NCBI GenBank assembly: GCA_963662545.2 | Contig: CAXXLL010000003.1 | Coordinates: 2,464,001 to 2,528,000 of the forward strand | Source of the DNA: Gammaproteobacteria bacterium | GTDB taxonomy: Bacteria > Pseudomonadota > Gammaproteobacteria > Ga0077536 | Direction: 5' to 3' | Length of the DNA: 64,000 bases | Shown here: in pieces, positions 1-64,000 of the stretch | How the letters are laid out: each line of letters starts with the position of its first letter | Position numbering within the stretch: the first letter of the stretch is position 1 | Program-made: the position numbers and the translations under genes | The notes under the pieces: generated by a model | Seen by the model: only the letters and a program-made list of their open reading frames with translations | The model's database searches: none | What the model was told of the DNA's origin: nothing

Positions 1-238
1 GCGGGGTCACTACGTGCCCCATGGCTTCCGCTCCAGCTTCCGCGACTGGTCCGGTGAGGTCTCCAGCTTCCCGCGCGACGTGGCGGAGATGGCCCTGGCC
101 CACGTCATCGAGAACAAGGTGGAGGCCGCCTACCGACGCGGGGATCTGTTCGCCAAGCGCCGCAAGATGATGCAGGAATGGGCGGACTACGTAGGCAAGC
201 CACTAGCCGAAGTCATACCGATCGGCACACACGCCTGA
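1..238 (+). CDS. P4-like tyrosine integrase, C-terminal part (runs off window)
   Basis: HGFRSSFRDW...EMALAH...EAAYRRGDLFAKRRKMMQEWADY carries the HxxR, H and catalytic Y motifs of P4/IntA-type integrases. Confidence 0.93.
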   Translation, partial: RGHYVPHGFRSSFRDWSGEVSSFPRDVAEMALAHVIENKVEAAYRRGDLFAKRRKMMQEWADYVGKPLAEVIPIGTHA

Positions 239-802
239 AATGGTCAGGGCCCCCCTGGGAGGGACAGACCCTGTTCTATCCCGCAAGCCGCGTTTGCACG
301 GCCCGCTCCATCCGCTGGTGATACCCGTCAATAACCTGGCGCGCTCGGGACTGTGTTTGTCTCGATATTTATGTGGCGGCCCAGTCATTCGTCACGACTC
401 ACATGCGCGGCATCGCGGCGGTTCACCGATGGCATTCGGTGACACTTTTCGCAGCTGGTCCTTCCGTAACCGATGAAACCGATGAAACCGACACCGCCCG
501 CCACGCCCCATCGTAAACCTGGACGAACCGCAACGAACCAATCTCTTGAGTCGGTGACGACACGGTGAAGACCCTGGGAAAGCCGGTCATTGCGCAAACG
601 TCGAGCGGAGATCTGAACCACATCATCTCGGTGCTGCGGCCAGCCGGGGTCACGGTTGAGCGGCAGAAAAGCGGCCGGCGGTTGATTTTCGGGTATACGG
701 TTCACTCGAAGGGGGGGCGCTGAAAGGCGTCGCCATGCGCGCGGGGCCGTGGTGGATAGACACTCGATACGGTCCCTGAACGAACAGCATTGGAGGATCA
801 TT

Positions 803-846
803 GGCGTTTATATACTTCACGACAAGTCGTCAAGTATATAAACGCC
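803..846. repeat. 44-bp near-perfect palindrome, possibly two fused IS1595-like ends
   Basis: GGCGTTTATATACTT (803-817) and AAGTATATAAACGCC (832-846) are a perfect 15-bp inverted repeat; it marks the break point of the FAH fragment. Confidence 0.7.
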
Positions 847-1113
847 GGTACTTTCGTATAGACCGGCTACACGGGCCACCCTGGGCAGGAAACGTTTGAC
901 CATGCCGCGGGCGGCATCGTTGATGTGCTTCTCAAAGAGCATGAAGTCTCGGAATGAGCGCGGCTCAACTGGCAAGACGATGCGGCCCGCGTTTACCTCC
1001 GCCTCGGGAAGGTCGTCCAATAGGCCGTTTAGTTCCGCCCAGCCTTCGCTTAGCAGTTGCGGAAATGGCAAGACAGAGATTGGATTATCCTCGCCGATAC
1101 CGTGACGTGCCAT
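847..1113 (-). pseudogene. Fumarylacetoacetate hydrolase family protein, N-terminal fragment
   Basis: LPVEPRSFRDFMLFEKH motif typical of FAH-family N-terminal regions; truncated at the palindrome. Confidence 0.6.
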
Positions 1114-2585
1114 AAGCTTGGCTACGGTATCCGACCCGGTCAGCCGATGCCATTGGCCCCCAGTATTGGCCTCGACGAAAAATCTGTCGAACCACGTCGT
1201 AGCTTGAGTCCATGTCGAATACTTCCGAACGTTGAAGGATGCGGTCAGTGGAGTTGATCAAGTCTTCGGCAAGTATTCCTATGTCACGTCTAACGAGCTT
1301 GCCGTCCCGTTTCAGGACTTCGCCATCGACCATGACTGTGTCGATATTCCTGACATTCGCGCACATCACCACCGAATGTACCGCGTGGCGGACCGGAACC
1401 ATGTTGATGTCCAACTTGCGGATCAGCTGAATATCCGCTCGCTTGCCAACGGTCAGGCTGCCCGTGATATCGCCTAGGTCGAGCGCCTCCGCCCCGTTGA
1501 TCGTTGCAGCGTGCAGCACGTCGATCGATTTGTAGTCGAGTTTTTCCGTAAACAGCATGTTGTGCGCCATGTCCTCGTTATGCAGGCCACGCCCGCCAGC
1601 GCCAGACGCATGTGCGTGAACATGTCGGCGCTGTTGTTGGAGACGATATCGATGCCCAAACTGACCTTGCCGCCCGCCGCCTCAAAGCGTTGCGTGACCG
1701 GAAATCCCATGGCCATCTGCAACTCTGTTTCGGGCGTAGCCGCGAGCGAAGCGCCGTTATCGGCAATCAGGCGCAATTCGTGATCCTTGAAACCCCAACC
1801 ATGCACAAAGTGGAAATCGGGCTTCATCGCTCCGGCTTTATACAGCCGCTCCGCAAACTTGGTGTACTGGCTCGCCGCGCCAAGACCCGCATGGATCGAA
1901 ATCTTGTGTGCCCCCAGGTCTCACGCAAAGTCGATTTCGCGAAGTGAGTGGTGCAGCGGGAACCATTCCAGCTCGGTCAAGGCCAAACCGAACCGGACAC
2001 GGCCGTGATTATCGTGAAAGTGTTTCTCGCGAGTTTTGCGGGCATTTCCATTATATGGGCTGGCGGGTTTAACATCCGCTGGATCGAGAATTCAGATACA
2101 TTCTCGTTCTCCGGGTTCGGATAGAGCCCGTAGTAAAATACGCCCCGCGCGCCGGAACCCTTGAACGCGGCGATAGCGCGGTCGGAATGCTCCATCGAAT
2201 TCATGATGTGGCAATGATCGATCAGCGTCGTGCAGCCTGCATTCAACGCTTCGAGATAACCCATCAGAATGCCGATATAGACATCGTCCGGGTCGTAGCA
2301 TGCGCTAAAGACGTTGCGGATTTGCGCCGCGTAATCGACCAGAGTGCCGTCGCCCATGCGGGCGCGCAGCTGGGTTTGCCACATGTGTCGATGTGCATCG
2401 ACAAATCCGGGCATCGCGATGTGGTCCTTCGCCTCAATCACCTCGGCGTTGGGAGCGTCAATGCTGCGCGCAATATCGACGATTTTGCCGTCCTCGATCA
2501 GGATATCCGCGCAAGCCATCTCTCCGACCCGGTCGTCCATCGTCAAGAGATGGCCGCCTCAGATTAAAGTCCGTTGTGTTGCCAT
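1085..2585 (-). pseudogene. Amidohydrolase (SsnA/MTA-SAH deaminase-like), disrupted
   Basis: MPGFVDAHRHMWQ, TTLIDHCH, LGIDIVS and GSLTVGKRADI are split over three frames; ATG at 2585 is followed by an in-frame TGA at 2559-2561. Confidence 0.85.
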
Positions 2586-2728
2586 AATTTTCTTCCTGAA
2601 GGTATCCTGGCCTCGGAGCCGTTTTTCGCTATCGTTCTCAAGGGTATTGTCAGAGTAAATCGGCTTGAGCCAGGAAATGGCGTCCGCCACTCAACAGGGC
2701 AGGAACTCGCGGTCATGAGCCACGCGCC

Positions 2729-3000
2729 GGTAATGACAAGTTAACTGATTTTATCCGATGCTGGTGGCATGAACTTGTACAAGCGCCCCCGTTTTCCACC
2801 CGACATCATGAGCTATGCAGTGTGGTTGTATCACCGGTTCAATCTGAGCCATAGGGGTATCGAAGAGCTGCTGGTCGAGTGGGGTATCACCGTCAGCTAC
2901 GAGTCAATTCGCCTTTGGGGCATCAAGTTCGGGCCTGAATTTGCCAAGCGGCGGCGTCGCAAGCATTGGGGCTTCGGCGACACAAGTTCATACCACCACC
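2729..3000 (+). mobile_element. IS6 family remnant (5' part of transposase)
   Basis: YKRPRFPPDIMSYAVWLYHRFNLSHRGIEELL...VSYESIRLW is an IS6 transposase N-terminus. Confidence 0.85.
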
Positions 3001-3372
3001 ATCGGATAAAATCAGGTGACTTGTCATTGCCGCTGAGCTATCCAGCCGCGCCAATGGACTGACCTCATACGGTGGGTGGCCATGGTTCGTCAGCTCACCC
3101 CCCCGCTCTCGAAACCTCGTTCGGGTTGTCTACCTACCCGCTTATGCCTCTGGCTTTGGGTTCGGTTGGCGCCGGTTTGAATCAACCAGTGCCTCGACGC
3201 CACCTTCATCCACCGCCGCTTTGTAGCGATAGAACGTATCTCGGGACAGGCCCATGACTTTGCACGCCTTGGACACGTTCCCCAGTTCTTCGGCCAGATT
3301 TAGCAATCTGAAGTGGCCCCAGTTTAACGGACACCTAGAAAGGGACTACGCTGTCCCTGAAGGAGATGTCCG

Positions 3373-3675
3373 ATGTCGAGGAAGCCGTACCAACGTTATA
3401 GCAAGGAATTCAAGCTGGAAGCCATTCGGTTTGCAGCGGAGTGTGATAAGCCGGTGACAGCGGTCACTCGGGAACTAGGACTGCGGGTCAACCAGATCTA
3501 CAAATGGAAGCAGCAGCTCGAGACCAAGGGCGATAGCGCGTTTCTCGGTCACGGCCGTGCAGGCGGTCTGGAAGCAGAGAATGCGCGCCTGCGTCGCGAG
3601 CTAGCGGCAGCAGAAGAAGAAGAAGTTACCATTTTAAAAAAAGTGTCGGCGTACTTCGCCAAGGAATCCCTGTGA
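3373..3675 (+). CDS. IS3 transposase OrfA
   Basis: YSKEFKLEAI...VTRELGL HTH and LEAENARLRREL coiled coil. Confidence 0.9.
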   Translation: MSRKPYQRYSKEFKLEAIRFAAECDKPVTAVTRELGLRVNQIYKWKQQLETKGDSAFLGHGRAGGLEAENARLRRELAAAEEEEVTILKKVSAYFAKESL

Positions 3676-4534
3676 AGTACGCCTTTATTGAGGGCCATCG
3701 CGATGCGTTCAAGATCTGGCGGATGTGCAAGGTGTTGGCGGTTTCGTCAAGCGGCTACTACGACTGGCGTAAACGGCCGGAGAGTGTGCGCTCGCAGCGT
3801 CATCGCCGCTTGAGTGGTCCGATACGTGCCAGTTTTGAAGCGAGCCACAAAACCTATGGTGCTCGGCGCATTCGTGATGACCTGGTCGATGCGGGGGAAC
3901 GCGTCGGTCGCCATACCGTCGGGCGATTGTTGAAACGGCTGGGCCTGGAGCCGAAGACGGTGCGGCGTTTTCGCGTGACGACAGATTCGCGCAAGACCAT
4001 CGCCGCGCCGAATCTCCTGGCCCAGGACTTTCACGCCCAGCGGCCCGACGAACGTTGGGTCTCGGATGTGACCTTTATCCCGACACGCCAGGGCTGGCTA
4101 TATCTATCGGTGTTCATTGACCTGTTTTCACGTGCGGTCGTCGGCTGGTCGATGGATACGCGGCTTAAACGTGCGCTGGTGGTTGAGGCCCTCACCATGG
4201 CGCTGACGCGGCGTGCCCCGAAAGCCCTGAAGCTGGTCCATTCCGATCAGGGCTCGCAATACACGGCGGCCGAGTATCAATCGCTCGTGACCCAGCAAGG
4301 CGCCCAGTGCAGCATGTCGCGCAAAGGCTGCTGTTGGGATAACGCGGTCGCGGAAAGTTTTTCCACACGCTAAAAACCGAGCTGGTTCATCATGAGGACT
4401 ATCGAACCCGCCAGGCAGCTCGCAGCAGTATCTTTCGATACATCGAGGGTTTCTATAATCGCAACCGGCGCCACTCGTTTATCGGTAGCCAAGACCCGTT
4501 CACGTTTGAACTAAACTATGCAATCAACCCTTAA
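3672..4534 (+). pseudogene. IS3 transposase OrfB (DDE), frameshifted near 4360
   Basis: WVSDVTF, HSDQGSQY and CWDNAVAESF motifs; one T is missing in a T-run, after which HTLKTE continues in another frame. Confidence 0.85.
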
Positions 4535-4839
4535 TCAACTGTCCGTTTTACTGGGACCACTTCAATCCGACCTTGTGCTTGATGACTTTCTCGTTAGTAT
4601 TCAACATGAGGGTTACCTCTTTATGGTTTTGATGTTGCTTGGTAACTCCATCAAAACCGGTAACCCTCGCTTTCTTCAAGCGCGGTGTCAGATCAGGTCG
4701 AAACTTCTACACATAACGCCCTTTATTATCGTAATCGTCGCCGTTTTGGGGGCGGCATCGCGGGCCGAGGAACGAGCCCCGAGCTTGGATTGAGCCGTAC
4801 ATTCTAGGCGACGAGTCACTTTGCGGGGGCCGTAGGGCG

Positions 4840-5170
4840 GGCGGCTTCTCCGTTCATGCCGGCCTGGCCGCCGCGCCGTGGGCACGCAACAAGCTCGAAC
4901 GTCTCACCTGCTACATCACCCGCCCCGCGCTCTCCGAAAAACGACTCTCGCTGACCGCCCACGGCCTCGCGCGCTACGAACTCAAAACCCCCTATCGTGA
5001 CGGCGCCACGTCCGTGTTCTTCGAACCTCTCGATTTCATCGCCCGGCTCGCCGCCCTCATCCCCAAACCGCGCATCAACCTCATTCGCTACCACGGCGCC
5101 AGGTAATCTACTTGAGCCCCCAACAGCACCCATCGCGCCGCCGTCACACCCGCCAGGCAGGGGCGCTTCG
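4840..5170 (+). mobile_element. IS91/ISCR transposase remnant
   Basis: KLERLTCYITRPALSEKRLSLT...[39 protein letters not shown] is homologous to the intact copy at 34999-36501. Confidence 0.85.
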
Positions 5171-5330
5171 AGGTCTATGCCAATCGCGCGGAACCCGAAT
5201 CTGGACACGCCGCCGTACTGGACACGCGAACAGATAGACTCCTTTTTACGACCGGCGCCGCCTGCCCAAACTCGCGGCATCGCCTGCGCACGGGATAATA
5301 TGCGTCATTGATCCGCAGCGGGAGTCGATC

Positions 5331-6621
5331 ATGAAACCACAGCTATTCACCAACGTCGTCGTGTTCGACGGCGAAGGGACGCCACCCGTCCCCGCCGACG
5401 TGCTCGTCGAAGGCAACCGCATTCGCGCCGTGGGCGCGCCGGGCGCGCTCGATCGCCGCGACGCAGAAGTCGTCGACGGTGGCGGTAACACGCTCATGCC
5501 GGGCATGGTCGAGGCCCATGCCCACGTCACCTACACCAACTTCGTGCAGCTCAAGGAGCTCGGCGAGATCCCGGTCGAGGAGCACGTGCTGGCGACGATG
5601 GAGAACGTGAAGCTCATGCTCGATGCGGGCTTCACCAGCGTCTACTCCGCGGCGTCGTCGAAGCTCCGGCTCGAGGCCGTGATCCGCGACGCGATCGACG
5701 CAGGCCGAATTCCAGGCCCGCGCATGCGCGCGGCGTCGCCCGAGATCACCTCGACAGGCGGGCTCGGCGACGTTCGCCAGCTCCACATGCACCACGAGGG
5801 CGTCGAGATCGTCGCCGACGGCGTGGACGAGATGCGCCGCACCGTGCGCACGGTGATCCGCGAAGGCGTCGACACAATCAAGGTCAACATCTCCGGCGAT
5901 AACTTCGTGCGCCGCGGCTTCGGCAGGCGTTGCTCCTATTCGGAGGCGGAAGTGGCCGCGGCCGCCGAGGAGGCGCACGAACGCGGCGCTTGGCTGGCGT
6001 GCCACGCACGCGCCGACGGCGCCGTAAGAATGGCGCTGCGGCACGGATTCCGCGTCATCTATCACTGCGATTTCATCGAGGGAGAGACCTACGACCTCCT
6101 CGAGGCCGCGCGACGACGACGTCTTCCTCGCGCCGGCGCTCGGGATCATCTACACCACCGCCCACGAGGCCGAGCCATGGGGCATCACCAAGGAGGTCGC
6201 GCAGCACATGGAGATGTACGAGATGCTGGAGACCGCGCCGGGGGTGTACGCCGAGCTCAGGCGCCGCGGGGTGCGTGTGCTCCCGGGCGGCGACTACGGC
6301 TTCGCGTGGAATCCGATGGGAACCAACGCACGCGACCTCGAGCATTTCGTCAAGCTGCTCGGGTACTCGCCGGCGCAGGCACTGAGCGCGGCGACCAAGC
6401 TCGGCGGCGCGCTGATGGACATGCCGGACCTCGGCCTGATCAAGGAGGGCTACCTGGCGGACCTGCTGCTCGTCAAGGGAAACCCGGTTGAGGATGTGCG
6501 TATCCTCCAGGACAAGGGCAACCTGATCGTGATCATGAAGGACGGGTGCTATCACAAGCGCCTGGGCGCGGCCGAGGGGCAGCCGGTCCATCAGGAGCCG
6601 CTCACCGCCGTGTGGCAATGA
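5331..6621 (+). pseudogene. Amidohydrolase family protein (prolidase/imidazolonepropionase-like), frameshift near 6110
   Basis: TLMPGMVEAHAH, GVDTIK and CHAR in one frame; PGGDYGF and GLIKEGYLADLLLV in the next frame. Confidence 0.85.
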
Positions 6622-6673
6622 CCATGGCACAGGCGCACCCGCCCGCGCGGCAATCAAAAGGAGAACATCGGTT

Positions 6674-7452
6674 ATGACTTCCGAACAGAACATGGTCTTC
6701 GAGGTCGCGGGGGAAGGCGTGCCCGTGCTGCTGGTGCACGGGCTCGGCGGTACCGCCAACGTGTGGGCCGGGCAGGCGGGGATCCTGGCTCGTCATTTCA
6801 AGGTGGTGCGCCCGGATCTTCCGGGCTCCGGGCGCTCCCCGTTCTCCGGGACACTGTCGACCGGAAGCCTGGTCGCGGCGCTGCACGCGCTCCTCGACTC
6901 GAACGCGCTCGGCGCGGTGCATCTGGTCGGCCACTCCTACGGTAGCATCGTGTGTCAGCATTTCGCTGCGCAGCATCCGCAATCCGTGCGCAGCCTCGCG
7001 CTCATGGGTGCGTTCGCCGCGCCGCCCGATCCCGTGCGCGGGGTCTTGCGGGAGCGTGCCGCCGCGGCCCGCGGCGGCGGCATGGTGCAGATCGCCGATG
7101 CGACCGTGCAGAACGGCACTTCATCGCATGCCCGTGCGGACCGTCCGGAGGCGGCGGGATTCGTGCGCGAGCTCGTGATGCGCCAGGATCCGGAAGGTTA
7201 CGCTGCGACCTGCGAAGCAATCGCCGCGACCGAGGCGGCCGACCTCGCCGGCGTGCGGGTGCCGGCCTTCGTGATGAACGGCGACTAGGACGCCACGTCG
7301 CCGCCGGCCGCCGGTGCCGCCATCGCGCGCGCCATTCCCGGCGCGCGCTTCACCGTGGTCGCGCGCTGCGGCCACTGGACCCCGATCGAGCAGGCCGAGG
7401 AGGTGGCCCGCGGCCTAATCGATTTCCTGTTCGGCGCTGCGGCCGGCGCCTA
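6674..7452 (+). pseudogene. Alpha/beta hydrolase (enol-lactonase-like) with in-frame TAG at 7286-7288
   Basis: LLVHGLGG and GHSYG motifs; reading continues DATSPP...CGHWTPIE after the stop; paralog of 20388-21164. Confidence 0.85.
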
Positions 7453-7466
7453 GCCCGGGCCCCATC

Positions 7467-8351
7467 ATGAACGCGGCGGCGGCCGTGTACCGGGATTTCG
7501 ATCAGGCCGCGCTCGATGCGCAGTACAACAACCGCGCGCGCTTTCCTAACTTCCACGACCACTTCGAGGCGTGGGGACGCTGGAGCGCGGCCACGCGTGC
7601 AACGACGCCAGGGTTCATCGACGTAGCCTTCGGCGCGTCGGCGCCCGAGAAGATCGACGTCTTTCCCGCGGAGACCGACAGCGCGCCGCTGTACGTGTTC
7701 ATCCACGGCGGCTACTGGTACTCGCTCGACAAGGCCGATTACAGCTACGTGAGCGACGGGCTCAGGCCGCACGGCATCGCCACGGTGGTGAACAACTTCG
7801 GGCTCGCCCCGCAGCACGACATGGACGAAATCCTGCGGCAGAACCGCGCCGCACTCGCGTGGCTGTGGCGCCACGCGCGCGACTACGGCGGCGATCCCGA
7901 TCGCATCTACGTCGCCGGGCACTCTGCCGGCGGCCACCTCGCCGCGATGCTGCTGGCGACGGACTGGCCGGCCTTCGGCGAGGGGCTGCCCGCGGACCTC
8001 GTCAAGGGCGCGTGCGCGATCGGAGGGATCTTCGATCTCGATCCGATCCGGCTTTCGTTCCTGAACGAGAAGCTCGCCCTCACACCGGAACAGGTCGCAC
8101 GCCACAGCCCGCTTGGCCAGGCTTACCCGCGAGCAGCGCCGCTTCTGCTGATCGTCGCGGTCGACGAATCGCCCGAGTTCCATCGACAATCCGCCGAGAT
8201 GCATGCGCTCTGGCGTCGCCTCGGCTACCCAGTGGAATCGGTCGTGCCCGCAGGGCTCGATCACTTCGACGTGGTGAACCAGCTTCGCGATCCGCAGTGC
8301 GAGCTGGTGCGCCTGCAACTGCTCCAGATCGCCCTGGCGTTCGGCGCGTAA
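7467..8351 (+). CDS. Arylformamidase/kynurenine formamidase-like esterase
   Basis: LDAQYNNRA, FIHGGYW, GHSAGGHL and DHFDV motifs. Confidence 0.88.
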   Translation: MNAAAAVYRDFDQAALDAQYNNRARFPNFHDHFEAWGRWSAATRATTPGFIDVAFGASAPEKIDVFPAETDSAPLYVFIHGGYWYSLDKADYSYVSDGLRPHGIATVVNNFGLAPQHDMDEILRQNRAALAWLWRHARDYGGDPDRIYVAGHSAGGHLAAMLLATDWPAFGEGLPADLVKGACAIGGIFDLDPIRLSFLNEKLALTPEQVARHSPLGQAYPRAAPLLLIVAVDESPEFHRQSAEMHALWRRLGYPVESVVPAGLDHFDVVNQLRDPQCELVRLQLLQIALAFGA

Positions 8352-8500
8352 CGCGAGCACCGCGGAAGAACGTACACCGCTGCAGAATGCAAGAAGCATA
8401 AAGGCCCCTTTCTCCGAGTGCCCTTGCCCCGTGATATCATTCCTACCGTAGTTGGGTGGAAAGAGCGGTAGACGTTTCTATCGAAATCAGGAGAAAAGCC

Positions 8501-9256
8501 ATGGCGACCGTTGACATTGTTGATCGTGGGGACATGACCGAGAAGTTGATGGGGATGCTGGAGTTAGACCCGAAACAAACCGCGATCGTTACGATAGACA
8601 TGCACCGAGGGCACCTGGACCCCGAAGTTGCAACCATGCCCGCCTCGGCCGAAGACGCCGAAAAGGTCATAAAGAATGCCGAAGAAGTGTTGGACTTTGC
8701 GCGTGGCTACGGTATCCCGATCATTCACGTGAAGCTGGTATTCCGGAAAATACCCGGTCTGGGAAGCGAGGGGATGCCGGTGAAGTTCTGGAAGGCACTT
8801 CACGATATCGTAGACGAAAGCAATCGGCTGAGCCCCGGGCGCAAGAGCACGGTGGATGACCACAACATTATGGGATCGGTTCAGACCGAGCTCATCCCCA
8901 GCCTGGTCGAGGAAGGCGATTACGTCATCGACAACAAGAAGCGTCTCGACTGCTTCATGGGAACGGACCTGGAAGGTCTCCTGGATTCGCTGGGCGCAGA
9001 GAACGTGTGCCTGATGGGGATCAATACCAACACCTGTGTGATGAATACGGCTTTCACGGCTTTCAATAAGGACTACCGGGTAGTGGTGATGTCTGACTGC
9101 GTCGCCAGCATGTATGGTGAGGATCTCCACGTGCTCGGACTGCAGAATATCTGCCGATGCCTCGGCTGGGTCGTGAATAACGAAGAGTTCAAGGCGAAGG
9201 TGGCGGAGTCTCGTGGCGCGGACGAGCCCCAGGCAGCCGTTTCCGGGGTAGTCTGA
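8501..9256 (+). CDS. Isochorismatase/cysteine hydrolase
   Basis: TAIVTIDM, KKRLDCF and GINTNTCV give the D-K-C triad; RBS AGGAGA precedes ATG 8501. Confidence 0.9.
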   Translation: MATVDIVDRGDMTEKLMGMLELDPKQTAIVTIDMHRGHLDPEVATMPASAEDAEKVIKNAEEVLDFARGYGIPIIHVKLVFRKIPGLGSEGMPVKFWKALHDIVDESNRLSPGRKSTVDDHNIMGSVQTELIPSLVEEGDYVIDNKKRLDCFMGTDLEGLLDSLGAENVCLMGINTNTCVMNTAFTAFNKDYRVVVMSDCVASMYGEDLHVLGLQNICRCLGWVVNNEEFKAKVAESRGADEPQAAVSGVV

Positions 9257-9453
9257 GCCGGAGCGCCGTCCGAAAGGCCGGCCGATTTCGACAAGCGTAT
9301 TGTTGCGGGGACTTAGACCTACTTATTGGTCCCTGGGCGGCTCTTTTCGTGGTGCCGGAGTCCGCCGGCGTGGGTTGGCGTTGCATGCAGCCAACGCACA
9401 GATCAAAAAGATCTACTGGCTTGCTCGAAGGAACGCATTGAACGATATTGCTT

Positions 9454-10669
9454 TCACGATGTAGCTCCTTGCGCCCCGCGCGCTTCTGCATGTGGAAACA
9501 CGAATCGTATTTCGACGCCCTTCGATTCCACCGCCTTACCGCCTTCGAAACGCGGCCTGAAGCGCGTCCCCCGCAACTGCACGCGAGCCTCCTGCGCCAG
9601 GCGCGTCTTCCCTGCTGGATTCACTTCCAGTATGGTCACGTTGCGCGCGCGCCCCTGACGGTCGATGTCGAAGCGCGTGCGTACGTAGTTGACATGACCA
9701 CCGTTTGGCGTCGATGCGCGGCCGGGATTCGTGACGTTTACGAAGCCCGGTAAACGCCTCGGTTTGTCGAACAAGGTGATGTCGGCTTCTTGGGCGAGCC
9801 TCTGCGCCCTCTTGTAGTGTACGGCGGCCGCGCTACGTCGGCCGAACAAAAGATGCCAGTCGCCGATGTGTTGCTCCGCCCGGGCCTGTGCCGCTTTGTT
9901 GTTCTGTTCCCTGCCGATCTCGACTGCTCGATCGAGCGCACCTCGCCCGGCAATGTAATTGACGATGATGCGGTTGTGGATCCGCTCACCGATCCAGGTC
10001 GACAAGTGATGCACGGTTCGAAACGAAATCGCTGCCTGTAGATTCAGGATTTCTATGTAATCAAGCGCGGATTCTTTACTCGTCGCGTCCATCGAAGCGA
10101 GCGTTTCTTCTACCATTTCCTTGGCGGTCGAGAGATGGCTGAGGGGCGCCAGGCCGGTCGGAAGCTCCGTTGCCTCCAGGTGCCAGCTGCTTGGCGGTCG
10201 CCGTTCGTGCCGTGCTTCCAGTGTCGCGGCCCCGTTCGTTGACTATCTGTAGCAGCGTATGATTTTGTGCGACTGCGGGCCAGGCGCCGAGCGCGCGATT
10301 GCTCTCGATGAGGCGCTCGCTCAGTGGGATCTGGTCCGCGTGATGCAGCCCCTTGTGTAAGCGTTCGATGTATAGCGCGTTCTCGAAGCTGTCTACTGCG
10401 GCGCGATGATCGCGGGCTCGTTGCCGCGCGAACCCGAGCGCGACCCATTCTTCCGCCAGCTCGAATGCCGACGACCCCTTGGACAGGGTCAACTCATCGA
10501 TGCGGTCCTCGTATTCTTCGAGAGCGTGCTTCAGCGCTGCGGGCGGCGCCGTGTCCTGTGCAGCGTTGGGATTCGCGGCCACCGAGATCGACGGCAAGCA
10601 TGACATCAAGGTCGCCAGAATCAACGTCGCACTTGCTCGCATGGGGCGATTTCCGCTGCCTTGAATCAA
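9454..10669 (-). pseudogene. TPR-repeat protein with TonB C-terminal domain, frameshifted near 10150
   Basis: Signal peptide, TPR-like ERLHKGLHHADQIP segment and C-terminal FDIDRQGRARNV...RFRPRFEGGKAV, split over two frames. Confidence 0.75.
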
Positions 10670-10869
10670 CGGATCCTCCTTGAAAATTCGACCTGAGTAA
10701 TTTTAGTTTGTTCCGGCGTGCGGAACACAAGCGGTCGGGCTTTGCGGGGTCGGTGCGAGAGCTGTCATGCCGAGCACCTCGTGGCGTTCAGTTGCAAACG
10801 GCGCGGTTATTGCGCCAGCTATCGTTGTGCAGGTTAGGCGAATTTGCGCGGACGTACGTCGAGCCTAGA

Positions 10870-11652
10870 TCACCGTCCAATCCCGATCATTGATCTCATC
10901 GCGTCATTGGCTTCGAGCAACTCAGCTCGATGTTTGAGATCCAAGCCGATCTGCCGACATTCCTTTTTAGAAAACCTCGTCGCGAACGCCAGAATACTTA
11001 GAGCGAATCGTGGGCGCCCATCTGGTCCCTGTACGCAGGTGGACACTTTCACGACGCCACGGATGTGGTTCCCCATATCGATTGCAAATCCATCCTTTTT
11101 CGCTTGTTCAACTTGCGCGAAGTAATCCTCGAAAGACGGAGCATCCTCCCATTGTGTTTTCTCGAACTCTGTTCGCAGAGCGTCTTTCGTCAGATCCGAA
11201 CAGGCGGCGAAGCAGCGCCCGAATGCGCCAACAAAAAGCTGGAAGTCCTGGCCAACATCGATCTTGAATCGTAATGGCGAATCTCGCTCCACGACGTCCG
11301 TTATGATCGCGCGCTCGCGCCCGACCGGAAACATCACCACCGTTGTCGTGTCGAATTTTTTGGATAATTCTTCGATTTCCGTCCGTAGAATCTTATATTC
11401 AAGACGGTAAAGCGCTCCACGTGCGAGTTCGATTAGTCCCATAGCCGGAGAGTACTTTTTACTCCGTTCGTTAAAAACCAAAACACATTCGCTAGTGAGC
11501 GTTTTCAGCAGTCGAAAGCAACTGCTGGCGTTGATGCCCAAGTCGATGGCAATTCGGTTTGCTCCTACCGGTTCTTGGCACGCGTTCAGATAACGACTAA
11601 TGCGCAGAGCATTTCTCACCGAACGAATGCCGTTCTCTTTACTTTTTGCCAT
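10870..11652 (-). CDS. IclR family transcriptional regulator
   Basis: IRSVRNALRI HTH, SSCFRLLKTL, GAFGRCFAA and GFAID motifs; start at MAKSKENG. Confidence 0.9.
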   Translation of the reverse strand: MAKSKENGIRSVRNALRISRYLNACQEPVGANRIAIDLGINASSCFRLLKTLTSECVLVFNERSKKYSPAMGLIELARGALYRLEYKILRTEIEELSKKFDTTTVVMFPVGRERAIITDVVERDSPLRFKIDVGQDFQLFVGAFGRCFAACSDLTKDALRTEFEKTQWEDAPSFEDYFAQVEQAKKDGFAIDMGNHIRGVVKVSTCVQGPDGRPRFALSILAFATRFSKKECRQIGLDLKHRAELLEANDAMRSMIGIGR

Positions 11653-11859
11653 AATCGATTGGCGTCTCCCTGATTGCGAGTCTGTCATCGAGCTGTGCTC
11701 GTCCGAAAACGAGCGGACGCGCCACGACCAGATCTGAAATGCCCGTGACCGCAGTCCGCGTAATTCTCCACTCTGAGGAGACGATGACCGAGCCGAAACA
11801 GATTGTCGCAGTGCCCATCGGCGCTTAGGCATCGTTGCGCTTGACCATCCAAACGAAAC

Positions 11860-12180
11860 CCGCACATCTATCTTTACTTGCTCTCAAGTCGGTTCGTGCG
11901 AAACTTCCGCTCGGTTGTTTGCGTACCGATCTTGGAGGGTATCAACAAGATCGCCGTGTCGATCAGCGGCTCGCCAAAGATAACGACGTTGACATCGGTT
12001 TGAAACGACAACCTCGCTGAGAAACCAGCGCTCGCCTCGAGGTCCGTTAGATTTCTTGATCCGCCGAACGTACTCCGGATCGAATGTCAGACACCACTGT
12101 CGAATGTTTCGTAAGACATCGCAATACCACGTTCCACCAAAATGTCCTCGACGTCCCGGTAGCTGAGCGTGAAACACCCG
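11860..12180 (-). mobile_element. Degenerate IS6 family remnant
   Basis: WFLSEV...RYLWRAADRHGDLVD...YANNRAEVSHEPT resembles the IS6 DDE core. Confidence 0.7.
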
Positions 12181-12251
12181 CAGTGTGATTTTGATTCATG
12201 GGGACCGACCTAATCGATCAACACCGGAAAAATAAGTCGGTCCTCACTTTT

Positions 12252-14576
12252 TCAGAATTGGTACTGTATGGAACCGACGACCCGCCGGGGCTGCTCCAAG
12301 GTGCCGACGATGGCAGCGCCCGGGCTCACACCGCCTGGATTAACCAATGCTCCCCCGGCGAAATTCGGCAATTCTTGAGCGTCGATGTAATAGTCCTCAT
12401 CGAAAATATTTTCGACATGGAGGCCAATCTCCCAATTGCGCCACTCTATCCATGCACCCAGGTCGACGACCACAAATTCAGGGTTATTCCAAAACGGATA
12501 ATCGTCGCCCGGTGCATCAAAGAACTGCGCGTTCGTGGTCGCTGAGCCTTTATGGCGCACCTGTAGGCGGCTATTGAGGCGCATTTCGTGCTGCAGCTCG
12601 GTGTTGAATTGAATGGATCCCGTTGCACCGAAATCGGCTGTGTTGGGTGGGGTGGTTCCCGAAAGATCCGCACCGTTAACCGGCGAGATGACACCACTGT
12701 CCCACTCCGCATCGATGTAGCCCAAGCTCCCGTTAAGCGTCCAATGGTCGTCGAAGTAATACGTTATATCTAGTTCAACGCCCAAATTTTCGGAATCACC
12801 GACATTGATAATGCCTTCGACGAAAGCACCGGTAACGGGGTCTGTAGTCTGAAGCTCGAATTGGCGATCCCTGTAATCGATCAGAAAACCCGCCAGGGTA
12901 ACGACCACGCGGTCATCAAACAGCCGCCCCTTGTAGCCGATTTCGTACTGCGTTGCATGTTCCGCCCCGAAATCCAACAAACCACCGGCGGCGAAGCCGC
13001 TTAAGTTGAAATCGCCAGGTTCAAAACCCTGGGCGGCGTTTACGTACAACATATGTCGCTCGTCACCGGAATACCACGCAAGCGAGGCCCGCCCCAACAA
13101 TTCTGTTAGGACCTGCCGCCCAGCTTCGCCGGTAGCCCTATTGGTTCGCTCTGCTTCCCAACGGTCGACGCGCAATCCGCCTGCAATCTCGAAGTTTCTC
13201 CAGCGGTAGGAGCTATTCGCATAGCCGGCATACTGTTCGCGTTCACGGTGGCTGTGCTCTAATGGATCGGCGAGAAACACTGCGGACTCGGTCGCGTCAA
13301 GCGGGGGTGGTACTGGTAAGGGGAAACCTAAAAATCCCGCCCCACCGCGGAACAATAAGTCCGAGTCAAACTTTCTGCGGTATTCCAATAGATAGCCGCC
13401 GACCTGCCATTGCCATGGCCCAGCGTGCGTTGAAGTAAATCGCAACTCCTGGGTGATCACGTCCAACCGTTGAGGCCGGAAAATATCGAGGATGAATTCC
13501 GGATTAGCGTCGAGGTCAGTATCGCGATCGGAATCGGTGTCCGTATAAGAGGTAAGCGAGGTGATAGTAAACCAGTCGAAGTCGTAAGCGAGTTCCAAGG
13601 TAGCCGCGAAGGTTTCCCGGTCGTGGCGTGGACTGAAGCTAAAGTCAACTTCATCGCCGTATTCAAAGTTGCCACTGAGCTCTTGGAGCCAGACGTTGTT
13701 GGGCCCATCGAGCTCGTTCCAGCGAAACGTCGCATAGACATTGAACCGCTCGGTTATATCACCTGCCACGGCGACGCGAATACCGTACTCGTCGTATTCA
13801 CTAACGTCGTCGTCGGCTGTGCTGAGGCCACCGTTAGCACGGGGTGAACGACGATTGGTGTAGTACCCGTCGTCAGCTGAATAGAATCCGAAAACCCGCA
13901 CGGCCCACGTGTTTCCGAGCGGAATGTTCACTCGAGCGTCGACGTCGTAATAATGGTCTTCACCGGCGCGAGTCTTGATAGTGCTCGAAAATGCCTCCGG
14001 ATCCGGTCGCTTGGAGACGAATTTCACCGCGCCGCCAATATTCGCTCCGCCATACAGAATGCCCTGCGGCCCTTTCAGTACTTCGATTCGCTCGAGATCA
14101 CCGAACCGCGACGACGCATCCGCAAACAGTTGTACGCCATCCAGATAAAATCCGGTCCCCTGGGTGTTGCCAAACCCACCCAAGCCACGAATCGAGACGT
14201 TCGGGAAACCATCCGTCCGCCGACTCAAATATAAATTAGGCACCAAAAGCCCGATATCGGAGAGCCCGTTGATGTTGGCCTGCTCGACCATCTCCCCGGA
14301 AAAAGTTTGAATGGACTCCGGGATCTCCAGCAGGTTCTCTTCGCGCTTCCGGGCCGTTACAAGAACCTCTTCCAATATCGGTCCGGATTGCGCTTCCGCT
14401 GTCGATTCGGTTTGCGCCATGACCGCCTGACTCGATACCAACAAGACCGGCGACGCGATCACAAGAGCGGCGGCGAATGCCGCGAGCCCGCAGGCGGATC
14501 CGGCATGAACGTTTGTCTTATCGTGAAAATTTCCCGCGCGGATGCTCGTCCATTTTTCGGCGACGTACTTCATCAT
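12252..14576 (-). CDS. TonB-dependent receptor
   Basis: LEEVLVTARKREE TonB box, IEVLKGPQGILYG plug motif, C-terminal YQF; 774 aa. Confidence 0.95.
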   Translation of the reverse strand: MMKYVAEKWTSIRAGNFHDKTNVHAGSACGLAAFAAALVIASPVLLVSSQAVMAQTESTAEAQSGPILEEVLVTARKREENLLEIPESIQTFSGEMVEQANINGLSDIGLLVPNLYLSRRTDGFPNVSIRGLGGFGNTQGTGFYLDGVQLFADASSRFGDLERIEVLKGPQGILYGGANIGGAVKFVSKRPDPEAFSSTIKTRAGEDHYYDVDARVNIPLGNTWAVRVFGFYSADDGYYTNRRSPRANGGLSTADDDVSEYDEYGIRVAVAGDITERFNVYATFRWNELDGPNNVWLQELSGNFEYGDEVDFSFSPRHDRETFAATLELAYDFDWFTITSLTSYTDTDSDRDTDLDANPEFILDIFRPQRLDVITQELRFTSTHAGPWQWQVGGYLLEYRRKFDSDLLFRGGAGFLGFPLPVPPPLDATESAVFLADPLEHSHREREQYAGYANSSYRWRNFEIAGGLRVDRWEAERTNRATGEAGRQVLTELLGRASLAWYSGDERHMLYVNAAQGFEPGDFNLSGFAAGGLLDFGAEHATQYEIGYKGRLFDDRVVVTLAGFLIDYRDRQFELQTTDPVTGAFVEGIINVGDSENLGVELDITYYFDDHWTLNGSLGYIDAEWDSGVISPVNGADLSGTTPPNTADFGATGSIQFNTELQHEMRLNSRLQVRHKGSATTNAQFFDAPGDDYPFWNNPEFVVVDLGAWIEWRNWEIGLHVENIFDEDYYIDAQELPNFAGGALVNPGGVSPGAAIVGTLEQPRRVVGSIQYQF

Positions 14577-14646
14577 CTGTATAATCCTCCCACAGGTGTC
14601 AACAGCACTGCTCCAATTGGTGTGTTGCGCCGCAGCGTGATTGACG

Positions 14647-15711
14647 TTAATACTTGGCGATGATCTCGCGACCGATTTCTGAAATCAACTCGCGCCCGTC
14701 GGTGCCGGTTACCCGGAACACCACACTCTTAGTGCCCGCCTCCTCCATCGCCTTCAGTTGCTCGATAACTTCGGCACCTGAGCCGACGAAGGTCGTGGCC
14801 CTGATTAACTCCTCTGAAACAAAACGCTTTTCCTCCGGCTTCAAATATATGAGATGCCCTTCATGAATTTCCTGATAGCGCTTCTCCATCGGGGTGGACA
14901 TCTTCATGATGCACTCGTCGCGGTAACGCTTGGCCAGGTCATACAGTGACGGCGGAGCAAAGGGACCGACCGGAATCTCGTCGGGGCTCCAAAGGGTATG
15001 GAGTCGAAGCATCGCCCACGGGCCGATCCGGTCTACGACCCGCGGTGACATCGGCGTTTCTCCGGGCCGCAACACACACCCGCCGATCAGTACGACGACG
15101 TCGAATGCGTCGCTGGTGTGGCCCGTCGCTTCTATGTCCTTGATTCCATTGCGCACGAACTCAGGGTCGTTGGTCAGCGTAATCCAGCCTTCGGCCTTGA
15201 GTTCGCCAGTAGTCCTGATCGCGTTGGGGCCGTTCGCCGCAACATAGACCGGAATCGGGTCGTGCATATTGACGAAACCCATGTCGGGATGTAGATGGCG
15301 GATTTCGCGAGCGCGCTTGCCCTCGCGATAGGTGGCCTCCTCGCCCGCCACCATCTTGCGGAACACCGCGACATCGTCCCTGACCACACGCCACGGCTGC
15401 GCCGGCATCCCCATTACGTTACGCGCGCTGAAGCCGCTGCCGACGCCGTAGATGATACGGCCCGGGGCGAGCTCGTTGAGCGTCGCCATCGCCGTGACAA
15501 CCGTCGGAGTGGCCCGATTGCCGGCGATTATCACAAATGTCCCCAACTTGATGTGGCTGGTGTGCTCGGCGGCCAACGCCATCGTGCAGAAGACGTCACT
15601 GTAGCACATGTGCGAGTCGTCAAACCACGCGTGGTCAAAGCCGCAATCTTCGGCCCGCTTTACATCCTCCCAAGCGCGGATGTAAGTGGGAAAACTGACA
15701 CCAAATTCCAT
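14647..15711 (-). CDS. LLM class flavin-dependent oxidoreductase
   Basis: AEDCGFDHAWFDDSH, TLNELAPGR and PVYVAANGP motifs. Confidence 0.92.
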   Translation of the reverse strand: MEFGVSFPTYIRAWEDVKRAEDCGFDHAWFDDSHMCYSDVFCTMALAAEHTSHIKLGTFVIIAGNRATPTVVTAMATLNELAPGRIIYGVGSGFSARNVMGMPAQPWRVVRDDVAVFRKMVAGEEATYREGKRAREIRHLHPDMGFVNMHDPIPVYVAANGPNAIRTTGELKAEGWITLTNDPEFVRNGIKDIEATGHTSDAFDVVVLIGGCVLRPGETPMSPRVVDRIGPWAMLRLHTLWSPDEIPVGPFAPPSLYDLAKRYRDECIMKMSTPMEKRYQEIHEGHLIYLKPEEKRFVSEELIRATTFVGSGAEVIEQLKAMEEAGTKSVVFRVTGTDGRELISEIGREIIAKY

Positions 15712-16035
15712 GATAACCCCCCTGTTGTTAGAAGGGATGGTTCGGCTTAAGCCCGGTCTCCGTCCCGGTTCGGCAGTCGGTCTCCGTCCATTTCAATGCG
15801 CCCGCTTAGGCCCGCCCTTCTTGATGTTTCCGGCTAGATTATCATCCCAATAATGCAATTACGAGCGATTACCAGCCAATGATCCCAATCGTAACCAGTG
15901 CAAGGATCGTTACAGCACGTTGGGTTCTTAAACGGGCTGAGAGCCCAGGAGAAGGTTCGGCTGAAATGACGGGCAGAAAAGCGTCGATCCGGCCTTACCC
16001 GATGTCGAGGGTGAGTCGGGTAAAGCGAAAACAGA

Positions 16036-16662
16036 TCAAACGGCCTCGCCCTGCCAGTCGAATGGGGCGAAATGACCGTTCGTACGTTCTTCGTTGTCTT
16101 CCCACTCAATGCCAAAGCATCGGATTACATTTTTCACAGCGGTAGCCAGGTTAAGCCGCCGGTTTGCCGGGTGGCGGGTATTATCAATACATACGAATTC
16201 GCCCGGTTTCGCGACGCTCTCAACACCTACGAGCGATTGATCGATCATGCCGTCGACAACCACGCTGACGTTGCCGCCACTTTTTTCAAATTTTATCTCG
16301 GCGCGTTCGACCCCGCGAAAATCGGATATCAGCGAGGCAAGCCGTCCCAATGGACCATTACCTTCCACGCTCGCGATCACGGCAACACCGGCAGCCTGCT
16401 CATCACTGGCGCCGTGATCGATGATCAAACCGGCGATCCATTCGCCATGCGACATAATGGCCTTGGTTTCGGCGACCAGGATAAACTGCACCCCGGCCAT
16501 CGACGTCGTGCCGTAGTAACCTTCGCGAATTTCAAATGCTAGCGCGACTTTGCAGGAGTCGTGCGTTGCGGGTGTCGTTGAATTCCTTGGGATACACGGA
16601 CACAAGAAGTCGCAATTGCATGCTTCCATATACTCACCCGAAGCGGACCATGACGTGGACAC
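16036..16662 (-). CDS. DUF1326 domain protein
   Basis: GEYMEACNCDFLCPC N-terminus and NGHFAPFDW C-terminus. Confidence 0.85.
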   Translation of the reverse strand: MSTSWSASGEYMEACNCDFLCPCIPRNSTTPATHDSCKVALAFEIREGYYGTTSMAGVQFILVAETKAIMSHGEWIAGLIIDHGASDEQAAGVAVIASVEGNGPLGRLASLISDFRGVERAEIKFEKSGGNVSVVVDGMIDQSLVGVESVAKPGEFVCIDNTRHPANRRLNLATAVKNVIRCFGIEWEDNEERTNGHFAPFDWQGEAV

Positions 16663-17006
16663 TATGACTTCCCCTTTTCAGTTTCGGTTTTCGATGCTGG
16701 TATAGATTATAGATTAAGGGGTGAAGTCAACCGCGCGTAAGTCGGGGTGTACGCCACCAACAATGAGCGCCTACGCTTCTAGCGCGTCAAGGCACCGACA
16801 AACGTGGAACTGGAAACGCTTGTGCAACGCCTCAGCGTGCGCATCGGCCGGCACCGTGAGTGCCAGGGCCTGCTGGTCCGGGATATCGACAACACTTATC
16901 TCGCCTTCGAGCCGCACGATAACGAAAGCATGGCCCGACTCGCTCCGCTCATCCCTGAACCGCGGGTCAATCTCATTAGGTGCAGGTGGCGAGGCTCGCG
17001 GCGGCG

Positions 17007-17477
17007 TCAAGCGCCGTTCTCGGCACCTTCTTCGAGGTTCTCCGTGGCGTCGCTCTTGGGTTTTCTCGAAAAGAGCTCGTAGAGGCCTTCTAAAGGACCG
17101 ACTTCGGTACCGTCGAGTTTCTTTATGCCCCGGATCAAGCTGCGCTGCGAAAAGCTGCCTCTGACGATGATCCCGTCCATACCGAACCCGCACAGCCGGC
17201 CGTCACGGTTGCCGTCTTCAAAGGCGATCGCGTCCCGGAATCTCAGGCCGTGGAGCGGGAACGACAAGGTTACGACGTACGGCTGCCTGCGCGACGGCGA
17301 CCATACGATCAGATTGCGGTCATCGAGAACCTTCCAGTTCTGGATACTGCGAAAGAACATGCAATCGTTGTCGGCGGTGAGATAGTGTTTCCCGTCGTCG
17401 TCGGCTGCCGCCGGACCGCTGAACGCGGCCAGACAGAGCAGGGCACCGGGGAGAAAGTGCTTACAACTCGTCTTCAT
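17007..17477 (-). CDS. DUF6491-like secreted protein
   Basis: Signal peptide followed by CMFFRSIQNWKVLDDRNLIV...GRLCG. Confidence 0.65.
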   Translation of the reverse strand: MKTSCKHFLPGALLCLAAFSGPAAADDDGKHYLTADNDCMFFRSIQNWKVLDDRNLIVWSPSRRQPYVVTLSFPLHGLRFRDAIAFEDGNRDGRLCGFGMDGIIVRGSFSQRSLIRGIKKLDGTEVGPLEGLYELFSRKPKSDATENLEEGAENGA

Positions 17478-17570
17478 CGATGCTCTCGTAATGGCGGGGG
17501 TGCGTCCCGCCTCGTAATATAGACAGACGCCAGGCACGTATAGTTCGTATATCTGAGTACCGCGCATACC

Positions 17571-18182
17571 GTGATCCGTTCAATCTGTCGGGCAAAGTTG
17601 GCGATAGGTCTGCTGCTGCTGGCGGCTGCAGGCGCTGCCGTGGAAGACCAGACCACTTCGGCCGGTCCGGACAGCAGGTCGGCAATCGCCGCATTCGAAA
17701 CCGCGTTGGCGGCGCTGGAACGCGACGGCGGCGCGCAGGATCCCGGGCTGACCGAGCTGCTGATCGGTCTGGCCAGGAGCTACGAAGGGGCACGTCGGGA
17801 GAGCGAGGCGTTGCAGGCGTACCGGCGTGCCTGGCATGTCCAGCGCATCAACGTCGGCCTGCACAACTTGCAGCAGGAGCCACTCGTCGATGCGATCATC
17901 GCGCTCGAGGCCAGGCGCCACAACTGGGAAGCCGTGGCGGACAGCCATGACTACCTGCTGTGGCTTTACCGCCGCAACTACAGCGACCACGATCCGCGCT
18001 GGCTGCCTGCGGCGAAACGGCTGCGCCGCTGGCACCTCGACGCCTACCGATTACCCACCGGCCGTGAGTTCAGCGACCACCTGGATGCGCAGATCTGGTT
18101 GTACCGAAAAGCCATCGACATCATCGAGACGCACACCGGTGATCGCAGACTCGCGCAGTGTTTCTGGGATGAACGTTGTTGA
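17571..18182 (+). CDS. Secreted TPR-like protein, copy 1
   Basis: Signal peptide and QRINVGLHNLQQEPL; related to the N-terminus of 9454-10669; duplicated at 22785-23379. Confidence 0.7.
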   Translation: MIRSICRAKLAIGLLLLAAAGAAVEDQTTSAGPDSRSAIAAFETALAALERDGGAQDPGLTELLIGLARSYEGARRESEALQAYRRAWHVQRINVGLHNLQQEPLVDAIIALEARRHNWEAVADSHDYLLWLYRRNYSDHDPRWLPAAKRLRRWHLDAYRLPTGREFSDHLDAQIWLYRKAIDIIETHTGDRRLAQCFWDERC

Positions 18183-18189
18183 GAGTCGG

Positions 18190-18315
18190 CCCACGCGAAG
18201 CATCCTTGCCGGCCTGAACGGCATCACGCTGTCGTGGGTGAATTATCTCGACGATCTGAAGCAATTCGAACAGACCGTGCTCCCGCTGCTGCGGGAAGTC
18301 CGCCTCAGGGAATGA
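18190..18315 (+). pseudogene. LLM monooxygenase C-terminal fragment
   Basis: AGLNGITLSWVNYLDDLKQFEQTVLPLL resembles a RutA/SsuD-like C-terminus. Confidence 0.6.
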
Positions 18316-18414
18316 ACTAGCCCGGATATTTCACCAGTACGCGGGATGATCGCGCCGGCGAGGTTCGACGGAGCGCAAGACCCCATACCGCGATGGGACT
18401 ACACACGTCATCTT

Positions 18415-18485
18415 TATTCCGGGCATCCTGCCCCCCACCCTTCGGGCCAGCCTACGGCTGTTCAAAATCGCTCCCGGCGATTTTG
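18415..18485 (+). repeat. 71-bp multi-hairpin insertion element, copy 1
   Basis: Removal restores THVIF-EAL; CCCTTCGGG hairpin and terminal CAAAATCG...CGATTTTG stem. Confidence 0.85.
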
Positions 18486-18500
18486 TGAGGCGCTGGAATT

Positions 18501-18571
18501 GATGGCGCACTTCCCTGTGCGCCACCCTTCGGGCGACCTCCGGTCTTCCAATTTCATTCCCGATGAAATTG
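18501..18571 (+). repeat. 71-bp multi-hairpin insertion element, copy 2
   Basis: GGCGCAC/GTGCGCC stem, CCCTTCGGG hairpin, terminal CAATTTCAT...ATGAAATTG stem. Confidence 0.8.
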
Positions 18572-19376
18572 TCACGGCGTGTTCGTACCGAACAGCACAC
18601 ACCGCGCGCGGGTAACACCGGCCAAGCGGGGCAGGGGCGGTCAGCGTACTGCGCCGATAGATCCGGAGGAGCCGACACCGGCGGAACGCCGCGCTGCCAT
18701 GAGCTTTAAGCACAACGCCTGAAACGAGTCTTCGTCATTGACATCGAGATATTCCCGACTTGCGCGGGGCCGTGCGGATCATCGCCTGCATCGAAAACGC
18801 CGTGATCATCGAGCAGATCCTCAGCCACCTTGACAAGAGAAGTGTCGTGGCCGAATTCTCCCGGCTGCCGCCATGCCGGGCGCCACCCCACACGAGCCTG
18901 TTCGACTGAACCTGGCTGCCCAGTGAGCCACACTCACGGCTGCGATACTGAGCGTCGCGGCAAAGGTGGCAGCTGACCAGAAGGTCGGCACCCAGCGCCG
19001 GCAGTCGCGTGGCCGAGGTCAATTCGGGAGGCGTCATGTCAGTCTGAGGCACTTCATGGCTCAGAGCGACGGCCGAGCGACGAAAGCAAGGAGGGAAAGC
19101 TGCCGAAGAAAGGCCGTTTATACCGCTTACACGTGCGACCGAAGCACGACGAAACTGAGTGGATAGAGATACGGACCTGCAATCCGAATAGATCGTCCTT
19201 TCGCTTTTGCCCACACCCGACGAGATCATCCAATCTCGGCCTTCCGCCATCCCTAGTATTTGCGGAGTTCTACCGAACTCAGTTCGGATCGCGGCCCTCG
19301 CAGCCAGAAGACGTGACAGCCAATGTCACACACGGCAGCGGCGGTCGTTCTGTCCCCAGGCCCGTGAGGGGCGCGA

Positions 19377-20108
19377 TCACGTGCGATAGGCCGGGTCTTC
19401 ACGGTCGAGGTGGCGTAGGAGGGCCTGGAAGCCAACCTCGCCAAAGTTGCGGTCGCCGACGCCTTGCGCTGTCCTGACGGTGTGTTCGACCACGTCCGGC
19501 GGTGGTATGACGAGGTCTCCACCGCCCGCTTGCGCCGCGATCTGGATCTCACATGCGCGTTGGAGGTGGTCCATCAGGGTGTACGCCTCGGTGATCGTGC
19601 GGCCGTGCGTCAACGTGCCGTGGTTACGGAGAAACATCATGCGCTTGTTGCCGAGGTGCTCGACGAAACGCGGCCGCTCCTCAGCTCTGAGACCTGGACC
19701 CTCGTAATCGTGGTAGGCGAACTGTCCATGATACGTGATGCCGAACTGGTTGAGCGGCAGCAGGCCTTCTTTTTGGGCTGAGACGGCGATCCCGGCGACC
19801 GTATGTAAATGCATGACCGAGCCTGCCTCGGGAACGGCATCATAGGTGGTCTTGTGGACGATCCAGCCGGCGGCGTTCGCCTCGCCGGGCGAGGAGCCAA
19901 CGTTGTTGCCATCGCGATCGATCGTCAGCAGCGTGGACGCGGTCACCTCATCGAACAACATGCCAAAAGCGATGAAGAGGAAGCGCTCCGTTTGATCGGG
20001 CAAGCGCGCCGAGAGATGCGTGAAGATCCCATCGTCGAGGTTGCGGCGCGCAAAATCACGGTAGCATGCCGCTAGCTGGAGCCGGGTTTCCCGTTCGTCG
20101 GCAGTCAT
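19377..20108 (-). CDS. Class II aldolase/adducin family protein
   Basis: IFTHLSAR, VMHLHTVAG and LRNHGTLT motifs. Confidence 0.93.
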   Translation of the reverse strand: MTADERETRLQLAACYRDFARRNLDDGIFTHLSARLPDQTERFLFIAFGMLFDEVTASTLLTIDRDGNNVGSSPGEANAAGWIVHKTTYDAVPEAGSVMHLHTVAGIAVSAQKEGLLPLNQFGITYHGQFAYHDYEGPGLRAEERPRFVEHLGNKRMMFLRNHGTLTHGRTITEAYTLMDHLQRACEIQIAAQAGGGDLVIPPPDVVEHTVRTAQGVGDRNFGEVGFQALLRHLDREDPAYRT

Positions 20109-20387
20109 CTCACATCCCTCCTCCCAAAAACAGCCCTGGTCGCAAACCGCCTACCAGCGCCCAAACCGAAGAAATGGAAGGGCGACAGCTCGAACGTCAG
20201 GAAGACGGGCTCGTCCCGTTCGAGGTGCGGCTGCCCATCGTGCTTCCGGCGGCTCCGATCTGGGTGTATTCAGGTCGGCAGTAACGTCGATGGTCGCGCC
20301 GACGGTGACCGACGGCCGACCGCCACGCGCCGCGATCACGTTCCGGTCACCACTGCTGAGATGAATGAGCGCACGCGCTTCATCGCC

Positions 20388-21164
20388 TCAGTCCGTTCCA
20401 AAATAGAAATTCAGCATAGCGTCGGTGACCTCATGCGGACACTCGACAGGCGTCCAGTGTCCACATTCCGTAAGAATGAACATCTCGGCATCGCCGATCG
20501 ATTCCACGAGGCGCTTCACCGCAGCGGGCGGGGCAACCGCATCCTCATCGCCGGTTATGAGGAGTGTCGGGCAGGTTATCGCCGTCAGGTCTGCTGATTG
20601 TGCCGCCGACAAGGCCTCGCAGTTGCGCGCATATCCTTCCGCCGATTGGCGCACCAGCAATTCGCGCACGAAGGCGGCTCGCTCGGAATGGCTGACCTTG
20701 GTTGCCGCGGACGTTGCGACCTGGACGAGCGTGTCGCTGACGGGCCGCATGTCCTCGCTGCGCGCGGTTGCCGCCCGGTCACGAAGGGCTCCACGCGCCG
20801 GCTCGGGAGGCTCGGCGAGCGGACCCAGAAGAACGAGGCTCTTGACGCGCTGGGGCTGCGCTGCGGCAACGTGCTGGCAAACAATCGTGCCCATCGAATG
20901 TCCCGCGAGGTGCGCCGAACTGATACCGCGACTATCCATGAGCGCCACGACATCGGCCACGTGGCTGGCGATCGTGATGTCGCCCTGAGCGGGCGTGAAG
21001 CCCGAGCCTTCGAGGTCGGGCCGGATCACCGTGAAGAAACGGCGCAACGCACCAACCTGAGGTCCCCACACGTTCGCGTTGCCCCCGAGCCCATGCACCA
21101 TAATCAGGGCATCGCCTTCACCGTCCGTCTCGACCGAGTACTCTTTGTCGTTGAGCGATTCCAT
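20388..21164 (-). CDS. Alpha/beta hydrolase (enol-lactonase-like)
   Basis: MVHGLGG, GHSMG, GDEDAVAP and CGHWTPVE motifs. Confidence 0.9.
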   Translation of the reverse strand: MESLNDKEYSVETDGEGDALIMVHGLGGNANVWGPQVGALRRFFTVIRPDLEGSGFTPAQGDITIASHVADVVALMDSRGISSAHLAGHSMGTIVCQHVAAAQPQRVKSLVLLGPLAEPPEPARGALRDRAATARSEDMRPVSDTLVQVATSAATKVSHSERAAFVRELLVRQSAEGYARNCEALSAAQSADLTAITCPTLLITGDEDAVAPPAAVKRLVESIGDAEMFILTECGHWTPVECPHEVTDAMLNFYFGTD

Positions 21165-21397
21165 CTCACCCCCCCAAGCTTCGCATGAGACGTAACAGCG
21201 CATACTTGCAGAATTGGCCGCAGGTGACGAGGGGGTGTCGTCCTGCCCCGACAGCCTGAGGCCACCCGTGCTACTGGATATCAGGCGTGGACGGCCTTTG
21301 GATTCTGGCGCCGAACTCGGCGCTGGCGGCGTTGCCGCGCTTGGAAATAGAACCACTAACGCGTGCGCACGGCGCCTTGCCTAAGAAAATGATATGG

Positions 21398-21446
21398 CCG
21401 ATTTCAGGGCGCAACACGGCCTCGTATAATTTTGAGACCGCTTCTA
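21398..21446. repeat. 49-bp inverted repeat, left copy
   Basis: 46/49 identical to the reverse complement of 22729-22777. Confidence 0.9.
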
Positions 21447-22682
21447 TAGATGATCGTAGTCCTCGAGGGCGATCGAATTCGCCGCCTTCTGGATGAGGTC
21501 ACCGATTGAACCTTCGGGCGGCGCGTCCGGCGGCGCGTCGCGCATCGCCCGCAGCGCCGCATTCTGCTCTTCGATTTCTTCCCACGTTTGCGGTAGCTGC
21601 ACTTCCTTGGCCTTCAACGCGATTTCCTGGTTCTGCCGCATGTAAGCCCGACACAGTTGTTCGTAACGGACGTAGGCCGCGCGATAGTCGCCTGCGGCGG
21701 CTGCCAGTTCGCCTGCAAGGACATATGCGCCGACGAACGCCATGCTCGTACCCTGCCCCGTGATCAGGGTCGGAGCGTAACCCGCATCACCCACGAGTGC
21801 GATCCGGCCCTTCGACCAGGCATCCATGCGGATTTGACTGGCGTCGTCGAAATAGAAGTCTGGCGCGTGCCGCATCTCCGCCATCAACCGTGGGAAGTGC
21901 CACCCGGCTTCCGACGCGTACGTTTTCGCGACGATAGCCATTTGCTCTTCAATGTCGTGATGGTCGTAGTCAATTTTCGGGCAGGAAAATATGATCAAGG
22001 CGCGAGTGTGTTTACCGGTTCCGTACTGCATGACGGCGGCCATCTTTTTCGGCACGTAATGCATCAACCAGACACGGTCGAGATTGAGAAAGTTCGGGAT
22101 CGTGAAAACCGCTACATGCTGGCCCAGGTAATGACTGAATTGTGCTTCTTCGCCGAAGCACAATGCTCGGACGTTGGAATGTGAGCCGTCCGCGCCGATC
22201 ACGAGATCAAATCTTCGCGTGGCGCCGTACTCGAAGCCGACCTCTACCCCATCGTCACGCTCGCACAGCGACGTAATCGAATCACCGAAAATATAGTCGA
22301 CCTTATCTTTCGTGGCCGCGTAAAGGATCTGGGCCAGATCGTCACGCAGCAGTTCAACGTCACCGGCCTCGCCACCACCCGCTCCAAAGTTCGCGTCTAT
22401 ACTCGCCAGCGTTTCGTCATCGCCGCCGACAAACAAGATTTCGCGCAGGTCCGTGCCCGCACTGCGTACATCGGCGATGATGCCCATGCGTTCAGCGACG
22501 TCAACGGCGGCACCACGTAGATCGATCGCGTAGCCGCCGGTACGCAGCGCGGGGGATCGCTCCACTACGGTGGGCTTAAATCCGTATCGTTCTAACCAAT
22601 AAGCGAGACAGGGGCCGGCCGCGCTCGCACCGGAAATAAGGACAGTCATGGGCTCCTGTTGATGGCCGTTCTTCTTGTTCAT
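21444..22682 (-). CDS. Class A FAD-dependent monooxygenase (tetracycline-destructase-like family)
   Basis: LISGASAAG, RTGGYAIDLRG, DLVIGADG, DFYFD and GDAGYAP...GQG motifs. Confidence 0.9.
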   Translation of the reverse strand: MNKKNGHQQEPMTVLISGASAAGPCLAYWLERYGFKPTVVERSPALRTGGYAIDLRGAAVDVAERMGIIADVRSAGTDLREILFVGGDDETLASIDANFGAGGGEAGDVELLRDDLAQILYAATKDKVDYIFGDSITSLCERDDGVEVGFEYGATRRFDLVIGADGSHSNVRALCFGEEAQFSHYLGQHVAVFTIPNFLNLDRVWLMHYVPKKMAAVMQYGTGKHTRALIIFSCPKIDYDHHDIEEQMAIVAKTYASEAGWHFPRLMAEMRHAPDFYFDDASQIRMDAWSKGRIALVGDAGYAPTLITGQGTSMAFVGAYVLAGELAAAAGDYRAAYVRYEQLCRAYMRQNQEIALKAKEVQLPQTWEEIEEQNAALRAMRDAPPDAPPEGSIGDLIQKAANSIALEDYDHL

Positions 22683-22728
22683 GAGGCGCTCCTTCGTCCT
22701 GGAATTGTTGTTGGTCCAAAATACTAAT

Positions 22729-22777
22729 TAGAAGCAGTCTCAAAATTATACGGGGCCGTGTTGCGTCCTGAAATCGG
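22729..22777. repeat. 49-bp inverted repeat, right copy
   Basis: TAGAAGCAGTCTCAAAATTATACGGGGCCG...; partner of 21398-21446. Confidence 0.9.
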
Positions 22778-22784
22778 TGATGGC

Positions 22785-23443
22785 TCTGTCGGGCAAAGTT
22801 GGCGATAGGTCTGCTGCTGCTGGCGGCTGCAGGCGCTGCCGTGGAAGACCAGACCACTTCGGCCGGTCCGGACAGCAGGTCGGCAATCGCCGCATTCGAA
22901 ACCGCGTTGGCGGCGCTGGAACGCGACGGCGGCGCGCAGGATCCCGGGCTGACCGAGCTGCTGATCGGTCTGGCCAGGAGCTACGAAGGGGCACGTCGGG
23001 AGAGCGAGGCGTTGCAGGCGTACCGGCGTGCCTGGCATGTCCAGCGCATCAACGTCGGCCTGCACAACCTGCAGCAGGAACCACTCGTCGATGCGATCAT
23101 CACGCTCGAGGCCAGGCGCCACAACTGGGAAGCCGTGGCGGACAGCCATGACTACCTGCTGTGGCTTTACCGCCGCAACTACAGCGACCACGATCCGCGC
23201 TGGCTGCCTGCGGCGAAACGGCTGCGCCGCTGGCACCTCGACGCCTACCGATTACCCACCGGCCGTGAGTTCAGCGACCACCTGGATGCGCAGATCTGGT
23301 TGTACCGAAAAGCCATCGACATCATCGAGACGCACACCGGTGATCGCAGACTCGCGCAGTGTTTCTGGGATGAACGTTGCGCTTTTCCAGAAACCCTTCC
23401 AGATCGAAACCTGCGTAATTCCAATGAACCTCCCGGGCTTTAA
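22785..23443 (+). CDS. Secreted TPR-like protein, copy 2 (5'-truncated)
   Basis: About 595 bp nearly identical to 17585-18178, with a different 3' end. Confidence 0.7.
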
Positions 23444-24007
23444 CCACTGAGCCCCAATATCCTTTCAACCCACGGATGCCAGGCCGCGCCACAGACAGCC
23501 GCGGACGCGCTCGATTTGAACACGCCGATCTCAAGTCAACGACGCATCTCCACCCAACGGACTCGTCATTCCACCTCCGCCTGACCCACGACAATCTCGC
23601 TTCCAGCTTCGTCCCAGGCCTTCGCTTCACAACTGATTAATCGACACATGGGCTTTGTTTTTCTTATACGTCCCGTCACCCGAGCGGCATACTTTTCTGC
23701 ACGTTCAATGTTGGAATGCGTATCGTAACGTTAAACAACGATTTGGCATGGTGACCCTGCCCGGAATTCCTGGTCCAGATCTAAAGTGATAAAAAGATGA
23801 AAAGAGGTGTCAACGGCGGAGCAAAATTAGTCCACCCGGGCGGAGCAAAACCAGTCCACTTAACGTTATGCGGTACGCAGTGTTGGGGGGTTGTCCCGGT
23901 AGTCCATAGGAGGGACCCGCGCTGCTTCGTGTAGCGCTTGCGTTACGCGGAGCGAAGCAGCGTGGGAGGTTCCTGTGGACCCACCGGGTCAACCTTGAGT
24001 TCGGTGG

Positions 24008-24777
24008 TCAAGCAGGCGTATTTGGGGATTTCCGCCGTTTTTGGCTTTGGTTGAGACGATAGCTCTCGCCGTTCATTTCCAGGATATGGACAGGGTGGGT
24101 CAGGCGGTCCAGCAAAGCCCCGGTCAGACGTTCCGAGCCGAATATCTCCGTCCACTCATCGAACGGCAAGTTGGAGGTCACCATGATCGAGCCCCGCCCG
24201 TAGCGCTGGCTGAAGACTTCGAACAGCAGCTCGGCGCCGGTCTTCGAGAGCGGCACGAAGCCGAGTTCGTCGATGATCAGAAGGTGATACTTTGCCAGTT
24301 GCTTCTGCAGGCGCAACAGGCGTTTTTCATCCCTGGCCTCCATCAGTTCATGAACCAGGGCGGCGGCCGTGATGAAGCCGACGGAGAGCCCCTTTTGGCA
24401 GGCCGCCAGACCGAGACCGAGGGCGATATGGGTCTTGCCGGTTCCGCTGTTGCCGAGCGCGATGATATTCTCACGACGCTCTACGTATTCGCATCGCGCC
24501 AACTCCAGAACCAGCATCTTGTTGAGCGAGGCGATGGCCTTGAAGTCGAAGCTGTCGAGGCTTTTGACGGCGGGGAACCTGGCCTGTCTGCTCCGCCGCT
24601 CGACCATGCGGCGCTCACGGTCGATCAGTTCCAACCCGGTCAGACGGACAAGATACCGCACAGGGTCGGCGCCCCGGTGGCGCATTGGCGGGCCAGCTTG
24701 TCGTATTCGCGCAGGAACGTCGGCAGTTTCAGGGTCTTGAGGTGATGGGCCAGCAACACTTGCGGCGTATCGGTCAT
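24008..24777 (-). pseudogene. istB: IS21 helper ATPase IstB with 1-nt deletion near 24675
   Basis: GNSGTGKT Walker A and LIIDELGF Walker B; lacks one base relative to the copy at 45100. Confidence 0.88.
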
Positions 24778-26288
24778 GACGCGCCTCCACCCAACAAGCT
24801 CATATAACTGGCGGCGGCCGTGGTCGCCACGTTGGCCCGAGGCAGGTAGGGATAGATATCCAGGTCGAGTTTGGGCGGGCGTCGCTCGATACGGCACAGC
24901 ACAAGGTGTTTGACGGCGTCGTAGCCGATCGCGCCCAGGCGCAGGGCGTCCTTCACCGCGCCGTGAAGCACCTCGAGATCGAAGGTCTCCAGAAGCCGAA
25001 GGACCTGGACGTATTCCCGCTTGCCGGCCTTGCCCATGCGCGCCTCCAGGAGACGGCGCAGGGTTGGGAAGGCATCAGGCAGTTCCCATCCGGCTAGCGG
25101 CGCGGCCTGATCCAGGGCACCGATCCTGTGCTCCAGCAAAGGCAGGTAGTGGATCGGATCGAAGACCCTATCTTCCCGGTCGCAGGAACGGGGGTGTCGG
25201 GCAATGATCCCGGCGCCGCAACCGATAACCACCTCGTGGACATAGCCACGGATCCAGACTTCCTGATGGCCGTAGGCGACGGGCACGGAATAGTCATTCG
25301 TCCGGTAGCGCACCAGGGACAGCGAGTTGACCCGCGTGCCCTGCCTGTCGCACGCGTCGAACGGTGCCGGCAGTGGCCTCTTCAACGCTTCGCGGTCACG
25401 CACAAACCGTTCGCCGATGCTCTCGCGGTGGCCGCGCAGGACGTCGTCTTGCCGTTTGCGGCATTGTTCCTCCAGGTAAGCGTTGAAGGCGTCCCAGCTC
25501 GCGAACCGGGGAAGCGGCGTCATGAAGTTCCGTCGGGCGTAGCCAACCACCCCCTCAACATTGCCTTTGTCGTTGCCCTTGCCGGGACGGCCGTAACGGT
25601 CCTCGAAGAGGTAATGGGACTGCAGTCCGCTGAACGCTCGCGTTCGTTGTCGCGTGCCATCCGGCAAGATGCGCGACACCAGGCACTTGTCGTTGTCGTA
25701 GAGAATCGATCGGGGAACACCGCCGAAGAAGGCGAAGGTTCTGTTGTGCCCGTCCAGCCAGGCCTCCGTCGTCGCTGACGGGTAGGCCGCAACGAAGCAG
25801 GCATCGCTGTGGGGAAGTGTCATGACGAAAAAATGCGCCCGATACCTGACGCCGGCGATGATCGCATCCGCCTCGCCAAAGTCCGCTTGAGCATGGCCCG
25901 GAGGATGTGACAACGGCACAAACATCTCACGCCGACGAAGGCGCCGTTCCCGAACGTAATCCTTCACGATGGTCTCTTTGCCCGTGAAGCCATGTTCGTC
26001 GCGAAGGCGCTCGAATATACGCTTCGCCGTGTGGTGCTGCTTACGGTGAACCGTTCGGTCCTCCTCCAGAATACGGTCGATGATATCCGTGAAGGGGGCC
26101 CGTTTCGGGCGTTTCGGTGGCTGGCGTCGCCGATATCCCGGCGGTTCCGAATGCCGCAGCATCTTCCTCACCGTCTCGCGCGCAATGCCAAACCGACTTG
26201 CCGCCTCTCGCTGGCTCAGACCATCAACATGGCAGGCCAGCCGAACGCGCAGATATAGGTCCACGGTGTACATCCTCCCGCCTTCCAT
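24774..26288 (-). CDS. istA: IS21 transposase IstA
   Basis: 504 aa; QADFGE, LYDND and KGNVEGVVGY motifs. Confidence 0.95.
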   Translation of the reverse strand: MEGGRMYTVDLYLRVRLACHVDGLSQREAASRFGIARETVRKMLRHSEPPGYRRRQPPKRPKRAPFTDIIDRILEEDRTVHRKQHHTAKRIFERLRDEHGFTGKETIVKDYVRERRLRRREMFVPLSHPPGHAQADFGEADAIIAGVRYRAHFFVMTLPHSDACFVAAYPSATTEAWLDGHNRTFAFFGGVPRSILYDNDKCLVSRILPDGTRQRTRAFSGLQSHYLFEDRYGRPGKGNDKGNVEGVVGYARRNFMTPLPRFASWDAFNAYLEEQCRKRQDDVLRGHRESIGERFVRDREALKRPLPAPFDACDRQGTRVNSLSLVRYRTNDYSVPVAYGHQEVWIRGYVHEVVIGCGAGIIARHPRSCDREDRVFDPIHYLPLLEHRIGALDQAAPLAGWELPDAFPTLRRLLEARMGKAGKREYVQVLRLLETFDLEVLHGAVKDALRLGAIGYDAVKHLVLCRIERRPPKLDLDIYPYLPRANVATTAAASYMSLLGGGAS

Positions 26289-26387
26289 CTCAAAAAAGAT
26301 CGAAGGCTACAGGTGGCAGAGTTTTACTCCGCCCGCGGCTGGGAAATCCCGCCGCTTCCGTGGACTAATTTGTCACCGCCGTTCTCA

Positions 26388-27277
26388 CTCGCGAACCGGG
26401 GAAGCGGCGTCATGAAGTTCCGTCGGGCGTAGCCAACCACCCCCTCAACATTGCCTTTGTCGTTGCCCTTGCCGGGACGGCCGTAACGGTCCTCGAAGAG
26501 GTAATGGGACTGCAGTCCGCTGAACGCTCGCGTTCGTTGTCGCGTGCCATCCGGCAAGATGCGCGACACCAGGCACTTGTCGTTGTCGTAGAGAATCGAT
26601 CGGGGAACACCGCCGAAGAAGGCGAAGGTTCTGTTGTGCCCGTCCAGCCAGGCCTCCGTCGTCGCTGACGGGTAGGCCGCAACGAAGCAGGCATCGCTGT
26701 GGGGAAGTGTCATGACGAAAAAATGCGCCCGATACTTGACGCCGGCGATGATCGCATCCGCCTCGCCAAAGTCCGCTTGAGCATGGCCCGGAGGATGTGA
26801 CAACGGCACAAACATCTCACGCCGACGAAGGCGCCGTTCCCGAACGTAATCCTTCACGATGGTCTCTTTGCCCGTGAAGCCATGTTCGTCGCGAAGGCGC
26901 TCGAATATACGCTTCGCCGTGTGGTGCTGCTTACGGTGAACCGTTCGGTCCTCCTCCAGAATACGGTCGATGATATCCGTGAAGGGGGCCAGTTTCGGGC
27001 GTTTCGGTGGCTGGCGTCGCCGATATCCCGGCGGTTCCGAATGCCGCAGCATCTTCCTCACCGTCTCGCGCGCAATGCCAAACCGACTTGCCGCCTCTCG
27101 CTGGCTCAGACCATCAACATGGCAGGCCAGCCGAACGCGCAGATATAGGTCCACGGTGTACATCCTCCCGCCTTCCATCTCAAAAAAGATCGAAGGCTAC
27201 AGGTGGCAGAGTTTTACTCCGCCCGCGGCTGGGAAATCCCGCCGCTTCCGTGGACTAATTTGTCACCGCCGTTCTCA
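26388..27277 (-). mobile_element. istA: IS21 copy 2, left end plus truncated istA
   Basis: Same left end and first ~270 codons, cut by the end of copy 1. Confidence 0.92.
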
Positions 27278-27438
27278 GAAACCGGCGCCTGTGTGGAATT
27301 GTATAAGTGCACCCGTCCATCTGCGTCCCCGATGATGTTTCGGTCTAACCAATTCCATGACCACATCCCGGCTCCGATCAACAACAGCCAATAGATGAGA
27401 GACCCCAAAGTCGTGCTCTGCTGATTCGTGGTCGCCAT
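27278..27438 (-). pseudogene. Small membrane protein truncated by IS21
   Basis: Hydrophobic LIYWLLLIGAGMWSW; the frame runs into the IS end. Confidence 0.45.
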
Positions 27439-27584
27439 ACCGCAGGCCCATCGTAATCTACCTGTTCCGGTATCGGTCTATTTCGGCGCTACTTGAGGCG
27501 GGCGGGGGGAAACGGGTTAGTTTAGTTATTCTTTATACCTTAGCTTCGAGAGAAGGATTAAACCAGACCCCACATAAATGCAGA

Positions 27585-27650
27585 TGGCGAAAGAGGCGGG
27601 AGTCGAACCCGCCAGACACACCTTCGTGCGTCTCACCGGATTTGAAGTCC
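27585..27650 (-). tRNA. selC: tRNA-Sec 3' fragment (att scar, not a full gene)
   Basis: Minus strand GGACTTCAAATCC (TCA anticodon), long variable arm, GGTTCGACTCC, ends CGCCA; the 5' half is absent. Confidence 0.85.
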
Positions 27651-27859
27651 TCGTCTTTCGATAAACCGCAACGATCTACAACACCTCACAGCAAATCATT
27701 CAGTGACTTAATTCGCAATCGTTGTCGCCTTTCGTTGTCAGTATTTGTGACCGTTTGTATTCAAGTGTCCCATGAGTGTCCCACGGCTACCACGCGGATT
27801 CGGCACACCCCCTCCCCCTACAGCGACGAGGCTTTTGCCCCAGTTGCGGTGCTTAGGCA

Positions 27860-28592
27860 ACATGGCTGAGAGTGCGGCGCTGCTGGTGGACGAGGTCTTT
27901 CCCGAACAGCCAGTACGTCAATGGGTGCTGAGCTTTCCGTATCCATTGCGTTTTTTGTTTGCCAGCCGTCCAGCAATCATGGGCCACGTGCTCGGCATCG
28001 TTTACCGCTGCATTGCCACGCACTTGACTAGTAAGGCGGGGTATTCCTGCACAGTAGCCCGCACTGGCGCGGTCACGTTGATCCAGCGGTTCGGAAGTGC
28101 GTTGAACCTCAATCTTCATTTTCACATGCTCTTTCTTGATGGTGTCTACGTTGATAGCGCAACTGGATCGAGCACCCGATTTCGCTGGGTGAAGGCGCCG
28201 ACGGGTGCTGAGCTGACCCGCCTGACGCACACCATCGCTCAGCGCGTCGGGCGCTTGGATGCGCGCCATCCTTGGCGCGCCCCCTTCGGGCGCACTGCGT
28301 GCGTCCAAATTCACTCCAGGTGAATTTGTCTGGAACGCCAGGGGCTGCTGGTACGTGATGCCGAGAACAGCTATCTGTGCGCGGAGGCCATGGACGTGGG
28401 GTCGTTCGATGAACTCCTGGGTCACTCGATCACGTATCGCATCGCGGTGGGCCCGCACGCCGGCCGTAAGTTGTTCACCCTACAGACACTGCCGGACTGC
28501 AATGACCCGTTCGTTGACCAGGTGGGCAAGGTGGCCGGCTTCTCGCTGCATGCTGGTGTCGCAGCGAGGGCGGACGAACGCAAGAAGTTAGC
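27860..28592 (+). mobile_element. IS91/ISCR transposase internal fragment
   Basis: [24 protein letters not shown]...NLHFHML (HUH)...AGFSLHAGV. Confidence 0.92.
28257..28328 (+). repeat. 72-bp multi-hairpin insertion element, copy 3
   Basis: Removal restores VGRF-LERQG; CCCTTCGGG hairpin and terminal CAAATTCAC...GTGAATTTG stem. Confidence 0.85.
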
Positions 28593-28892
28593 GTGTTGTT
28601 CGAGATAGGTCCGGATGACTTCGGGGATCTCCCTGCCACCATTCGATGATTCACCTTCTATCGCCGCCGCGAATTCCTGTTGTACGGCTGGGGGTTCCTC
28701 GCCATCTATCGGGGCCACCGGTACCTGTTTGGCGAGTTCACCCAACGTCGGCTCCTCAGCATATTTCGTTTTGAGCGCGATATAGAGGTTCCAACACACA
28801 AAGAAAATCGCCGAAGCTATACCGAGTAAAGGAATCACAATAAACAGCGCAGGCCAAAGATTCATATCCCAGGTTGCCATGAATGATCGCAT
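28593..28892 (-). pseudogene. Membrane protein fragment truncated by the IS91 remnant
   Basis: N-terminal transmembrane segment LWPALFIVIPLLGIASAIFFVC; lower GC. Confidence 0.45.
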
Positions 28893-28931
28893 CAGTGTGA
28901 TTTCGGATACCGCATCGAAAAGGTGAGATAT

Positions 28932-28972
28932 AAGGTGACGGAGGGATTAAACTTTAATCCCTCCGTCACCTT
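28932..28972. repeat. Perfect 20-bp inverted repeat (REP-like doublet)
   Basis: AAGGTGACGGAGGGATTAAA-C-TTTAATCCCTCCGTCACCTT. Confidence 0.85.
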
Positions 28973-28979
28973 TATGCGC

Positions 28980-29180
28980 CGCAACGCATGCAGTAGTTGC
29001 CGAGGGTCGCCGTCGTGCCACCGGCCGGAACCGTCGAAAAATTGCCCTGAAGTGCCGGATCTCTCCGGGCTCAAGCGCGCATTTCAGGCCCGCACCGCGT
29101 CGAAACGCCGGTTGACGACAGTTTGATGGTATGACGATACTCAATGGCATCGCGGGAAAGGGCATTTGTTCGTCTTGTAC
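28980..29180 (+). mobile_element. ISCR 3' non-coding region with oriIS-like end
   Basis: About 200 bp closely similar to 40946-41146, which directly follows an IS91 transposase remnant. Confidence 0.8.
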
Positions 29181-29229
29181 TCACCCATACGCCTATAATA
29201 AAAGTTACACATTGCTGAGGAGGATGTGA

Positions 29230-29876
29230 GTGGCCACCTCGACCTACCCCAGGCGCTGGCTTTCGCCTGCGCTCCTCGCGATGTCTGCATTGGTCCTCCA
29301 CGCTGGAATCGTGCCCGACAGTCGGGCCGCGCCACTGGAAATGACGCCGATGTCGCTCAACTACTCCTTTGGCACTCCGGTGCTCGGTTTGTTGACGGTC
29401 GAGCTGATTGCCGGCGACACCTTGCCGGCGACACCTTACCCGCGCCCGAGGTTACGCTGCGCCACAGCGTCACGAACCCCATCTTCGGGACGTCCGGCGT
29501 CAGGTTTGTGTACGACTTCGACGTGGACGTGACCGGCGTCAGTGCATTCCTCGTCCAAGATCCCGATCTGCATCCGCTGACCGGAACCATCCTGAATGCC
29601 CCGCCCTAGATAAACATCGATGACGACGCGGTGTTCGATTTCAGCTGCGCGAATCTAGCGGGCCTAACTTGCATCATGGACCTGACCATCGAACTCGCCG
29701 GGACTCCGATCTCGGCCTCGATAGGGCGGGACGGCGTTGGTGGCAATAACTGGGTACCCACGCCGCAGCTCGTCACGTTTGCAGTCGTGCCACTGCCGGG
29801 CGCGCTGCTGCTGTTCGCGTCCGCCATGGGTGTGACGGCGCTGCGCGCGACGGCGTCTCGCGGTCGCCAGACGTAA
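29230..29876 (+). pseudogene. VPLPA-CTERM (exosortase-sorted) surface protein, disrupted
   Basis: Signal peptide and C-terminal VPLPGALLLFASAMG...R-rich tail; 14-bp tandem duplication at 29408-29435 and in-frame TAG at 29607. Confidence 0.75.
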
Positions 29877-30008
29877 TATCGCTCTTCAACAGCTAAAGGT
29901 GTCAGGTTCTGAGTAATCCCCACGAAAAGTTGATCAAAAACAGAAGCTTGCAGTGATTAGGGAACATGCATAGCGCCGACTGATCAGACGCGTTCTCTCC
30001 GCGGCTCT

Positions 30009-30860
30009 TCAGGAGGCCGCGGCCGCTGTCGCCGTTCGGGCGTGGCGGTTGAAGAAGTCGATGACAACTCGATTGTGCTCCACGGTTCCATCGAAGATCG
30101 TCGAGTGTCCCGAGCCGGCGATGACGTGCTTTTCGGCGTTTTTGATTCCAGCGTAGACCGCCTCCTGGCCGGCACCCTCGGGTCCTTGATCCCACGGCGT
30201 CATGATGTCCTCGTCGCCACCGAGGATAAGGGCGGGGGAGCTTATCTTTGGAAGCCATCCCCGAAGGTCCATGTCGCCCATCGCCTGGCACGCTGCGGAG
30301 AAGACCTCAATCCTGTTTGAATCGCGGAGAATCTGCTGAATGAGATCCACGATCCCCTCGGCCTCCGGTGTTTCGAGGAAACGCTTCGACACCGCCTGCC
30401 AGGCGATCAGCTCCGCCAGCGTACGGCTCCCGGGGCCGTCCATGCGCGCGAGGTCGATCCAGTTGTTGAAAATCAGCCTCCCTGCCCGGCCAAGCTTGGC
30501 CGCGCCGCAGTTGATCACGACCGACGTCGTCCGGTCGGGGTACTTGCCGGCAAAGACGATCGCGATCATGCCGCCCATGGACGTGCCGTGGATATGAGCC
30601 TGCTCGATGTCGAGGGCGTCCATGAGTCCCGCCAGGTCGTCGGCCCAGACCTCCATGTCGTAATCCTGAATCGGCCGGTCTGACAGCCCGTAGCCACGCA
30701 TGTCGTAGTCAACGACTTTGAAGTGCTTCGAGATTTCGGGCGTCGCCGGGTCGAGGTTGAAGTGGCCGAAGCCTGCGCCGTGGATCTGCATCACGGGCTC
30801 CCCGTCGCCCGTAATTCGGTACCAGAGATTGACGCCGTTAACGAGAGCCTTGCTCTCCAT
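30009..30860 (-). CDS. Alpha/beta hydrolase
   Basis: QIHGAGFG, YDMRGYG, GTSMGG and GSGHST motifs; paralog of 39058-39888. Confidence 0.92.
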   Translation of the reverse strand: MESKALVNGVNLWYRITGDGEPVMQIHGAGFGHFNLDPATPEISKHFKVVDYDMRGYGLSDRPIQDYDMEVWADDLAGLMDALDIEQAHIHGTSMGGMIAIVFAGKYPDRTTSVVINCGAAKLGRAGRLIFNNWIDLARMDGPGSRTLAELIAWQAVSKRFLETPEAEGIVDLIQQILRDSNRIEVFSAACQAMGDMDLRGWLPKISSPALILGGDEDIMTPWDQGPEGAGQEAVYAGIKNAEKHVIAGSGHSTIFDGTVEHNRVVIDFFNRHARTATAAAAS

Positions 30861-31201
30861 TGCTGCCTCCCTTTTCTCTCCGCCGCGAAGACGCGACTAT
30901 TCCACCGATGTCTGACATTTGCGAGGGTCGTCGTCTCGCCGGTCCGTGTCGCTCAGGCTCGTTTCGGTATGGTAATCTCGAACCGCCGAGCGTCGCGAAT
31001 GACTTCTCCATCGCCCATGGCCGCCACTAACTCGGCTATATTACGAACCAACACTTCAATACGCAAAACTTGTCTCGCCACGGGGTACGCGGAAGATCGA
31101 CAACGCCGAATGCATCGCGGTGATCTTGATCCAAATCCCGCCTACGAGTTGGCGCGCAAACCGGGCTGGGGTAAGATCACCGGAACGTCAATCCGCGAGG
31201 T

Positions 31202-31906
31202 ATGACTCCGATGGGCCATCCAACCGCTGACTTCGATCGTATCCCTTATTCCAATTACCATGATCCGGATATTTACAACGAAGAACTCAAACGTATTTTC
31301 GAAGGGGATACGTGGTCGTTCCTGGGCCTCGAAGCCGAGATTCCGAACCCGGGTGATTTCCGCAGAACCTTCATCGGCGAAACGCCGATCATCTACAACC
31401 GCGATCGTGATGGCAAAATTCACACCTTCGTCAACCGCTGCTCCCACCGCGGCGCCCTGATTCAGCGCGAGAACTTCGGCAATGTGACGAGCCACATCTG
31501 CCTTTACCACAGCTGGGCCTACGACCTTAACGGCGACCTCATCGGCGTTCCTCACAGGAATGGGGTCGGCGGCAGCCCTGGCATGCCCGACGATTTCGAC
31601 ATGACGTGCCACGGGCTCCGAAAGCTCCGTGTTGACAGCATCAACGGCGTCCTGTTCGCAACCTTTTCGGAGAGCGTCGAGACGTTGGAGGACTATCTCG
31701 GCCCGGCCCACGTCGACCACCTTGACCGGCTGTTTCACAAGCCGGTCAAGGTCCTTGGCTATCAGCGGCAATTCGTCAGGAGCAATTGGAAGGCCTATCT
31801 GGAGAACGTGCGCGATCACTATCACGGTGCTTTGCTGCACGGGTTTCAGAGCACGTTTGGAATCAATCGCTCGACCCACGACTGCGGCTCGATGATGGAT
31901 GTGAAG
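31202..31906 (+). pseudogene. Rieske ring-hydroxylating oxygenase alpha subunit, N-terminal half
   Basis: NRCSHRG...CLYHSW Rieske ligands and ENVRDHYH...LH; cut by ISCR-derived sequence. Confidence 0.9.
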
Positions 31907-32002
31907 GCAGATTGGCATCTCGCGCCCCGAAACCGCCCAACGACGGCCTCGCCGACACACTTCTCCGCCTCCCGCCGGTTTCTCGCACAGACGACGTCTT
32001 TG
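31907..32002 (-). mobile_element. ISCR 3' region fragment
   Basis: Matches 34861-34957, just downstream of the intact IS91 transposase. Confidence 0.85.
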
Positions 32003-32124
32003 CATCGCTGGCCGCCCTTCTTCGATTGCTGGGCTATTAGACAACTAGGCGAATTCCGGCGTCGAGCTCATGCTCGAACGGTTACCGTTAAATTCGGCAT
32101 TGGCATCCGAGGGGGGAACTGCTC

Positions 32125-33168
32125 ATGAAACTTATCAACCGCCGCGGCTTTAGCCGCAAGGTCGCAGGACTAACGGCCGGCGCTCTGTCTTCGTCCACGA
32201 TGCTGGCACAGGCTGCTGATACCGGTGTTGCAGCTGAAAGTAATCGGACGAGTAGCGAAAGCGTGGCTGGAAAGAAAATCCTCTGCGCGTTCGGCACCGA
32301 CATAGATTCGGTTGCAGGCCAGATCGGATCATACGCCGGGGGCGACTCGCCGTCCGATATTCAGCGCGGCATCTTTGCCGGAGAGGTAGGCACGATCCGC
32401 CTGCTGAAGCTTTTCAGGAAATACGATTTGAAGACTAGCTTCTTCATTCCGGGTCATTCCATCGAAACGTTTCCCGATGAGACGAAGCGTATCGTCGACG
32501 AGGGCCACGAGATCGGCGCGCACGGTTACCTGCACGAGAATCCGATAGCCATGAACCCGACGCAGGAAGAGGCCGTGCTGGTGAAGTCAATCGAGCTCAT
32601 CGAAAAGGTGAGTGGAAAGAGCCCGCGCGGATACGTCGCACCGTGGTGGGAGATGTCAGAGGCCACGGCAACGCTCCTGCTGAAGCACGGCTTCGTCTAC
32701 GATCACAGCCAGGGCTACCGGGATTTTCAGCCGTTCTACGCGCGAGTGGGCGATTCGTGGAACGTGATCGACTACTCGAAGAGCGCGGGGGAGTGGATGA
32801 GGCCACTCGAGCACGGCACGGAGATCGATCTCGTCGAGATCGGCGCGAACTGGTACGTCGACGATCTGCCACCGATGATGTTCATGAAGAAAGTGCCGAA
32901 CAGCCACGGCTTCGTCAGCCCGCGGGATATCGAGCTCATGTGGCGCGACCAGTTCGACTGGGTCTATCGCGAGATGGACTATGCCGTCTTTCCGTTCACA
33001 ATCCATCCGGGTATCAGTGGCCGGCCACAGGTGCTGCTCATGCTCGAGCGCCTGATCGACTACATCAACGGGCACGAAGGTGTCGAGTGGGTGACCTTCG
33101 AGGACGTGGCGGCGGATTTCCGACGGCGATTTCCATTCGACGGGGAGAAGCGGCCGGAAGTGATCTGA
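32125..33168 (+). CDS. Polysaccharide deacetylase family protein (PuuE/PgdA-like) with Tat-like leader
   Basis: NRRGFS leader; [24 protein letters not shown] and TIHP motifs. Confidence 0.9.
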
Positions 33169-33256
33169 GCGGCTGTTATACGGCGCGTGACAAGAGATTC
33201 CAAGGATTCCGGGGACAGTTTACTCATCACTCCGTAACGCTACCTAACGACAATTT

Positions 33257-33300
33257 GGGGTCAGAGTAAAAATTGTCATCAGAATCTTCATTCTGACCCC
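33257..33300. repeat. REP-like inverted repeat
   Basis: GGGGTCAGAGT...ATTCTGACCCC, between convergent genes. Confidence 0.65.
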
Positions 33301-33341
33301 AATTATTTTGCCAAATATTACACCGCGATTTCCGGACGTGC

Positions 33342-33990
33342 TTAGCGCTTCTTGCAGCTGATCGATAATCCAGCGCCGCTCGATTCATCAATTGTCGTGG
33401 CCAAATTCGGTTGGGCGTAGGCGTAATCCAGAAACGCCTGCATTCCGTCGAAACCCAGGTGCCGGACGTTGTGAGCCGTGAAACAGCCACCGACGTCGAG
33501 CTTCGGCAGGAGCACCTCCATATATCGCTTGTACCAACGCTTGTCGGCATCGCTGAATACGAAGTCAAATGGTCCCTCGAGCTGATAGACGAGCTCATGG
33601 GCATCGCCAAGCCTCGCATCGATGTAAGGTGCAACTCCGGCCTCTTTGAAATTCGCCAGTGCTTGGCGATGACGGCCTTCGTCAATTTCGATGGTTACGA
33701 GCCTGCCCCCGGTCTTGCTCAAGGCCCACGCGATCCAGATCGACGAATGCCCGGTTGAGGTGCCAATCTCCAATGCGCGTTGGAAATTATTCTCGACGAT
33801 CAGATCATGCAGCACGCGCCCGTCGCTCCATGGGATATTCCAACTCTGCCATTGGTCCCGGCGCGATTCGAGAAACTGGCCCACTCGCGTATCGAGAGCG
33901 GTCTCTTCAGCGCCCGCGCATATACTCACGACCAACGTGTTGACGAGGGCGAGTGCCGGGATTGACTTAACGAGAGTAGCATTTCGGAAT
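33342..33990 (-). CDS. Class I SAM-dependent O-methyltransferase (start uncertain)
   Basis: ALEIGTSTGHS, DFVFSDADK and TAHNV motifs. Confidence 0.85.
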
Positions 33991-34160
33991 ATCGGTCTGT
34001 CCTCCCTGCGGCCCGAGTGAAAAAGGCATGTTGGGATGATTTCGATTTGGAAGGCGTCCTTAGACCCATACAGAAATACCCCAATCCCCAGCATATTATT
34101 AGACAACGCTCCACGAATTAGATACACCAATGTCTCTGTCGTCCCTAACTCATCGTGAAA

Positions 34161-34206
34161 TGGTGGCCAGGGACAGAATCGAACTGTCGACACAGGGATT
34201 TTCAGT
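34161..34206 (-). tRNA. tRNA-Phe(GAA) 3' fragment (att scar)
   Basis: Minus strand ACTGAAAATCCCTGTGTCGACAGTTCGATTCTGTCCCTGGCCACCA; the 5' half is absent. Confidence 0.88.
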
Positions 34207-34624
34207 GATGCTCGGTCGAAATGCTGGAAAATGCTAGGTAATCAAATCAACGTGTTGGATTCAGATTCTTAACCCAGTGGATCACCTAAGTTCACGTTAA
34301 TTTATGGTGGTTTGGAAACAAATTGGAAACGAGTAGCGAAAGAACATGGGATTTATTTGTCCCAATTCGTGAATTGCCACTTTAGCCGCTCAACGGTATG
34401 CCTCCATTTCTGCGTGGTCGGCTGGCATACGGTGTTACCTCTACTATTGATCATGTACGCGATCAGACGAAGACCGAATAGGACATGGCCGTCTTGCAGA
34501 ACTCCTGGCTTAGAACGATATCGCGGTCAAGAGTCGATAAAAAAGAAGGTGCGCGGTCGAGATCTGCCAATGAACATTTGCATTAATCTCTAAGCAGTGC
34601 GTGGCTGAATTTCGGATCTCAAAA

Positions 34625-34754
34625 TCAAGGTTTCAAATTTATTGGGTTGAAGTGATGAGTGCCATCACGATGCAGCTGTTCGATTAATCCAAACTCCCAA
34701 TCGAGATATGCTTGCATCGCCTCCGGCGCTACGTCCATGCCCTCGTACGGCCGT
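34625..34754 (-). pseudogene. Multi-rhodanese sulfurtransferase C-terminal fragment
   Basis: RPYEG...EAMQAYLDWEFGLIEQLHRDGTHHF; starts exactly at the oriIS-like end. Confidence 0.65.
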
Positions 34755-36640
34755 GTATAGATAGCATAAACCACGTGTTGTGTGGCTCGCAGCGGGCAGT
34801 CTTGCCTGATCGGCGTCGGTACCTGCCGTCGGCAGACCACGCCGGCTCGCCCATCAGCGTGCAGATTGGCATCTCGCGCCCCGAAACCGCCCAACGACGG
34901 CCTCGCCGACACACTTCTCCGCCTCCCGCCGGTTTCTCGCACAGACGACGTCTTTGCCGCGCCGCTGACGGCACAGCCCAGTTGAGGTCATCGTGGGGTT
35001 AGCCCGTGTCGTCGAACAGCCCCCGCAGCGGTGGCGCTCGGCACGGCGGTCGTCGGGTGGCTTCAGGCTCACCCCCTTTCACATCCAGATGGGTGAGGAT
35101 CTTCTCGATGACGTCCGGATCCTCGATGCACGCGATGATCCGCACCGCCCCGCCGCACGCCAGGCAGGTCTCGATGTCGATGCCGAAGACCCGCTTCAGG
35201 CGTTGTGCCCAAGTCATCGCAGCGCGGCGTTCGGCGGGCGTGGGCTCCTCCAGATCCGCTGTCGTGGCATGTTGGCCTCCCTTGCCCCGCTTGGCCGGTG
35301 TCACTTGCGCGCGATACTTGCTGTTCGGCGCGAAGACCCCGTGGAAGCGCGTGAGGTTCACCCGCGGCTTGGGCACCAGGGCGGCCAGGCGGGCGATGAA
35401 GTCGATCGGCTCGAATATGATATGCGTCGTGCCGTCACGGTACGGGGTCTTCAGCTGGTATCGGACGTTTCCATTCGGCGTGAGCGACAGTCGCTTTTCC
35501 GCGATCGCCGGCCGACTGATGTATCGACACAGCCGCTCAAGCTTCTGGCGTTCATCCGCCCGCGCCGCCACGCCGGCGTGCAGCGAGAATCCGGCGACCT
35601 TGCCCACCCCGTCATCGAACCGATCGTCGCAACCCGGCAGCGTCTGCAGTGTGAAAACCTTGCGGCCCCGATGTGGACCGAAGGCAATGCGGTACGTGAT
35701 CGACGAACCCAGCAGCTGTTCCATCGGGCCGGCCTCGAAGTCATCGCCGGCCAGGTAGCTGTTCTCCGCATCGCGCTCCAGTAACCCCTGTCGCTCAAGA
35801 TACCGGACGATGCGCCGCGCCAGGGTCTGGGTCAGCTGGGTGAGCTCAGCACTCGTTGGCGCCTTCACCCGGCGGAAGCGCAGTGAACCATCGCGACGCG
35901 CGACGTACACCCCGTCCAGGAACAGCATGTGGAAGTGGACGTTGAGGTTCAGGGCGCTACCAAAACGCTGGATCAAGGTGACCGCACCGGTCTGGGCCGT
36001 CTTACGGGAAAAGCCGGCCTCCTTGATTAGATGCGTGGCGATGCAGCGGTAGACGATGCCGAGCACCCCGCCCATGACCTCGGGGCGGCTCGCGAACAGG
36101 AAGCGTAACGGGTACGGAACACTCAGCACCCACTGGCGTACCGGCTGTTCGGGAAACACCTCGTCGACCAGCAGCGCCGCGCTCTCGGCCATGCGTCGGG
36201 CTCCGCAACTGGGGCAGAAACCGCGGCGTTTGCAGCTGAACGCCACCAGATGCTCGGCATGGCAACTGTCGCAACGCACCCGTAGGAAACCATGCTCGAG
36301 GCGGCCGCACGCGAGGTAGGCCTCGAACTCCTGCTCGACGTACGCCGGCAAAGTCGAACTCCGCGCCGCGAGATGCGCCTTGAGCGCCGGATAGTATTCT
36401 TCAGTGAGTTGATAAAGGAGGGTGCGCTCCGGGCGGTGGCGCGCGTAGACCGGCGCAGCAACGCCCGCACTGGCTTCCCTGCCAGCTCGCAATGGCAACA
36501 TGATCGCGTCCTTGCGAAGTCGTCTTGCGACGTAGCCTAACAGGCGCGGTCATCGCCGTCACCGGACACTCATGGGACACTTGACCACAACTAACAGGGA
36601 ATAATGGCGACAAGTGACAACAAACGTAGATCGCTAAACC
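34755..36640 (-). mobile_element. IS91/ISCR element with intact transposase
   Basis: oriIS-like GTGGTTTATGCTATCTATAC ends at 34755; the upstream boundary is approximate. Confidence 0.8.
34999..36501 (-). CDS. IS91 family (ISCR-type) rolling-circle transposase
   Basis: 500 aa; [10 protein letters not shown] Zn motif, HFH HUH motif, RLCRY single-Tyr motif. Confidence 0.95.
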
Positions 36641-36647
36641 TCTGTTC

Positions 36648-37163
36648 GGTGTTGTCACATTAACCGGCGATTAGGCACAGTGACGGGATGAAAGCGCCCA
36701 ACAGTCAAAATCACCGCCACCGCTTCCCCTCGGAAATCATCCAATACGCCGTCTGGCTCTATCATCGCTTCAGTTTAAGCCTGCGTGATATCGAAGATTT
36801 GCTCGCGGAGCGAGGGATCGAGGTGTCCCATGAGACAGTTCGTCGCTGGTGCACGAAGTTTGGAACCAGATATGCATCCCGGTTAAGAAAACGCAGCAAC
36901 GGATATGGCGGTACCTGGTACATCGATGAGGTGTTCGTCCGGATTGAGGGCAAGCAACGATATCTATACAGAGCCGTCGACCAGGACGGGGACGTCATTG
37001 ATATTCTTGTGCAAAAGAAGCGTGATGCTCGCTCAGCAAAGAAATTCTTCCGCAGGCTAGTTAAGCGGCATGGGGGGACACCAAGGGTACTCGTCACCGA
37101 TAAATTGAGAAGCTATCCACCTGCCGCTAAAGACGTCATGCCCGACTCAACTCACCTCACTGA
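36648..37163 (+). mobile_element. IS6 family element, 3'-truncated
   Basis: HRFPSEIIQYAVWLY, WYIDEVF, YRAVDQDG and VTDKLRSY motifs. Confidence 0.9.
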
Positions 37164-37164
37164 G

Positions 37165-38186
37165 CAAGCCGACGTGTTCGTCCACACCACATCTTCGAGC
37201 CGGAGGCGGCGATCGCGGAGCTACCGGAGCTCGCCGCCGCCGGCCAGCCGTCGATCAAGGTCTTCATGCCGTTCGAGCCGTTCGACGCGGAGATGCCCGG
37301 TTTCCTGCGACTCCTGCGTGGCGCGCGAGACGCGGGAATCCTCGTCGCGATCCACTGCGATGACGCGGCCGCGCTCGAGTTCGCGGCGCAGGAGCTGACG
37401 GGCGCCGGCAAGACCTCGCTCGCACACTACCCAGAGAGCCGCCCCATCATCTCCGAGGTCGTCGCGACGGAACGTGCCCTGGCGATGGCGGAGATCACGG
37501 GGGCGCCGATCTACATCGTCCACCTGTCGGCCGCCAGGGCCCTCGCGGCGGCCGAGGCGGCGCGGTCGCGGTTTCCTGTGTTCGTCGAGACGCGTCCCCT
37601 GTACCTCCACTTCACGGAGGCGAACTACCGCCGGGCCGACGGAGCACTCTTCGTCGGAATGCCACCGATTCGAGGAGCGGACGATCGGGAGGCCATGTGG
37701 GAGGGGCTCGCACGCGGGGCAATCGCCACGCTTGCCACCGACCACGCTCCTTGGACCCGCGAGGAAAAGCTCGACCCGCAACAGACCATCACTTCATTTC
37801 GCCCCGGCGTGAACAATCTCCAGGTAATGCTGCCCATGCTCTTCTCCGAAGGAGTCCACGGGGGAAAGATCTCGCTGCAACGCTTCGTCGAGGTGTCCTC
37901 CACCAACGCGGCAAAGCTCTTCGGGCTATACCCTCGCAAGGGCACCATCGCGCCCGGTTCCGACGCCGACCTCGTGATTTGGGATCCGGACGAGAGAAGA
38001 ACCATCGCCGACTCGGACGTCCTCTCGAAGACCGGGTTCTCGATCTACGCCGGGACGGAGGTCACCGGGTGGCCGCAGATCACGATTCGGCGGGGCGAGG
38101 TGGTCTACGAGGGAGGAGAAGTCGACGCCGAGAAGGGCTCAGGTCGGATCATCTCGCGTTCTCGATTCAAGATCCCTGTCGGTTAG
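37165..38186 (+). pseudogene. Dihydropyrimidinase/hydantoinase, 5'-truncated
   Basis: IKVFM, AIHCDD, YIVHLS, ATDHAP, GLYPRKGTIAPGSDADLVIWD; lacks the N-terminal HxH motif. Confidence 0.88.
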
Positions 38187-38262
38187 ACAGCCGCCAAGTA
38201 CGAGCCGCTCGGCGAGGCAGAATTGCTGAGCCCCGATTCGCCGAATCCGATAGGGTGGATCG

Positions 38263-38500
38263 ATGGGTCGTCAGGGGATCTACCGCTATCTGTTCCTCAG
38301 CAGCGCGCTGGTGGCGCTAGCGGGGCTGCTCGGTTTGCAAGTTCCCGACCCCTCGCTCGTCGGGATCACCGAGGAGCCGTCCCGGATTCTGTTCTACGCG
38401 CTTTCGGCGGTACTGCTGTTGCTCGGGGGACTGACGGCGTCCTTCAGCGGGTCGCTCTTGTGGCTAGCCCGTCGGCGTTCCGGCCCGAGAGCAGACCGAG
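38263..38500 (+). CDS. Small membrane protein (probably truncated)
   Basis: Two hydrophobic segments; overlaps the cupin remnant. Confidence 0.35.
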
Positions 38501-38813
38501 CCATGCTGATCCTTGCCAGCGCCGTGGACGGCGCCCGCAGCTTCGTAGAGGTACCCCGGGGGCCGTGAAGGTTCCGCCGCCCGTCGTCTCTTGGATGACG
38601 CCTTCGAATACGTAGCCCTCCGCTGGGCCGTGGTGCACGTGCGGCGCAAACGTGGATCCCGCCGGACACCGAAACAGAACCGTCCACGAGCCAATCTCTG
38701 GCGAAACGTGCAGCAGTTTCCACTGCACGCCCCCCGTCTGAAATTCCTCGGGGAAATCCTCCCACTCGATCAGGTCGGTCTGCAGGAACTCGCCCTGCAC
38801 TCTGCTCTTCATT
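38500..38813 (-). pseudogene. Cupin (2,4'-dihydroxyacetophenone dioxygenase/ChrR-like), disrupted
   Basis: FAPHVHHGPAEGY; near-identical in protein to 53618-54064; frameshifted and truncated. Confidence 0.8.
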
Positions 38814-38949
38814 GCGCTTGACTCCTCGGATTTTGGGTGGGTTAGCAGTCGCGGCCCTAGCCGGTCTAACCACGCGCCGGATAAGGGTACCACCAGCTCT
38901 AGATCGCGCGTGGCGCGGTAGCGCTTCTCGGGAAAGCCGGTACGTGAGT

Positions 38950-39030
38950 CGCGCCCCGGCCCACAGACCAATCGATAGGACGGGAAGGGCCATTGTCAGA
39001 ACCCGAAAAAACCTCTTAAACTCCCTATCC
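38950..39030 (+). repeat. ~80-bp direct repeat with oriIS-like end, copy 1
   Basis: Matches 39921-40000; ends CTCTTAAACTCCCTATCC. Confidence 0.85.
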
Positions 39031-39057
39031 GCGTGTCGCCAAACGAAGGAGAGCATC

Positions 39058-39888
39058 ATGCCCAAGGTCGAGGCCAACGGGATCAACATCTATTACGAGT
39101 TCATGGGCGAGGGCGAGCCGCTCGCTCTGATCGGCGGCTCGCTCTTCGGGCGGCAGAATTTCGGCTTGGTCTGGGAAGGGCTCGCCAAGGAGTTCAAGCT
39201 GATTAGCTACGATCAGCGGGGCTACGGTCAATCGGATCGCCCGCTCATGCAGTATGACCTCGATCTCTGGGCGGACGATCTGGCGGCACTCCTCGATGCG
39301 CTCGACATCGATCGGGCCCATGTCATGGGCACCTCCGCAGGCGGCATGATCGCGCTCAAATTCGCGGCGAAATATCCGGATCGCTGCATCGGCGTGGTCA
39401 GCGATTGCGCTTTCGCGAAGTGCGACACCATGCGGCGGATCATGTTCCGCACCTGGCGCCATATGGCCCAGACCTGGGGTTGCGGGCCGGAGTTCGCCGA
39501 TCATGTCGTGACTCAGGCGGTCGGTGCCGACTATCTCGATGGCCCGGAAGGGCCCGGCCTGATCGAGATGGTGCGCACGGTGGTCGGGCTCAACTCGGTC
39601 GAGACGGTGGTACAGGCCTGCCTGGCAATGGAGAAAATGGACCTCCGCGAGGACTGCAAGAAGATCAAGAATCCGACGCTTGTGATCACCGCGGCCAAGG
39701 ACATGCTAACCCCGATCCACACCGGCCCGGACGGCGCCGGCGCGCAATGGGTGGTCGACAACGTCCCGGGCTGCGAGGTGATCGTCTACGAGGACATCGG
39801 CCACGCGGACTTGGTGGAGTGTCCGGACAAAACCATCGCGTCGACCATCAAATTCCTGCGCGGCGCGAGGAACAAGCTCGCGGCATAG
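39058..39888 (+). CDS. Alpha/beta hydrolase
   Basis: RBS AAGGAG; YDQRGYG, GTSAGG and IGHADL motifs. Confidence 0.92.
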   Translation: MPKVEANGINIYYEFMGEGEPLALIGGSLFGRQNFGLVWEGLAKEFKLISYDQRGYGQSDRPLMQYDLDLWADDLAALLDALDIDRAHVMGTSAGGMIALKFAAKYPDRCIGVVSDCAFAKCDTMRRIMFRTWRHMAQTWGCGPEFADHVVTQAVGADYLDGPEGPGLIEMVRTVVGLNSVETVVQACLAMEKMDLREDCKKIKNPTLVITAAKDMLTPIHTGPDGAGAQWVVDNVPGCEVIVYEDIGHADLVECPDKTIASTIKFLRGARNKLAA

Positions 39889-39920
39889 TCCAGCTCGGCA
39901 TGGCTGTGCTAGATAAGGGC

Positions 39921-40000
39921 CGCGCCCCGGCCCTCAGACCAATCGATGGGACGGGAAGGGCCATTGTCAGAACCGAAAGAACCTCTTGAATGCCCTATCC
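39921..40000 (+). repeat. ~80-bp direct repeat with oriIS-like end, copy 2
   Basis: Matches 38950-39030; ends CTCTTGAATGCCCTATCC. Confidence 0.85.
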
Positions 40001-40300
40001 TCGCGTGACTGCGCTCGATACTTCCTCGACCGTATTCTGGCGCCCGCGCTCCGAGGCTCTTGGAATCTCACCAGGGACTCGAGGTACGCGGGAGTCGGAT
40101 TCGCGGCTGTTTGAACTCTCACGGGGTGAGGCGGACATTGCGGTTCGAACTGCACAGCCGAACCACCCGGGATGGTCGCCCGATCCATGGCATTCAGCCC
40201 ACCGTTTTGTGTCAGGCGGTCGGTCAGACCTGGTCGGATCACCTTCCGTTGATTGCGCTGGGGAGTGCGGCAGAAGCAGTGATCAGCCATCGGATGATAT

Positions 40301-40371
40301 TACTCCGGGCATCCTGCCCTCTGCCCTTCGGGCCAGCCTTTGGCTGTTCAAAATCGCTCCCGACGATTTTG
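40301..40371 (+). repeat. 71-bp multi-hairpin insertion element, copy 4
   Basis: Close to copy 1 in sequence; removal restores IF-EPLDF. Confidence 0.85.
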
Positions 40372-40629
40372 TCGAGCCGCTGGACTTCATCGCCAGACTC
40401 GTCGCGCGGGTGCCCAAGCCCCGGGTTAACCTAACCCGCTTCCACGCCGCCAGGTAATCTACTTGGGCCCCCAACAGCGCGCATCGTGCGCGGGTGACGC
40501 CTTCCAAGCGCGGCCAGGGCAACACCGCGGGCGCGTCGCATGCGACGGAAAACACCACCCCCGCTGGACGCCGGGTAGCCATGAGCTTTAAGCGCAACGC
40601 CTCAAACGCGTGTTCAACATTGATATTGA

Positions 40630-40704
40630 CAAATCGGCAGGAAAGCCGATTTGCACAGTCGTAGACTGCCGCGAAGCGGGCGGGCACAGGGATGTGCCCG
40701 ATGA
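40630..40704 (-). repeat. 75-bp multi-hairpin insertion element, copy 5 (inverted)
   Basis: Removal restores FNIDI-ETC; same four-stem layout on the minus strand. Confidence 0.82.
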
Positions 40705-41146
40705 GACCTGCAAGCGCTGCCGCGGCCACGTCAAGATCATCGCTTGCATTGAAGACCCTGTGGTGATCGAGAACATACTGACCCACCTGGCACGCAAAGA
40801 CGCTTGCCATGCCGCCCGACGTTGACCACCGTCTCGGGCGCCACCCCAGGCCAGCTTGTTTGCCGGATAGACGTGCAACCACGCGAGTAAGACCAGCGGC
40901 TGCCACCGCGAGGACGCAGCACGAGTGCATGGATCCAAGCGGTAGCGCAACGCATGCAGCGGTTGCCGAGGGTCGCCGTCGTGCCACCGGTCGGAACCGT
41001 CGAAACATTGCCCTGAAGTGCGCGATCTCTCCGGGCTCAAGCGCGCATTTCAGGCCAGCACCGCGTCGAAACGCCGGTTGACCACAGTTTGATGGTATGA
41101 CGATACTCAATGCCATCGCGGGAAAGGGCATTTGTTCGTCTTATAC

Positions 41147-41308
41147 TTCGTCGAACGCTTCACGGTGATCGGTGAAGGGACGCAGCTCAAATACGATATT
41201 GAGATATCGGACCCGGTGAATCTGGCGGAGCCGGTCTCGGCGGAGGCCTACGTCGTTTGGGAAACGTTACCCGGAATCACTGTCCAGCCGTTCGAATGCG
41301 CAGCGTGA
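41147..41308 (+). pseudogene. C-terminal fragment of a hypothetical protein
   Basis: VERFT...LKYDIEISDPVNLAEP...PFEC; starts at the oriIS-like end. Confidence 0.5.
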
Positions 41309-41420
41309 ACGCCAGAGTACTCACAATCGGTGCAGGCGCGAGTGGACTCGTCCTCGGGTAAATGCACCGAGTAACTCCGCCCGCTAGAATCGGCCCCTGG
41401 AGAACGGAGGATAGCGGCTA

Positions 41421-41882
41421 ATGGCGTTCACATTGAATATCAACGGCACCGCCCATGAGGTCGATGCCGAGCCCGAGACACCCCTGTTGTGGGTGTTGCG
41501 TGACAATATCGGTCTGACGGGCACGAAGTTCGGCTGTGGCATCGCCCAGTGCGGTACCTGCACGGTACTTATCGACGGTCAGCCCGTGCGGGCCTGCGCG
41601 ACGACGGCGGCAAGCGCGGTCGGGCGCCTGATCACCACGATCGAGGGTCTGTCGGACGACAACAGCCATCCGATTCAGCAGGCCTGGATCGAGGACACGG
41701 TGCCACAGTGCGGCTACTGCCAGTCGGGACAGATCATGTCGGCCGCGGCACTTCTGGAGCGGACGCCCGATCCGACCGACAGCGAGATCGACTCCGCGAT
41801 GGCTGGCAATCTCTGTCGCTGCGGCACTTACAACCGAATCCGGCGGGCGATCCATCGCGCCGCCGAGATCGCGAAGAGCTGA
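41421..41882 (+). CDS. iorA: Isoquinoline 1-oxidoreductase-like (2Fe-2S) subunit
   Basis: [23 protein letters not shown] and NLCRCG motifs. Confidence 0.92.
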
Positions 41883-41893
41883 GGGGGACGACC

Positions 41894-43489
41894 ATGATAG
41901 ACATGGAAATGAAACTGTCCCGCCGAACCCTGATTCGCACAATGGCGGGTGCCGCCGGAGGCATGCTGCTCGGTTTTCGCATTCCCGGTGCCTTTGCCGC
42001 GGTGGTAGCACCGAAGCCGTGGACGACGCCAACGGAAGGTGACGAGATCAACGCGTGGCTCGCGATCGATTCAGACGGTACGGTGACGATCCGTGTCCCA
42101 CACACGGAGCAGGGCCAGGGTGCCCTGACATCCGTCTCGATGATGATCGCCGAGGAGCTCGATGTCCCCTGGGAGAGCGTCCAGGCGGTTTTCGCGGACA
42201 TGAACCGCCATGTCAACGAGGGCGAGGAATATATCGTCACGACCACTTACGGCTCGCAGCTCATCCGTCAGCAGCACCCGCACATCATGCAGGCGGGGGC
42301 GTCCGCGCGTGAGCGACTGAAGGCGGCTGCGGCGCAAGCCTGGGGCGTCGAGCGATCCGCCGTGGTCGCGAAGCAAGGCATGCTCAGCGCCGGCAACCGC
42401 AGCGCCAGCTATGCGGATTTCGCCGGTGCCGCGGCCGAGATCACATTGGATCAGGAACCGGCGATCAAGCCGCCGGCTGAGTGGTGGCTCCTGGGTAAGC
42501 CAACACCGCGTCTCGACGCGGCCGTGAAGGCCAACGGCAGTGCGCATTTTTCCATCGATGCCCGACTCGAGGGGATGGTGTATGCGGCCGTGAAGAGCTG
42601 CCCCGTCCCGTGGGGCGGGCTCGAGCGCTACGACTTCAGCGCGATCGAGGATCGGCCCGGCGTCATTGCCGCCGTAGAGCTGAAAGCGATCGAAGGGAGG
42701 GATCACTTTTCCGACATGCAGAACGGCGTCGCCGTCGTGGCGGACACCTGGTATCGGGCCAAGACCGCGCTCGATCTGTTGCCCATCGAGTGGGAAGTCG
42801 GCACTGACGGCCAGGTCAGCAACGAGACACAGGCTGCGGAAGCCAGCAGGCTTCTGGAAGAAACGGGCGAGGTCAGCAATGAGGTCGGTGGCGACGCCAC
42901 CGGGATGATTGCCGCATCCGACCGCACGGTCACCGCCGAGTATCACCGGCCGTGGGAAACCCATGCGCGCATGGAGCCCATCAACGCCACGGTCAGCGTC
43001 ACGAACGAGCGGGTCGACGTGTGGTCGCCGGCCCAGGATCAGGCCGTACCGCTGAAGGTCGTGGCCGACCAGCTCGGCCGTGACACCAGGGACGTCTATG
43101 TCCACACAGGGTTTATCGGCGGTGCATTCGGCGGCAATGGCGGCGGCTCCACGGCCGTGACGCGGCAGGCCGCGGAGATTTCGCGCCAGGTCGGTCGTCC
43201 TGTCAAGGTGGTCTGGACGCGTGAAGAAGACGTCATGCAGGACAAGCAGCGACCGCCGGTCTACACGCGGCTTGCCGCCTCGCTTGGTGACAACGGCCTG
43301 CCGGACGCGTTCTTCTCGCGGGCAGTGTGGTTCAACTATGGTGGCGTGGAGCGCATCGGTCCCGCCACGGCGGACTACTCGATCGGCACGATGCCCTACG
43401 CCGTGCCGAACAGGCGGCACGAGCGTCACAATGTCGCTGCCCACATCCCGACGGCGACCCATCGTGCGCCGGGCTCGAATCAGAACGGG
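41894..43489 (+). pseudogene. iorB: Molybdopterin-binding subunit (IorB-like) truncated by IS21
   Basis: SRRTLI leader, EQGQG, HARMEP and GGAFG motifs; ends at the IS21 left end. Confidence 0.88.
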
Positions 43490-43588
43490 TGAGAACGGCG
43501 GTGACAAATTAGTCCACGGAAGCGGCGGGATTTCCCAGCCGCGGGCGGAGTAAAACTCTGCCACCTGTAGCCTTCGATCTTTTTTGAG

Positions 43589-45103
43589 ATGGAAGGCGGG
43601 AGGATGTACACCGTGGACCTATATCTGCGCGTTCGGCTGGCCTGCCATGTTGATGGTCTGAGCCAGCGAGAGGCGGCAAGTCGGTTTGGCATTGCGCGCG
43701 AGACGGTGAGGAAGATGCTGCGGCATTCGGAACCGCCGGGATATCGGCGACGCCAGCCACCGAAACGCCCGAAACGGGCCCCCTTCACGGATATCATCGA
43801 CCGTATTCTGGAGGAGGACCGAACGGTTCACCGTAAGCAGCACCACACGGCGAAGCGTATATTCGAGCGCCTTCGCGACGAACATGGCTTCACGGGCAAA
43901 GAGACCATCGTGAAGGATTACGTTCGGGAACGGCGCCTTCGTCGGCGTGAGATGTTTGTGCCGTTGTCACATCCTCCGGGCCATGCTCAAGCGGACTTTG
44001 GCGAGGCGGATGCGATCATCGCCGGCGTCAAGTATCGGGCGCATTTTTTCGTCATGACACTTCCCCACAGCGATGCCTGCTTCGTTGCGGCCTACCCGTC
44101 AGCGACGACGGAGGCCTGGCTGGACGGGCACAACAGAACCTTCGCCTTCTTCGGCGGTGTTCCCCGATCGATTCTCTACGACAACGACAAGTGCCTGGTG
44201 TCGCGCATCTTGCCGGATGGCACGCGACAACGAACGCGAGCGTTCAGCGGACTGCAGTCCCATTACCTCTTCGAGGACCGTTACGGCCGTCCCGGCAAGG
44301 GCAACGACAAAGGCAATGTTGAGGGGGTGGTTGGCTACGCCCGACGGAACTTCATGACGCCGCTTCCCCGGTTCGCGAGCTGGGACGCCTTCAACGCTTA
44401 CCTGGAGGAACAATGCCGCAAACGGCAAGACGACGTCCTGCGCGGCCACCGCGAGAGCATCGGCGAACGGTTTGTGCGTGACCGCGAAGCGTTGAAGAGG
44501 CCACTGCCGGCACCGTTCGACGCGTGCGACAGGCAGGGCACGCGGGTCAACTCGCTGTCCCTGGTGCGCTACCGGACGAATGACTATTCCGTGCCCGTCG
44601 CCTACGGCCATCAGGAAGTCTGGATCCGTGGCTATGTCCACGAGGTGGTTATCGGTTGCGGCGCCGGGATCATTGCCCGACACCCCCGTTCCTGCGACCG
44701 GGAAGATAGGGTCTTCGATCCGATCCACTACCTGCCTTTGCTGGAGCACAGGATCGGTGCCCTGGATCAGGCCGCGCCGCTAGCCGGATGGGAACTGCCT
44801 GATGCCTTCCCAACCCTGCGCCGTCTCCTGGAGGCGCGCATGGGCAAGGCCGGCAAGCGGGAATACGTCCAGGTCCTTCGGCTTCTGGAGACCTTCGATC
44901 TCGAGGTGCTTCACGGCGCGGTGAAGGACGCCCTGCGCCTGGGCGCGCTCGGCTACGACGCCGTCAAACACCTTGTGCTGTGCCGTATCGAGCGACGCCC
45001 GCCCAAACTCGACCTGGATATCTATCCCTACCTGCCTCGGGCCAACGTGGCGACCACGGCCGCCGCCAGTTATATGAGCTTGTTGGGTGGAGGCGCGTCA
45101 TGA
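43589..45103 (+). CDS. istA: IS21 transposase IstA
   Basis: 504 aa, same as copy 1 apart from a few substitutions. Confidence 0.95.
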   Translation: MEGGRMYTVDLYLRVRLACHVDGLSQREAASRFGIARETVRKMLRHSEPPGYRRRQPPKRPKRAPFTDIIDRILEEDRTVHRKQHHTAKRIFERLRDEHGFTGKETIVKDYVRERRLRRREMFVPLSHPPGHAQADFGEADAIIAGVKYRAHFFVMTLPHSDACFVAAYPSATTEAWLDGHNRTFAFFGGVPRSILYDNDKCLVSRILPDGTRQRTRAFSGLQSHYLFEDRYGRPGKGNDKGNVEGVVGYARRNFMTPLPRFASWDAFNAYLEEQCRKRQDDVLRGHRESIGERFVRDREALKRPLPAPFDACDRQGTRVNSLSLVRYRTNDYSVPVAYGHQEVWIRGYVHEVVIGCGAGIIARHPRSCDREDRVFDPIHYLPLLEHRIGALDQAAPLAGWELPDAFPTLRRLLEARMGKAGKREYVQVLRLLETFDLEVLHGAVKDALRLGALGYDAVKHLVLCRIERRPPKLDLDIYPYLPRANVATTAAASYMSLLGGGAS

Positions 45104-45870
45104 CCGATACGCCGCAAGTGTTGCTGGCCCATCACCTCAAGACCCTGAAACTGCCGACGTTCCTGCGCGAATACGACAAGCTGGCCCGCCAATGCGCCAC
45201 CGAGGGCGCCGACCCTGTGCGGTATCTTGTCCGTCTGACCGAGTTGGAACTGAGCGACCGTGAGCGCCGCATGGTCGAGCGGCGGAGCAGACAGGCCAGG
45301 TTCCCCGCCGTCAAAAGCCTCGACAGCTTCGACTTCAAGGCCATCGCCTCGCTCAACAAGATGCTGGTTCTGGAGTTGGCGCGATGCGAATACGTAGAGC
45401 GTCGTGAGAATATCATCGCGCTCGGCAACAGCGGAACCGGCAAGACCCATATCGCCCTCGGTCTCGGTCTGGCGGCCTGCCAAAAGGGGCTCTCCGTCGG
45501 CTTCATCACGGCCGCCGCCCTGGTTCATGAACTGATGGAGGCCAGGGATGAAAAACGCCTGTTGCGCCTGCAGAAGCAACTGGCAAAGTATCACCTTCTG
45601 AGCATCGACGAACTCGGCTTCGTGCCGCTCTCGAAGACCGGCGCCGAGCTGCTGTTCGAAGTCTTCAGCCAGCGCTACGAGCGGGGCTCGATCATGGTGA
45701 CCTCCAACTTGCCGTTCGATGAGTGGACGGAGATATTCGGCTCGGAACGTCTGACCGGGGCTTTGCTGGACCGCCTGACCCACCCTGTCCATATCCTGGC
45801 AATGAACGGCGAGAGCTATCGTCTCAACCAAAGCCAAAAACGGCGGAAATCCCCAAATACGCCTGCTTGA
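45100..45870 (+). CDS. istB: IS21 helper ATPase IstB
   Basis: GNSGTGKT and IDELGF; ATGA overlap with istA. Confidence 0.95.
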   Translation: MTDTPQVLLAHHLKTLKLPTFLREYDKLARQCATEGADPVRYLVRLTELELSDRERRMVERRSRQARFPAVKSLDSFDFKAIASLNKMLVLELARCEYVERRENIIALGNSGTGKTHIALGLGLAACQKGLSVGFITAAALVHELMEARDEKRLLRLQKQLAKYHLLSIDELGFVPLSKTGAELLFEVFSQRYERGSIMVTSNLPFDEWTEIFGSERLTGALLDRLTHPVHILAMNGESYRLNQSQKRRKSPNTPA

Positions 45871-46337
45871 CCACCGAACTCAAGGTTGACCCGGTGGGTC
45901 CACAGGAACCTCCCACGCTGCTTCGCTCCGCGTAACGCAAGCGCTACACGAAGCAGCGCGGGTCCCTCCTATGGACTACCGGGACAACCCCCCCAACACT
46001 GCGTACCGCATAACGTTAAGTGGACTGGTTTTGCTCCGCCCGGGTGGACTAATTTTGCTCCGCCGTTGACAAAAGGCGTCCAAGATGAAGAAAGTATCGG
46101 AAATATGCTACCGATTCTACGATAGAAGACACGAAATGATGCTACTCAATGAGGCCTATCCCCATGTTGCGTTCGCATGCCTTATAGACCGCTATAAAGG
46201 CTCCGAAAAACAATTCGATCCTAAAGTTCACAGAGGAAAACTTCATGATCTTGGGACGAGCAGACAAAACTTTGACGGGGCTCTGTGCGACATTGATGAA
46301 TGTTGGCCGGATTGAGCGCGAAAACTTATTAACCCCG

Positions 46338-46688
46338 CTATGCTTCATAATATTTTCTTCGTTCACGCTCATTGTGAAATGCTAAAGCCATCTCAGCTAC
46401 AAGCCAGATCGTAAAAGCCAAAGCCCATACTAGGCAGCCCGAGTCAAAATGCAGGAACGGCCACCAAGCGCCAGCAGCCATAGCGAGACAAATACCTAAG
46501 CCTACGCAATCCCCGAAGCTCGGCGGGAGCTCCTTCAGCCAATAAATCAACACTGCCCACAAAAGGCTCATGATAAAAAGCAAATACCCAAAGAACGCAG
46601 CATTTTCCCCGCTAGAAAAACCACCGATAAGCTGAAGGACCACCCCCACACCACCTACAATCCCACCGAACCAAAGTGCTTTACGCAT
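46338..46688 (-). CDS. Hypothetical multi-pass membrane protein
   Basis: RBS GGAGGAGG before MRKALW; about four hydrophobic segments; low GC. Confidence 0.6.
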   Translation of the reverse strand: MRKALWFGGIVGGVGVVLQLIGGFSSGENAAFFGYLLFIMSLLWAVLIYWLKELPPSFGDCVGLGICLAMAAGAWWPFLHFDSGCLVWALAFTIWLVAEMALAFHNERERRKYYEA

Positions 46689-46715
46689 ACCTCCTCCATT
46701 AAGATGTAAGGCTGC

Positions 46716-47000
46716 TTGGAAACCATCTTTTCCCTGGCTATTTGGGCAGCAATTATATTTTTCGCTATAACCGCCTACGAGAAAATTTTCCAAGAATGGA
46801 CCGGGTGGGTTTACCCCTCAAGCGCTAACCTCATGCATGATATAAACATAGGAACCTACTCCTCTCTGGAGGAGTGCAGAGGAGCAGCCCTAGATGAAAT
46901 ATCTGACCACCCGGAGTGGGAAAGCCCTGACTATGAGTGTGGCTTGAATTGCGAGCCCAGCGGATACGGGATCAACGTCTGCAAAAAGACGCTTCGTTAG
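46716..47000 (+). CDS. Small Cys-containing membrane-anchored hypothetical protein
   Basis: Transmembrane segment then WTGWVYP...GTYSSLEECR...YECGLNC...C. Confidence 0.6.
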   Translation: METIFSLAIWAAIIFFAITAYEKIFQEWTGWVYPSSANLMHDINIGTYSSLEECRGAALDEISDHPEWESPDYECGLNCEPSGYGINVCKKTLR

Positions 47001-47130
47001 TTCTCGCCCTGCGACAGCCAGAAATGAGGGATTGACTCCCGCCCTGCTTGCAAGTCTCTTAACACCACTGAATGGAACTCAATGCACTAGCTACTGCGCC
47101 GGCCATATAGTTCCTCCCTGGCGTCTAAGC

Positions 47131-47391
47131 CTAACTCCTGAACTGGAGTATTAACGTGGCTATGGCAGCTTGACTTACCCATCCTCCAGGGGCATGAAAA
47201 ACATCCGTGTAATCGCGCGCTATCTCTTCTGAGAACTCCTGCATGAAAGTCCTGACGCCCGGGCCTATCACACCTTGGAGCAATTCATACCTGTAGCTGA
47301 CGAACCCATCAGCATAGATGTTCTCACCAGGCTGCGCGTACTGCTGGGCATGACCAAGACCAGCAAACGCGATAAGGATAAGCACCCTCAT
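47131..47391 (-). CDS. Small secreted hypothetical protein
   Basis: Signal-peptide-like N-terminus. Confidence 0.35.
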   Translation of the reverse strand: MRVLILIAFAGLGHAQQYAQPGENIYADGFVSYRYELLQGVIGPGVRTFMQEFSEEIARDYTDVFHAPGGWVSQAAIATLILQFRS

Positions 47392-47468
47392 GACGCACAG
47401 GGGAAACGCCTACTGCTTCTTTTCAACCCCTATGTATTAGCTTCATGTTAAATGTATATTTAATCCTT

Positions 47469-47786
47469 ATGAAAACCACGATTTTAATGGTTGCGCTCGC
47501 CTACATCGTCGGCGCAGAGGCCGGATGTGAAGTCGATATTTCTGAGTACGTTGGTTGGCAGATTCAATCCTCCGGCACTGTCACAGGATATATTGACGAA
47601 AAGGGGGAAGAGATAGACGAATTCGAAGGCTGCGACTATGGGCGTGTCTTAATCATTGATTATTCCTCGACCGTTACTTGCGAAGATTACGGTTATTCAT
47701 ACGCATACATGCCTGACATAGTGATTATGTCTAACGGACCTAGATCTGAGGCCTGCATCGACGGAGACATGTACGACATTCGGTAG
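47469..47786 (+). CDS. Small secreted Cys-containing hypothetical protein
   Basis: Signal peptide; FEGCDYGR...C..Y.YSYAY.P pattern. Confidence 0.6.
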   Translation: MKTTILMVALAYIVGAEAGCEVDISEYVGWQIQSSGTVTGYIDEKGEEIDEFEGCDYGRVLIIDYSSTVTCEDYGYSYAYMPDIVIMSNGPRSEACIDGDMYDIR

Positions 47787-48053
47787 CCCTTGACCCCCTC
47801 AAAACCCTCACCTATGGGGACTATACGTGCGTAACAACGCCTACGTTTCGAAGGGTTACAGACCCCCCAATTAAAGCGATGGATCAATCCTAGGATGCTG
47901 CAAAATCAGGGGGAGCAGTCCGGCTTATTAAGCAATCGTACCCAAACCGCCATTTGCATAACGACTGCGTTTCCCTCGATAGTAGTGGGCGCGTTAGCGG
48001 TGTGAGATTGGCTTCAAAGTTCGTCCGACGCTGGCAAGAGCCCTACCCTCACA

Positions 48054-48166
48054 GCTGTCCGTCCGTCACAGCTCTATCGCCATAGGAAAAAGGGTTCTAT
48101 AGAGAAGTAAGTTAATTGAGATGGTTTCGCTGATCACACTTCAACGATGAGCTGTTCTCCCGCCAT
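48054..48166. repeat. ~110-bp direct repeat, copy 1
   Basis: Similar to 52460-52568. Confidence 0.8.
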
Positions 48167-48300
48167 GAGCGCCATTGGAGCTTTCGTAATACTGTCGTCG
48201 CTCTTTCCTCTCCAGAGCTTTGACCTTGGGCGAGAGTTTCTTGATGTTTGGTTAGCTCCTTGGTCTGCCCCCGTTGAGTGGTCCAGTTTGATCGTTAGTG

Positions 48301-49736
48301 CATGATCATAGGTCGGATCTTATAAGCCGTTGAAAAGAGGGAACCAAAAGCGCTCCATCCGATCAGATCATGAAATCAACACCAATCGACTTCGTGATCT
48401 GGGAGTATCGGATGAAGCACAGCGAAATTAGCACAGTGAGCCGGCAGTTAAAACGCACGCTAGGCGAGCGTACGCTCAACGACTTGGGGCGTGCAACGCG
48501 ATTCTGTCGCCGAGAAAGGGAGGTCACGCCGTTCCGTTTAGCGGTAAGCCTAATCGAAAGCTTCGCCGGGCACTCAGCGAGCTGTATCGCTGATATTCAA
48601 CGCGCTTTCAATGCGCTGTGCTCGACCACGGTGCGCTACAAACCGTTTCATAATCAGCTCGCCAAAAAACAGTTTCCGATGTTTATGCAAGCGCTGCTAA
48701 GCGAATTGCTCAATGGCCTGGCCTGCGATGTCCTCCGATTCGAACCCAACAGCCCATTTGCGCAGTTTGACCACATCCGCATCCAGGACGGCACCTCGTT
48801 TGCGTTAAAACCGGCGCTGAAGGACAGCTTTCCCGGTCGCTTCACGACCGTGAGTCCCGCCGCGGTAGAGCTCCATGCCGATCTCGACCTGCTCAGTGAG
48901 ACCCTGAACGAGGTCGTACTCAGCCCTGACAGCTCAGCAGAGCGGCAGTTCTTGCCGGCCGTTGAAGAGGTCGCTGGTGGTTTGCTGCTGGCCGACCGTG
49001 GCTACTTCGCGCGGCCTTACTTTGAAGCGCTCGACACCGCCGGCGGCTATTTCATCGTGCGCGCGGGTCAAGGTATCAATCCGCTGATCGTTGCCGCTCG
49101 TCGCGCCGATGGGCGGCGGGTCAAACGCTTTGACAAGCAGCGATTGAAAGCGGTGGCATCGACCTTAAAGCGCTTCGATTGCCTCGACATGGCCGTGCAA
49201 TTCGACGGCGTGCAGGGACCCTGGACCTGTCGTTTAGTCGTGCACCCCAACCTTAAAAAAGGTGCAGCACCTCGTTATCTCATCACCAATCTCGACGCCA
49301 CCACCTTTACGCCCGAGCATATTAGCGACGCGTATCGATTACGCTGGCAGGTCGAGCTGCTATTCAAAGAGTGGAAGTCTTACGCCAATCTACACGCCTT
49401 TGATACCGCCAACCCGCACATCGCCGAAGGGCTTATCTGGGCCGCACTATGCGCCGCAACGCTGCAGCGCTATTGCGCTCATGTCACCGAGCGCTGGTTG
49501 AACGTCGCCATCTCGACTCATACCGCGGCCAAGTGCATTCATCACGTGCTCGGTCCCATTCTCCATACGCTTATCCATCGGCCCCGCTCTTTACACCGAC
49601 CGCTCGAACACGCGTTGCGCTATTTGGCCAGCAACGCTCAGCGCGCAAAACCTGACCGCGATTGCATTTCGGGACGACTCAAGCTCGGCCTTCAGCATGT
49701 TCATGCGGCCGCTTAAGAACTAACCTATGAATGCAT
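48301..49736 (+). mobile_element. IS4 family element
   Basis: Imperfect inverted repeats CATGATCATAGGT / ACCTATGAATGCATG; inserted within an IS3-type end. Confidence 0.8.
48412..49716 (+). CDS. IS4 family transposase
   Basis: IQDGTS, LADRGYF and YRLRWQVELLFKEWK (YREK signature). Confidence 0.92.
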   Translation: MKHSEISTVSRQLKRTLGERTLNDLGRATRFCRREREVTPFRLAVSLIESFAGHSASCIADIQRAFNALCSTTVRYKPFHNQLAKKQFPMFMQALLSELLNGLACDVLRFEPNSPFAQFDHIRIQDGTSFALKPALKDSFPGRFTTVSPAAVELHADLDLLSETLNEVVLSPDSSAERQFLPAVEEVAGGLLLADRGYFARPYFEALDTAGGYFIVRAGQGINPLIVAARRADGRRVKRFDKQRLKAVASTLKRFDCLDMAVQFDGVQGPWTCRLVVHPNLKKGAAPRYLITNLDATTFTPEHISDAYRLRWQVELLFKEWKSYANLHAFDTANPHIAEGLIWAALCAATLQRYCAHVTERWLNVAISTHTAAKCIHHVLGPILHTLIHRPRSLHRPLEHALRYLASNAQRAKPDRDCISGRLKLGLQHVHAAA

Positions 49737-49863
49737 GATAGGCCTTGTATCTTGATGGTTGCGTAAGCTTCCCTGTCAAGTTATGGCGTTGGCTTCGCGA
49801 TTTATGGAGAATAGGTGGCGACTGACGTGTTAACTAATTTTCTAGAACAATAGACGGGGAGGT

Positions 49864-50619
49864 GTGTCAAGAAGTGGCAACTTAGAGACGATGAGCAAGA
49901 GCAATGGCGACTGGGCTGAACGCAAGAATCTACAAATCACCGAGTTGGCGTCGGTCACCGAATTCGCTGGAGAAATCCTTCCACAAGGAGAACGAACGAT
50001 CGAAGGGTCTCGTTTGCATGGCACCGCTCTACTCACCCATAGCCTTGAGCTCTCTCGCGGCATCCGGAGGTGTATGGAAGATGGGTTGCCCGGAGCAGCC
50101 ACTGCTTTGGCGCGCGCTCAGTATGAAGCTGCGCTGAGGGGGCACATTATTCTGCATGAAATCGAGCTCGATGAGCTCAACTCGATTCTGAGCAGAGTGG
50201 CACGATGGATAGAGAAACGGGAAGAGGGACACGGCCGCAAGGGTCCACCAAAGATCGAACTGGACCGTTATAGATGGCGGTGCGTTGTTGGCGCACTCGG
50301 GGGCACGCAGGGTTACGTTACCGACTGGCAAGACTTAAGAATAGAACCCGCGAAATTGTACGTAACTTCCATTGCAGATATATCCATGCTGCATGATTTG
50401 ACTCATTCTGGATTCACACAATCCGTCCAGATGCTGAACGCTGAATCAGAAATTGGACCCCACTATAGTGAACGAAATCAGGCGCTGTTGCTCCACTTCT
50501 CTATCCGTACGGCCATGTTCGCCGTAATGACGTGGCCCGGAATGGAGGATAAATTCGCCGCCAGAATAGAACGAAAAGTCGAATCCCTACGCGAAACCGT
50601 CTCTTCGTGGGAGTTGTAG
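49864..50619 (+). CDS. Hypothetical protein (DUF6988/DUF5677-like)
   Basis: 251-aa ORF with ALARAQYEAALRG and LHDLTHSG. Confidence 0.6.
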   Translation: MSRSGNLETMSKSNGDWAERKNLQITELASVTEFAGEILPQGERTIEGSRLHGTALLTHSLELSRGIRRCMEDGLPGAATALARAQYEAALRGHIILHEIELDELNSILSRVARWIEKREEGHGRKGPPKIELDRYRWRCVVGALGGTQGYVTDWQDLRIEPAKLYVTSIADISMLHDLTHSGFTQSVQMLNAESEIGPHYSERNQALLLHFSIRTAMFAVMTWPGMEDKFAARIERKVESLRETVSSWEL

Positions 50620-50749
50620 ATAACATCAGCGCCGCATCCTCGCCCGTCCTGAACGGTTCTACGACCCAAGAGTGCCATCCAATTGTCCTTGCTAATCAAA
50701 TAACCGCAATAACTACATAGGTTGAGATTGTTTGGGTCGACATTGTCCG

Positions 50750-52135
50750 GAGTTATTGTCAAAAGTGGTGTTCAGGCGGTTGAATCAAGCGGCGACCTGA
50801 TTGACCCTTGTCACCTCGATACCATCTTCAAATTTAACTCCAGTAATCACCTTGGCCAGATAGTCGAATCCACGTAGGCGTCGCCAATTCTTCTGCGCAC
50901 ACCGCCCCAGCTTGAACATCATATGGAGCATGCCGTCCCGAGAGAGACAGCCCTTGGAGCGCCGGGTCCGGTGCCGGATCGTAGCGAAGGTGGATTCAAT
51001 CGGATTGCTCGTGCGAATGCTTTGCCAATGTGGTGCCGGAAAATCATAGAACGCCAGCAACTCCTCACGGTCTTTCTGTAGGCACAGGGTCGCCTTGGGA
51101 TACTTCGGTTCATAGGTCTTGAGGAACAGCTCGAACGCCTTCTCGGCGTCGGCCTTTGTCGCGGCCTGCCAGATCGCGTGCAGGGCTTGCTTGGCTTTGG
51201 CCTGTGCCGACTTCGGTAGGCAGTTCAGCACGTTCATCGTCTTGTGCATCCAGCAGCGTTGCTGGCGGGTCTCACCGTAGACTTCCTCCAGTGCGGCCCA
51301 GAAGCCCATGGCACCGTCCCCGATCGCCAGCTTGGGAATATTCATCCCGCGTGACTTCAATTTCAGCAACACCTCGCGCCAGCTCTGCGTGGACTCCCGC
51401 ACACCATCCTCCATCGCCAAAAAACGCTTCTCGCCTCGCTCATTGACGCCGATCACCACCAACGCACACAGCTTCGTGTGCTCCGCCCGCAGGCCACTGT
51501 AGACACCGTCCGCCCACACATACACCCAGCGGTCCTGGTCCAATCGCCCCTCGCACCAGTCGCGGTATTCTTGCGCCCACACCTGCTTCAAGCGCGACAC
51601 GGTGCTCGCCGACAGGCCCTTCGCCTGCGGCCCCAACAAAACTTCCAGCGCAGCGCCCATTTCGCCACTGGAAACGCCCTTCAAATACAGCCACGGCACG
51701 GCCGCCTCCAGGGTTCTTGTCTTGCGCACATACGGCGGCACCAGCGCTGAACGGAAGGTCACCGGCTCGCCGAGCTTCGAACGAACCTTCGGGATCCTCA
51801 CCGTCACCGGCCCCAAGCCCGTCTGCAACTGGCGTTCCGGCAAATAGCCGTTGCGAACCACACCTGCTTTGTCGTCCGCCGTGCGATGTCCTGAATACTG
51901 CGCCATATATTCTGCCAGCTCGATTTCAACCGCTCGTTCAATCAGAGCCCGAGCACCGTTTCTCAAGACCTCCGTCAACGGATCTGGTATTCCTTCTCGA
52001 CCTGATAATTCAACAACGTTACTCTCTCTCATGGTGGCGTATCCTCTTTGGTTGGCTTGCTGCTTGGTAACAACATTTCAACCAGATACGCCGCCTTTAT
52101 TCAACTCGCTCAAACACCAGATTCAGTTATAACTC
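50750..52135 (-). mobile_element. IS256 family element, full length
   Basis: GAGTTAT...ATAACTC inverted repeats; 9-bp target duplication CATTGTCCG. Confidence 0.93.
50785..52032 (-). CDS. IS256 family transposase
   Basis: VRNGY, WADGVY, IGDGAMG, QRCWMH and RTSNPIES motifs. Confidence 0.95.
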   Translation of the reverse strand: MRESNVVELSGREGIPDPLTEVLRNGARALIERAVEIELAEYMAQYSGHRTADDKAGVVRNGYLPERQLQTGLGPVTVRIPKVRSKLGEPVTFRSALVPPYVRKTRTLEAAVPWLYLKGVSSGEMGAALEVLLGPQAKGLSASTVSRLKQVWAQEYRDWCEGRLDQDRWVYVWADGVYSGLRAEHTKLCALVVIGVNERGEKRFLAMEDGVRESTQSWREVLLKLKSRGMNIPKLAIGDGAMGFWAALEEVYGETRQQRCWMHKTMNVLNCLPKSAQAKAKQALHAIWQAATKADAEKAFELFLKTYEPKYPKATLCLQKDREELLAFYDFPAPHWQSIRTSNPIESTFATIRHRTRRSKGCLSRDGMLHMMFKLGRCAQKNWRRLRGFDYLAKVITGVKFEDGIEVTRVNQVAA

Positions 52136-52281
52136 CATTGTCCGGCATCAGACTAGTCATGCAGAAAACGCATTTGTCGAGCGTGCATTCGCACCATACG
52201 CAACCAATGTCTTCTTCATTGAGTACATGGTACTGAGTCCACATTCCGCGCAATCCTACAATGAGATGTCCAGCCCGATGG

Positions 52282-52445
52282 CTATAGACCATTTTCTGCC
52301 AAGCTTTCAGGGACTGGCGGACGCTTGTTTAGGGCCTGAGGTGGGCGGACGTGGTTGCATTGTTTAAGCCCGACGTTGATGGCGGCTTGAGCCTGTTTGG
52401 TCGTTGAGAACCACTCAGCATTGAGGATTTCTTTTCTGAGTGTGA
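52282..52445 (-). mobile_element. IS3 family 3' remnant
   Basis: RFNITLRKEILNAEWF...NHVRP. Confidence 0.7.
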
Positions 52446-52459
52446 TGTTGAAGCGTAGG

Positions 52460-52568
52460 GCTGTCCGTCGCAGATCTATCGCCATAGGGAAAAGGGCTCT
52501 ATAGAGTAGTAAGTTAATTGAGATCGTTTCGCTGACCATGCTTCAAAGATGAACTGCTCTCCCGCCAT
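52460..52568. repeat. ~110-bp direct repeat, copy 2
   Basis: Similar to 48054-48166. Confidence 0.8.
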
Positions 52569-52814
52569 TAGTCCCAGAGCTCACCAAATCGCTGCCATTA
52601 GGACATCTCTAAGATTGACGCTCTGTGTGCTCGTTTTTAAGAGCTCCTAATCTCGCGCAATTGGTGAGCTTTGGCGTACAGTGCAGCTTTTACGCTTTTT
52701 GTCGTGTCCGTCATCGAATAAGTTGAGGCCGATTCACATTTTCGTTAATGAAGACTTTGGTTTGTCGGTCCCCTGATTAGTTTAAAGGCACGCAGCAGCT
52801 TTCGCATGTCAACT

Positions 52815-52970
52815 CGATCATCGAGGCAGGGCGGAACGCGTACAACGAAAAGCGGCCGAAGAAAGGACTCGGCGGCTTCACGCCTTCCCAATACGCGAGG
52901 CAATTGGCAACGAAGTTGGATACAGTAACCGCCGGACTCTAATTCCAGACGCTGCTAAAGAAGGGGGCAT
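52815..52970 (+). mobile_element. IS3 family 3' remnant
   Basis: IIEAGRNAYNEKRPKKGLGGFTPSQYA followed by an end-like AAGAAGGGGGCA. Confidence 0.65.
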
Positions 52971-53183
52971 GCTTGAACTTCTTGACGGCTCTGTAAATAA
53001 CTCAGTTGATCACCCCGCGCAAATGCGCAAAATGCAACCGTCGGCTCTAGATTACATTGGATGATCGTTGGGGAACACAGCAAATCGTATCGACATCCTG
53101 ATCGTTCCAGGCTTTGGTCAGGGTTTCCAGCAATGGATCGATCGGCATGGTTGTAATCCCGTTGAAATTGGTAAGATCATGCA

Positions 53184-53621
53184 ATGCGCAAGGATCTCAC
53201 GGTTTCCGACCTCGGAGACTTATTGGAGCTTCCGATTCTCGCGACGCTCGCCACGCATCGTAAGGACGGCAGCATCCTACTCTCTCCCGTGTGGCACGAG
53301 TGGGCTGACGGTGGGTTTTCGATCTCGATCTGGGCGCAGGACATCAAGGCCAAGAATCTGGCGCGCGACCCCCGGGCTACCATCATCGTGGCGGAAAACG
53401 AACTCCCCTACCGCGGCATCGAGGTTAGCGGTAAAGCGACCGTCGAAGCCCTCCCCGATCTTATGCCGCTGGTGCGGCGCTTAGCGCAGCGTTATATGGG
53501 CAAAGAGGCGGGGCTCGCCTATGCTGAAACCTTCGCGGACGTCGCCCTCGAGCTTATAAGGCTCACGCCGGGCACCGTGAGGGCCTGGGATTTTAGGGAC
53601 GACCATGAGGAGACTCGATGA
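53184..53621 (+). CDS. PPOX class (F420/flavin-dependent) oxidoreductase
   Basis: ATLATHRKDGS..LSPVW and KAKNLARDPRA motifs. Confidence 0.88.
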   Translation: MRKDLTVSDLGDLLELPILATLATHRKDGSILLSPVWHEWADGGFSISIWAQDIKAKNLARDPRATIIVAENELPYRGIEVSGKATVEALPDLMPLVRRLAQRYMGKEAGLAYAETFADVALELIRLTPGTVRAWDFRDDHEETR

Positions 53622-54064
53622 TGAAACCAAAACTCGCAGACGAATATTTGCAGGTCGATCAGATGGAGTGGGAAGATTTCGCGGAGGATTTTCAAACCGG
53701 CGGGGTACAGTGGAAGCTGCTTCACGTGTCGCCCGAGATCGGTTCGTGGACCGTCGTGTTCCGGTGCCCGGCGGGCTCGACGTTCGCCCCTCACGTGCAC
53801 CATGGGCCCGCCGAAGGCTATATCTTCGAAGGCGAGATCGAGGTTCGCGGTGGTGAACGTATGGGCGGTACGACCGGCCGCGCGAACGGATATATCTACG
53901 AGGCCGCTGGCGCGATACACGATCGCACGACGATGACACAGGAGACGGAATTCATGCTGCAGTTGGTCGGTCCGGTCGGCTGGAAACTGGAGGACGGCAC
54001 GCAGCGCCCGCAAGGATGGGCGGAAGCGCAACAGCTATGGGACGAGCAAAAAGCTAGAAATTAA
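53618..54064 (+). CDS. Cupin (2,4'-dihydroxyacetophenone dioxygenase/ChrR-like)
   Basis: PHVHHG...YEAAGAIH metal ligands; translationally coupled to the PPOX gene. Confidence 0.85.
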   Translation: MMKPKLADEYLQVDQMEWEDFAEDFQTGGVQWKLLHVSPEIGSWTVVFRCPAGSTFAPHVHHGPAEGYIFEGEIEVRGGERMGGTTGRANGYIYEAAGAIHDRTTMTQETEFMLQLVGPVGWKLEDGTQRPQGWAEAQQLWDEQKARN

Positions 54065-54223
54065 ACTCTGCACCGATGGTCAGAAAATCGACGTCGGTAT
54101 CGTCGTCGCCGCCCCTGCCCCCCGTCAGCGCCCTTGAGACAGATTTGGGTTATTGAATAACGGAGGATTTCTGTCTTATACGCGCTGACGACAGAGACTG
54201 ACAAGCAGCAGCCGTGCGGCAGG

Positions 54224-54463
54224 CTAACGAAGTTTCCGAAGGGAGCTCACTGACGGGAACAGCTCGCCCACCTCGACATGCAGTGCCGTGGCGATTCGAA
54301 CAAGATTCAACACGGCTACATTCCTTTCTCCGCGTTCGACACCCCCAAAGTAGGCACGGTCCATCCCAATCTCAGCGGCAAATCCTTCTTGCGAGTAGCC
54401 CTCGCGGCTGCGCAACTCGCGTATTTGAGCGCCGATTGCAACCAGTTGGGGGTGCTTTGGCAT
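54224..54463 (-). CDS. XRE family HTH regulator (controller-protein-like)
   Basis: YSQEGFAAEIGMDRAYFGGVERGERN. Confidence 0.92.
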   Translation of the reverse strand: MPKHPQLVAIGAQIRELRSREGYSQEGFAAEIGMDRAYFGGVERGERNVAVLNLVRIATALHVEVGELFPSVSSLRKLR

Positions 54464-54814
54464 ATCGGCAAAGTTAGGGATATGCTCTGCATAGGACCAC
54501 GGTTTATGAGTACCATTCTCAGGGAATGGGTTTGGGGGAAACGACCAATAGACCTAATCGACCATATCAGCCAAATAGCGCTCGTATTCCGAAGCAGATC
54601 GCCCATATCGGTACTGAGGAGGCGACAAAAACAACATCCGTTATACATCGCCCGCCCCCGGCTCGTTCGCTTCGGGCACAAGATGCGGACTTTTACTCCG
54701 CGGCGGTTAGTCCATCCGACCGATTCCGATGACCATTTTGTCCCCGGGATTCACGCCAAACTAGTTAATGCGCACTAGTTAAACCGCAAAGCTCGAATGT
54801 CCAGGAAGGGAGTT

Positions 54815-55348
54815 ATGGCTAAGAGTCTGATAAAAAACTATGGGCTTAGGTGGCATGCGTCTCGGGTGCAATGGTCGGGGCGAAATGAAGATGTTGGCCT
54901 ATGGGGAGTCCCTGCGAAGCGACGACGTTCCAAACCGACGAACTTTGCGGATCAGATCGCCATTTACGTACTGTACGATGGTGAGATACCAATATATGTC
55001 GGCCAGTCCGGGGCACGTAACAATAGGATTATGGGAAGGCTAAAGCACCACCGAGCCGACCGTCTTGCCGACCGCTGGGATCGATTTTCGTGGTTTGGAC
55101 TGTGTCGTGTGCAGGCAAATGGTGCGATCAATCCACAAGCGACAGTAGAGCAAATGCAGACCCCAGAAATATTGAACCAGATTGAAGCGGTCATTGTAGA
55201 GGCGGTCGAACCACGCCTAAACAGGCAAGGTGGTCAGTTTGGTACTCGCGTTGTGCGATATGTGCAATATCCAGATGCGCGCAGCGAGTTGTCCGATGGG
55301 ACCATGCTGAAGGAGCTGCATGAGGCGGTAGTCAGGGTTAACCAATGA
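54815..55348 (+). CDS. GIY-YIG nuclease family protein
   Basis: AIYVLY...IYVGQ...RLKHH...E...N; probable start MAKSLIKNYG after the AAGGGGAG RBS. Confidence 0.82.
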   Translation: MAKSLIKNYGLRWHASRVQWSGRNEDVGLWGVPAKRRRSKPTNFADQIAIYVLYDGEIPIYVGQSGARNNRIMGRLKHHRADRLADRWDRFSWFGLCRVQANGAINPQATVEQMQTPEILNQIEAVIVEAVEPRLNRQGGQFGTRVVRYVQYPDARSELSDGTMLKELHEAVVRVNQ

Positions 55349-55459
55349 CGCCGGCAAACGTTATGCAATACTCTGAACTCCTTTGAATGATGTCTGCGGC
55401 CGTTAGGTATTTTTTACACACTGCCCCCCGTCAGCATCTAAGGCACAAAATTGAGGTTG

Positions 55460-55826
55460 TGATGTGCGGTGCCCCCTTTCCACCCCCAAACCTGGGGCAG
55501 GAACGAGCGCTGGCACCAGACCCTCAAGAACCGGACGTGGCTGGAGAACTAGTATCTGCCCGGTGCTCTCCAAGCCCAGCTCGGCGCCTTCGTCGAGCAC
55601 TACAACACCCAACGCTACCACCAGAGCATCGGCAACGTAACTCCAGCTGACGCCTACTTTGGACGCCACACCGCCATCATCGAAAAGAGAAAAAAGATCA
55701 AAAAACTGACCACCCAAAACCGCCGCTTGAACCATCAAAGCCAAGCGGCTTAACATCAAACAAAGATGAGCCAGATCCTCCCTTATGAAACACGCTCAAC
55801 AGTCCCATTTGTTTTGATGACGGACA
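55460..55826 (+). mobile_element. IS3 family 3' remnant with right end
   Basis: FVEHYNTQRYHQSIGNVTPADAYFGR; ends GATGACGGACA. Confidence 0.8.
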
Positions 55827-56150
55827 CTGGTGCACGACTCCGCCGTTGAGGTTGTTGCCGTCGGCGAAAAAGCAAACGCCGATCAAACGTCCGTACCGAT
55901 CGCGAGTATCTCCTTTACACGTCACCCTGTCCGAGCCGAGTCGTGCCCGCAGCGCTTCTGTGGCAACCTCCCCGCACGGATATTCCTTGCCGGCGGCGTC
56001 CCTGCATGTTTGCTTGGCTTCCGGCGCGCCAATGCCCTCGATTCGAACCCGCTCTATGTCGAACGCCAGCGCATCCGCATCCACTACGCGAGAGTGCCTA
56101 GTGATGTTCTCTGAATGGACTGTACCGGTACAGAGTGGCAGCAGTAATGG
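55827..56150 (-). pseudogene. Thermonuclease (SNase-like) family fragment
   Basis: RVRIEGIGAPEAKQTC...YPCG...DRYGRLIGVC; cut by the IS3 end. Confidence 0.85.
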
Positions 56151-56254
56151 GATGAGGACTCTCTAGCTCATAATATTCGACGCGTTATGATCCGATCTTT
56201 TCGGTCACAACATATTCGGTAGTGTCTTAGTTTGAAATCGGAATTTCCTAGCAA

Positions 56255-57951
56255 GTGTCCGTCCATAAACAGGCATTTTCTTCGATGGGCACGGAGAAAT
56301 CGAGGTGTTGAAAGTAGGTTGTTGGAGCGGTAGCGGCGGTTCGGTGGGGGTCGAAGGGCTCTTCGAGCGTAATTGTGAGTACGTTCGCCGGCCGCAGAGC
56401 GCTGCAACCCAAAGTCGCCCGTTCGACGATATCGAGGAGGTCAGTTAGTGCGAGTGAACGTCGCTATTCGAGTTGATAGCGCGCGAGCAGGCTGAGGTTG
56501 TAGGCGACCACAGAAGACCACACGTAGGCTTCGAAGTGCGGCAGGCTCTTCCAGGTGCAACGTGCCAATCCGTATGCACGCTTCAGGCAGGAGATACCGG
56601 CCTCGATGCCGGCGCGGAAGTTGCGCAAGCGTCGATAGACCCACTGACTCTTGACCATGTCGGCGATCGCGAGCCCGCGCTTCTTGTGGAAGGCAACGTC
56701 TTCGATGCCTTCTGCTTTCGCCGCCCGGAGATTGTCGAGGCTCGCATAGCCGCCATCGGCGGCGACCTGTCGTGGCATCGTCCCGTAGTGTGTTCGATGC
56801 CGTTCGAGCATCGGCATGAAGCGCTGACTATCGACCGGATTGCCTCGCTCGATGACCACGTCGAGGATGAGGCCACTGCGCCCCGAAGCCAGATTGATTT
56901 TGTGTCCGTACTGAACGTCGCGCGCACCCTTTATGATGATGTCGGTATGCGGCTCGAACAAGCTCACGCACTTCTCGCTCGCGGGGACCTTCTCACCGCC
57001 GAACACCCGCCGCTCAGTTTGCGAAATCACCTGCAGAACAAGTGTTTCGTAGTGCGCTACCTGCGCTAGCCAGTCCGGCAGTTCAACGCCGGTGACGCCC
57101 GGGCTCAGCAGCTGCTCACGTACCCTCGCTACCGCTTCCAAGGTTGAACGCGTCGCCCCAATCAAATCGCGATACAGACGTTGGCGTTGCTTCGCACCAC
57201 GCGCATACCACAGCGCCCGCGCACGCTTCTTCGCCAATCGAGTGTGGTTCACGAAGCACAACTCCGGCGCGCCAGGCAACTCGCGCGCCTGTGCGAGCAG
57301 ACGAACCACAACACGCACGCCATCCCACAGCAGATGACTGTCGCTCGGCGCGTGGATGGCACTGTCCGTTACCGTGCTATCAATCCGTACACGCTGTGCC
57401 GGCTCAATGCGCGTCTCTTTCGCCGTCGCCAGCAGGGCGCGATGAATAGACTCCCACGTCGATACCTGGATCGCCGAGACCACCCGCTGTAAGGCAGACT
57501 TCTTCGGACGTTCATTACCCGGCAACCGGGCGAAGGCCTGAAAGCTCGCCGAGTCCTGCAGGTGAAAGGCCAGCTCCTCGTAACTCAATTGCCGGTGCTG
57601 CTTGAGCACCGCGCAGCGCAGCACCGACTCCGCCGACAGTCCGCGTCGACCGGTGGGCTTCAAACCCCGCCGACACAGATCGTTCATGACCGGCGTGAGG
57701 ACCTTGGGGTGAGCATCGAGCCACTCGGACATGCCCTGCAGCTCTCGCCCCAGGTCATGGTCAGCAAACAGCTCGTATATACTCGCTTGGGCCGTGCGTT
57801 TCTGACGCATTCCCCCTCCTGTGGTGTCGATGATTGTGTGGAAAATCAGAGGTTTGAAGTTCCATTAGATCACGACCCACCGGAGGTTTCGATCCCTTAA
57901 GCGACAAATTTTCCTTTTTATTTCAACCGCATCGCGTTTAGGGATGCACAC
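56255..57951 (-). mobile_element. ISNCY family element
   Basis: Ends GTGTCCGTCCATAAAC / GTTTAGGGATGCACAC; near-duplication TAGCAA/TAGCTA. Confidence 0.8.
56464..57810 (-). CDS. ISNCY family transposase
   Basis: RIDSTV, SLFEPHTDII, AADGGYAS and FRAGIEAGIS motifs. Confidence 0.92.
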   Translation of the reverse strand: MRQKRTAQASIYELFADHDLGRELQGMSEWLDAHPKVLTPVMNDLCRRGLKPTGRRGLSAESVLRCAVLKQHRQLSYEELAFHLQDSASFQAFARLPGNERPKKSALQRVVSAIQVSTWESIHRALLATAKETRIEPAQRVRIDSTVTDSAIHAPSDSHLLWDGVRVVVRLLAQARELPGAPELCFVNHTRLAKKRARALWYARGAKQRQRLYRDLIGATRSTLEAVARVREQLLSPGVTGVELPDWLAQVAHYETLVLQVISQTERRVFGGEKVPASEKCVSLFEPHTDIIIKGARDVQYGHKINLASGRSGLILDVVIERGNPVDSQRFMPMLERHRTHYGTMPRQVAADGGYASLDNLRAAKAEGIEDVAFHKKRGLAIADMVKSQWVYRRLRNFRAGIEAGISCLKRAYGLARCTWKSLPHFEAYVWSSVVAYNLSLLARYQLE

Positions 57952-58116
57952 TAGCTAAAGGCCTCCCGTCATCGCCATTTCAGGTCTCGTCAATCAAGCT
58001 CCTTAAGAACCTCACGCCCGCTAATTCGACCGCCAATTGGGCGGTTCTTTTTGGGCTGTACTGGAGGGGCTCTGTAGCTAGGGCCTGTCAGCGCCTGAGC
58101 GAAGTAGTTGCATGCA

Positions 58117-58165
58117 TTGACGAATAAACGTCAACGGCTATATACGATTGACGATCTCAACGTCG
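58117..58165. promoter_or_regulatory. Tandem palindromic operators overlapping -35-like boxes
   Basis: TTGACG-N6-CGTCAA followed by TTGACG-N7-CGTCGC. Confidence 0.45.
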
Positions 58166-59108
58166 CCATAGCACACTGCCAACCGTGACAATTCGCGTGG
58201 TCCGCCCCTGCCGGGCCACCCGTTGAATGCAATAGCCGCTATACGGTTCGGGAGTAGCTACGCAAGTTTGGTGAACAGGCGGGGACTTCCTCTTTCCGAG
58301 ACATGCTGGCAGGGGGGATGCAGGGGTCGGCTTTTAGCATCGCTGCTTCGGCCGACCTTTCCTCCTGCCGGCGCCCTGGGTAAACGGGCATATCCCAATG
58401 ATTTGAGAGCACCCCGCCTGAGTGGGTCAGGCGGGGCTCAAACCGACGAGAAGGAGAGTTCTCATGAGTGATGAAGACTTTCAAGGGGGCCGATTGGCCG
58501 CGCCGATGAAATCACGCCTCGGATTCAAGAGGCGGGTATTCTGCTGGACATGAAGGTTCGGTATCCTGGAATGCGGCCGCAAGATCCTCCTTCAAGAGAA
58601 GCGGTACTGGTTCCTCTGGATGTGGGTTTCGAATTGTCGGAAGCACTACGATCGGCGGTGATAGAGTGGAGACGGCACTATCAGGATCGGGATTAGAATT
58701 AGACACAGAAAAACCCTCCTGGTTATCTATGGAGACAACCGCCGCGAGGGTGTGTTGCGCGTCCTTAGCTTGCCGGCCGCGAAGCGCGTTATCGAACCAG
58801 GTCGGGGTGGCATAGCCTGCACCCCACCCTCTCTTCAACCTGCGCACCGCACCATTTTAGACTGAGACAGTACCCCGCTGACTTGTCACGATGGCCCGTA
58901 ACCGCTTGATTTCACCCATGGGCACAAACCCCAGCCCTAAGTTCAGACACTCGATGTCTGTGCACACGGTGGCCGACGGTGGCCACCGTGGCCAGCCGCA
59001 CATGTACGTCTGGCAGGACACGAACAGCGCTCAGCAGGCGTGGGTGCATGATGGGATGGGGTGCGAGGCAGGGGTGCGTGGCGGTGCGGTACAGCAAATT
59101 TCGGGCGC

Positions 59109-59255
59109 CATGGCCGATGGCCGCGAGGTGTACCGGTCAGGTGCGCGATAATTCATCTTATCGCACATCTGATGCGAATCGAACATGGGACCTGGCGCAG
59201 ATTGATGAAGGGGTTCGCGGTCTCCGCGGCGCGAGCTCGAAGTATCTATGCCTCC
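59109..59255 (+). repeat. ~145-bp module A with Xer/dif-like site
   Basis: GGTGCGCGATAA-TTCATC-TTATCGCACATC, then CATGGGACC, a G-run and TCGAAGTATCTATG. Confidence 0.7.
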
Positions 59256-60294
59256 GAACGTCCCTTACCCTCCCTCACACACGAGAGCCGGTACCGTAGG
59301 CCGGGCGCCCAGCGATATAATGGATGGGCACCTCCGTACCATGGTACCGTGGGCTGTGGGGGCGGTGGTAAGTGCCGAGCAACACAGTCAATGGCACGGG
59401 GGCACGCTCTCACGTGCGCCATCAAGGGCCGCCAGCCTTAAGTCGCGGCGTTCCAGCTGCGCGATAATGGGTCTCATCGCGCAGCTGAAAGGGATCGCCG
59501 GAAGGGGAGGATCCCCGGCGCGGGCATACGTGCACCTGTATAGATAGACATATTTTTTCGTTTTTTGTGTCAAAAGCCTGTTTTTTCCAATGTGATCATA
59601 TGGATATCTGGCACAAACCTGGCACAGCGCTGTGCCGGCCACCCTGGGTCGACATGACGCACATGTAGCTTGCGCGATGGAAACTTCCCACCCCGGCACG
59701 GAGGTCCGCTGCGCGCCAGCCGTTCGAAAATCGTAAGCGCCGCGATGTGGATCGCCCCAGCTTTTCCGAAGACCTTTTTGGTTGAGTCGACCTGCGTCCA
59801 ACTCGCGCATCAGCAGTGGACTACTTAATGGCCGCAAGAGCGACGTTGCTTCATTGAGGGGGTCATTTTTTCCGCCGGTTCGGGCCCCGGCTGACGCGGA
59901 TTGACGCCTCTATTATTACATCCGATAATTGTCCTTATCAGACATAATAGCGGGCGAGAACCCCATGCAAAAGACCCCGGCCCTGAGCCCCGCGCGCGCC
60001 GTGTCCACCGCCGGGGCCTCTGTGGTCGAAATGCAGCAGGCGGGCCGCTGGCAATCGCCGTCCATGCCGGGCCGCTATGCGTGGGGCCCGCCGGGGCGCC
60101 GTCGCCAGGCTCCGCTACGGGGCGTGACTCAGCGCCACTGCGTGGGCCGGTGCTGCCAGATTCTGCGGGCACCGGGAACTTGACGCTGTGTCGTCAAGCC
60201 TATAGGCACCCGCTAATGCATGAGAGGTATGGGCGGTATAAAGGCGCTGGGATGTCAAGCCTTGACGCTGCACGCGTACCAACCCGAAGTTTGG

Positions 60295-60392
60295 GTGGAC
60301 CTATATCTGCGCGTTCGGCTGGCCTGCCATGTTGATGGTCTGAGCCAGCGAGAGGCGGCAAGTCGGTTTGGCATTGCGCGCGAGACGGTGAG
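60295..60392 (+). repeat. 98-bp internal copy of IS21 istA 5' region
   Basis: Matches 43613-43710; no IS21 ends present. Confidence 0.9.
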
Positions 60393-60470
60393 CCGGCGTC
60401 AGATTTCAATCGCAGGCCGAACGTCGGTCTCGATCGACGCGCGCCCGCGCCCATGTCCTGGGCGCTCAAA

Positions 60471-60613
60471 CCATGGCTGAGCCGGGTTCCAGATGCGCGA
60501 TAATTCACTTTATCGCGCATCAGCCCCGGTCGCCGCATGGGACCCGCAGCAATCGAGGACCGGGGGGGGGCTCCTTTTTGCCTCGCCGCTCGATTCGAAG
60601 TACCTATGGGTCC
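60471..60613 (+). repeat. ~145-bp module B with Xer/dif-like site
   Basis: CATGGCTGAGCCGGGTTCC, GATGCGCGATAA-TTCACT-TTATCGCGCATC, CATGGGACCC, G-run, AAGTACCTATGGGTC. Confidence 0.78.
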
Positions 60614-61403
60614 ATTCATCCCACGGGAGCCCTCGCGCACGGGGCTTGGGGTGGTCAAACATTGACCAATTGGCACAGAAATATGCAGGCGGTGTGCCGG
60701 GTCTGTGCCGCTCTAGGCCGCGTGGGACGTGGGAGCTATGCCAGGCTGTGCCGGCGTTGTGCCGGGTTTTAGGGGGTATTATTATTATCTTTTCAATAAG
60801 ATAGATAGATAGGGGGTTGACGTTTCGATGTTTTCCCCCGGAAACACCCCTCACGCGCGCGCGAATGCGCGCGCACCCGAATCTACCTTTTTTCTGGGAT
60901 TCTGTGCCATTTGCCACTTTTCCTTTTAGGTTCAGTAGGTTATCCGGCACACGCTTGGCACAGCGTTGTGCCGGGAACCTGAATCTCCCGAAAATTCAGA
61001 GGTTTAACATACCCTCTCCAGCACATGGTAATGTGGGTTTGTGTCGGCGCTGGGTAGTGTCTCAGTCAGACGTTTTCCAATGACAAAAAATGACCCGACC
61101 GAGGTCTATAACATGCTCGACGACCTCGGCTTGCTGGAGGGCATTGGCCGGGAGCCGGACAACATCACGAAGATTATCTGGCGCTGCCTCAGAAACTATC
61201 GCGACAAAGCGCTAATTTCATACTGAGACACTGCCACATATTCGCATGCGTTTAAGACCACCGACCATCCATGGAACAATCCGCCCGTCAATACAAGGTC
61301 GTCATGCCCGTACGCTAACCAGCCGGAGGCTTGGGCAGTACGGAAGCGTCAGGGTGTCAAAACCTCGGCGCCTCGCGCGCAGGCCCCAACAAGTGAGACA
61401 ACG

Positions 61404-61545
61404 AGACCCATAGGTACTTAAGCCAAACGCCGACGTGGTTGGAGGACCCCCCCTGAGGCTTCAAGCCAACGGGTCCCATCCGCGACTCTTTGCACATGCG
61501 CGATAAACCCAATTTTCGCGTATCGGGAACCCGGGCTCAGCCATG
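61404..61545 (-). repeat. ~145-bp module C (inverted)
   Basis: Minus strand CATGGCTGAGCCCGGGTTCC, GATACGCGAAAA-TTGGGT-TTATCGCGCAT, ATGGGACCC, G-run, AAGTACCTATGGGTC. Confidence 0.78.
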
Positions 61546-62275
61546 ATTCGAGCGCCCGGGACGTGAGCGGGGGGCGCGCATTGACCAAGACCGACAGGGG
61601 CCTCCAATACTTCACACAGGGTGTCATCGCAGGGGCATGAGATTCTGCGCGTCAGGGTCGCCCGGGCCATCGCATGGGGCTATCGCCCCGCGGCCACCGG
61701 CACGCCTTGCTCGCGGATCACGCGCTATCGCCGTCCGTTGCGAGGGCGGCTGCCCTCTTGTACCCCTTGCAGGAGGGCAGTCTCTATCTTATTCGGACCA
61801 GGCGGCTGAACCATTGTGGCTGATGGAACCCACTCCCTGGCCAGCACCCGCACCGTGTGCAAGTGTGGGAACTGCGCCTATTTCTATGTGAGTTGTAACG
61901 ATAAGGTCGGGTAGTTCACCGTGAACCGCCGCAGGTAAATCAAATGGATGCCAATGAGATGGTGCTGTGGCCGAAGGTTTGTTGCAGCGACTGGTGCGGG
62001 CAATACAGGTCCGTTGACGACGATTACGAACGGGAAGAAGCGAGTCGGGCGCGTCGCCTGGTACCGCTGATAAGCAGGTGCGTTGTAGCGGCATGACCGC
62101 ATGCCAAACCCGCAACCCTGTAGCCTCAGTTAGAAGAACGGTTAAAATCTTGAGTTAGGAGATTTCGATCTGGATTCAGGGAATTTAAAGGAGGCCTTGT
62201 CAATGTATGCTCTCATCAAAGCGGCGCTGGACAAGACCGGCGCCTTCCGGTGTTTGCGGCGCGGGTTGTAGCCCC

Positions 62276-63223
62276 ATGAGTGATTTCATCGCGCGCAAGG
62301 ATCACCTGGAATGCCTGATAGCTGAGTGGGAAAGCTTTGCGACGCCCACAGCTGACAAGCACGCTCCACAGCAAACGTACCTGGCCGACTTGAAGCAAAC
62401 GCGCTTGGTTGCGTTAAAAAAGGAGCTTGCCGGGATAGAGCGGCGTGAACGCCGGTCTCGGAAACCCCGCGCCGGCAAGCACCGCCGCCCCGCAGACGCC
62501 GGGGAAGAGGGAACTTTCATAGCACCGGATTTCCAGGAGAGTTTTTTCGCCTATCCAAAGGCCATGCGCAGGCTGAAGACACGATTGAAAGCGACGAGGG
62601 AGGAATTAGCGGCTTGGGTGTTTTTAGGGCCGGCACTGGGCGGAGTCACGGCCTACGTGAATGTCGATGAGGAGGAACCGCCGAAGCTCTTCAATTACTA
62701 CCCCCCCAGGGCTGGCTGGGACTATTGTGCGCCGCTGATGGTTTGTTGGTTTATCCGGGAAGAGGTAGTCAACTTTAAGCCAAGCAAGCGGTACATAACG
62801 GGCAGCGTACTCATCGAGCGCTGGCACAAGTATGAGGACATCGATCCGGCAGAATTCATCGGTGCCCAGATCAACAAAGGACGTTTAAGCGATATCCACC
62901 CTATTAAAGGCCACACCCAGGGGGGCATGGGCATGCTGGGGAACGATGCGTATCCTCCGCTGGAAAGCGGTCTTTTCGCAGTCTCTGAAATAGAAGCGAT
63001 CGAGGAGACTTATTTCGACACGGGCGCAGCAGACGGGCCAGCAAAAGATCCGGGACGCTTGAATCACGATCTTGAGCTTCAAGCTCGTGCAAACGAAATT
63101 GCAAAAGATCTAAAGGAAAAGCGCAAACGGGACGTAACCAGAAATGACGTCGCAAAGCATTTGGCCGAGGAGTGTGGTCTTACTGAAGCCACGGTCGTGC
63201 GCAGGATACGGAAGAAGTGGTAG
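62276..63223 (+). CDS. Hypothetical protein with C-terminal HTH-like segment
   Basis: Long open frame; N-terminal coiled coil; C-terminal VAKHLAEECGLTEATVVRRI; typical position upstream of alpA. Confidence 0.7.
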   Translation: MSDFIARKDHLECLIAEWESFATPTADKHAPQQTYLADLKQTRLVALKKELAGIERRERRSRKPRAGKHRRPADAGEEGTFIAPDFQESFFAYPKAMRRLKTRLKATREELAAWVFLGPALGGVTAYVNVDEEEPPKLFNYYPPRAGWDYCAPLMVCWFIREEVVNFKPSKRYITGSVLIERWHKYEDIDPAEFIGAQINKGRLSDIHPIKGHTQGGMGMLGNDAYPPLESGLFAVSEIEAIEETYFDTGAADGPAKDPGRLNHDLELQARANEIAKDLKEKRKRDVTRNDVAKHLAEECGLTEATVVRRIRKKW

Positions 63224-63369
63224 AGCCACGTAAATAATTCCGTGTAACTGCTCATTCACAGCGGTCCCGGCCGGCGCTCAGGTCAGGGAACTCGAACACA
63301 AAGCGATTCAGCGCGCCTGTCCAATGTCAGATGGGTATGGTTCCCTTGCTTTGCGTCGCCATCGGTCGC

Positions 63370-63625
63370 CAGACATCACTTTCAGCACCGCCTGGTCCTG
63401 TGGAAACACCTTTCGGTTTCTACGGCCTCGCAGATCACACGGTTCAATGACTCGATCGCGTTGGTGGTATCAATCACCATATGGATGTCTTCGGGGTCAT
63501 CGAACAACGTGAGCAGGTTCGCCCAATAGCGTGTCCGGTTTTGCCCGAGGGCCGGATATCGTTGAGCTTTGAACTCGTTACGAGTGACTAACGCCTGCCT
63601 GTCGAGATCGCGGGCCAACGCTGCC
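63370..63625 (-). mobile_element. Degenerate IS256 family remnant
   Basis: W..LLTLFDDPEDIHMVIDTTNAIESLN. Confidence 0.75.
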
Positions 63626-63867
63626 ATGTCTGGTGGCCTCTCGGTCGTGCTCATCGTCCATCGCCGTATCCATTGAGGCGGTGTGTCCAAGCGCCGTTAC
63701 ACCATTTGAATTCCAGTCTGTCGTGGTGAAACGGTTGATTGCCTAACTACCTAAAGTGCCTAAATAGCTCGTTGTATTCGCAGGGAAAAGGCAAGAGCGA
63801 ATAGGTTCCGCCTATTTACGGCCTCGGCTGTAATAGGCGGTGTCAAGAACACCTAAGAGTTGTCAAC

Positions 63868-64000
63868 ATGCCGATTAGCATCCTGAGACTTCCCGCCGTC
63901 AAGGCCCGTACCGGACTTTCTCGCAGCACGATTTATCTCCGCATATCAGAAGGCAATTTCCCAAAGCCCATATCCCTGGGCGGCCGCGCCGTCGGCTGGG
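63868..64000 (+). CDS. alpA: AlpA family regulator/excisionase (runs off window)
   Basis: ILRLPAVKARTGLSRSTIYLRISEGNFPKPISLGGRAVGW. Confidence 0.95.
   Translation, partial: MPISILRLPAVKARTGLSRSTIYLRISEGNFPKPISLGGRAVGW

Follow-up and report, generated by a model that had tools for sequence, protein, structure and literature searches.

What are the short, hairpin-rich inserts that interrupt ISCR2-like transposase genes in a 64,000-nt stretch of gammaproteobacterial DNA (hereafter the window), and how did they get there? Antibiotic-resistance genes of many bacteria are mobilized by ISCR2-type elements, and a plasmid search returned matches in 4574 records, with an ISVsa3/IS91-family transposase annotated under most of the 30 listed. 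An element that recurs in fixed positions of the transposase gene would be a natural inactivator or modulator of ISCR2-type elements. It also breaks IS91-family transposase gene calls across a whole bacterial family, and no Rfam model exists to flag its copies. Furthermore, how a 72-nt element that lacks an enzyme of its own can enter exact sites without leaving a scar is a mechanistic question. Comparable cases were solved by guide pairing in IS200/IS605 and by the bridge RNA of IS110, and both turned out to be useful. Our literature searches returned no description of the element. On balance, the inserts are probably members of a widespread family of small mobile elements that are non-autonomous, enter hot spots without target duplication and depend on a trans-acting enzyme.

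Five Copies in Transposase Genes

A sequence-only reading had described five inserts and none elsewhere in the window. All five are present (Table 1), and their ends in our search are shifted by one base because the junction itself is ambiguous by one base. A covariance model built from these five window copies (CM R1) scores them, with filters off, at 77.1–86.6 bits; the next best of the 33 window matches listed reaches 12.9 bits, so that no sixth copy emerges. Of the ISCR2-like transposase genes in the genome, the 500-aa one alone is full-length. It is free of the element according to the CM and served as the reference for empty-site sequences.

Table 1. Elements and ISCR2-like transposase genes in the window.
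Feature	Coordinates	Strand	Evidence and position
c1, e-type subfamily	18415..18486	+	CM 86.6 bits; site e (after ...THVIF, before EP...)
c2, chimera	18501..18572	+	CM 80.6 bits; junctions of two sites
ISCR2-like C-terminal fragment directly 3' of c2	18573..18912	+	tblastn; residues 387-431, 451-499
ISCR2-like fragment hosting c3	27859..28590	+	reference residues 103-321; tblastn 69% identity
c3, b-type	28257..28329	+	CM 77.1 bits; site b (between RVGR(F/L) and LERQGLL)
ISCR2-like transposase, 500 aa	34999..36501	-	Pfam Y2_Tnp 9.2e-37, Zn_Tnp_IS91 4.2e-19
c4, e-type	40301..40372	+	CM 82.7 bits; within ORF 39990-40457
ISCR2-like fragment hosting c4 and c5	40368..40789	+	tblastn; residues 362-472
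c5, d-type	40629..40703	-	CM 81.5 bits; site d (between GIDI and ETC), antisense to gene

The copies affect their hosts differently. The net insert of c1, which is 90–94% identical to other e-type copies, is not a multiple of three. The left junction of c2 is that of site f (after EALEL) and its right junction that of site a (before HGVFVPN), the gene stretch between them is deleted, and c2 is about 80% identical to a-type and f-type copies alike. Copy c2 exemplifies how recombination between direct copies in one gene removes the intervening DNA. Copy c3, whose host ORF (27772-28323) has a Pfam Y2_Tnp match, carries an in-frame TGA near its 3' end. In contrast, c4 is stop-free and read through in frame; the DNA 5' of it is non-transposase. 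Copy c5 (75 nt) is likewise in frame and stop-free and adds 25 codons, and its site and orientation recur in two other paralogs of the source genome and in a Nitrococcus mobilis record. The chimeric c2, the in-frame reading of c4 and c5 and the DNA 5' of c4 correct the earlier account. Site a is empty in the fragment that hosts c4 and c5 (TTC CAC).

Four Hairpins Maintained by Compensatory Changes

Four hairpins in a row make up the element, which is 71–76 nt long (some copies reach 87 nt). TCC-containing loops close hairpins 1 and 4, and C-TNC-G loops close hairpins 2 and 3; the distance to the 5' end is 3–5 nt for hairpin 1, and that to the 3' end is 1 nt for hairpin 4. RNAalifold predicts 24 pairs for the five window copies, with compensatory changes in 14 of them. 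In an alignment of 65 distinct copies from 54 loci, which was fitted to the model and thus favors the structure, 92.9% of the paired cells can pair versus 68.8% in shuffles, and double changes occur at 21 of the 24 pairs. In slid controls, the share is 30–42%. The four-hairpin layout proposed from the sequence alone is thereby upheld. Wobble combinations are about balanced in the stems (GT and TG 21, AC and CA 29 of 1517 cells). This lack of wobble asymmetry means that both strands retain the pairing, which agrees with DNA, and the strong, purely Watson-Crick covariation likewise argues for hairpins formed by DNA.

We counted 40 instances of the terminal hairpin (9-bp stem, TCCNG loop) across the genome, while 9-bp hairpins with each of four control loops number 0–2. 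The genome matches include a 66-nt subfamily with three hairpins. At gathering thresholds, no Rfam 15 family matches the window; below them, the highest score over c1 and c2 is 15.9 bits against a cut-off of 43.

Insertion Sites and Empty Alleles

Eight fixed positions are occupied in ISCR2-like genes, mostly right at a Phe codon, and two of them are antisense to the gene. Insertion truncates the gene at sites a and b, shifts the frame at sites e, e2, and f, and inserts 24–25 extra codons at site c, at site d and in part of the copies at site b. All 11 site-a copies contain an in-frame stop.

Empty alleles, whose comparison had been proposed earlier, were found. Five copies of a MITE in two congeners read ...GCCGTAT/TCCCGATACG, where the slash marks the empty site. 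Two MITE copies in the source genome and one in a congener carry the insert at the same point, and the source-genome copy that was counted gained exactly 72 nt and no duplication. This pair bears out the earlier notion that the element is mobile, non-autonomous and leaves the target unduplicated on insertion. For site b, an empty allele comes from the public run X4, in which one DNA contig lacks precisely 28257-28329 and shows a C in its place.

Empty site-a alleles with a Phe codon read TTC (16) or TTT (5), and five further empty alleles have a Tyr codon; none of the 10 filled site-a alleles has a C at the junction. Most empty sites read NTTC. One junction is variable (T, G or A) and the other is exact, and in the simplest reading the target lies between T and TC (or TG). 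The sense strand of the intact gene contains 26 TTC, and five of the eight insertion sites coincide with one. Thus, a 3-nt target alone cannot explain the hot spots. Identical or complementary words shared by element and target are no longer in cognate pairs (4.4–4.7 nt) than in non-cognate ones (4.3–4.5 nt), and nothing stands out in the single-strand structure predicted for the gene sites.

Distribution in the Genome and in Relatives

With 150 of 1129 first-look candidates scored, CM R1 finds at least 67 matches at E<=1 in the genome. Among the best 60, 25 lie in ISCR2-like (IS91-family, Y2) transposase DNA. The other 35 are intergenic, sit in partial tRNA copies near tRNA genes, are nested in repeats or belong to the three-hairpin subfamily. 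Hence, the claim that the elements occur only inside IS91/ISCR genes holds within the window but not genome-wide. Enrichment over background, the check suggested at the time, is evident: the ISCR2-like loci (20.5 kb) hold 21 of the best 60 matches, while about 213 kb of eight other transposase sets (IS3, IS21 with two genes, IS6, two IS4, IS256, and 406-aa IS91 loci) hold none. The proposed preference for rolling-circle elements stands as far as ISCR2-like genes are over-represented, but it does not extend to the second IS91 clade (406-aa transposase, seven loci, 6.9 kb), which has no insert.

Outside the transposase genes, the element repeatedly enters three other places: partial tRNA copies at their T-loop, a TIR-type MITE at the loop of its central hairpin, and sister copies at their terminal hairpin. 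The element was found in 25 of 41 related genomes (source genome counted), and the same gene sites are filled across several genera. Among the 80 closest public ISCR2 relatives fetched, only two carry it inside the gene, which likewise speaks against a general preference for rolling-circle elements.

Which Enzyme Moves the Element?

The sequence-only reading had envisaged a Y1/RAYT gene flanked by the same hairpins. In the source genome, the Y1 genes are RAYT-like only, and scanning 600 nt on either side of all five revealed the element at none. One of them (C3:129419-129904) is flanked by its own GTAG REPs (40–54 copies), two others have other inverted repeats beside them and two have none. 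A comparison by eye of the Y1 and CM match tables of relatives showed no adjacency, and five of the 15 relatives without a Y1_Tnp match carry the element, including a complete one-contig genome. A TnpB-type gene (PF07282) gave no match. All 9-bp TCCNG hairpins of the genome lie within known copies except for one GC-rich hairpin, so there is no orphan end that would mark an autonomous element. Taken together, the Y1, TnpB, and orphan-hairpin searches of the genome tied no enzyme to the element, and a single-strand HUH (Y1/RAYT) mechanism is unproven.

Could the ISCR2-like Y2 transposase itself move the elements as miniature rolling-circle satellites, with the bias towards its own gene reflecting cis action on the displaced strand? 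The element is present in all 16 of the 41 genomes with a Y2_Tnp match and in nine of the 25 without. This co-occurrence is partly circular, since the model was built from copies inside Y2 genes, and the nine genomes themselves speak against the idea. The lack of duplication, a hairpin flush with one end and TTC-containing targets recall IS91 and its GTTC/CTTG target, and a variable base at one junction next to an exact one at the other would suit an imprecise termination end. Yet the ends of canonical ISCR2 and of the ISCR2-like IS of one relative (G004) are unlike the element, and the ends of 80 ISCR2-type loci gave no CM match. Moreover, the 406-aa IS91 clade has several identical, recently active copies and no insert, and the intergenic, tRNA-linked, and MITE-nested copies are not near ISCR2-like genes. 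We therefore consider such satellites rather unlikely.

Recurrent Insertion or Inheritance?

In a tree of the 150-nt flanks on either side (300 nt in total, in which recombination among paralogs could inflate the event count), eight filled rows among 32 need seven changes, and well-supported branches force at least six. The filled site-a copies do not cluster but lie apart in this tree, each beside an empty relative. Site-a elements are 90–100% identical while their flanks are 51–87% identical. One site-a copy (C2:718038) is 93% and 90% identical to site-b copies versus 70–73% to other site-a copies, and the subfamilies c/f and e/e2/g each occupy several sites. The scatter, equivalent to at least six gains or losses, and the presence of two subfamilies at one site suggest recurrent hot-spot insertion, which fits better than descent of all inserts from one ancestral event.

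The same data make it improbable that the elements are old, vertically inherited intervening sequences that serve the IS, e.g., by damping or switching the transposase, and that are read through or removed and evolve in concert. Copies at sites c and d and some at site b are indeed in frame and stop-free, and the Nitrococcus mobilis record has a 477-codon open frame across its site-d copy, but that gene also has a stop at codon 31. Downstream of site a, filled paralogs show purifying selection (codon positions 1 and 2 up to 88% identical, position 3 43–53%), and the filling of the same sites in several genera would also agree with inheritance. The elements are the longest near-identical stretches among the paralogs, which makes short conversion tracts inside them plausible, and c2 shows recombination between elements. 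Against this stand, besides the tree and the two subfamilies, the stops in all site-a copies, the frameshifts at e, e2, and f, the two antisense sites and the lack of a G-U excess on the sense strand. In addition, the only full-length gene has no element, and the same family resides in intergenic repeats and tRNA-like DNA.

We give equally little credence to a few true insertions followed by spread among paralogs through microhomology-mediated template switching or very short gene conversion without a site-specific enzyme. It is true that the hot spots coincide with the best-conserved coding motifs, in which short words are identical among paralogs, and that about 38 ISCR2-like loci could act as donors and recipients. 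However, copies with 99–100% identical elements have flanks that differ already 5–6 nt from the junction on both sides, so conversion tracts would need to stop just beside the element. The b-type copy at site a has no source at a homologous site, and insertions into the MITE, tRNA-like DNA, and sister elements need real transposition. A TIR-type MITE was rejected because no duplication is seen and the ends of the element do not pair with each other, its structure being four local hairpins.

In the mobile-element reading that we prefer, the hairpins would be selected as DNA structures, and the element may move in a single-stranded or extruded-hairpin form. The enzyme would be supplied in trans, most likely by the HUH class of nucleases. 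The element itself returns repeatedly to a few hot spots, namely ISCR2-like genes, tRNA T-loops, the MITE hairpin loop and terminal hairpins of sister copies. A more tentative extension, possible but not favored, is that the element is the substrate of an as yet undescribed trans-acting system that reads structure plus a very short sequence and inserts a scarless 72-nt cargo at a few exact positions in ISCR2-type transposase genes, tRNA T-loops and hairpin loops. In effect, it would then act specifically as a parasite of ISCR elements or as a brake on them; elsewhere, these elements are major vehicles of resistance genes.

Comparison With Known Systems

Like REP and REPIN sequences, the element is short, structured, high-copy, and non-autonomous, is mostly intergenic outside IS genes, with some inverted pairs or arrays, and keeps its structure by compensatory change. 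REP repeats are linked to Y1 genes (PMC3333891, PMC8266576) and consist of one imperfect palindrome of 20–40 nt that carries a conserved tag, GTAG or CGTC, at one of its ends (PMC3733652). Our element differs by four hairpins in 72 nt and by the lack of a GTAG/CGTC tag in the consensus of 73 copies. Its exact recurrent sites inside a transposase gene are not known as a REP trait, and it differs from REPIN-RAYT systems in that it flanks none of the five Y1-like genes.

Rickettsia palindromic elements (RPEs) are small palindromic repeats inside protein-coding genes that are often in frame and translated (PMC10969869). Copies c4 and c5, those at site c and some at site b are similarly read through in frame. 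RPEs are set apart by a length of about 150 bp and by an alphaproteobacterial genus as host, where they occupy numerous metabolic genes unrelated to one another, whereas our element has 72 nt, a gammaproteobacterial range and one host gene family with fixed positions, and many copies carry stops or shift the frame.

The element resembles miniature or one-ended derivatives of IS91/ISCR and non-autonomous Helitrons: it causes no duplication, ends in a hairpin, enters TTC-type targets and co-occurs with Y2 transposases. Unlike IS91/ISCR miniatures, it has ends that differ from oriIS/terIS of ISCR2 and ISCR2-like elements, and it occurs in nine genomes without a Y2 match. IS91 inserts beside the tetranucleotide GTTC/CTTG. 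Most empty sites here read NTTC, but the C is kept at none of the 10 filled site-a junctions.

IS608-type and other IS200/IS605 elements show a replication-orientation bias and insert into the lagging-strand template. The element is oriented 16 versus 10 at 26 non-IS91 loci, no clear bias in a small sample counted by hand, with replication orientation taken from where the GC skew switches (C3:1.72 Mb and C2:1.86 Mb). IS200/IS605 differ in that the genome has no TnpA with matching ends and no TnpB, that the bases conserved at the element's target follow the insertion point on its 3' side (^TC) instead of preceding it on the 5' side, and that its cleavage points would fall 0–4 nt from the hairpin feet. 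Nevertheless, the element resembles IS200/IS605 and their miniature derivatives (PATEs) in its hairpins at both ends, the lack of duplication and insertion beside a short sequence. It also shares their nesting and head-to-tail arrays, which would be expected if the element's own end resembles its target.

Structure of the Element and Its Copies in the Window

The five inserts proposed in the sequence-only reading (c1 to c5, see table) are confirmed by direct reading and alignment as 72-75 nt copies of one layout. Their alignment has a mean column identity of 71%, with an invariant CTTCG and a terminal CAA...TTGT palindrome as common features, and is folded by RNAalifold into four consecutive hairpins of 24 pairs, 14 of which carry compensatory changes. 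A covariance model built from these copies on that structure (R1) and run over the window with filters off returns exactly the same five, at 77.1-86.6 bits. There is no sixth copy in the 64 kb, the next of the 33 listed matches scoring 12.9 bits. The model ends are shifted by one base relative to those first read, because the junction has a genuine one-base ambiguity. Rfam contains no matching family for the window at gathering thresholds or for c1 and c2 at an E-value threshold.

Among 73 matches (65 distinct, 54 loci), standard pairs fill 92.9% of pair cells versus 68.8% after shuffling and 30-42% with slid partners, and both sides change in 21 of the 24 pairs; as the alignment was fitted to the model, these statistics are tilted toward the structure. 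In all, 21 G-T or T-G and 29 A-C or C-A combinations occur among 1517 cells, and thus pairing is kept as Watson-Crick on both strands. Judged from these substitutions, the element matches the prediction for DNA hairpins and not that for a one-strand RNA structure with wobble pairs. The terminal hairpin, defined as exactly 9 bp with a TCCNG loop, is found 40 times in the source genome, while four control loops give 0-2 nine-bp hairpins.

Copy c2 is about 80% identical to the a-type and f-type subfamilies alike. Together with its mixed junctions, this marks it as the product of recombination between two direct copies, in which the intervening DNA was lost. In public sequencing runs X4 and X13, one DNA contig each joins window position 23379 to 40300, the 5' edge of c4, and one X13 contig connects 40372 with a point in the intact transposase gene, 35313, the two sides being on opposite strands. 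Such joins hint that the surroundings of e-type copies are arranged differently in other samples. The window itself is an IS-rich island, in which IS3, two IS21, IS6, two IS4-type and IS256 transposase genes are interspersed with hydrolase, Rieske, monooxygenase and amidohydrolase genes. None of the 30 window ORFs scanned was recognised as a resistance gene. The island also contains an exact 97-nt direct repeat, with one copy a short distance downstream of the intact transposase gene.

Coordinates of copies, insertion sites and associated features. Plain numbers are window positions, residues refer to the 500-aa reference protein, and C2 and C3 are contigs of the source genome
Feature	Location	Strand or orientation	Details
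c1	from 18415	plus	site e
c2	from 18501	plus	junctions of site f (left) and site a (right)
c3	from 28257	plus	site b
c4	from 40301	plus	e-type; 5' side is non-transposase DNA
c5	from 40629	minus	site d
Full-length ISCR2-like transposase gene	34999-36501	minus	500 aa; Pfam Y2_Tnp and Zn_Tnp_IS91
Site c	residue 190	sense	NLNVHF / HMLF
Site b	residue 234	sense	RRIVRY / LERQ
Site g	residue 305	sense	KVAGF / SLHAG; only in relative G011
Site e	residue 363	sense	THIIF / EP
Site e2	residue about 367	antisense	EPLD / FIARL
Site f	residue 368	sense	EPIDF / IARL
Site a	residue 386	sense	NLTRF / HGVF
Site d	residue 443	antisense	GIDI / ETC
IS genes of the window	3672-4373, 24008-27178, 36688-37398, 43589-45870, 48370-49716, 50785-52032, 56464-57810
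97-nt direct repeat	31907-32003, 34861-34957
Three-hairpin loci (examples of 12)	C2:1819550-1819748, C2:2528576-2528708, C3:876765-876895
MITE copies	C3:2237360-2237620, C3:2354050-2354320		outside window; loci L161-L165
tRNA-Pro-like units downstream of glmS	C3:142440-142930		outside window
RAYT-like gene	C3:129290-129951		162 aa; with flanking REPs; outside window
Y1-like gene	C2:1232513-1233536		310 aa; with bracketing repeats; outside window

Distribution in the Genome and Its Relatives

The source genome (5.58 Mb, 58% G+C, three contigs), of which the window covers C3:2464001-2528000, contains at least 67 R1 matches at E<=1, with 150 of 1129 first-look candidates scored. Our working set comprises the best 60 of these 67 (E<=7.7e-4, the 7 weakest being left out), which were grouped by three-frame reading of their flanks. 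DNA coding for ISCR2-like IS91-family transposase holds 25 of them, and another 17, at 12 loci, form a 66-nt three-hairpin subfamily. The remaining 18 lie between housekeeping genes according to the neighbouring proteins inspected, 7 of them within 300 nt of a tRNA gene. Thus, the proposal that the element occurs only inside IS91/ISCR genes does not hold genome-wide, as 35 of the 60 matches are elsewhere. Among 41 genomes of the same genus, family and class, the source genome included, 25 contain a match at E<=0.001 (with up to 120-150 candidates scored per genome). A distant-setting blastn search of a plasmid collection with c1, c2 and their flanks left the element unmatched at that sensitivity; only the coding part, query positions 169-234, matched, to ISVsa3/ISCR2 genes.

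The three-hairpin subfamily consists of hairpins 1, 2 and 4, ends in TTTTT and is found as single copies or as head-to-tail arrays of 2-3. Its flanks are conserved, with GCCATGGTTT on the left and CGTTAAATAG on the right, and therefore the repeated unit is larger than the model match. In G012 and G019, relatives from two other genera (loci L175-L177 and L183-L188), the element forms the centre of a longer repeat with conserved flanks. Here, CTCTGAATAAGTCC and GGACT precede the element, and CAGAGTA and a 14-bp A/T-rich hairpin follow it; near-identical copies number at least six and at least three, respectively. The G019 genome, in which this repeat occurs, is complete and has no Y1_Tnp match.

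Insertion Without Target Duplication

The element is a discrete mobile insert that does not duplicate its target, as had been proposed. Two copies in the source genome sit inside a MITE of about 165 nt with terminal inverted repeats (CTAGTGTGCTGTCCCGCAATAAAC...). This MITE is abundant in the two congeners, where a MITE-containing query has 78 and 67 matches. The sequence ...GCCGTAT/TCCCGATACG... is read in five empty copies of the MITE, and the filled ones hold the insert at the point marked by the slash. In the source-genome copy that was counted, the insert measures exactly 72 nt; apart from a one-base ambiguity over a T, no base is duplicated. As its target it uses a small hairpin, CGTAT-TCCCG-ATACG, which it enters at the 5' edge of the loop. 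This loop is identical to that of the element's own hairpin 4, and in at least two cases copies are nested in hairpin 4 of a sister copy. An empty site-b allele, in which C replaces 28257-28329, is present in X4 as weak evidence, namely a single DNA contig with 35 letters on its shorter side. The public runs were examined as contigs, in which rare excision products are not visible.

Downstream of glmS, an intact tRNA-Pro(GGG) gene is adjoined by two tandem 205-nt units, each holding a shortened tRNA-Pro-like copy whose T-loop (GGATT^CGAACC, strand read) contains an 87-nt element. Removal of the element from tRNA-like loci in silico followed by ARAGORN yielded no new tRNA, just the neighbouring intact tRNA genes. 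Genes for tRNA-Gln, tRNA-Arg and tRNA-Ser have further copies at distances of 78-93 nt. The sucB-lpdA spacer measures about 245 nt in the source genome versus about 10 nt in the congener G002.

In empty site-a alleles, the junction codon is Phe TTC in 16, Phe TTT in 5 and Tyr in 5, and a C stands at the junction in none of the 10 filled alleles. The simplest single rule for most junctions is insertion between T and TC (or TG), which two loci fit only with loss of one C. Single-strand folding of the intact gene shows no pattern at the six sense-strand sites, where unpaired probabilities span 0.27-0.88 and rank from 1 to 22 among all 26 TTC.

Target Genes and Insertion Bias

The source genome has one full-length ISCR2-like transposase gene, which is free of the element and whose 500-aa product shares 74% identity with canonical ISCR2/ISVsa3 genes of many taxa. 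About 38 further loci were found by tblastn with this protein, every one partial or broken. At site a, the 72-nt insert is in frame, and TAA or TGA occurs three codons before its end in 11/11 copies. At site b, two of three copies have no stop, and one of two copies at site c is in frame and stop-free. Both complete source-genome copies at site d (75 nt) are in frame and stop-free as well; sites e, e2 and f are frame-shifted. In a Nitrococcus mobilis record, a 477-codon frame crosses a site-d copy, but this gene is not intact since it also has a stop at codon 31. RNA contigs from runs X15 and X16 have almost no depth over 27670-29003 and 40343-40999, and are uninformative on splicing.

The bias toward ISCR2-like genes is real but narrow. 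By automatic overlap, 21 of the 60 matches lie within or directly next to ISCR2-like loci, which total 20,488 bp, and none lies in 213,244 bp of loci for eight other transposase genes (IS3, IS21 istA and istB, IS6, two IS4, IS256 and a 406-aa IS91-family gene). Given the zero count in these sets, tolerance of insertions in dispensable genes does not account for the bias. A preference for rolling-circle elements in general does not account for it either, as the second IS91 clade, represented by the 406-aa gene, has no insert. The 80 public proteins closest to the 500-aa one are mostly canonical ISCR2, and the element lies within the gene in only two of them and upstream in one.

Probable Repeated Insertion at the Same Sites

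Sequence similarity, tree, subfamilies and site combinations favour repeated insertion at hot spots. Site-a elements are 90-100% identical across paralogs, while the flanking coding DNA is 51-87% identical in an ungapped comparison (the G004 row, out of register, was ignored), with differences mainly at third codon positions. A maximum likelihood tree built from 150 nt on either side of site a in 32 filled or empty alleles requires 7 gains or losses for its 8 filled rows, of which well-supported branches force at least 6. The filled state is no more clustered than in shuffles (248/500 as low), and several filled copies are paired with an empty one at 98-99% bootstrap support. Short conversion tracts between paralogs may add to this pattern, but even where two elements are 99-100% identical, differences between their flanks begin within 5-6 nt of the junction.

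Moreover, the site-a copy at C2:718038 is 93% and 90% identical to site-b copies versus 70-73% to other site-a copies. Copies at c and f form one subfamily (85-89%), and those at e, e2 and g another (86-94%, one diverged e2 copy 74-84%). With two subfamilies at site a and subfamilies at several sites, subfamily therefore does not dictate site. In a search for a guide, the longest identical or complementary word between element and own flanks did not differ from that against the flanks of other sites. The combinations found in paralogs, {a,b}, {b,c,e2}, {a,c}, {a,d,e2} and {}, fail the four-gamete test. Taken together, these results reject descent of all inserts from one ancestral event.

Candidate Enzymes

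Our best guess, and one we infer, is that an HUH-type single-strand enzyme would move the element, because its ends are defined by hairpins, insertion proceeds without duplication, copies nest in hairpin loops and covariation is of the DNA type. The expected Y1/RAYT gene flanked by the same hairpins is not among the five Y1/RAYT-like genes of the source genome; one is flanked by a GTAG-tagged REP family, two have different inverted repeats at their flanks and the last two have none. The 162-aa RAYT-like gene, with GTAG-tagged REPs of the GTAGGAGCCCGCTTGCGGGCGAATC type (40-54 short matches genome-wide), makes up an ordinary REP-RAYT pair that does not belong to the four-hairpin family. The 310-aa Y1-like gene is bracketed by an inverted repeat of about 30 nt (GGGTGCCGGAGTTGACTTAATTGACTAAA, 15-18 genome matches), and the two possibly form a separate small mobile family. 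Neither a TnpB-type gene nor an orphan terminal hairpin marking an autonomous parent was found in the source genome.

Among the 41 genomes, the element is carried by 20/26 with and 5/15 without Y1_Tnp, and by 16/16 with and 9/25 without Y2_Tnp, a link that is partly circular because elements ride in Y2 genes. The two unflanked RAYT-like genes, with relatives in 19 and 20 of the 41, discriminate no better than the Pfam family. Neither canonical ISCR2 nor the ISCR2-like IS delimited in relative G004 has ends like those of the element. According to GC skew, the origin lies close to C3:1.72 Mb and the terminus close to C2:1.86 Mb; by hand count, 26 non-IS91 loci split 16 to 10 between replication strands.

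Comparison With Known Systems

In the literature covered by full-text search, which leaves subscription journals aside, no hairpin element is described inside IS91/ISCR transposase genes. The element works most like REP/REPIN and IS200/IS605-derived miniature elements, yet fails defining tests of both. Rickettsia palindromic elements reside in frame in genes (PMC10969869), and the element resembles them in this respect but differs in size, host range and target spread. Small, structured, non-autonomous and duplication-free elements are a kind already known; what is unusual and unexplained in the present one is the repeated return to a few identical positions within a single transposase gene family.

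What the first reader, a model, noticed from the sequence alone, without database searches (positions are those of the whole stretch)
56218..61235. 5-kb transposase-less composite element with an 8-bp target duplication and mostly non-coding cargo
Seen: outer 21-bp inverted ends (18/21) with ACATATTC immediately outside both (56210-56217, 61236-61243). Two further ends of the same type lie inside (right-type ACTGAGACAGTACC ending at 58874; left-type GGTAGTGTCTCAGT at 61053). The layout is therefore [L..R]-2.2 kb core-[L..R]. The only transposase inside belongs to a separate nested ISNCY. Known: 8-bp duplications and passenger-carrying derivatives occur in the IS1595 family; my family assignment is from recalled end sequences. 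Inference: two MITE-like units mobilised a block of cis-acting sites (recombinase-like sites, iterons) as one unit.
Basis: partly seen in the sequence, partly recalled or inferred. Interest (0 to 1): 0.78.

Follow-up and report, generated by a model that had tools for sequence, protein, structure and literature searches.

The report
IS1-family composite transposon lacking its transposase
A 5-kb stretch bounded by the ends of an IS1-family jumping gene, with an 8-base target duplication and an empty copy of its target elsewhere in the genome, likely moved as one piece, but it carries broken remains of other mobile elements, so it is a minor variant of known hitch-hiking composite transposons.

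Summary
In detail: four ends, ACATATTC on both sides, and a nested ISNCY. An empty paralogous site with one target copy lies in the same genome (439 of 508 aligned bases identical), so the duplication is real. The family is IS1, not IS1595: the genome's one complete element with these ends encodes a single-ORF IS1-type transposase, and of 53 paired elements with such ends in other genomes 29 carry that enzyme, none an IS1595 enzyme, and 36 have an exact 8-bp duplication. The cargo is not a purpose-built block of sites: 85% of the core is paralogous to DNA elsewhere in the genome, mostly primase/AlpA islands, and it includes a tyrosine recombinase gene missing 460 bp and a 98-bp istA scrap. The ISNCY came later (two strains lack it), so at most 3.3 kb moved. 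Neither inner unit has a copy with its own duplication, so 'MITE' is not shown. Best reading: one composite jump (0.6); assembly in place is the main rival. This scan noted the IS1 passenger family, and MITE-bounded composites of other families, in other genomes before. New variant of a known kind; interest 0.3.

The parts
56210..56217 (+). left copy of the 8-bp target duplication
   Evidence: single copy at the empty paralogous site
56218..56238 (+). outer left end (L1), 20 of 21 identical to the end of the resident complete IS1-type element
56255..57951 (-). nested ISNCY element, 1,697 bp (transposase ORF 56464-57810), 6-bp duplication at 56249-56254 and 57952-57957 with one mismatch; a later insertion
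   Evidence: NF033593 above cut-off; 49 left and 51 right ends in the genome; 1,703-bp skip in runs X3 and X5
57958..58853 (.). non-coding cargo of the left unit (unit is 954 bp without the ISNCY); 58129-58236 recurs at 7 other loci, at the one mapped lying downstream of an integrase island; 58410-58471 hairpin and ribosome-site-like leader recurs at 2
   Evidence: no Pfam hit for 3 ORFs tested; no Rfam hit
58854..58874 (-). inner end R2, 18 of 21 identical to the family end
58875..61052 (.). core, 2,178 bp; 1,842 bp have a paralogue elsewhere in the genome
59142..59167 (.). palindromic recombinase-type site (10-6-10)
59458..59483 (.). palindromic recombinase-type site (10-6-10), start of the part 96% identical to the island at C2:1747135-1748551
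59602..59643 (.). iteron-like GGCACA/TGTGCC repeats (more at about 60670-60980)
   Evidence: 13 in the core, 6.0 per kb against 0.43 per kb genome-wide; function not tested
59918..59945 (.). second palindromic site with the same GATAA-N6-TTATC centre, directly upstream of the recombinase remnant
59965..60183 (+). tyrosine recombinase gene remnant lacking 460 bp relative to the paralogue at C2:1747346-1747810 (itself broken near its start)
   Evidence: PF00589 61.3 bits on the paralogue; alignment
60295..60392 (+). 98-bp internal scrap of an IS21-family istA gene, 100% identical to 12 places in the genome
60494..60519 (.). palindromic recombinase-type site, inverted partner of the site at 61497 outside the element
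61053..61235 (+). right unit, 183 bp: inner end L3 (14-base match), 3' piece of an unidentified ORF (61080-61226) that stops inside the end, and outer right end R4 (61215-61235, 19 of 21 identical to the family end)
   Evidence: sister copy 181 of 183 identical; relative in G001 over 144 bp
61236..61243 (+). right copy of the 8-bp target duplication
61497..61522 (.). palindromic site in the right flank, outside the element; start of the island with a 338-aa ORF, AlpA and a primase-like gene

Best explanation
The segment is a transposase-less insertion bounded by IS1-family ends, which likely jumped into ACATATTC in one step as a composite, driven by an IS1-type transposase likely supplied by a complete family member elsewhere in the genome. 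Steps: (1) shown: the outer ends abut a duplicated 8-mer and an uninterrupted paralogue exists. (2) Shown: these ends belong to passenger-carrying single-ORF IS1-type elements that make 8-bp duplications, and one with an intact-looking transposase gene is resident. (3) Inferred: two different family derivatives had come to bracket 2.2 kb of a primase/AlpA island end; because ends are nearly the same across the family, the enzyme used the two outermost ends and carried everything between, at most 3.3 kb of what is there now. (4) Shown by strain alleles: the ISNCY inserted afterwards. (5) Inferred: deletions wore down the cargo (recombinase gene, istA scrap), which is passive debris. Whether the enzyme came in trans or from a gene inside that was lost later is about 55 to 45.
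For: Exact 8-bp repeat only on the outer pair and an empty paralogue. Resident element C3:133125-136142, 3,018 bp, perfect 22-bp ends, 295-aa transposase with PF03400 above cut-off (35.8 against 24.1 bits) and no IS1595 Pfam hit. Family survey: 36 of 53 paired elements have an exact 8-bp duplication, 6 more with one mismatch, no other exact length; 26 full and 3 partial IS1-type transposases; 11 of the 24 without one have an exact duplication. Four relatives picked by protein, not by ends, all have such ends and 3 of 4 an exact 8-bp duplication. The resident element's counterpart in G001 is 92% identical, at another site, with its own 8-bp duplication. Outer ends are 20 and 19 of 21 identical to the resident end. 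No trace of the transposase or of the small companion gene inside the segment by tblastn at E up to 1. The L1-flank junction is bridged in runs X1 and X3, R2-core in X1, X3, X5 and X9, core-L3 in X3; no joint skipping the core or the whole element was listed in the 4 runs.
Against: No second insertion of the whole composite and no donor site were found. Neither unit occurs on its own with a duplication; the one other copy of the right unit keeps the same flanks. No four-end composite among 80 and 112 other loci with these ends, though loci were at most 12 kb. The empty allele is a paralogue at 86% identity, not the same locus in a sister strain. The transposase scores below the NCBIfam IS1 cut-off (76.7 against 100 bits). 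IS1 transposase is recalled to act mainly in cis. The core is a mosaic with crossover-type sites, so part of it may have been exchanged after insertion.
Confidence: 0.6

Rival explanations
1. Assembly in place. One IS1-type element inserted first and made the duplication. Later a circle made of a second family element plus adjacent island DNA (the core) entered by recombination or transposase-driven joining at the shared end sequence. The result has the same four-end layout, but the core never travelled with the outer ends.
For: L1 and L3 are direct repeats (16 of 21) and the two units share nothing else (best local score 18), so a crossover in the end gives this layout. The resident complete element has lost its duplication and joins two truncated genes, an exosortase and a sensor kinase, as adjacent deletion would; such events release circles (PMC7986276 and PMC11708052, passages, on other IS families). 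The core comes from the same island family as the target.
Against: No simple allele was seen: no joint skipping the left unit and core in 4 runs (contigs, identity 90% or more) and none in the genome. It needs one more rare event than a composite jump.
Confidence: 0.27
2. Decayed ordinary composite. The one-step jump happened, but one unit still encoded its transposase then (as in composites of two complete IS1-family copies) and lost it later by deletion. This shares the one-step move with the best explanation; its weight is part of that 0.6.
For: The right unit looks like a deletion product: a 14-base end match fused to the 3' end of an ORF, while the G001 relative runs on differently after 144 bp. 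Deletions are evident in the cargo. The insertion is old: strains share the left junction with 22 differences in 378 bases (X3).
Against: No remnant of the transposase or of the small companion gene (present in 28 of 53 family elements) in either unit; both units would have had to lose all trace. Transposase-less members with exact duplications are common in the family, though these could also be deletion products.
Confidence: 0.27
3. One reading: IS1595-family MITEs moved a functional block of recombination sites and iterons.
For: 8-bp duplications also occur in IS1595 (recalled); the genome holds 14 IS1595-type matches; the sites are real and their arms reassort.
Against: 0 of 53 and 0 of 40 elements with these ends hold an IS1595 transposase; none of the genome's IS1595-type matches lies between such ends. 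The recombinase gene next to the sites is deleted and the block is not found outside close kin.
Confidence: 0.05
4. Chance: the 8-bp match is accidental and the ends come from unrelated insertions.
For: The region is dense in insertion sequences and rearranged island pieces.
Against: Chance about 6e-5 for three pairings, the length equals the family's duplication length, and the flanks are contiguous in the empty paralogue.
Confidence: 0.01

Closest known systems
TIME-COMPs and IMU-bounded units (composites bounded by Tn3-derived miniature elements; PMC13367494, abstract and passages seen)
   Same: No transposase of its own, four ends, direct repeats only at the outermost ends (their criterion for a unit move), enzyme needed in trans.
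   Different: Ends are IS1-type, the duplication is 8 bp and not 5-6 bp, the two units are unrelated inside (954 and 183 bp) where TIME-COMPs have two copies of one element, the cargo is debris and not a resistance gene, and only one insertion is known.
Class 1 integrons flanked by 439-bp MITEs and MITE-297-flanked regions in Acinetobacter (PMC9771954 and PMC6382973, passages seen)
   Same: Composite-like structure bounded by non-autonomous elements.
   Different: Those have identical MITE copies and occur in several contexts; here the units differ and neither is shown to move alone.
IS1-family composite transposons: Tn6645 bounded by ISAba3-like elements with an 8-bp duplication (PMC6382973, passage seen); Tn9 (recalled)
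   Same: IS1-family ends, 8-bp duplication at the outer ends, captured DNA between two elements.
   Different: Those have complete IS copies with transposase genes; here none remains, and the ends are of the passenger-carrying single-ORF branch.
Passenger-carrying IS ('tIS'; term seen in PMC7986276 and PMC9330008 passages) of the single-ORF IS1 branch, recalled as the ISMhu11 subgroup (Siguier et al. 2009, PMID 19286454; paper not held, only its reference line seen)
   Same: The resident partner has one transposase ORF with an N-terminal helix-turn-helix and no zinc finger, upstream passengers, and ends beginning GGnnnTG.
   Different: The window's element is a transposase-less composite of derivatives. 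The subgroup name and its definition are recalled and were not checked against ISfinder.

Membership tests
IS1 family (ends and partner transposase) | IS1-type DDE transposase in the autonomous partner | tested here: met
   PF03400 35.8 bits against cut-off 24.1; best NCBIfam model is IS1 but 76.7 bits is below its cut-off of 100; 3 of the 4 closest plasmid relatives are annotated IS1 family transposase
IS1 family (ends and partner transposase) | terminal inverted repeats of about 20-25 bp shared with the transposase-bearing elements | tested here: met
   outer ends 20 and 19 of 21, inner 18 and 17 of 21 identical to the resident end; 4 of 4 protein-selected relatives carry such ends
IS1 family (ends and partner transposase) | 8-9 bp target duplication (recalled) | tested here: met
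   8 bp here; 36 of 53 exact 8 bp and no other exact length; 26 of 40 in viral and metagenome loci, where only 8 bp was tested
single-ORF passenger-carrying IS1 branch (ISMhu11 subgroup, recalled) | one ORF, no N-terminal zinc finger, helix-turn-helix kept, passengers upstream | tested here: met
   26 transposases of 274-297 aa, CxxC in the first 60 residues in 0 of 26; HTH hits and passengers. The definition is recalled.
single-ORF passenger-carrying IS1 branch (ISMhu11 subgroup, recalled) | clusters with named ISfinder members | not testable with these tools
   ISfinder not available; the name was found in 0 papers and in 5 unrelated papers as a substring
IS1595 family | ISXO2-like transposase (PF12762) between the ends of the autonomous partner | tested here: not met
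   no PF12762 hit on the partner; NF033547 31.9 bits against cut-off 75; 0 of 53 and 0 of 40 elements
MITE (each inner unit) | short, inverted ends, no transposase | tested here: met
   954 bp and 183 bp, ends 17 of 21 and 16 of 21 alike within each unit
MITE (each inner unit) | independent copies with their own target duplications | tested here: not met
   one sister copy of the right unit with the same flanks and no duplication; no other copy of the left unit
MITE-bounded composite (TIME-COMP-like) | direct repeats at the outermost ends and an empty target | tested here: met
MITE-bounded composite (TIME-COMP-like) | two copies of the same miniature element | tested here: not met
   the units share only their ends
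MITE-bounded composite (TIME-COMP-like) | moves as a unit with transposase in trans | not testable with these tools
   needs a transposition assay; no second insertion found
Xer/dif sites (for the palindromes) | XerC arm plus XerD arm as in chromosomal dif (consensus recalled) | tested here: not met
   the dif-consensus scan found C2:2180004 and two other places, none of the 13 palindromic sites; the sites are symmetric and share their centre with the site upstream of the element-borne recombinase

The most novel reading that the evidence does not exclude
Ends of this IS1 branch are almost the same across phyla, so any resident member can pair ends from unrelated, transposase-less relatives into a hybrid composite; this unit is still mobile in the population (run X5 shows the left end joined to other DNA exactly at its tip) and ferries working recombination sites between satellite-like islands, driving their reshuffling.
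Probability: 0.2. Interest if true: 0.55.

Novelty: new variant of a known kind. Interest (0 to 1): 0.3.

Why it matters
It is a well-supported natural case, with an empty target in the same genome, of DNA capture between ends of two different non-autonomous IS1-family derivatives. Published transposase-less composites that I saw use two copies of one miniature element, mostly of Tn3 origin. If hybrid pairing is general, this widespread passenger-carrying IS1 branch can move more than the cargo inside one element, and annotation by transposase gene will miss it. The cargo here has no evident function and the unit is known from one insertion, which limits the weight.

Tried and rejected
IS1595 partner: tested and rejected. 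Other copies or cargoes in the genome: a 2-mismatch scan gave 51 hits and a profile scan 31 hits; only 5 inward pairings within 30 kb, one with a duplication. Relatives of the interior: matches in 2 of 40 related genomes (G001: the istA scrap and site arms only; G032: 31 bp); 1 marginal match among 399 other scored genomes of the class, one genome not scored; none in plasmids; exact left-end motif in 0 metagenome contigs; 9 metagenome and 103 viral loci with family ends showed no likeness to the cargo beyond the end itself. Structured RNA in the cargo: no Rfam match at E up to 1; left-unit cargo folds at z = -1.3. Promoters and terminators: 3 and 4 found against 1.7 and 4.7 by chance, so the promoter-like match over the 59918 site is no evidence. 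Parent of the right-unit ORF: 12 candidates, none scored (only longer proteins searched, weak evidence). Simple cointegrate of one element with a circle: rejected, as the core does not begin and end with a repeat and the units are unrelated. Intact allele of the genes cut by the resident element: not found in G001 or G002. Three papers on IS classification were not held. No supplements were read; tables of IS ends in them could bear on the subgroup name.
Full report
Observation. The described features are in the sequence. The outer ends at 56218 and 61235 match at 18 of 21 bases and both abut ACATATTC. Two more ends, ending at 58874 and starting at 61053, point away from a 2,178-bp core. Among the three inward-facing pairings only the outer one has an 8-bp repeat. 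An exact 8-mer has a chance of 1.9e-5 per pairing, and 102 of 2,969,361 positions of the contig show one at the same distance. It is a paralogue in the same genome, not the same locus in a sister strain.

Family. A genome scan for the end motif gave exact matches at only three loci: the window, a sister locus at C3:2220907-2221089, and a 3,018-bp element at C3:133125-136142 with perfect 22-bp ends. That element encodes a 295-aa transposase, an HTH-IrrE-type peptidase, a 186-aa protein and a 79-aa basic protein. The transposase hits PF03400 (IS1) above cut-off and no IS1595 Pfam model; in NCBIfam IS1 is best but below cut-off (76.7 of 100 bits), IS1595 scores 31.9 of 75; 3 of its 4 closest plasmid relatives are annotated IS1 family. 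They gave 53 distinct paired elements: 36 with an exact 8-bp duplication, 6 with one mismatch, 11 with none (a few weak pairings are probably false and were left in); 26 with a full and 3 with a partial IS1-type transposase, 24 with none, and 0 with an IS1595-type one. Among 112 viral and metagenome loci, 40 pairs gave 26 exact duplications and again 0 IS1595. Since these sets were picked by their ends, I also checked four relatives picked by protein: all four have such ends and three an exact 8-bp duplication. The 26 aligned transposases are single ORFs without an N-terminal CxxC. I recall this as the ISMhu11 subgroup; the name was in 0 held papers and the defining paper was not held. In G001, of the same genus, the resident element's counterpart is 92% identical, sits elsewhere and has its own 8-bp duplication, and a 1-kb transposase-less member with an 8-bp duplication is also present.

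Interior. The ISNCY (56255-57951; NF033593 above cut-off) is one of about 50 copies and has its own 6-bp duplication. Contigs of runs X3 and X5, two of four runs from four studies, skip exactly 1,703 bases here, so it is a later insertion and the rest of the element is 3,315 bp. The left unit is then 954 bp; 234 of its 917 post-ISNCY bases have paralogues, such as a leader found at 7 other loci and mapped downstream of an integrase island at one. In the core 1,842 of 2,178 bases have a paralogue. 59339-60295 is 96% identical to DNA downstream of a primase/VapE helicase island on C2. That paralogue carries a tyrosine recombinase match (PF00589, 61.3 bits) of which the window lacks 460 bp, leaving an ORF with the C-terminal motif. 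Next come 98 bases identical to the start of an IS21 istA gene and 660 bases shared with the sister locus. So the cargo is non-coding because it is decayed. Eleven of 13 have a conserved octamer in one arm, and the arms occur in three combinations (5, 2 and 2 sites), as expected of crossover points. A site with the same centre lies upstream of 1 of 35 tyrosine recombinase matches, the island-borne one. GGCACA/TGTGCC repeats run at 6.0 per kb in the core against 0.43 genome-wide; that they are iterons is inference.

Are the units MITEs? Not shown. The left unit has no second copy. The right unit has one, 181 of 183 identical, but with the same core on its left (581 of 656) and the same target and flank on its right (268 of 294), and without a duplication of its own: it is the right half of this same structure, copied with its island, and more alike than its surroundings (P = 2e-6), which suggests later conversion. 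Its inner end follows the family end for 14 bases and is fused to the tail of an ORF; a relative in G001 shares 144 bases from the outer end and then differs. It looks like a deletion product.

Strains. In one search (contigs, 90% identity or more; X1 may be the source of this genome) the left junction is bridged in X1 and in a minor X3 contig with 22 differences in 378 bases; an X5 contig with 16 differences in 188 bases reaches 10 bases into the end. R2-core is bridged in all four runs and core-L3 in X3. No joint skipping the core or the whole element was listed. The insertion is therefore old. One X5 contig of 1,024 bases has 217 bases laid right of the ISNCY site and 30 left of it, ending at the tip of the left end; I infer from the table that it runs on into other DNA. 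Its letters were not seen, so a second insertion, the donor site and an adjacent deletion all remain open.

Mechanism. Shown: an IS1-type event joined L1 and R4 to this target. Inferred: the four-end unit moved in one step (0.6), helped by ends that are nearly the same across the family, with enzyme in trans slightly favoured over a since-deleted internal gene because no trace of the transposase or its small companion gene remains. The main rival (0.27) is assembly in place, where a circle of a second element plus island DNA entered a resident element at the shared end. The resident complete element, which lacks a duplication and joins two truncated genes, shows that such rearrangements happen here; adjacent deletion as a cause of missing duplications is described for other families (PMC11708052, passages). 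Against my reading: no second insertion, no donor, and no four-end composite among 80 and 112 other loci.

Comparison and novelty. Composites bounded by non-autonomous elements are known: TIME-COMPs and IMU units, moved by Tn3-family enzymes in trans (PMC13367494, abstract and passages), and MITE-flanked integrons in Acinetobacter (PMC9771954, PMC6382973, passages). An IS1-family composite with complete IS copies and an 8-bp duplication is also described (Tn6645, PMC6382973, passage). Two searches for MITE-bounded composites (14 papers listed, 1 paper) showed no IS1-family case in the listings or in the passages read; a MITE review showed none in three passages (PMC10969869). This is a limited library, so absence from print is not established. 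Earlier notes of this scan describe the same IS1 passenger family and MITE-bounded composites of other families in other genomes; these are unchecked leads and my family assignment was made before reading them. Verdict: a real, transposase-less IS1-family composite with debris as cargo; new variant of a known kind; interest 0.3.

Noticed in passing
G000:C3:133125-136142 (L001:2126-5143): Complete IS1-type element with HTH-IrrE peptidase, 186-aa and 79-aa passengers; no target duplication; it joins a 5'-truncated exosortase gene to a 3'-truncated hybrid sensor kinase gene, as after an adjacent deletion.
   Followed up: partly
13 places in G000, including window 59142, 59458, 60494, 61497: A family of symmetric 10-6-10 sites with a conserved octamer in one arm and reassorted arms, at the ends of primase/AlpA islands; distinct from dif; which recombinase acts on them is open.
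   Followed up: partly
window 60295-60392: A 98-bp scrap from inside istA, 100% identical to 12 IS21-family copies, bridges two island pieces with at most 1-2 bases of overlap at the joints.
   Followed up: partly
window 61497-64000 and L009:1-4502: Island with a 338-aa ORF (two paralogues in the genome, no Pfam or PHROG family above cut-off), an IS256 piece, AlpA and an 837-aa primase-like gene, ending near tRNA-Ser, with no integrase match inside.
   Followed up: partly
window 56255-57951 and about 50 other places: The ISNCY has a strong target preference (TAGCTA-like 6-mers) and forms tandem arrays: 6 ends are followed directly by another copy.
   Followed up: no
G001:C16, L160 about 7715-8769: A transposase-less member of the family of about 1 kb with an exact 8-bp duplication, two unlike ends and ORFs inside.
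   Followed up: no
window 60180-60199; C2:1746036-1746081; C3:2220161-2220206; window 797-846: A recurring hairpin with a CTTGACG-N-CGTCAAG centre at island ends, next to the module that starts at 60391.
   Followed up: no
G000 C2, ten or more places such as 499049, 560443, 637180, and C3: Another repeated palindrome with a GATAA-N6-TTATC centre and a fixed spacer, 14 identical copies in the list, probably part of a repeat element.
   Followed up: no
window 54797-55348: 183-aa ORF left of the target with a GIY-YIG-like motif by eye; no Pfam, NCBIfam or PHROG hit.
   Followed up: no
G000:C3:2325112-2325361 and C3:2913940: A worn 3' piece of a family transposase, and a lone degenerate family end 2.2 kb from the empty paralogous site.
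   Followed up: no

Follow-up and report, generated by a model that had tools for sequence, protein, structure and literature searches.

Five short palindromes lie between positions 59140 and 61524 of the window, the 64,000-nt stretch of DNA that we analyzed (C3:2464001-2528000 of the source genome G000, which comprises 3 contigs and 5.58 Mb), and they raise the question of which enzyme, if any, they serve. A first-pass annotation had read them as Xer/dif-like sites in a possible cassette-shuffling array of the pdif type. Direct inspection of the sequence found all five, with their 6-bp centers, where that annotation had placed them, and their number exceeds chance: the window holds 4 matches to GCGCGATAA-N6-TTATCGCGC with up to three mismatches, whereas 100 shuffled versions averaged 0.05 and never gave 4.

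The 6-bp center is specific. When spacings are counted across the genome, GATAA-Nx-TTATC occurs 28 times at x = 6 versus 2-4 times at each of x = 3, 4, 5, 7, 8, 9, and 10, with an unrelated multicopy element accounting for 14 of the 28 copies. When 9 or more of the 11 arm bases must be complementary, ATAA-Nx-TTAT occurs 8 times at x = 6, twice at x = 7, and never at x = 4, 5, 8, or 9. The multicopy element, found at 14 places in G000 (e.g., C3:2641830 and C3:2786032), carries the palindrome GGTGATAA-GCGAAC-TTATCAAC with the same inner core; 240 nt of it are identical in 13 copies, and C3:2786032 has a short piece of it, between flanks that are repeated.

The palindromes look like lox-type sites of two kinds. 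In a correction to the first-pass annotation, sites 1, 2, 4, and 5 share one motif and site 3 is a different one, which has other arms (TCCGATAA/TTATCAGA) and is not among the matches to GCGCGATAA-N6-TTATCGCGC at up to three mismatches. Site 1 (59140..59169, plus strand; GCGCGATAA arms, spacer TTCATC) was recovered by pattern and profile, and there is a 75% likeness between its right flank and the left one of the site at C2:1745154. Site 2 (59456..59485, plus strand; spacer TGGGTC) is the outer site of a recombinase module, and its palindrome, spacer, and flanks recur at C2:1748407 and in a second genome, G400. Site 3, of the SloxP/lox11 type, occupies 59911..59950 on the plus strand (core from 59920, spacer TTGTCC). 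Site 4 (60492..60521, plus strand; pattern and profile) is a perfect palindrome whose spacer, TTCACT, is shared with C3:2220320 and G400, and site 5 (61495..61524, minus strand; spacer TTGGGT in module orientation) is a member of the commonest, TTGAGT-like subtype. Strong copies of the GCGCGATAA-type palindrome number 13 in G000, the genome profile being built from these 13 and circular for them, and the site 3 type is present at 2 places.

We consider it probable that the five palindromes are lox-type cores of single-subunit tyrosine recombinases of the Cre/TnpS class, lying in nested, decayed pieces of integrative elements. Each of the two arms of such a core would bind one monomer, on either side of the 6-bp center. 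The evidence includes a gene remnant: contrary to the first-pass remark that the recombinase was not in the window, a Cre-like tyrosine recombinase pseudogene runs from an ATG at 59965 to a stop at 60127 (59965..60127, plus strand), starting 15 bp downstream of site 3. Relative to the intact 308-aa orthologue in G400 (G400:C27:10564-11487, minus strand), it is missing 756 and 8 nt through two deletions, and 159 of the 161 aligned bases are identical. The remark survives in one respect, in that no intact family gene for the four GCGCGATAA sites was found in the genome.

G400 is one of only 3 among 401 genomes of the class that contain the motif pattern, and its gene order is that of the window: the site with spacer TGGGTC, site 3, the intact 308-aa gene, the site with spacer TTCACT, a box, and a GGCACA array. 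A paralogue of window positions 59339-60295 on C2 (96%) keeps most of the tyrosine-recombinase catalytic domain (PF00589, E 1e-16), and all 17 of its PDB matches are Cre or Tre. The R-K-H-R-W-Y set (R155, K180, H255, R258, W281, and Y290) is invariant in all 30 aligned homologues from a Cre-like family that took in 526 proteins among 8000 scored candidates. The G400 gene encodes this set within the 300-400 aa of a Cre-type enzyme; the copies in G000 are all broken, and no intact family gene was found in G000, G001, or G061. Together with the gene-site linkage described below, the PDB matches and the residue set bear out the earlier suggestion of a tyrosine-recombinase core geometry and a single-subunit enzyme.

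The undeleted form of the gene is present in contigs of 4 of the 4 public runs counted, one of them labelled as a sponge metagenome; runs with a share below 0.2 (X4-X6) were left out of this count. Scans of viral contigs with the recombinase found no related locus. More distant relatives can be clustered: four Cre-like genes lie within about 20 kb at G507:C4 873988-896267 (L320, L328, and L335); the open frames of some are long (664 and 814 aa), and the upstream palindrome is absent in the 3 examined.

The linkage of such genes to such sites was assessed at those of 47 examined loci that offered a full-length Cre-like gene and 300 nt or more of upstream sequence, 37 genes in all; the 37 are not independent, as many come from kin of genome G063 and 7 were reached via the motif or used in the model. 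GATAA-N6-TTATC lies within 400 nt upstream of 22 of them, with none in the downstream control windows, and 16 of these 22 palindromes are of the CGCGATAA type. The 15 genes without the palindrome include the closest other homologue fetched (L309). Approached from the other side, a match to a tyrosine recombinase begins within 1.7 kb at 12 of 20 outside loci with a bare palindrome (10 Cre-like, 2 XerC-like), and the other 8 loci have no recombinase within 3 kb. The Cre-like enzyme also matches, at 39% over 227 aa, a plasmid recombinase accompanied by a divergent KfrA_N gene and a site-3-type palindrome; the exact core is present in 1 of 7 plasmid homologue loci. TnpT, the divergently encoded helper of TnpS, is presumably a PF11740 member, which fits locus L265.

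Judged from the sequences, arm type follows the recombinase clade in a quick version of the Cre-like tree built without bootstrap. In a Chloroflexota-side clade, the GCGCGATAA type is found at 62-74 nt in 10 of 14 genes reached by protein search alone; in the clade of the G400 enzyme, 5 of the 12 genes found by protein alone have TCCGATAA-like arms and none has GCGCGATAA. In G063, 6 of 7 GCGCGATAA-type sites are followed by a Cre-like match at a distance of 109-137 nt, and both site types stand upstream of a single gene in G400 and G062. Around the window's own remnant, site 3 is 15 nt away, site 2 about 480 nt, and site 4 about 365 nt, so that symmetric sites of the 13-8-13 type lie within 1 kb of the gene.

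Since the clade of the local enzyme goes with TCCGATAA and not with GCGCGATAA, the sequences allow the enzyme to be named for site 3, and to be assigned to class only for the other four. The enzyme for sites 1, 2, 4, and 5 would normally come from a related Cre-like clade, or be the same one with relaxed specificity. Here it must be supplied in trans.

Site 3 can be compared with Cre-type sites that have been tested, namely SloxM1 and lox11, in the accessible parts of PMC3082901 and PMC10250229, respectively. Its right arm agrees with lox11, as given in the primer table of PMC10250229, at 12 of 14 positions, and its two arms agree with SloxM1 (PMC3082901) at 8 of 13 and 9 of 13. A predicted sigma-70 promoter (TTGACG-17-GATAAT, 59901..59929, plus strand; 10/12 in a consensus scan) has its -10 box inside the left arm of the site; consensus matching gave 3 such promoters in 400 bp versus 0.1 expected. 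Site 3 probably served the local Cre-like recombinase as cognate site and as operator, bound by it both for recombination and for repression of its own promoter.

The GCGCGATAA-type sites have a companion, a box consisting of GGGACCC, then a run of G, then AAGTACCTATG, 64-72 nt in all. Boxes start 19 nt after site 1 (59187..59250, plus strand; a diverged copy, GGGACC ... AAGTATCTATG), site 4 (60539..60608, plus strand), and site 5 (61409..61477, minus strand; found by profile), and site 2 has no full box. By profile there are about 16 site-plus-box units in G000, and the site-plus-box model finds 3 in G001, 4 in G400, 23 in the alphaproteobacterial genome G061, and none in two Dehalococcoidia genomes; among 61 genomes around G061, 2 have matches. 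Many of these copies are degenerate. Box length is constant in G061, where the site-to-box distance ranges from 30 to 120 nt.

The box may be an accessory-protein site, a packaging signal, or a nick site. Several more specific ideas were tried and dropped. Helical phasing of the site-to-box distance proved too loose (17-19, 30-31, 59-60, 94-97, and 116-120 nt), and a possible likeness to a cos site found no support. Folding of the box as RNA or single-stranded DNA gave 3 pairs, no covariation, and no conserved fold; this, and the lack of genes between the window sites, also disposes of an integron attC array. The box pattern had no exact match in viral contigs and hit 17 stretches in metagenomes, all judged to be chance, and a loose viral scan returned 120 stretches, of which 80 loci were inspected with no convincing site-plus-box unit among them.

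After the box of site 4 come inverted GGCACA/TGTGCC arrays around an AT-rich core (60670..60979), a layout shared with G400 and G061; from their sequence, these arrays could be origin-like or integrase-arm-like. A short remnant of such an array at 59609..59637 (repeat family D4) is 81% like 60938-60979. In G061, the same 397-aa cargo gene stands beside site-plus-box units at L203 8549-9739 and L206 8598-9788, in the orientation opposite to the unit.

Other features of the region speak of insertion and duplication. A 98-bp fragment of an IS21-family transposase gene (60295..60392, plus strand; istA matches) is inserted here, recurs at 100% identity in 12 other parts of the genome, and is not in the G400 copy. 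The flank of site 4 (60423..60491, plus strand), which we call F1, is an inverted copy of the site 5 flank (repeats I1/I2, 84-85%). The F1 flank of site 5 itself (61525..61751, minus strand) was defined from paralogues, in which it runs about 0.5-1 kb to an island end with, in two cases, a tRNA gene: tRNA-Phe in G000 and a tRNA read by eye as Thr in G400. A small insertion with IS-like inverted ends (61049..61235; repeats I12 and D10) overlaps a 61-codon ORF that has no Pfam or NCBIfam match; insertion and ORF are 99% conserved in G400 and occur also at C3:2220900. Three related IS-like inverted ends are present in the window, at 58854-58878, 61049-61067, and 61215-61235.

To the right of the sites lies island backbone. 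A 338-aa hypothetical gene (62207..63223, plus strand) without a Pfam or NCBIfam family match occupies the same place ahead of AlpA in loci L002 and L200, and an AlpA regulator (63868..64000, plus strand; PF05930, E 1e-20) runs off the window. Beyond it come an 837-aa ORF, read from its motifs as a primase-helicase and without a Pfam or NCBIfam match, and then a tRNA-Ser. The most complete order is that of L200, with an intact P4-type integrase, site, box, GGCACA array, hypothetical gene, and AlpA; some other copies have an array of a different repeat ahead of the site. A backbone of integrase, AlpA or excisionase, and primase-helicase was found at L200, L204, L224/L226, and L003. The window has the AlpA gene, but no piece of an integrase gene could be identified at 57900-62300. 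Scanning the window for Rfam families and tRNA genes gave no matches, and blastn of 59100-61800 recovered only the IS21 piece from plasmids (38 records) and nothing from phages; the L200 module matched plasmids only at E 0.7.

On the Cre-type reading, the host elements would be integrative, with a P4-type integrase, AlpA or HTH_17, and a primase-helicase, and the islands would excise and replicate as circles. In an intact element, the Cre-like enzyme acting at its lox-type site would most likely resolve multimers of these circles, which is the role of Cre in P1 according to the accessible part of PMC8138268. As a side effect, elements with a common spacer could swap DNA on either side of the site, and repeated insertion and decay would leave several module ends adjacent to each other.

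The window cluster, as far as its sequence tells, is such a pile-up of module ends and not a working five-site array. In module orientation, the spacers are TTCATC, TGGGTC, TTGTCC, TTCACT, and TTGGGT, none identical to another and the best pair agreeing at 4 of 6 positions, and recombination usually needs spacer homology (PMC10250229, accessible text). With no identical spacers and little coding DNA between the sites, the proposed shuffling of cassettes among the five is unlikely.

Between islands, cassette-like reassortment is seen, for which homologous recombination is also a possible cause. Around spacer TTGAGT, all 4 combinations of two flanks (F1 and F2) with two cargoes are present in G000 and G001, and the segment 60492-61524 of the window itself, a third cargo, is found with each of the two flanks. 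In G001, two TTGAGT-type sites in direct repeat enclose 2.1 kb, and deletion between them would give the layout of C3:2910338. Relative to the spacer start, flank-type columns extend to -12 and cargo-type columns begin at +70, leaving a nearly identical stretch of 80 bp, from -11 to +69, as the crossover interval; three columns of flank type lie to the right of this. A swap exactly at the palindrome is weakened by the width of this interval, by the junction at C3:2221349, which breaks 17-30 nt outside the palindrome, and by the 40-nt flank families of 36 sites, which contain no reassortment cycle. In one run, a single contig connects 61506 with the opposite strand at 60505, the join being at the spacer; this observation is weak, as a paralogue could map in the same way.

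How, then, do other explanations fare against these data? Sites of 11-6-11 geometry, as found here, are described for Xer recombinases in the accessible part of PMC5357621, and a pdif-like cassette array recombined by host XerC/XerD, or by XerC alone, would account for the 6-bp center, the inner ATAA/TTAT bases, and the 2.1-kb cargo between two direct-repeat sites of the same spacer in G001; the host also encodes a XerD above the family cut-off. We nevertheless regard it as very unlikely. Neither a XerC arm nor a XerD arm like those of chromosomal dif could be assigned: in register with the best host dif candidate (C2:2180004, on a different contig from the window), the window arms agree at 3-5 of 11 positions for the XerC arm and 4-7 of 11 for the XerD arm, and the XerC-like character earlier given to both arms depends on a one-base slip against the Escherichia coli XerC arm, in-register identity being low. 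The fifth base outward is G in all window arms, as in SloxM1 and lox11, but C in the host dif candidate. In the available text of PMC6449649, pdif sites are described as similar to chromosomal dif, which these are not, and the window spacers all differ, with hardly any genes between the sites. A XerC-like single recombinase of mobile elements, or a P4-type integrase using secondary cores, is an unlikely enzyme for sites 1, 2, 4, and 5. The same palindrome does stand 1.0-1.4 kb before a XerC-like gene in L010 and L017, and in L200 and L204 it lies 160 bp after an intact P4-type integrase with no Cre-like gene near. The L017 protein, however, has no close relative in G000 (the only match at E ≤ 1e-15 is XerD, at 29%), the linkage with a fixed distance is to Cre-like genes, and the island ends observed are 0.5-1 kb from the site rather than at it.

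It is distinctly unlikely, too, that the GCGCGATAA palindromes are only operators or inert relics whose flanks were reassorted by homologous recombination in the 80-bp core. The extent of the crossover interval with its three outlying columns, the junction outside the palindrome, the many degenerate copies, and the predicted promoter overlapping site 3 would all suit this idea. Against it, the arms are conserved and the 6-bp center varies between subtypes, as in recombination cores, and three irregularities fall exactly at sites: at L203:10209 a spacer and an arm are duplicated, L224 has lost a spacer near 12180, and L214 has a spacer of 5 bp; the contig joined at the spacer is a weak point in the same direction. 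A bolder extension of the Cre-type reading, which we put forward tentatively and hold to be rather doubtful, is that the site, the 70-bp box, and often the origin-like array constitute a gene-less mobile docking module, shared by Gamma- and Alphaproteobacteria of one habitat and served in trans. Unrelated islands would then share a docking site, with Cre-like enzymes supplied by passing elements; spacers would act as compatibility codes, cargo between sites of the same spacer would move as cassettes, and the box would be the missing cis signal for an accessory protein, packaging, or nicking.

The enzyme class and the site geometry are already known. As described in the accessible parts of PMC3082901 (SCre/SloxP) and PMC10250229 (YR11/lox11), those systems likewise pair a single Cre-like enzyme of about 300-330 aa with symmetric arms in a site directly beside the gene, and site 3 shares their inner arm sequence; they differ from the present case in its up to two site types before one gene, its many orphan sites per genome, and its 70-bp box by the GCGCGATAA type. 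A search of one supplementary file of PMC10250229 did not recover GCGCGATA. In TnpS/TnpT and the rst site of Tn4651 and TnXax1, a Cre-related recombinase again has a core palindrome just upstream, and a second short inverted motif pair near the core could parallel IRa/IRb of rst (accessible parts of PMC4337579 and PMC7157771). Unlike in TnpS/TnpT, the divergent tnpT helper is absent here, with no PF11740 (KfrA_N) match in any of the four genomes G000, G400, G061, and G063. The ORFs scanned around the sites included no Tn3-family transposase, and the host element, unlike Tn4651 and TnXax1, is an integrase/primase island.

That island resembles P4-like satellites and PICI-like islands, as far as the accessible parts of PMC13586616, PMC8628076, and PMC10111431 describe them, in its integrase with an arm-binding domain, AlpA, primase-helicase, tRNA-linked ends, and variable cargo near conserved cis sequences. 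No capsid-hijacking or terminase gene was found beside the box, and phage records had no match to the region. A lox-type site is not among the satellite and PICI features described in the available text of PMC13586616. Acinetobacter pdif modules, in the available text of PMC6449649, are alike in having several sites with 6-bp centers in accessory DNA, cargo between sites, and reassortment between elements, but the present sites differ from them in that their arms are symmetric and lack a XerD half, they have little identity to the host dif, and they are linked to an element-borne enzyme. For the GCGCGATAA arm type, the two-site layout, and the box, we found no description in the literature searched, which was mostly without subscription papers.

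The pdif reading is thereby replaced by a Cre-type reading that can be tested. It offers natural enzyme-site pairs, namely the intact 308-aa recombinase together with a site resembling lox11, and the second clade with the GCGCGATAA arms to which it is linked; such pairs are raw material for orthogonal recombinases. If islands do share a docking module, this would provide a mechanism by which cargo turns over fast in satellite-like islands, a point left open in the accessible part of PMC13586616.

A few minor observations concern neighboring sequence. Two identical dif-like sites of G000 with XerC- and XerD-type arms, C2:2590166 and C3:9939, lie near contig ends; an integrase-like gene at C3:7266 is about 2 kb away. 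A 108-bp segment at window positions 58129-58236 has 87% repeats at 7 other places, several of them about 7 kb from copies of a 396-aa integrase, and is probably island-backbone sequence. At 58900-59000, inverted repeats of the GGCCACCGT type look, by eye, like those after the VapE helicase gene of L003; blastn did not recover them. At L224 9100-9520 (G400:C27), a module runs up to the 3' portion of a putative polyprenyl diphosphate synthase gene, recognized by eye, after which comes a tRNA fragment; this is possibly an island integration site. The sequence after the tRNA-Ser beyond the window (L001 11000-12430; C3:2531000-2532430) recurs in the genome behind four other 3' ends that resemble tRNA-Ser, for example, at C2:553678-554753 (94% over 1078 nt).
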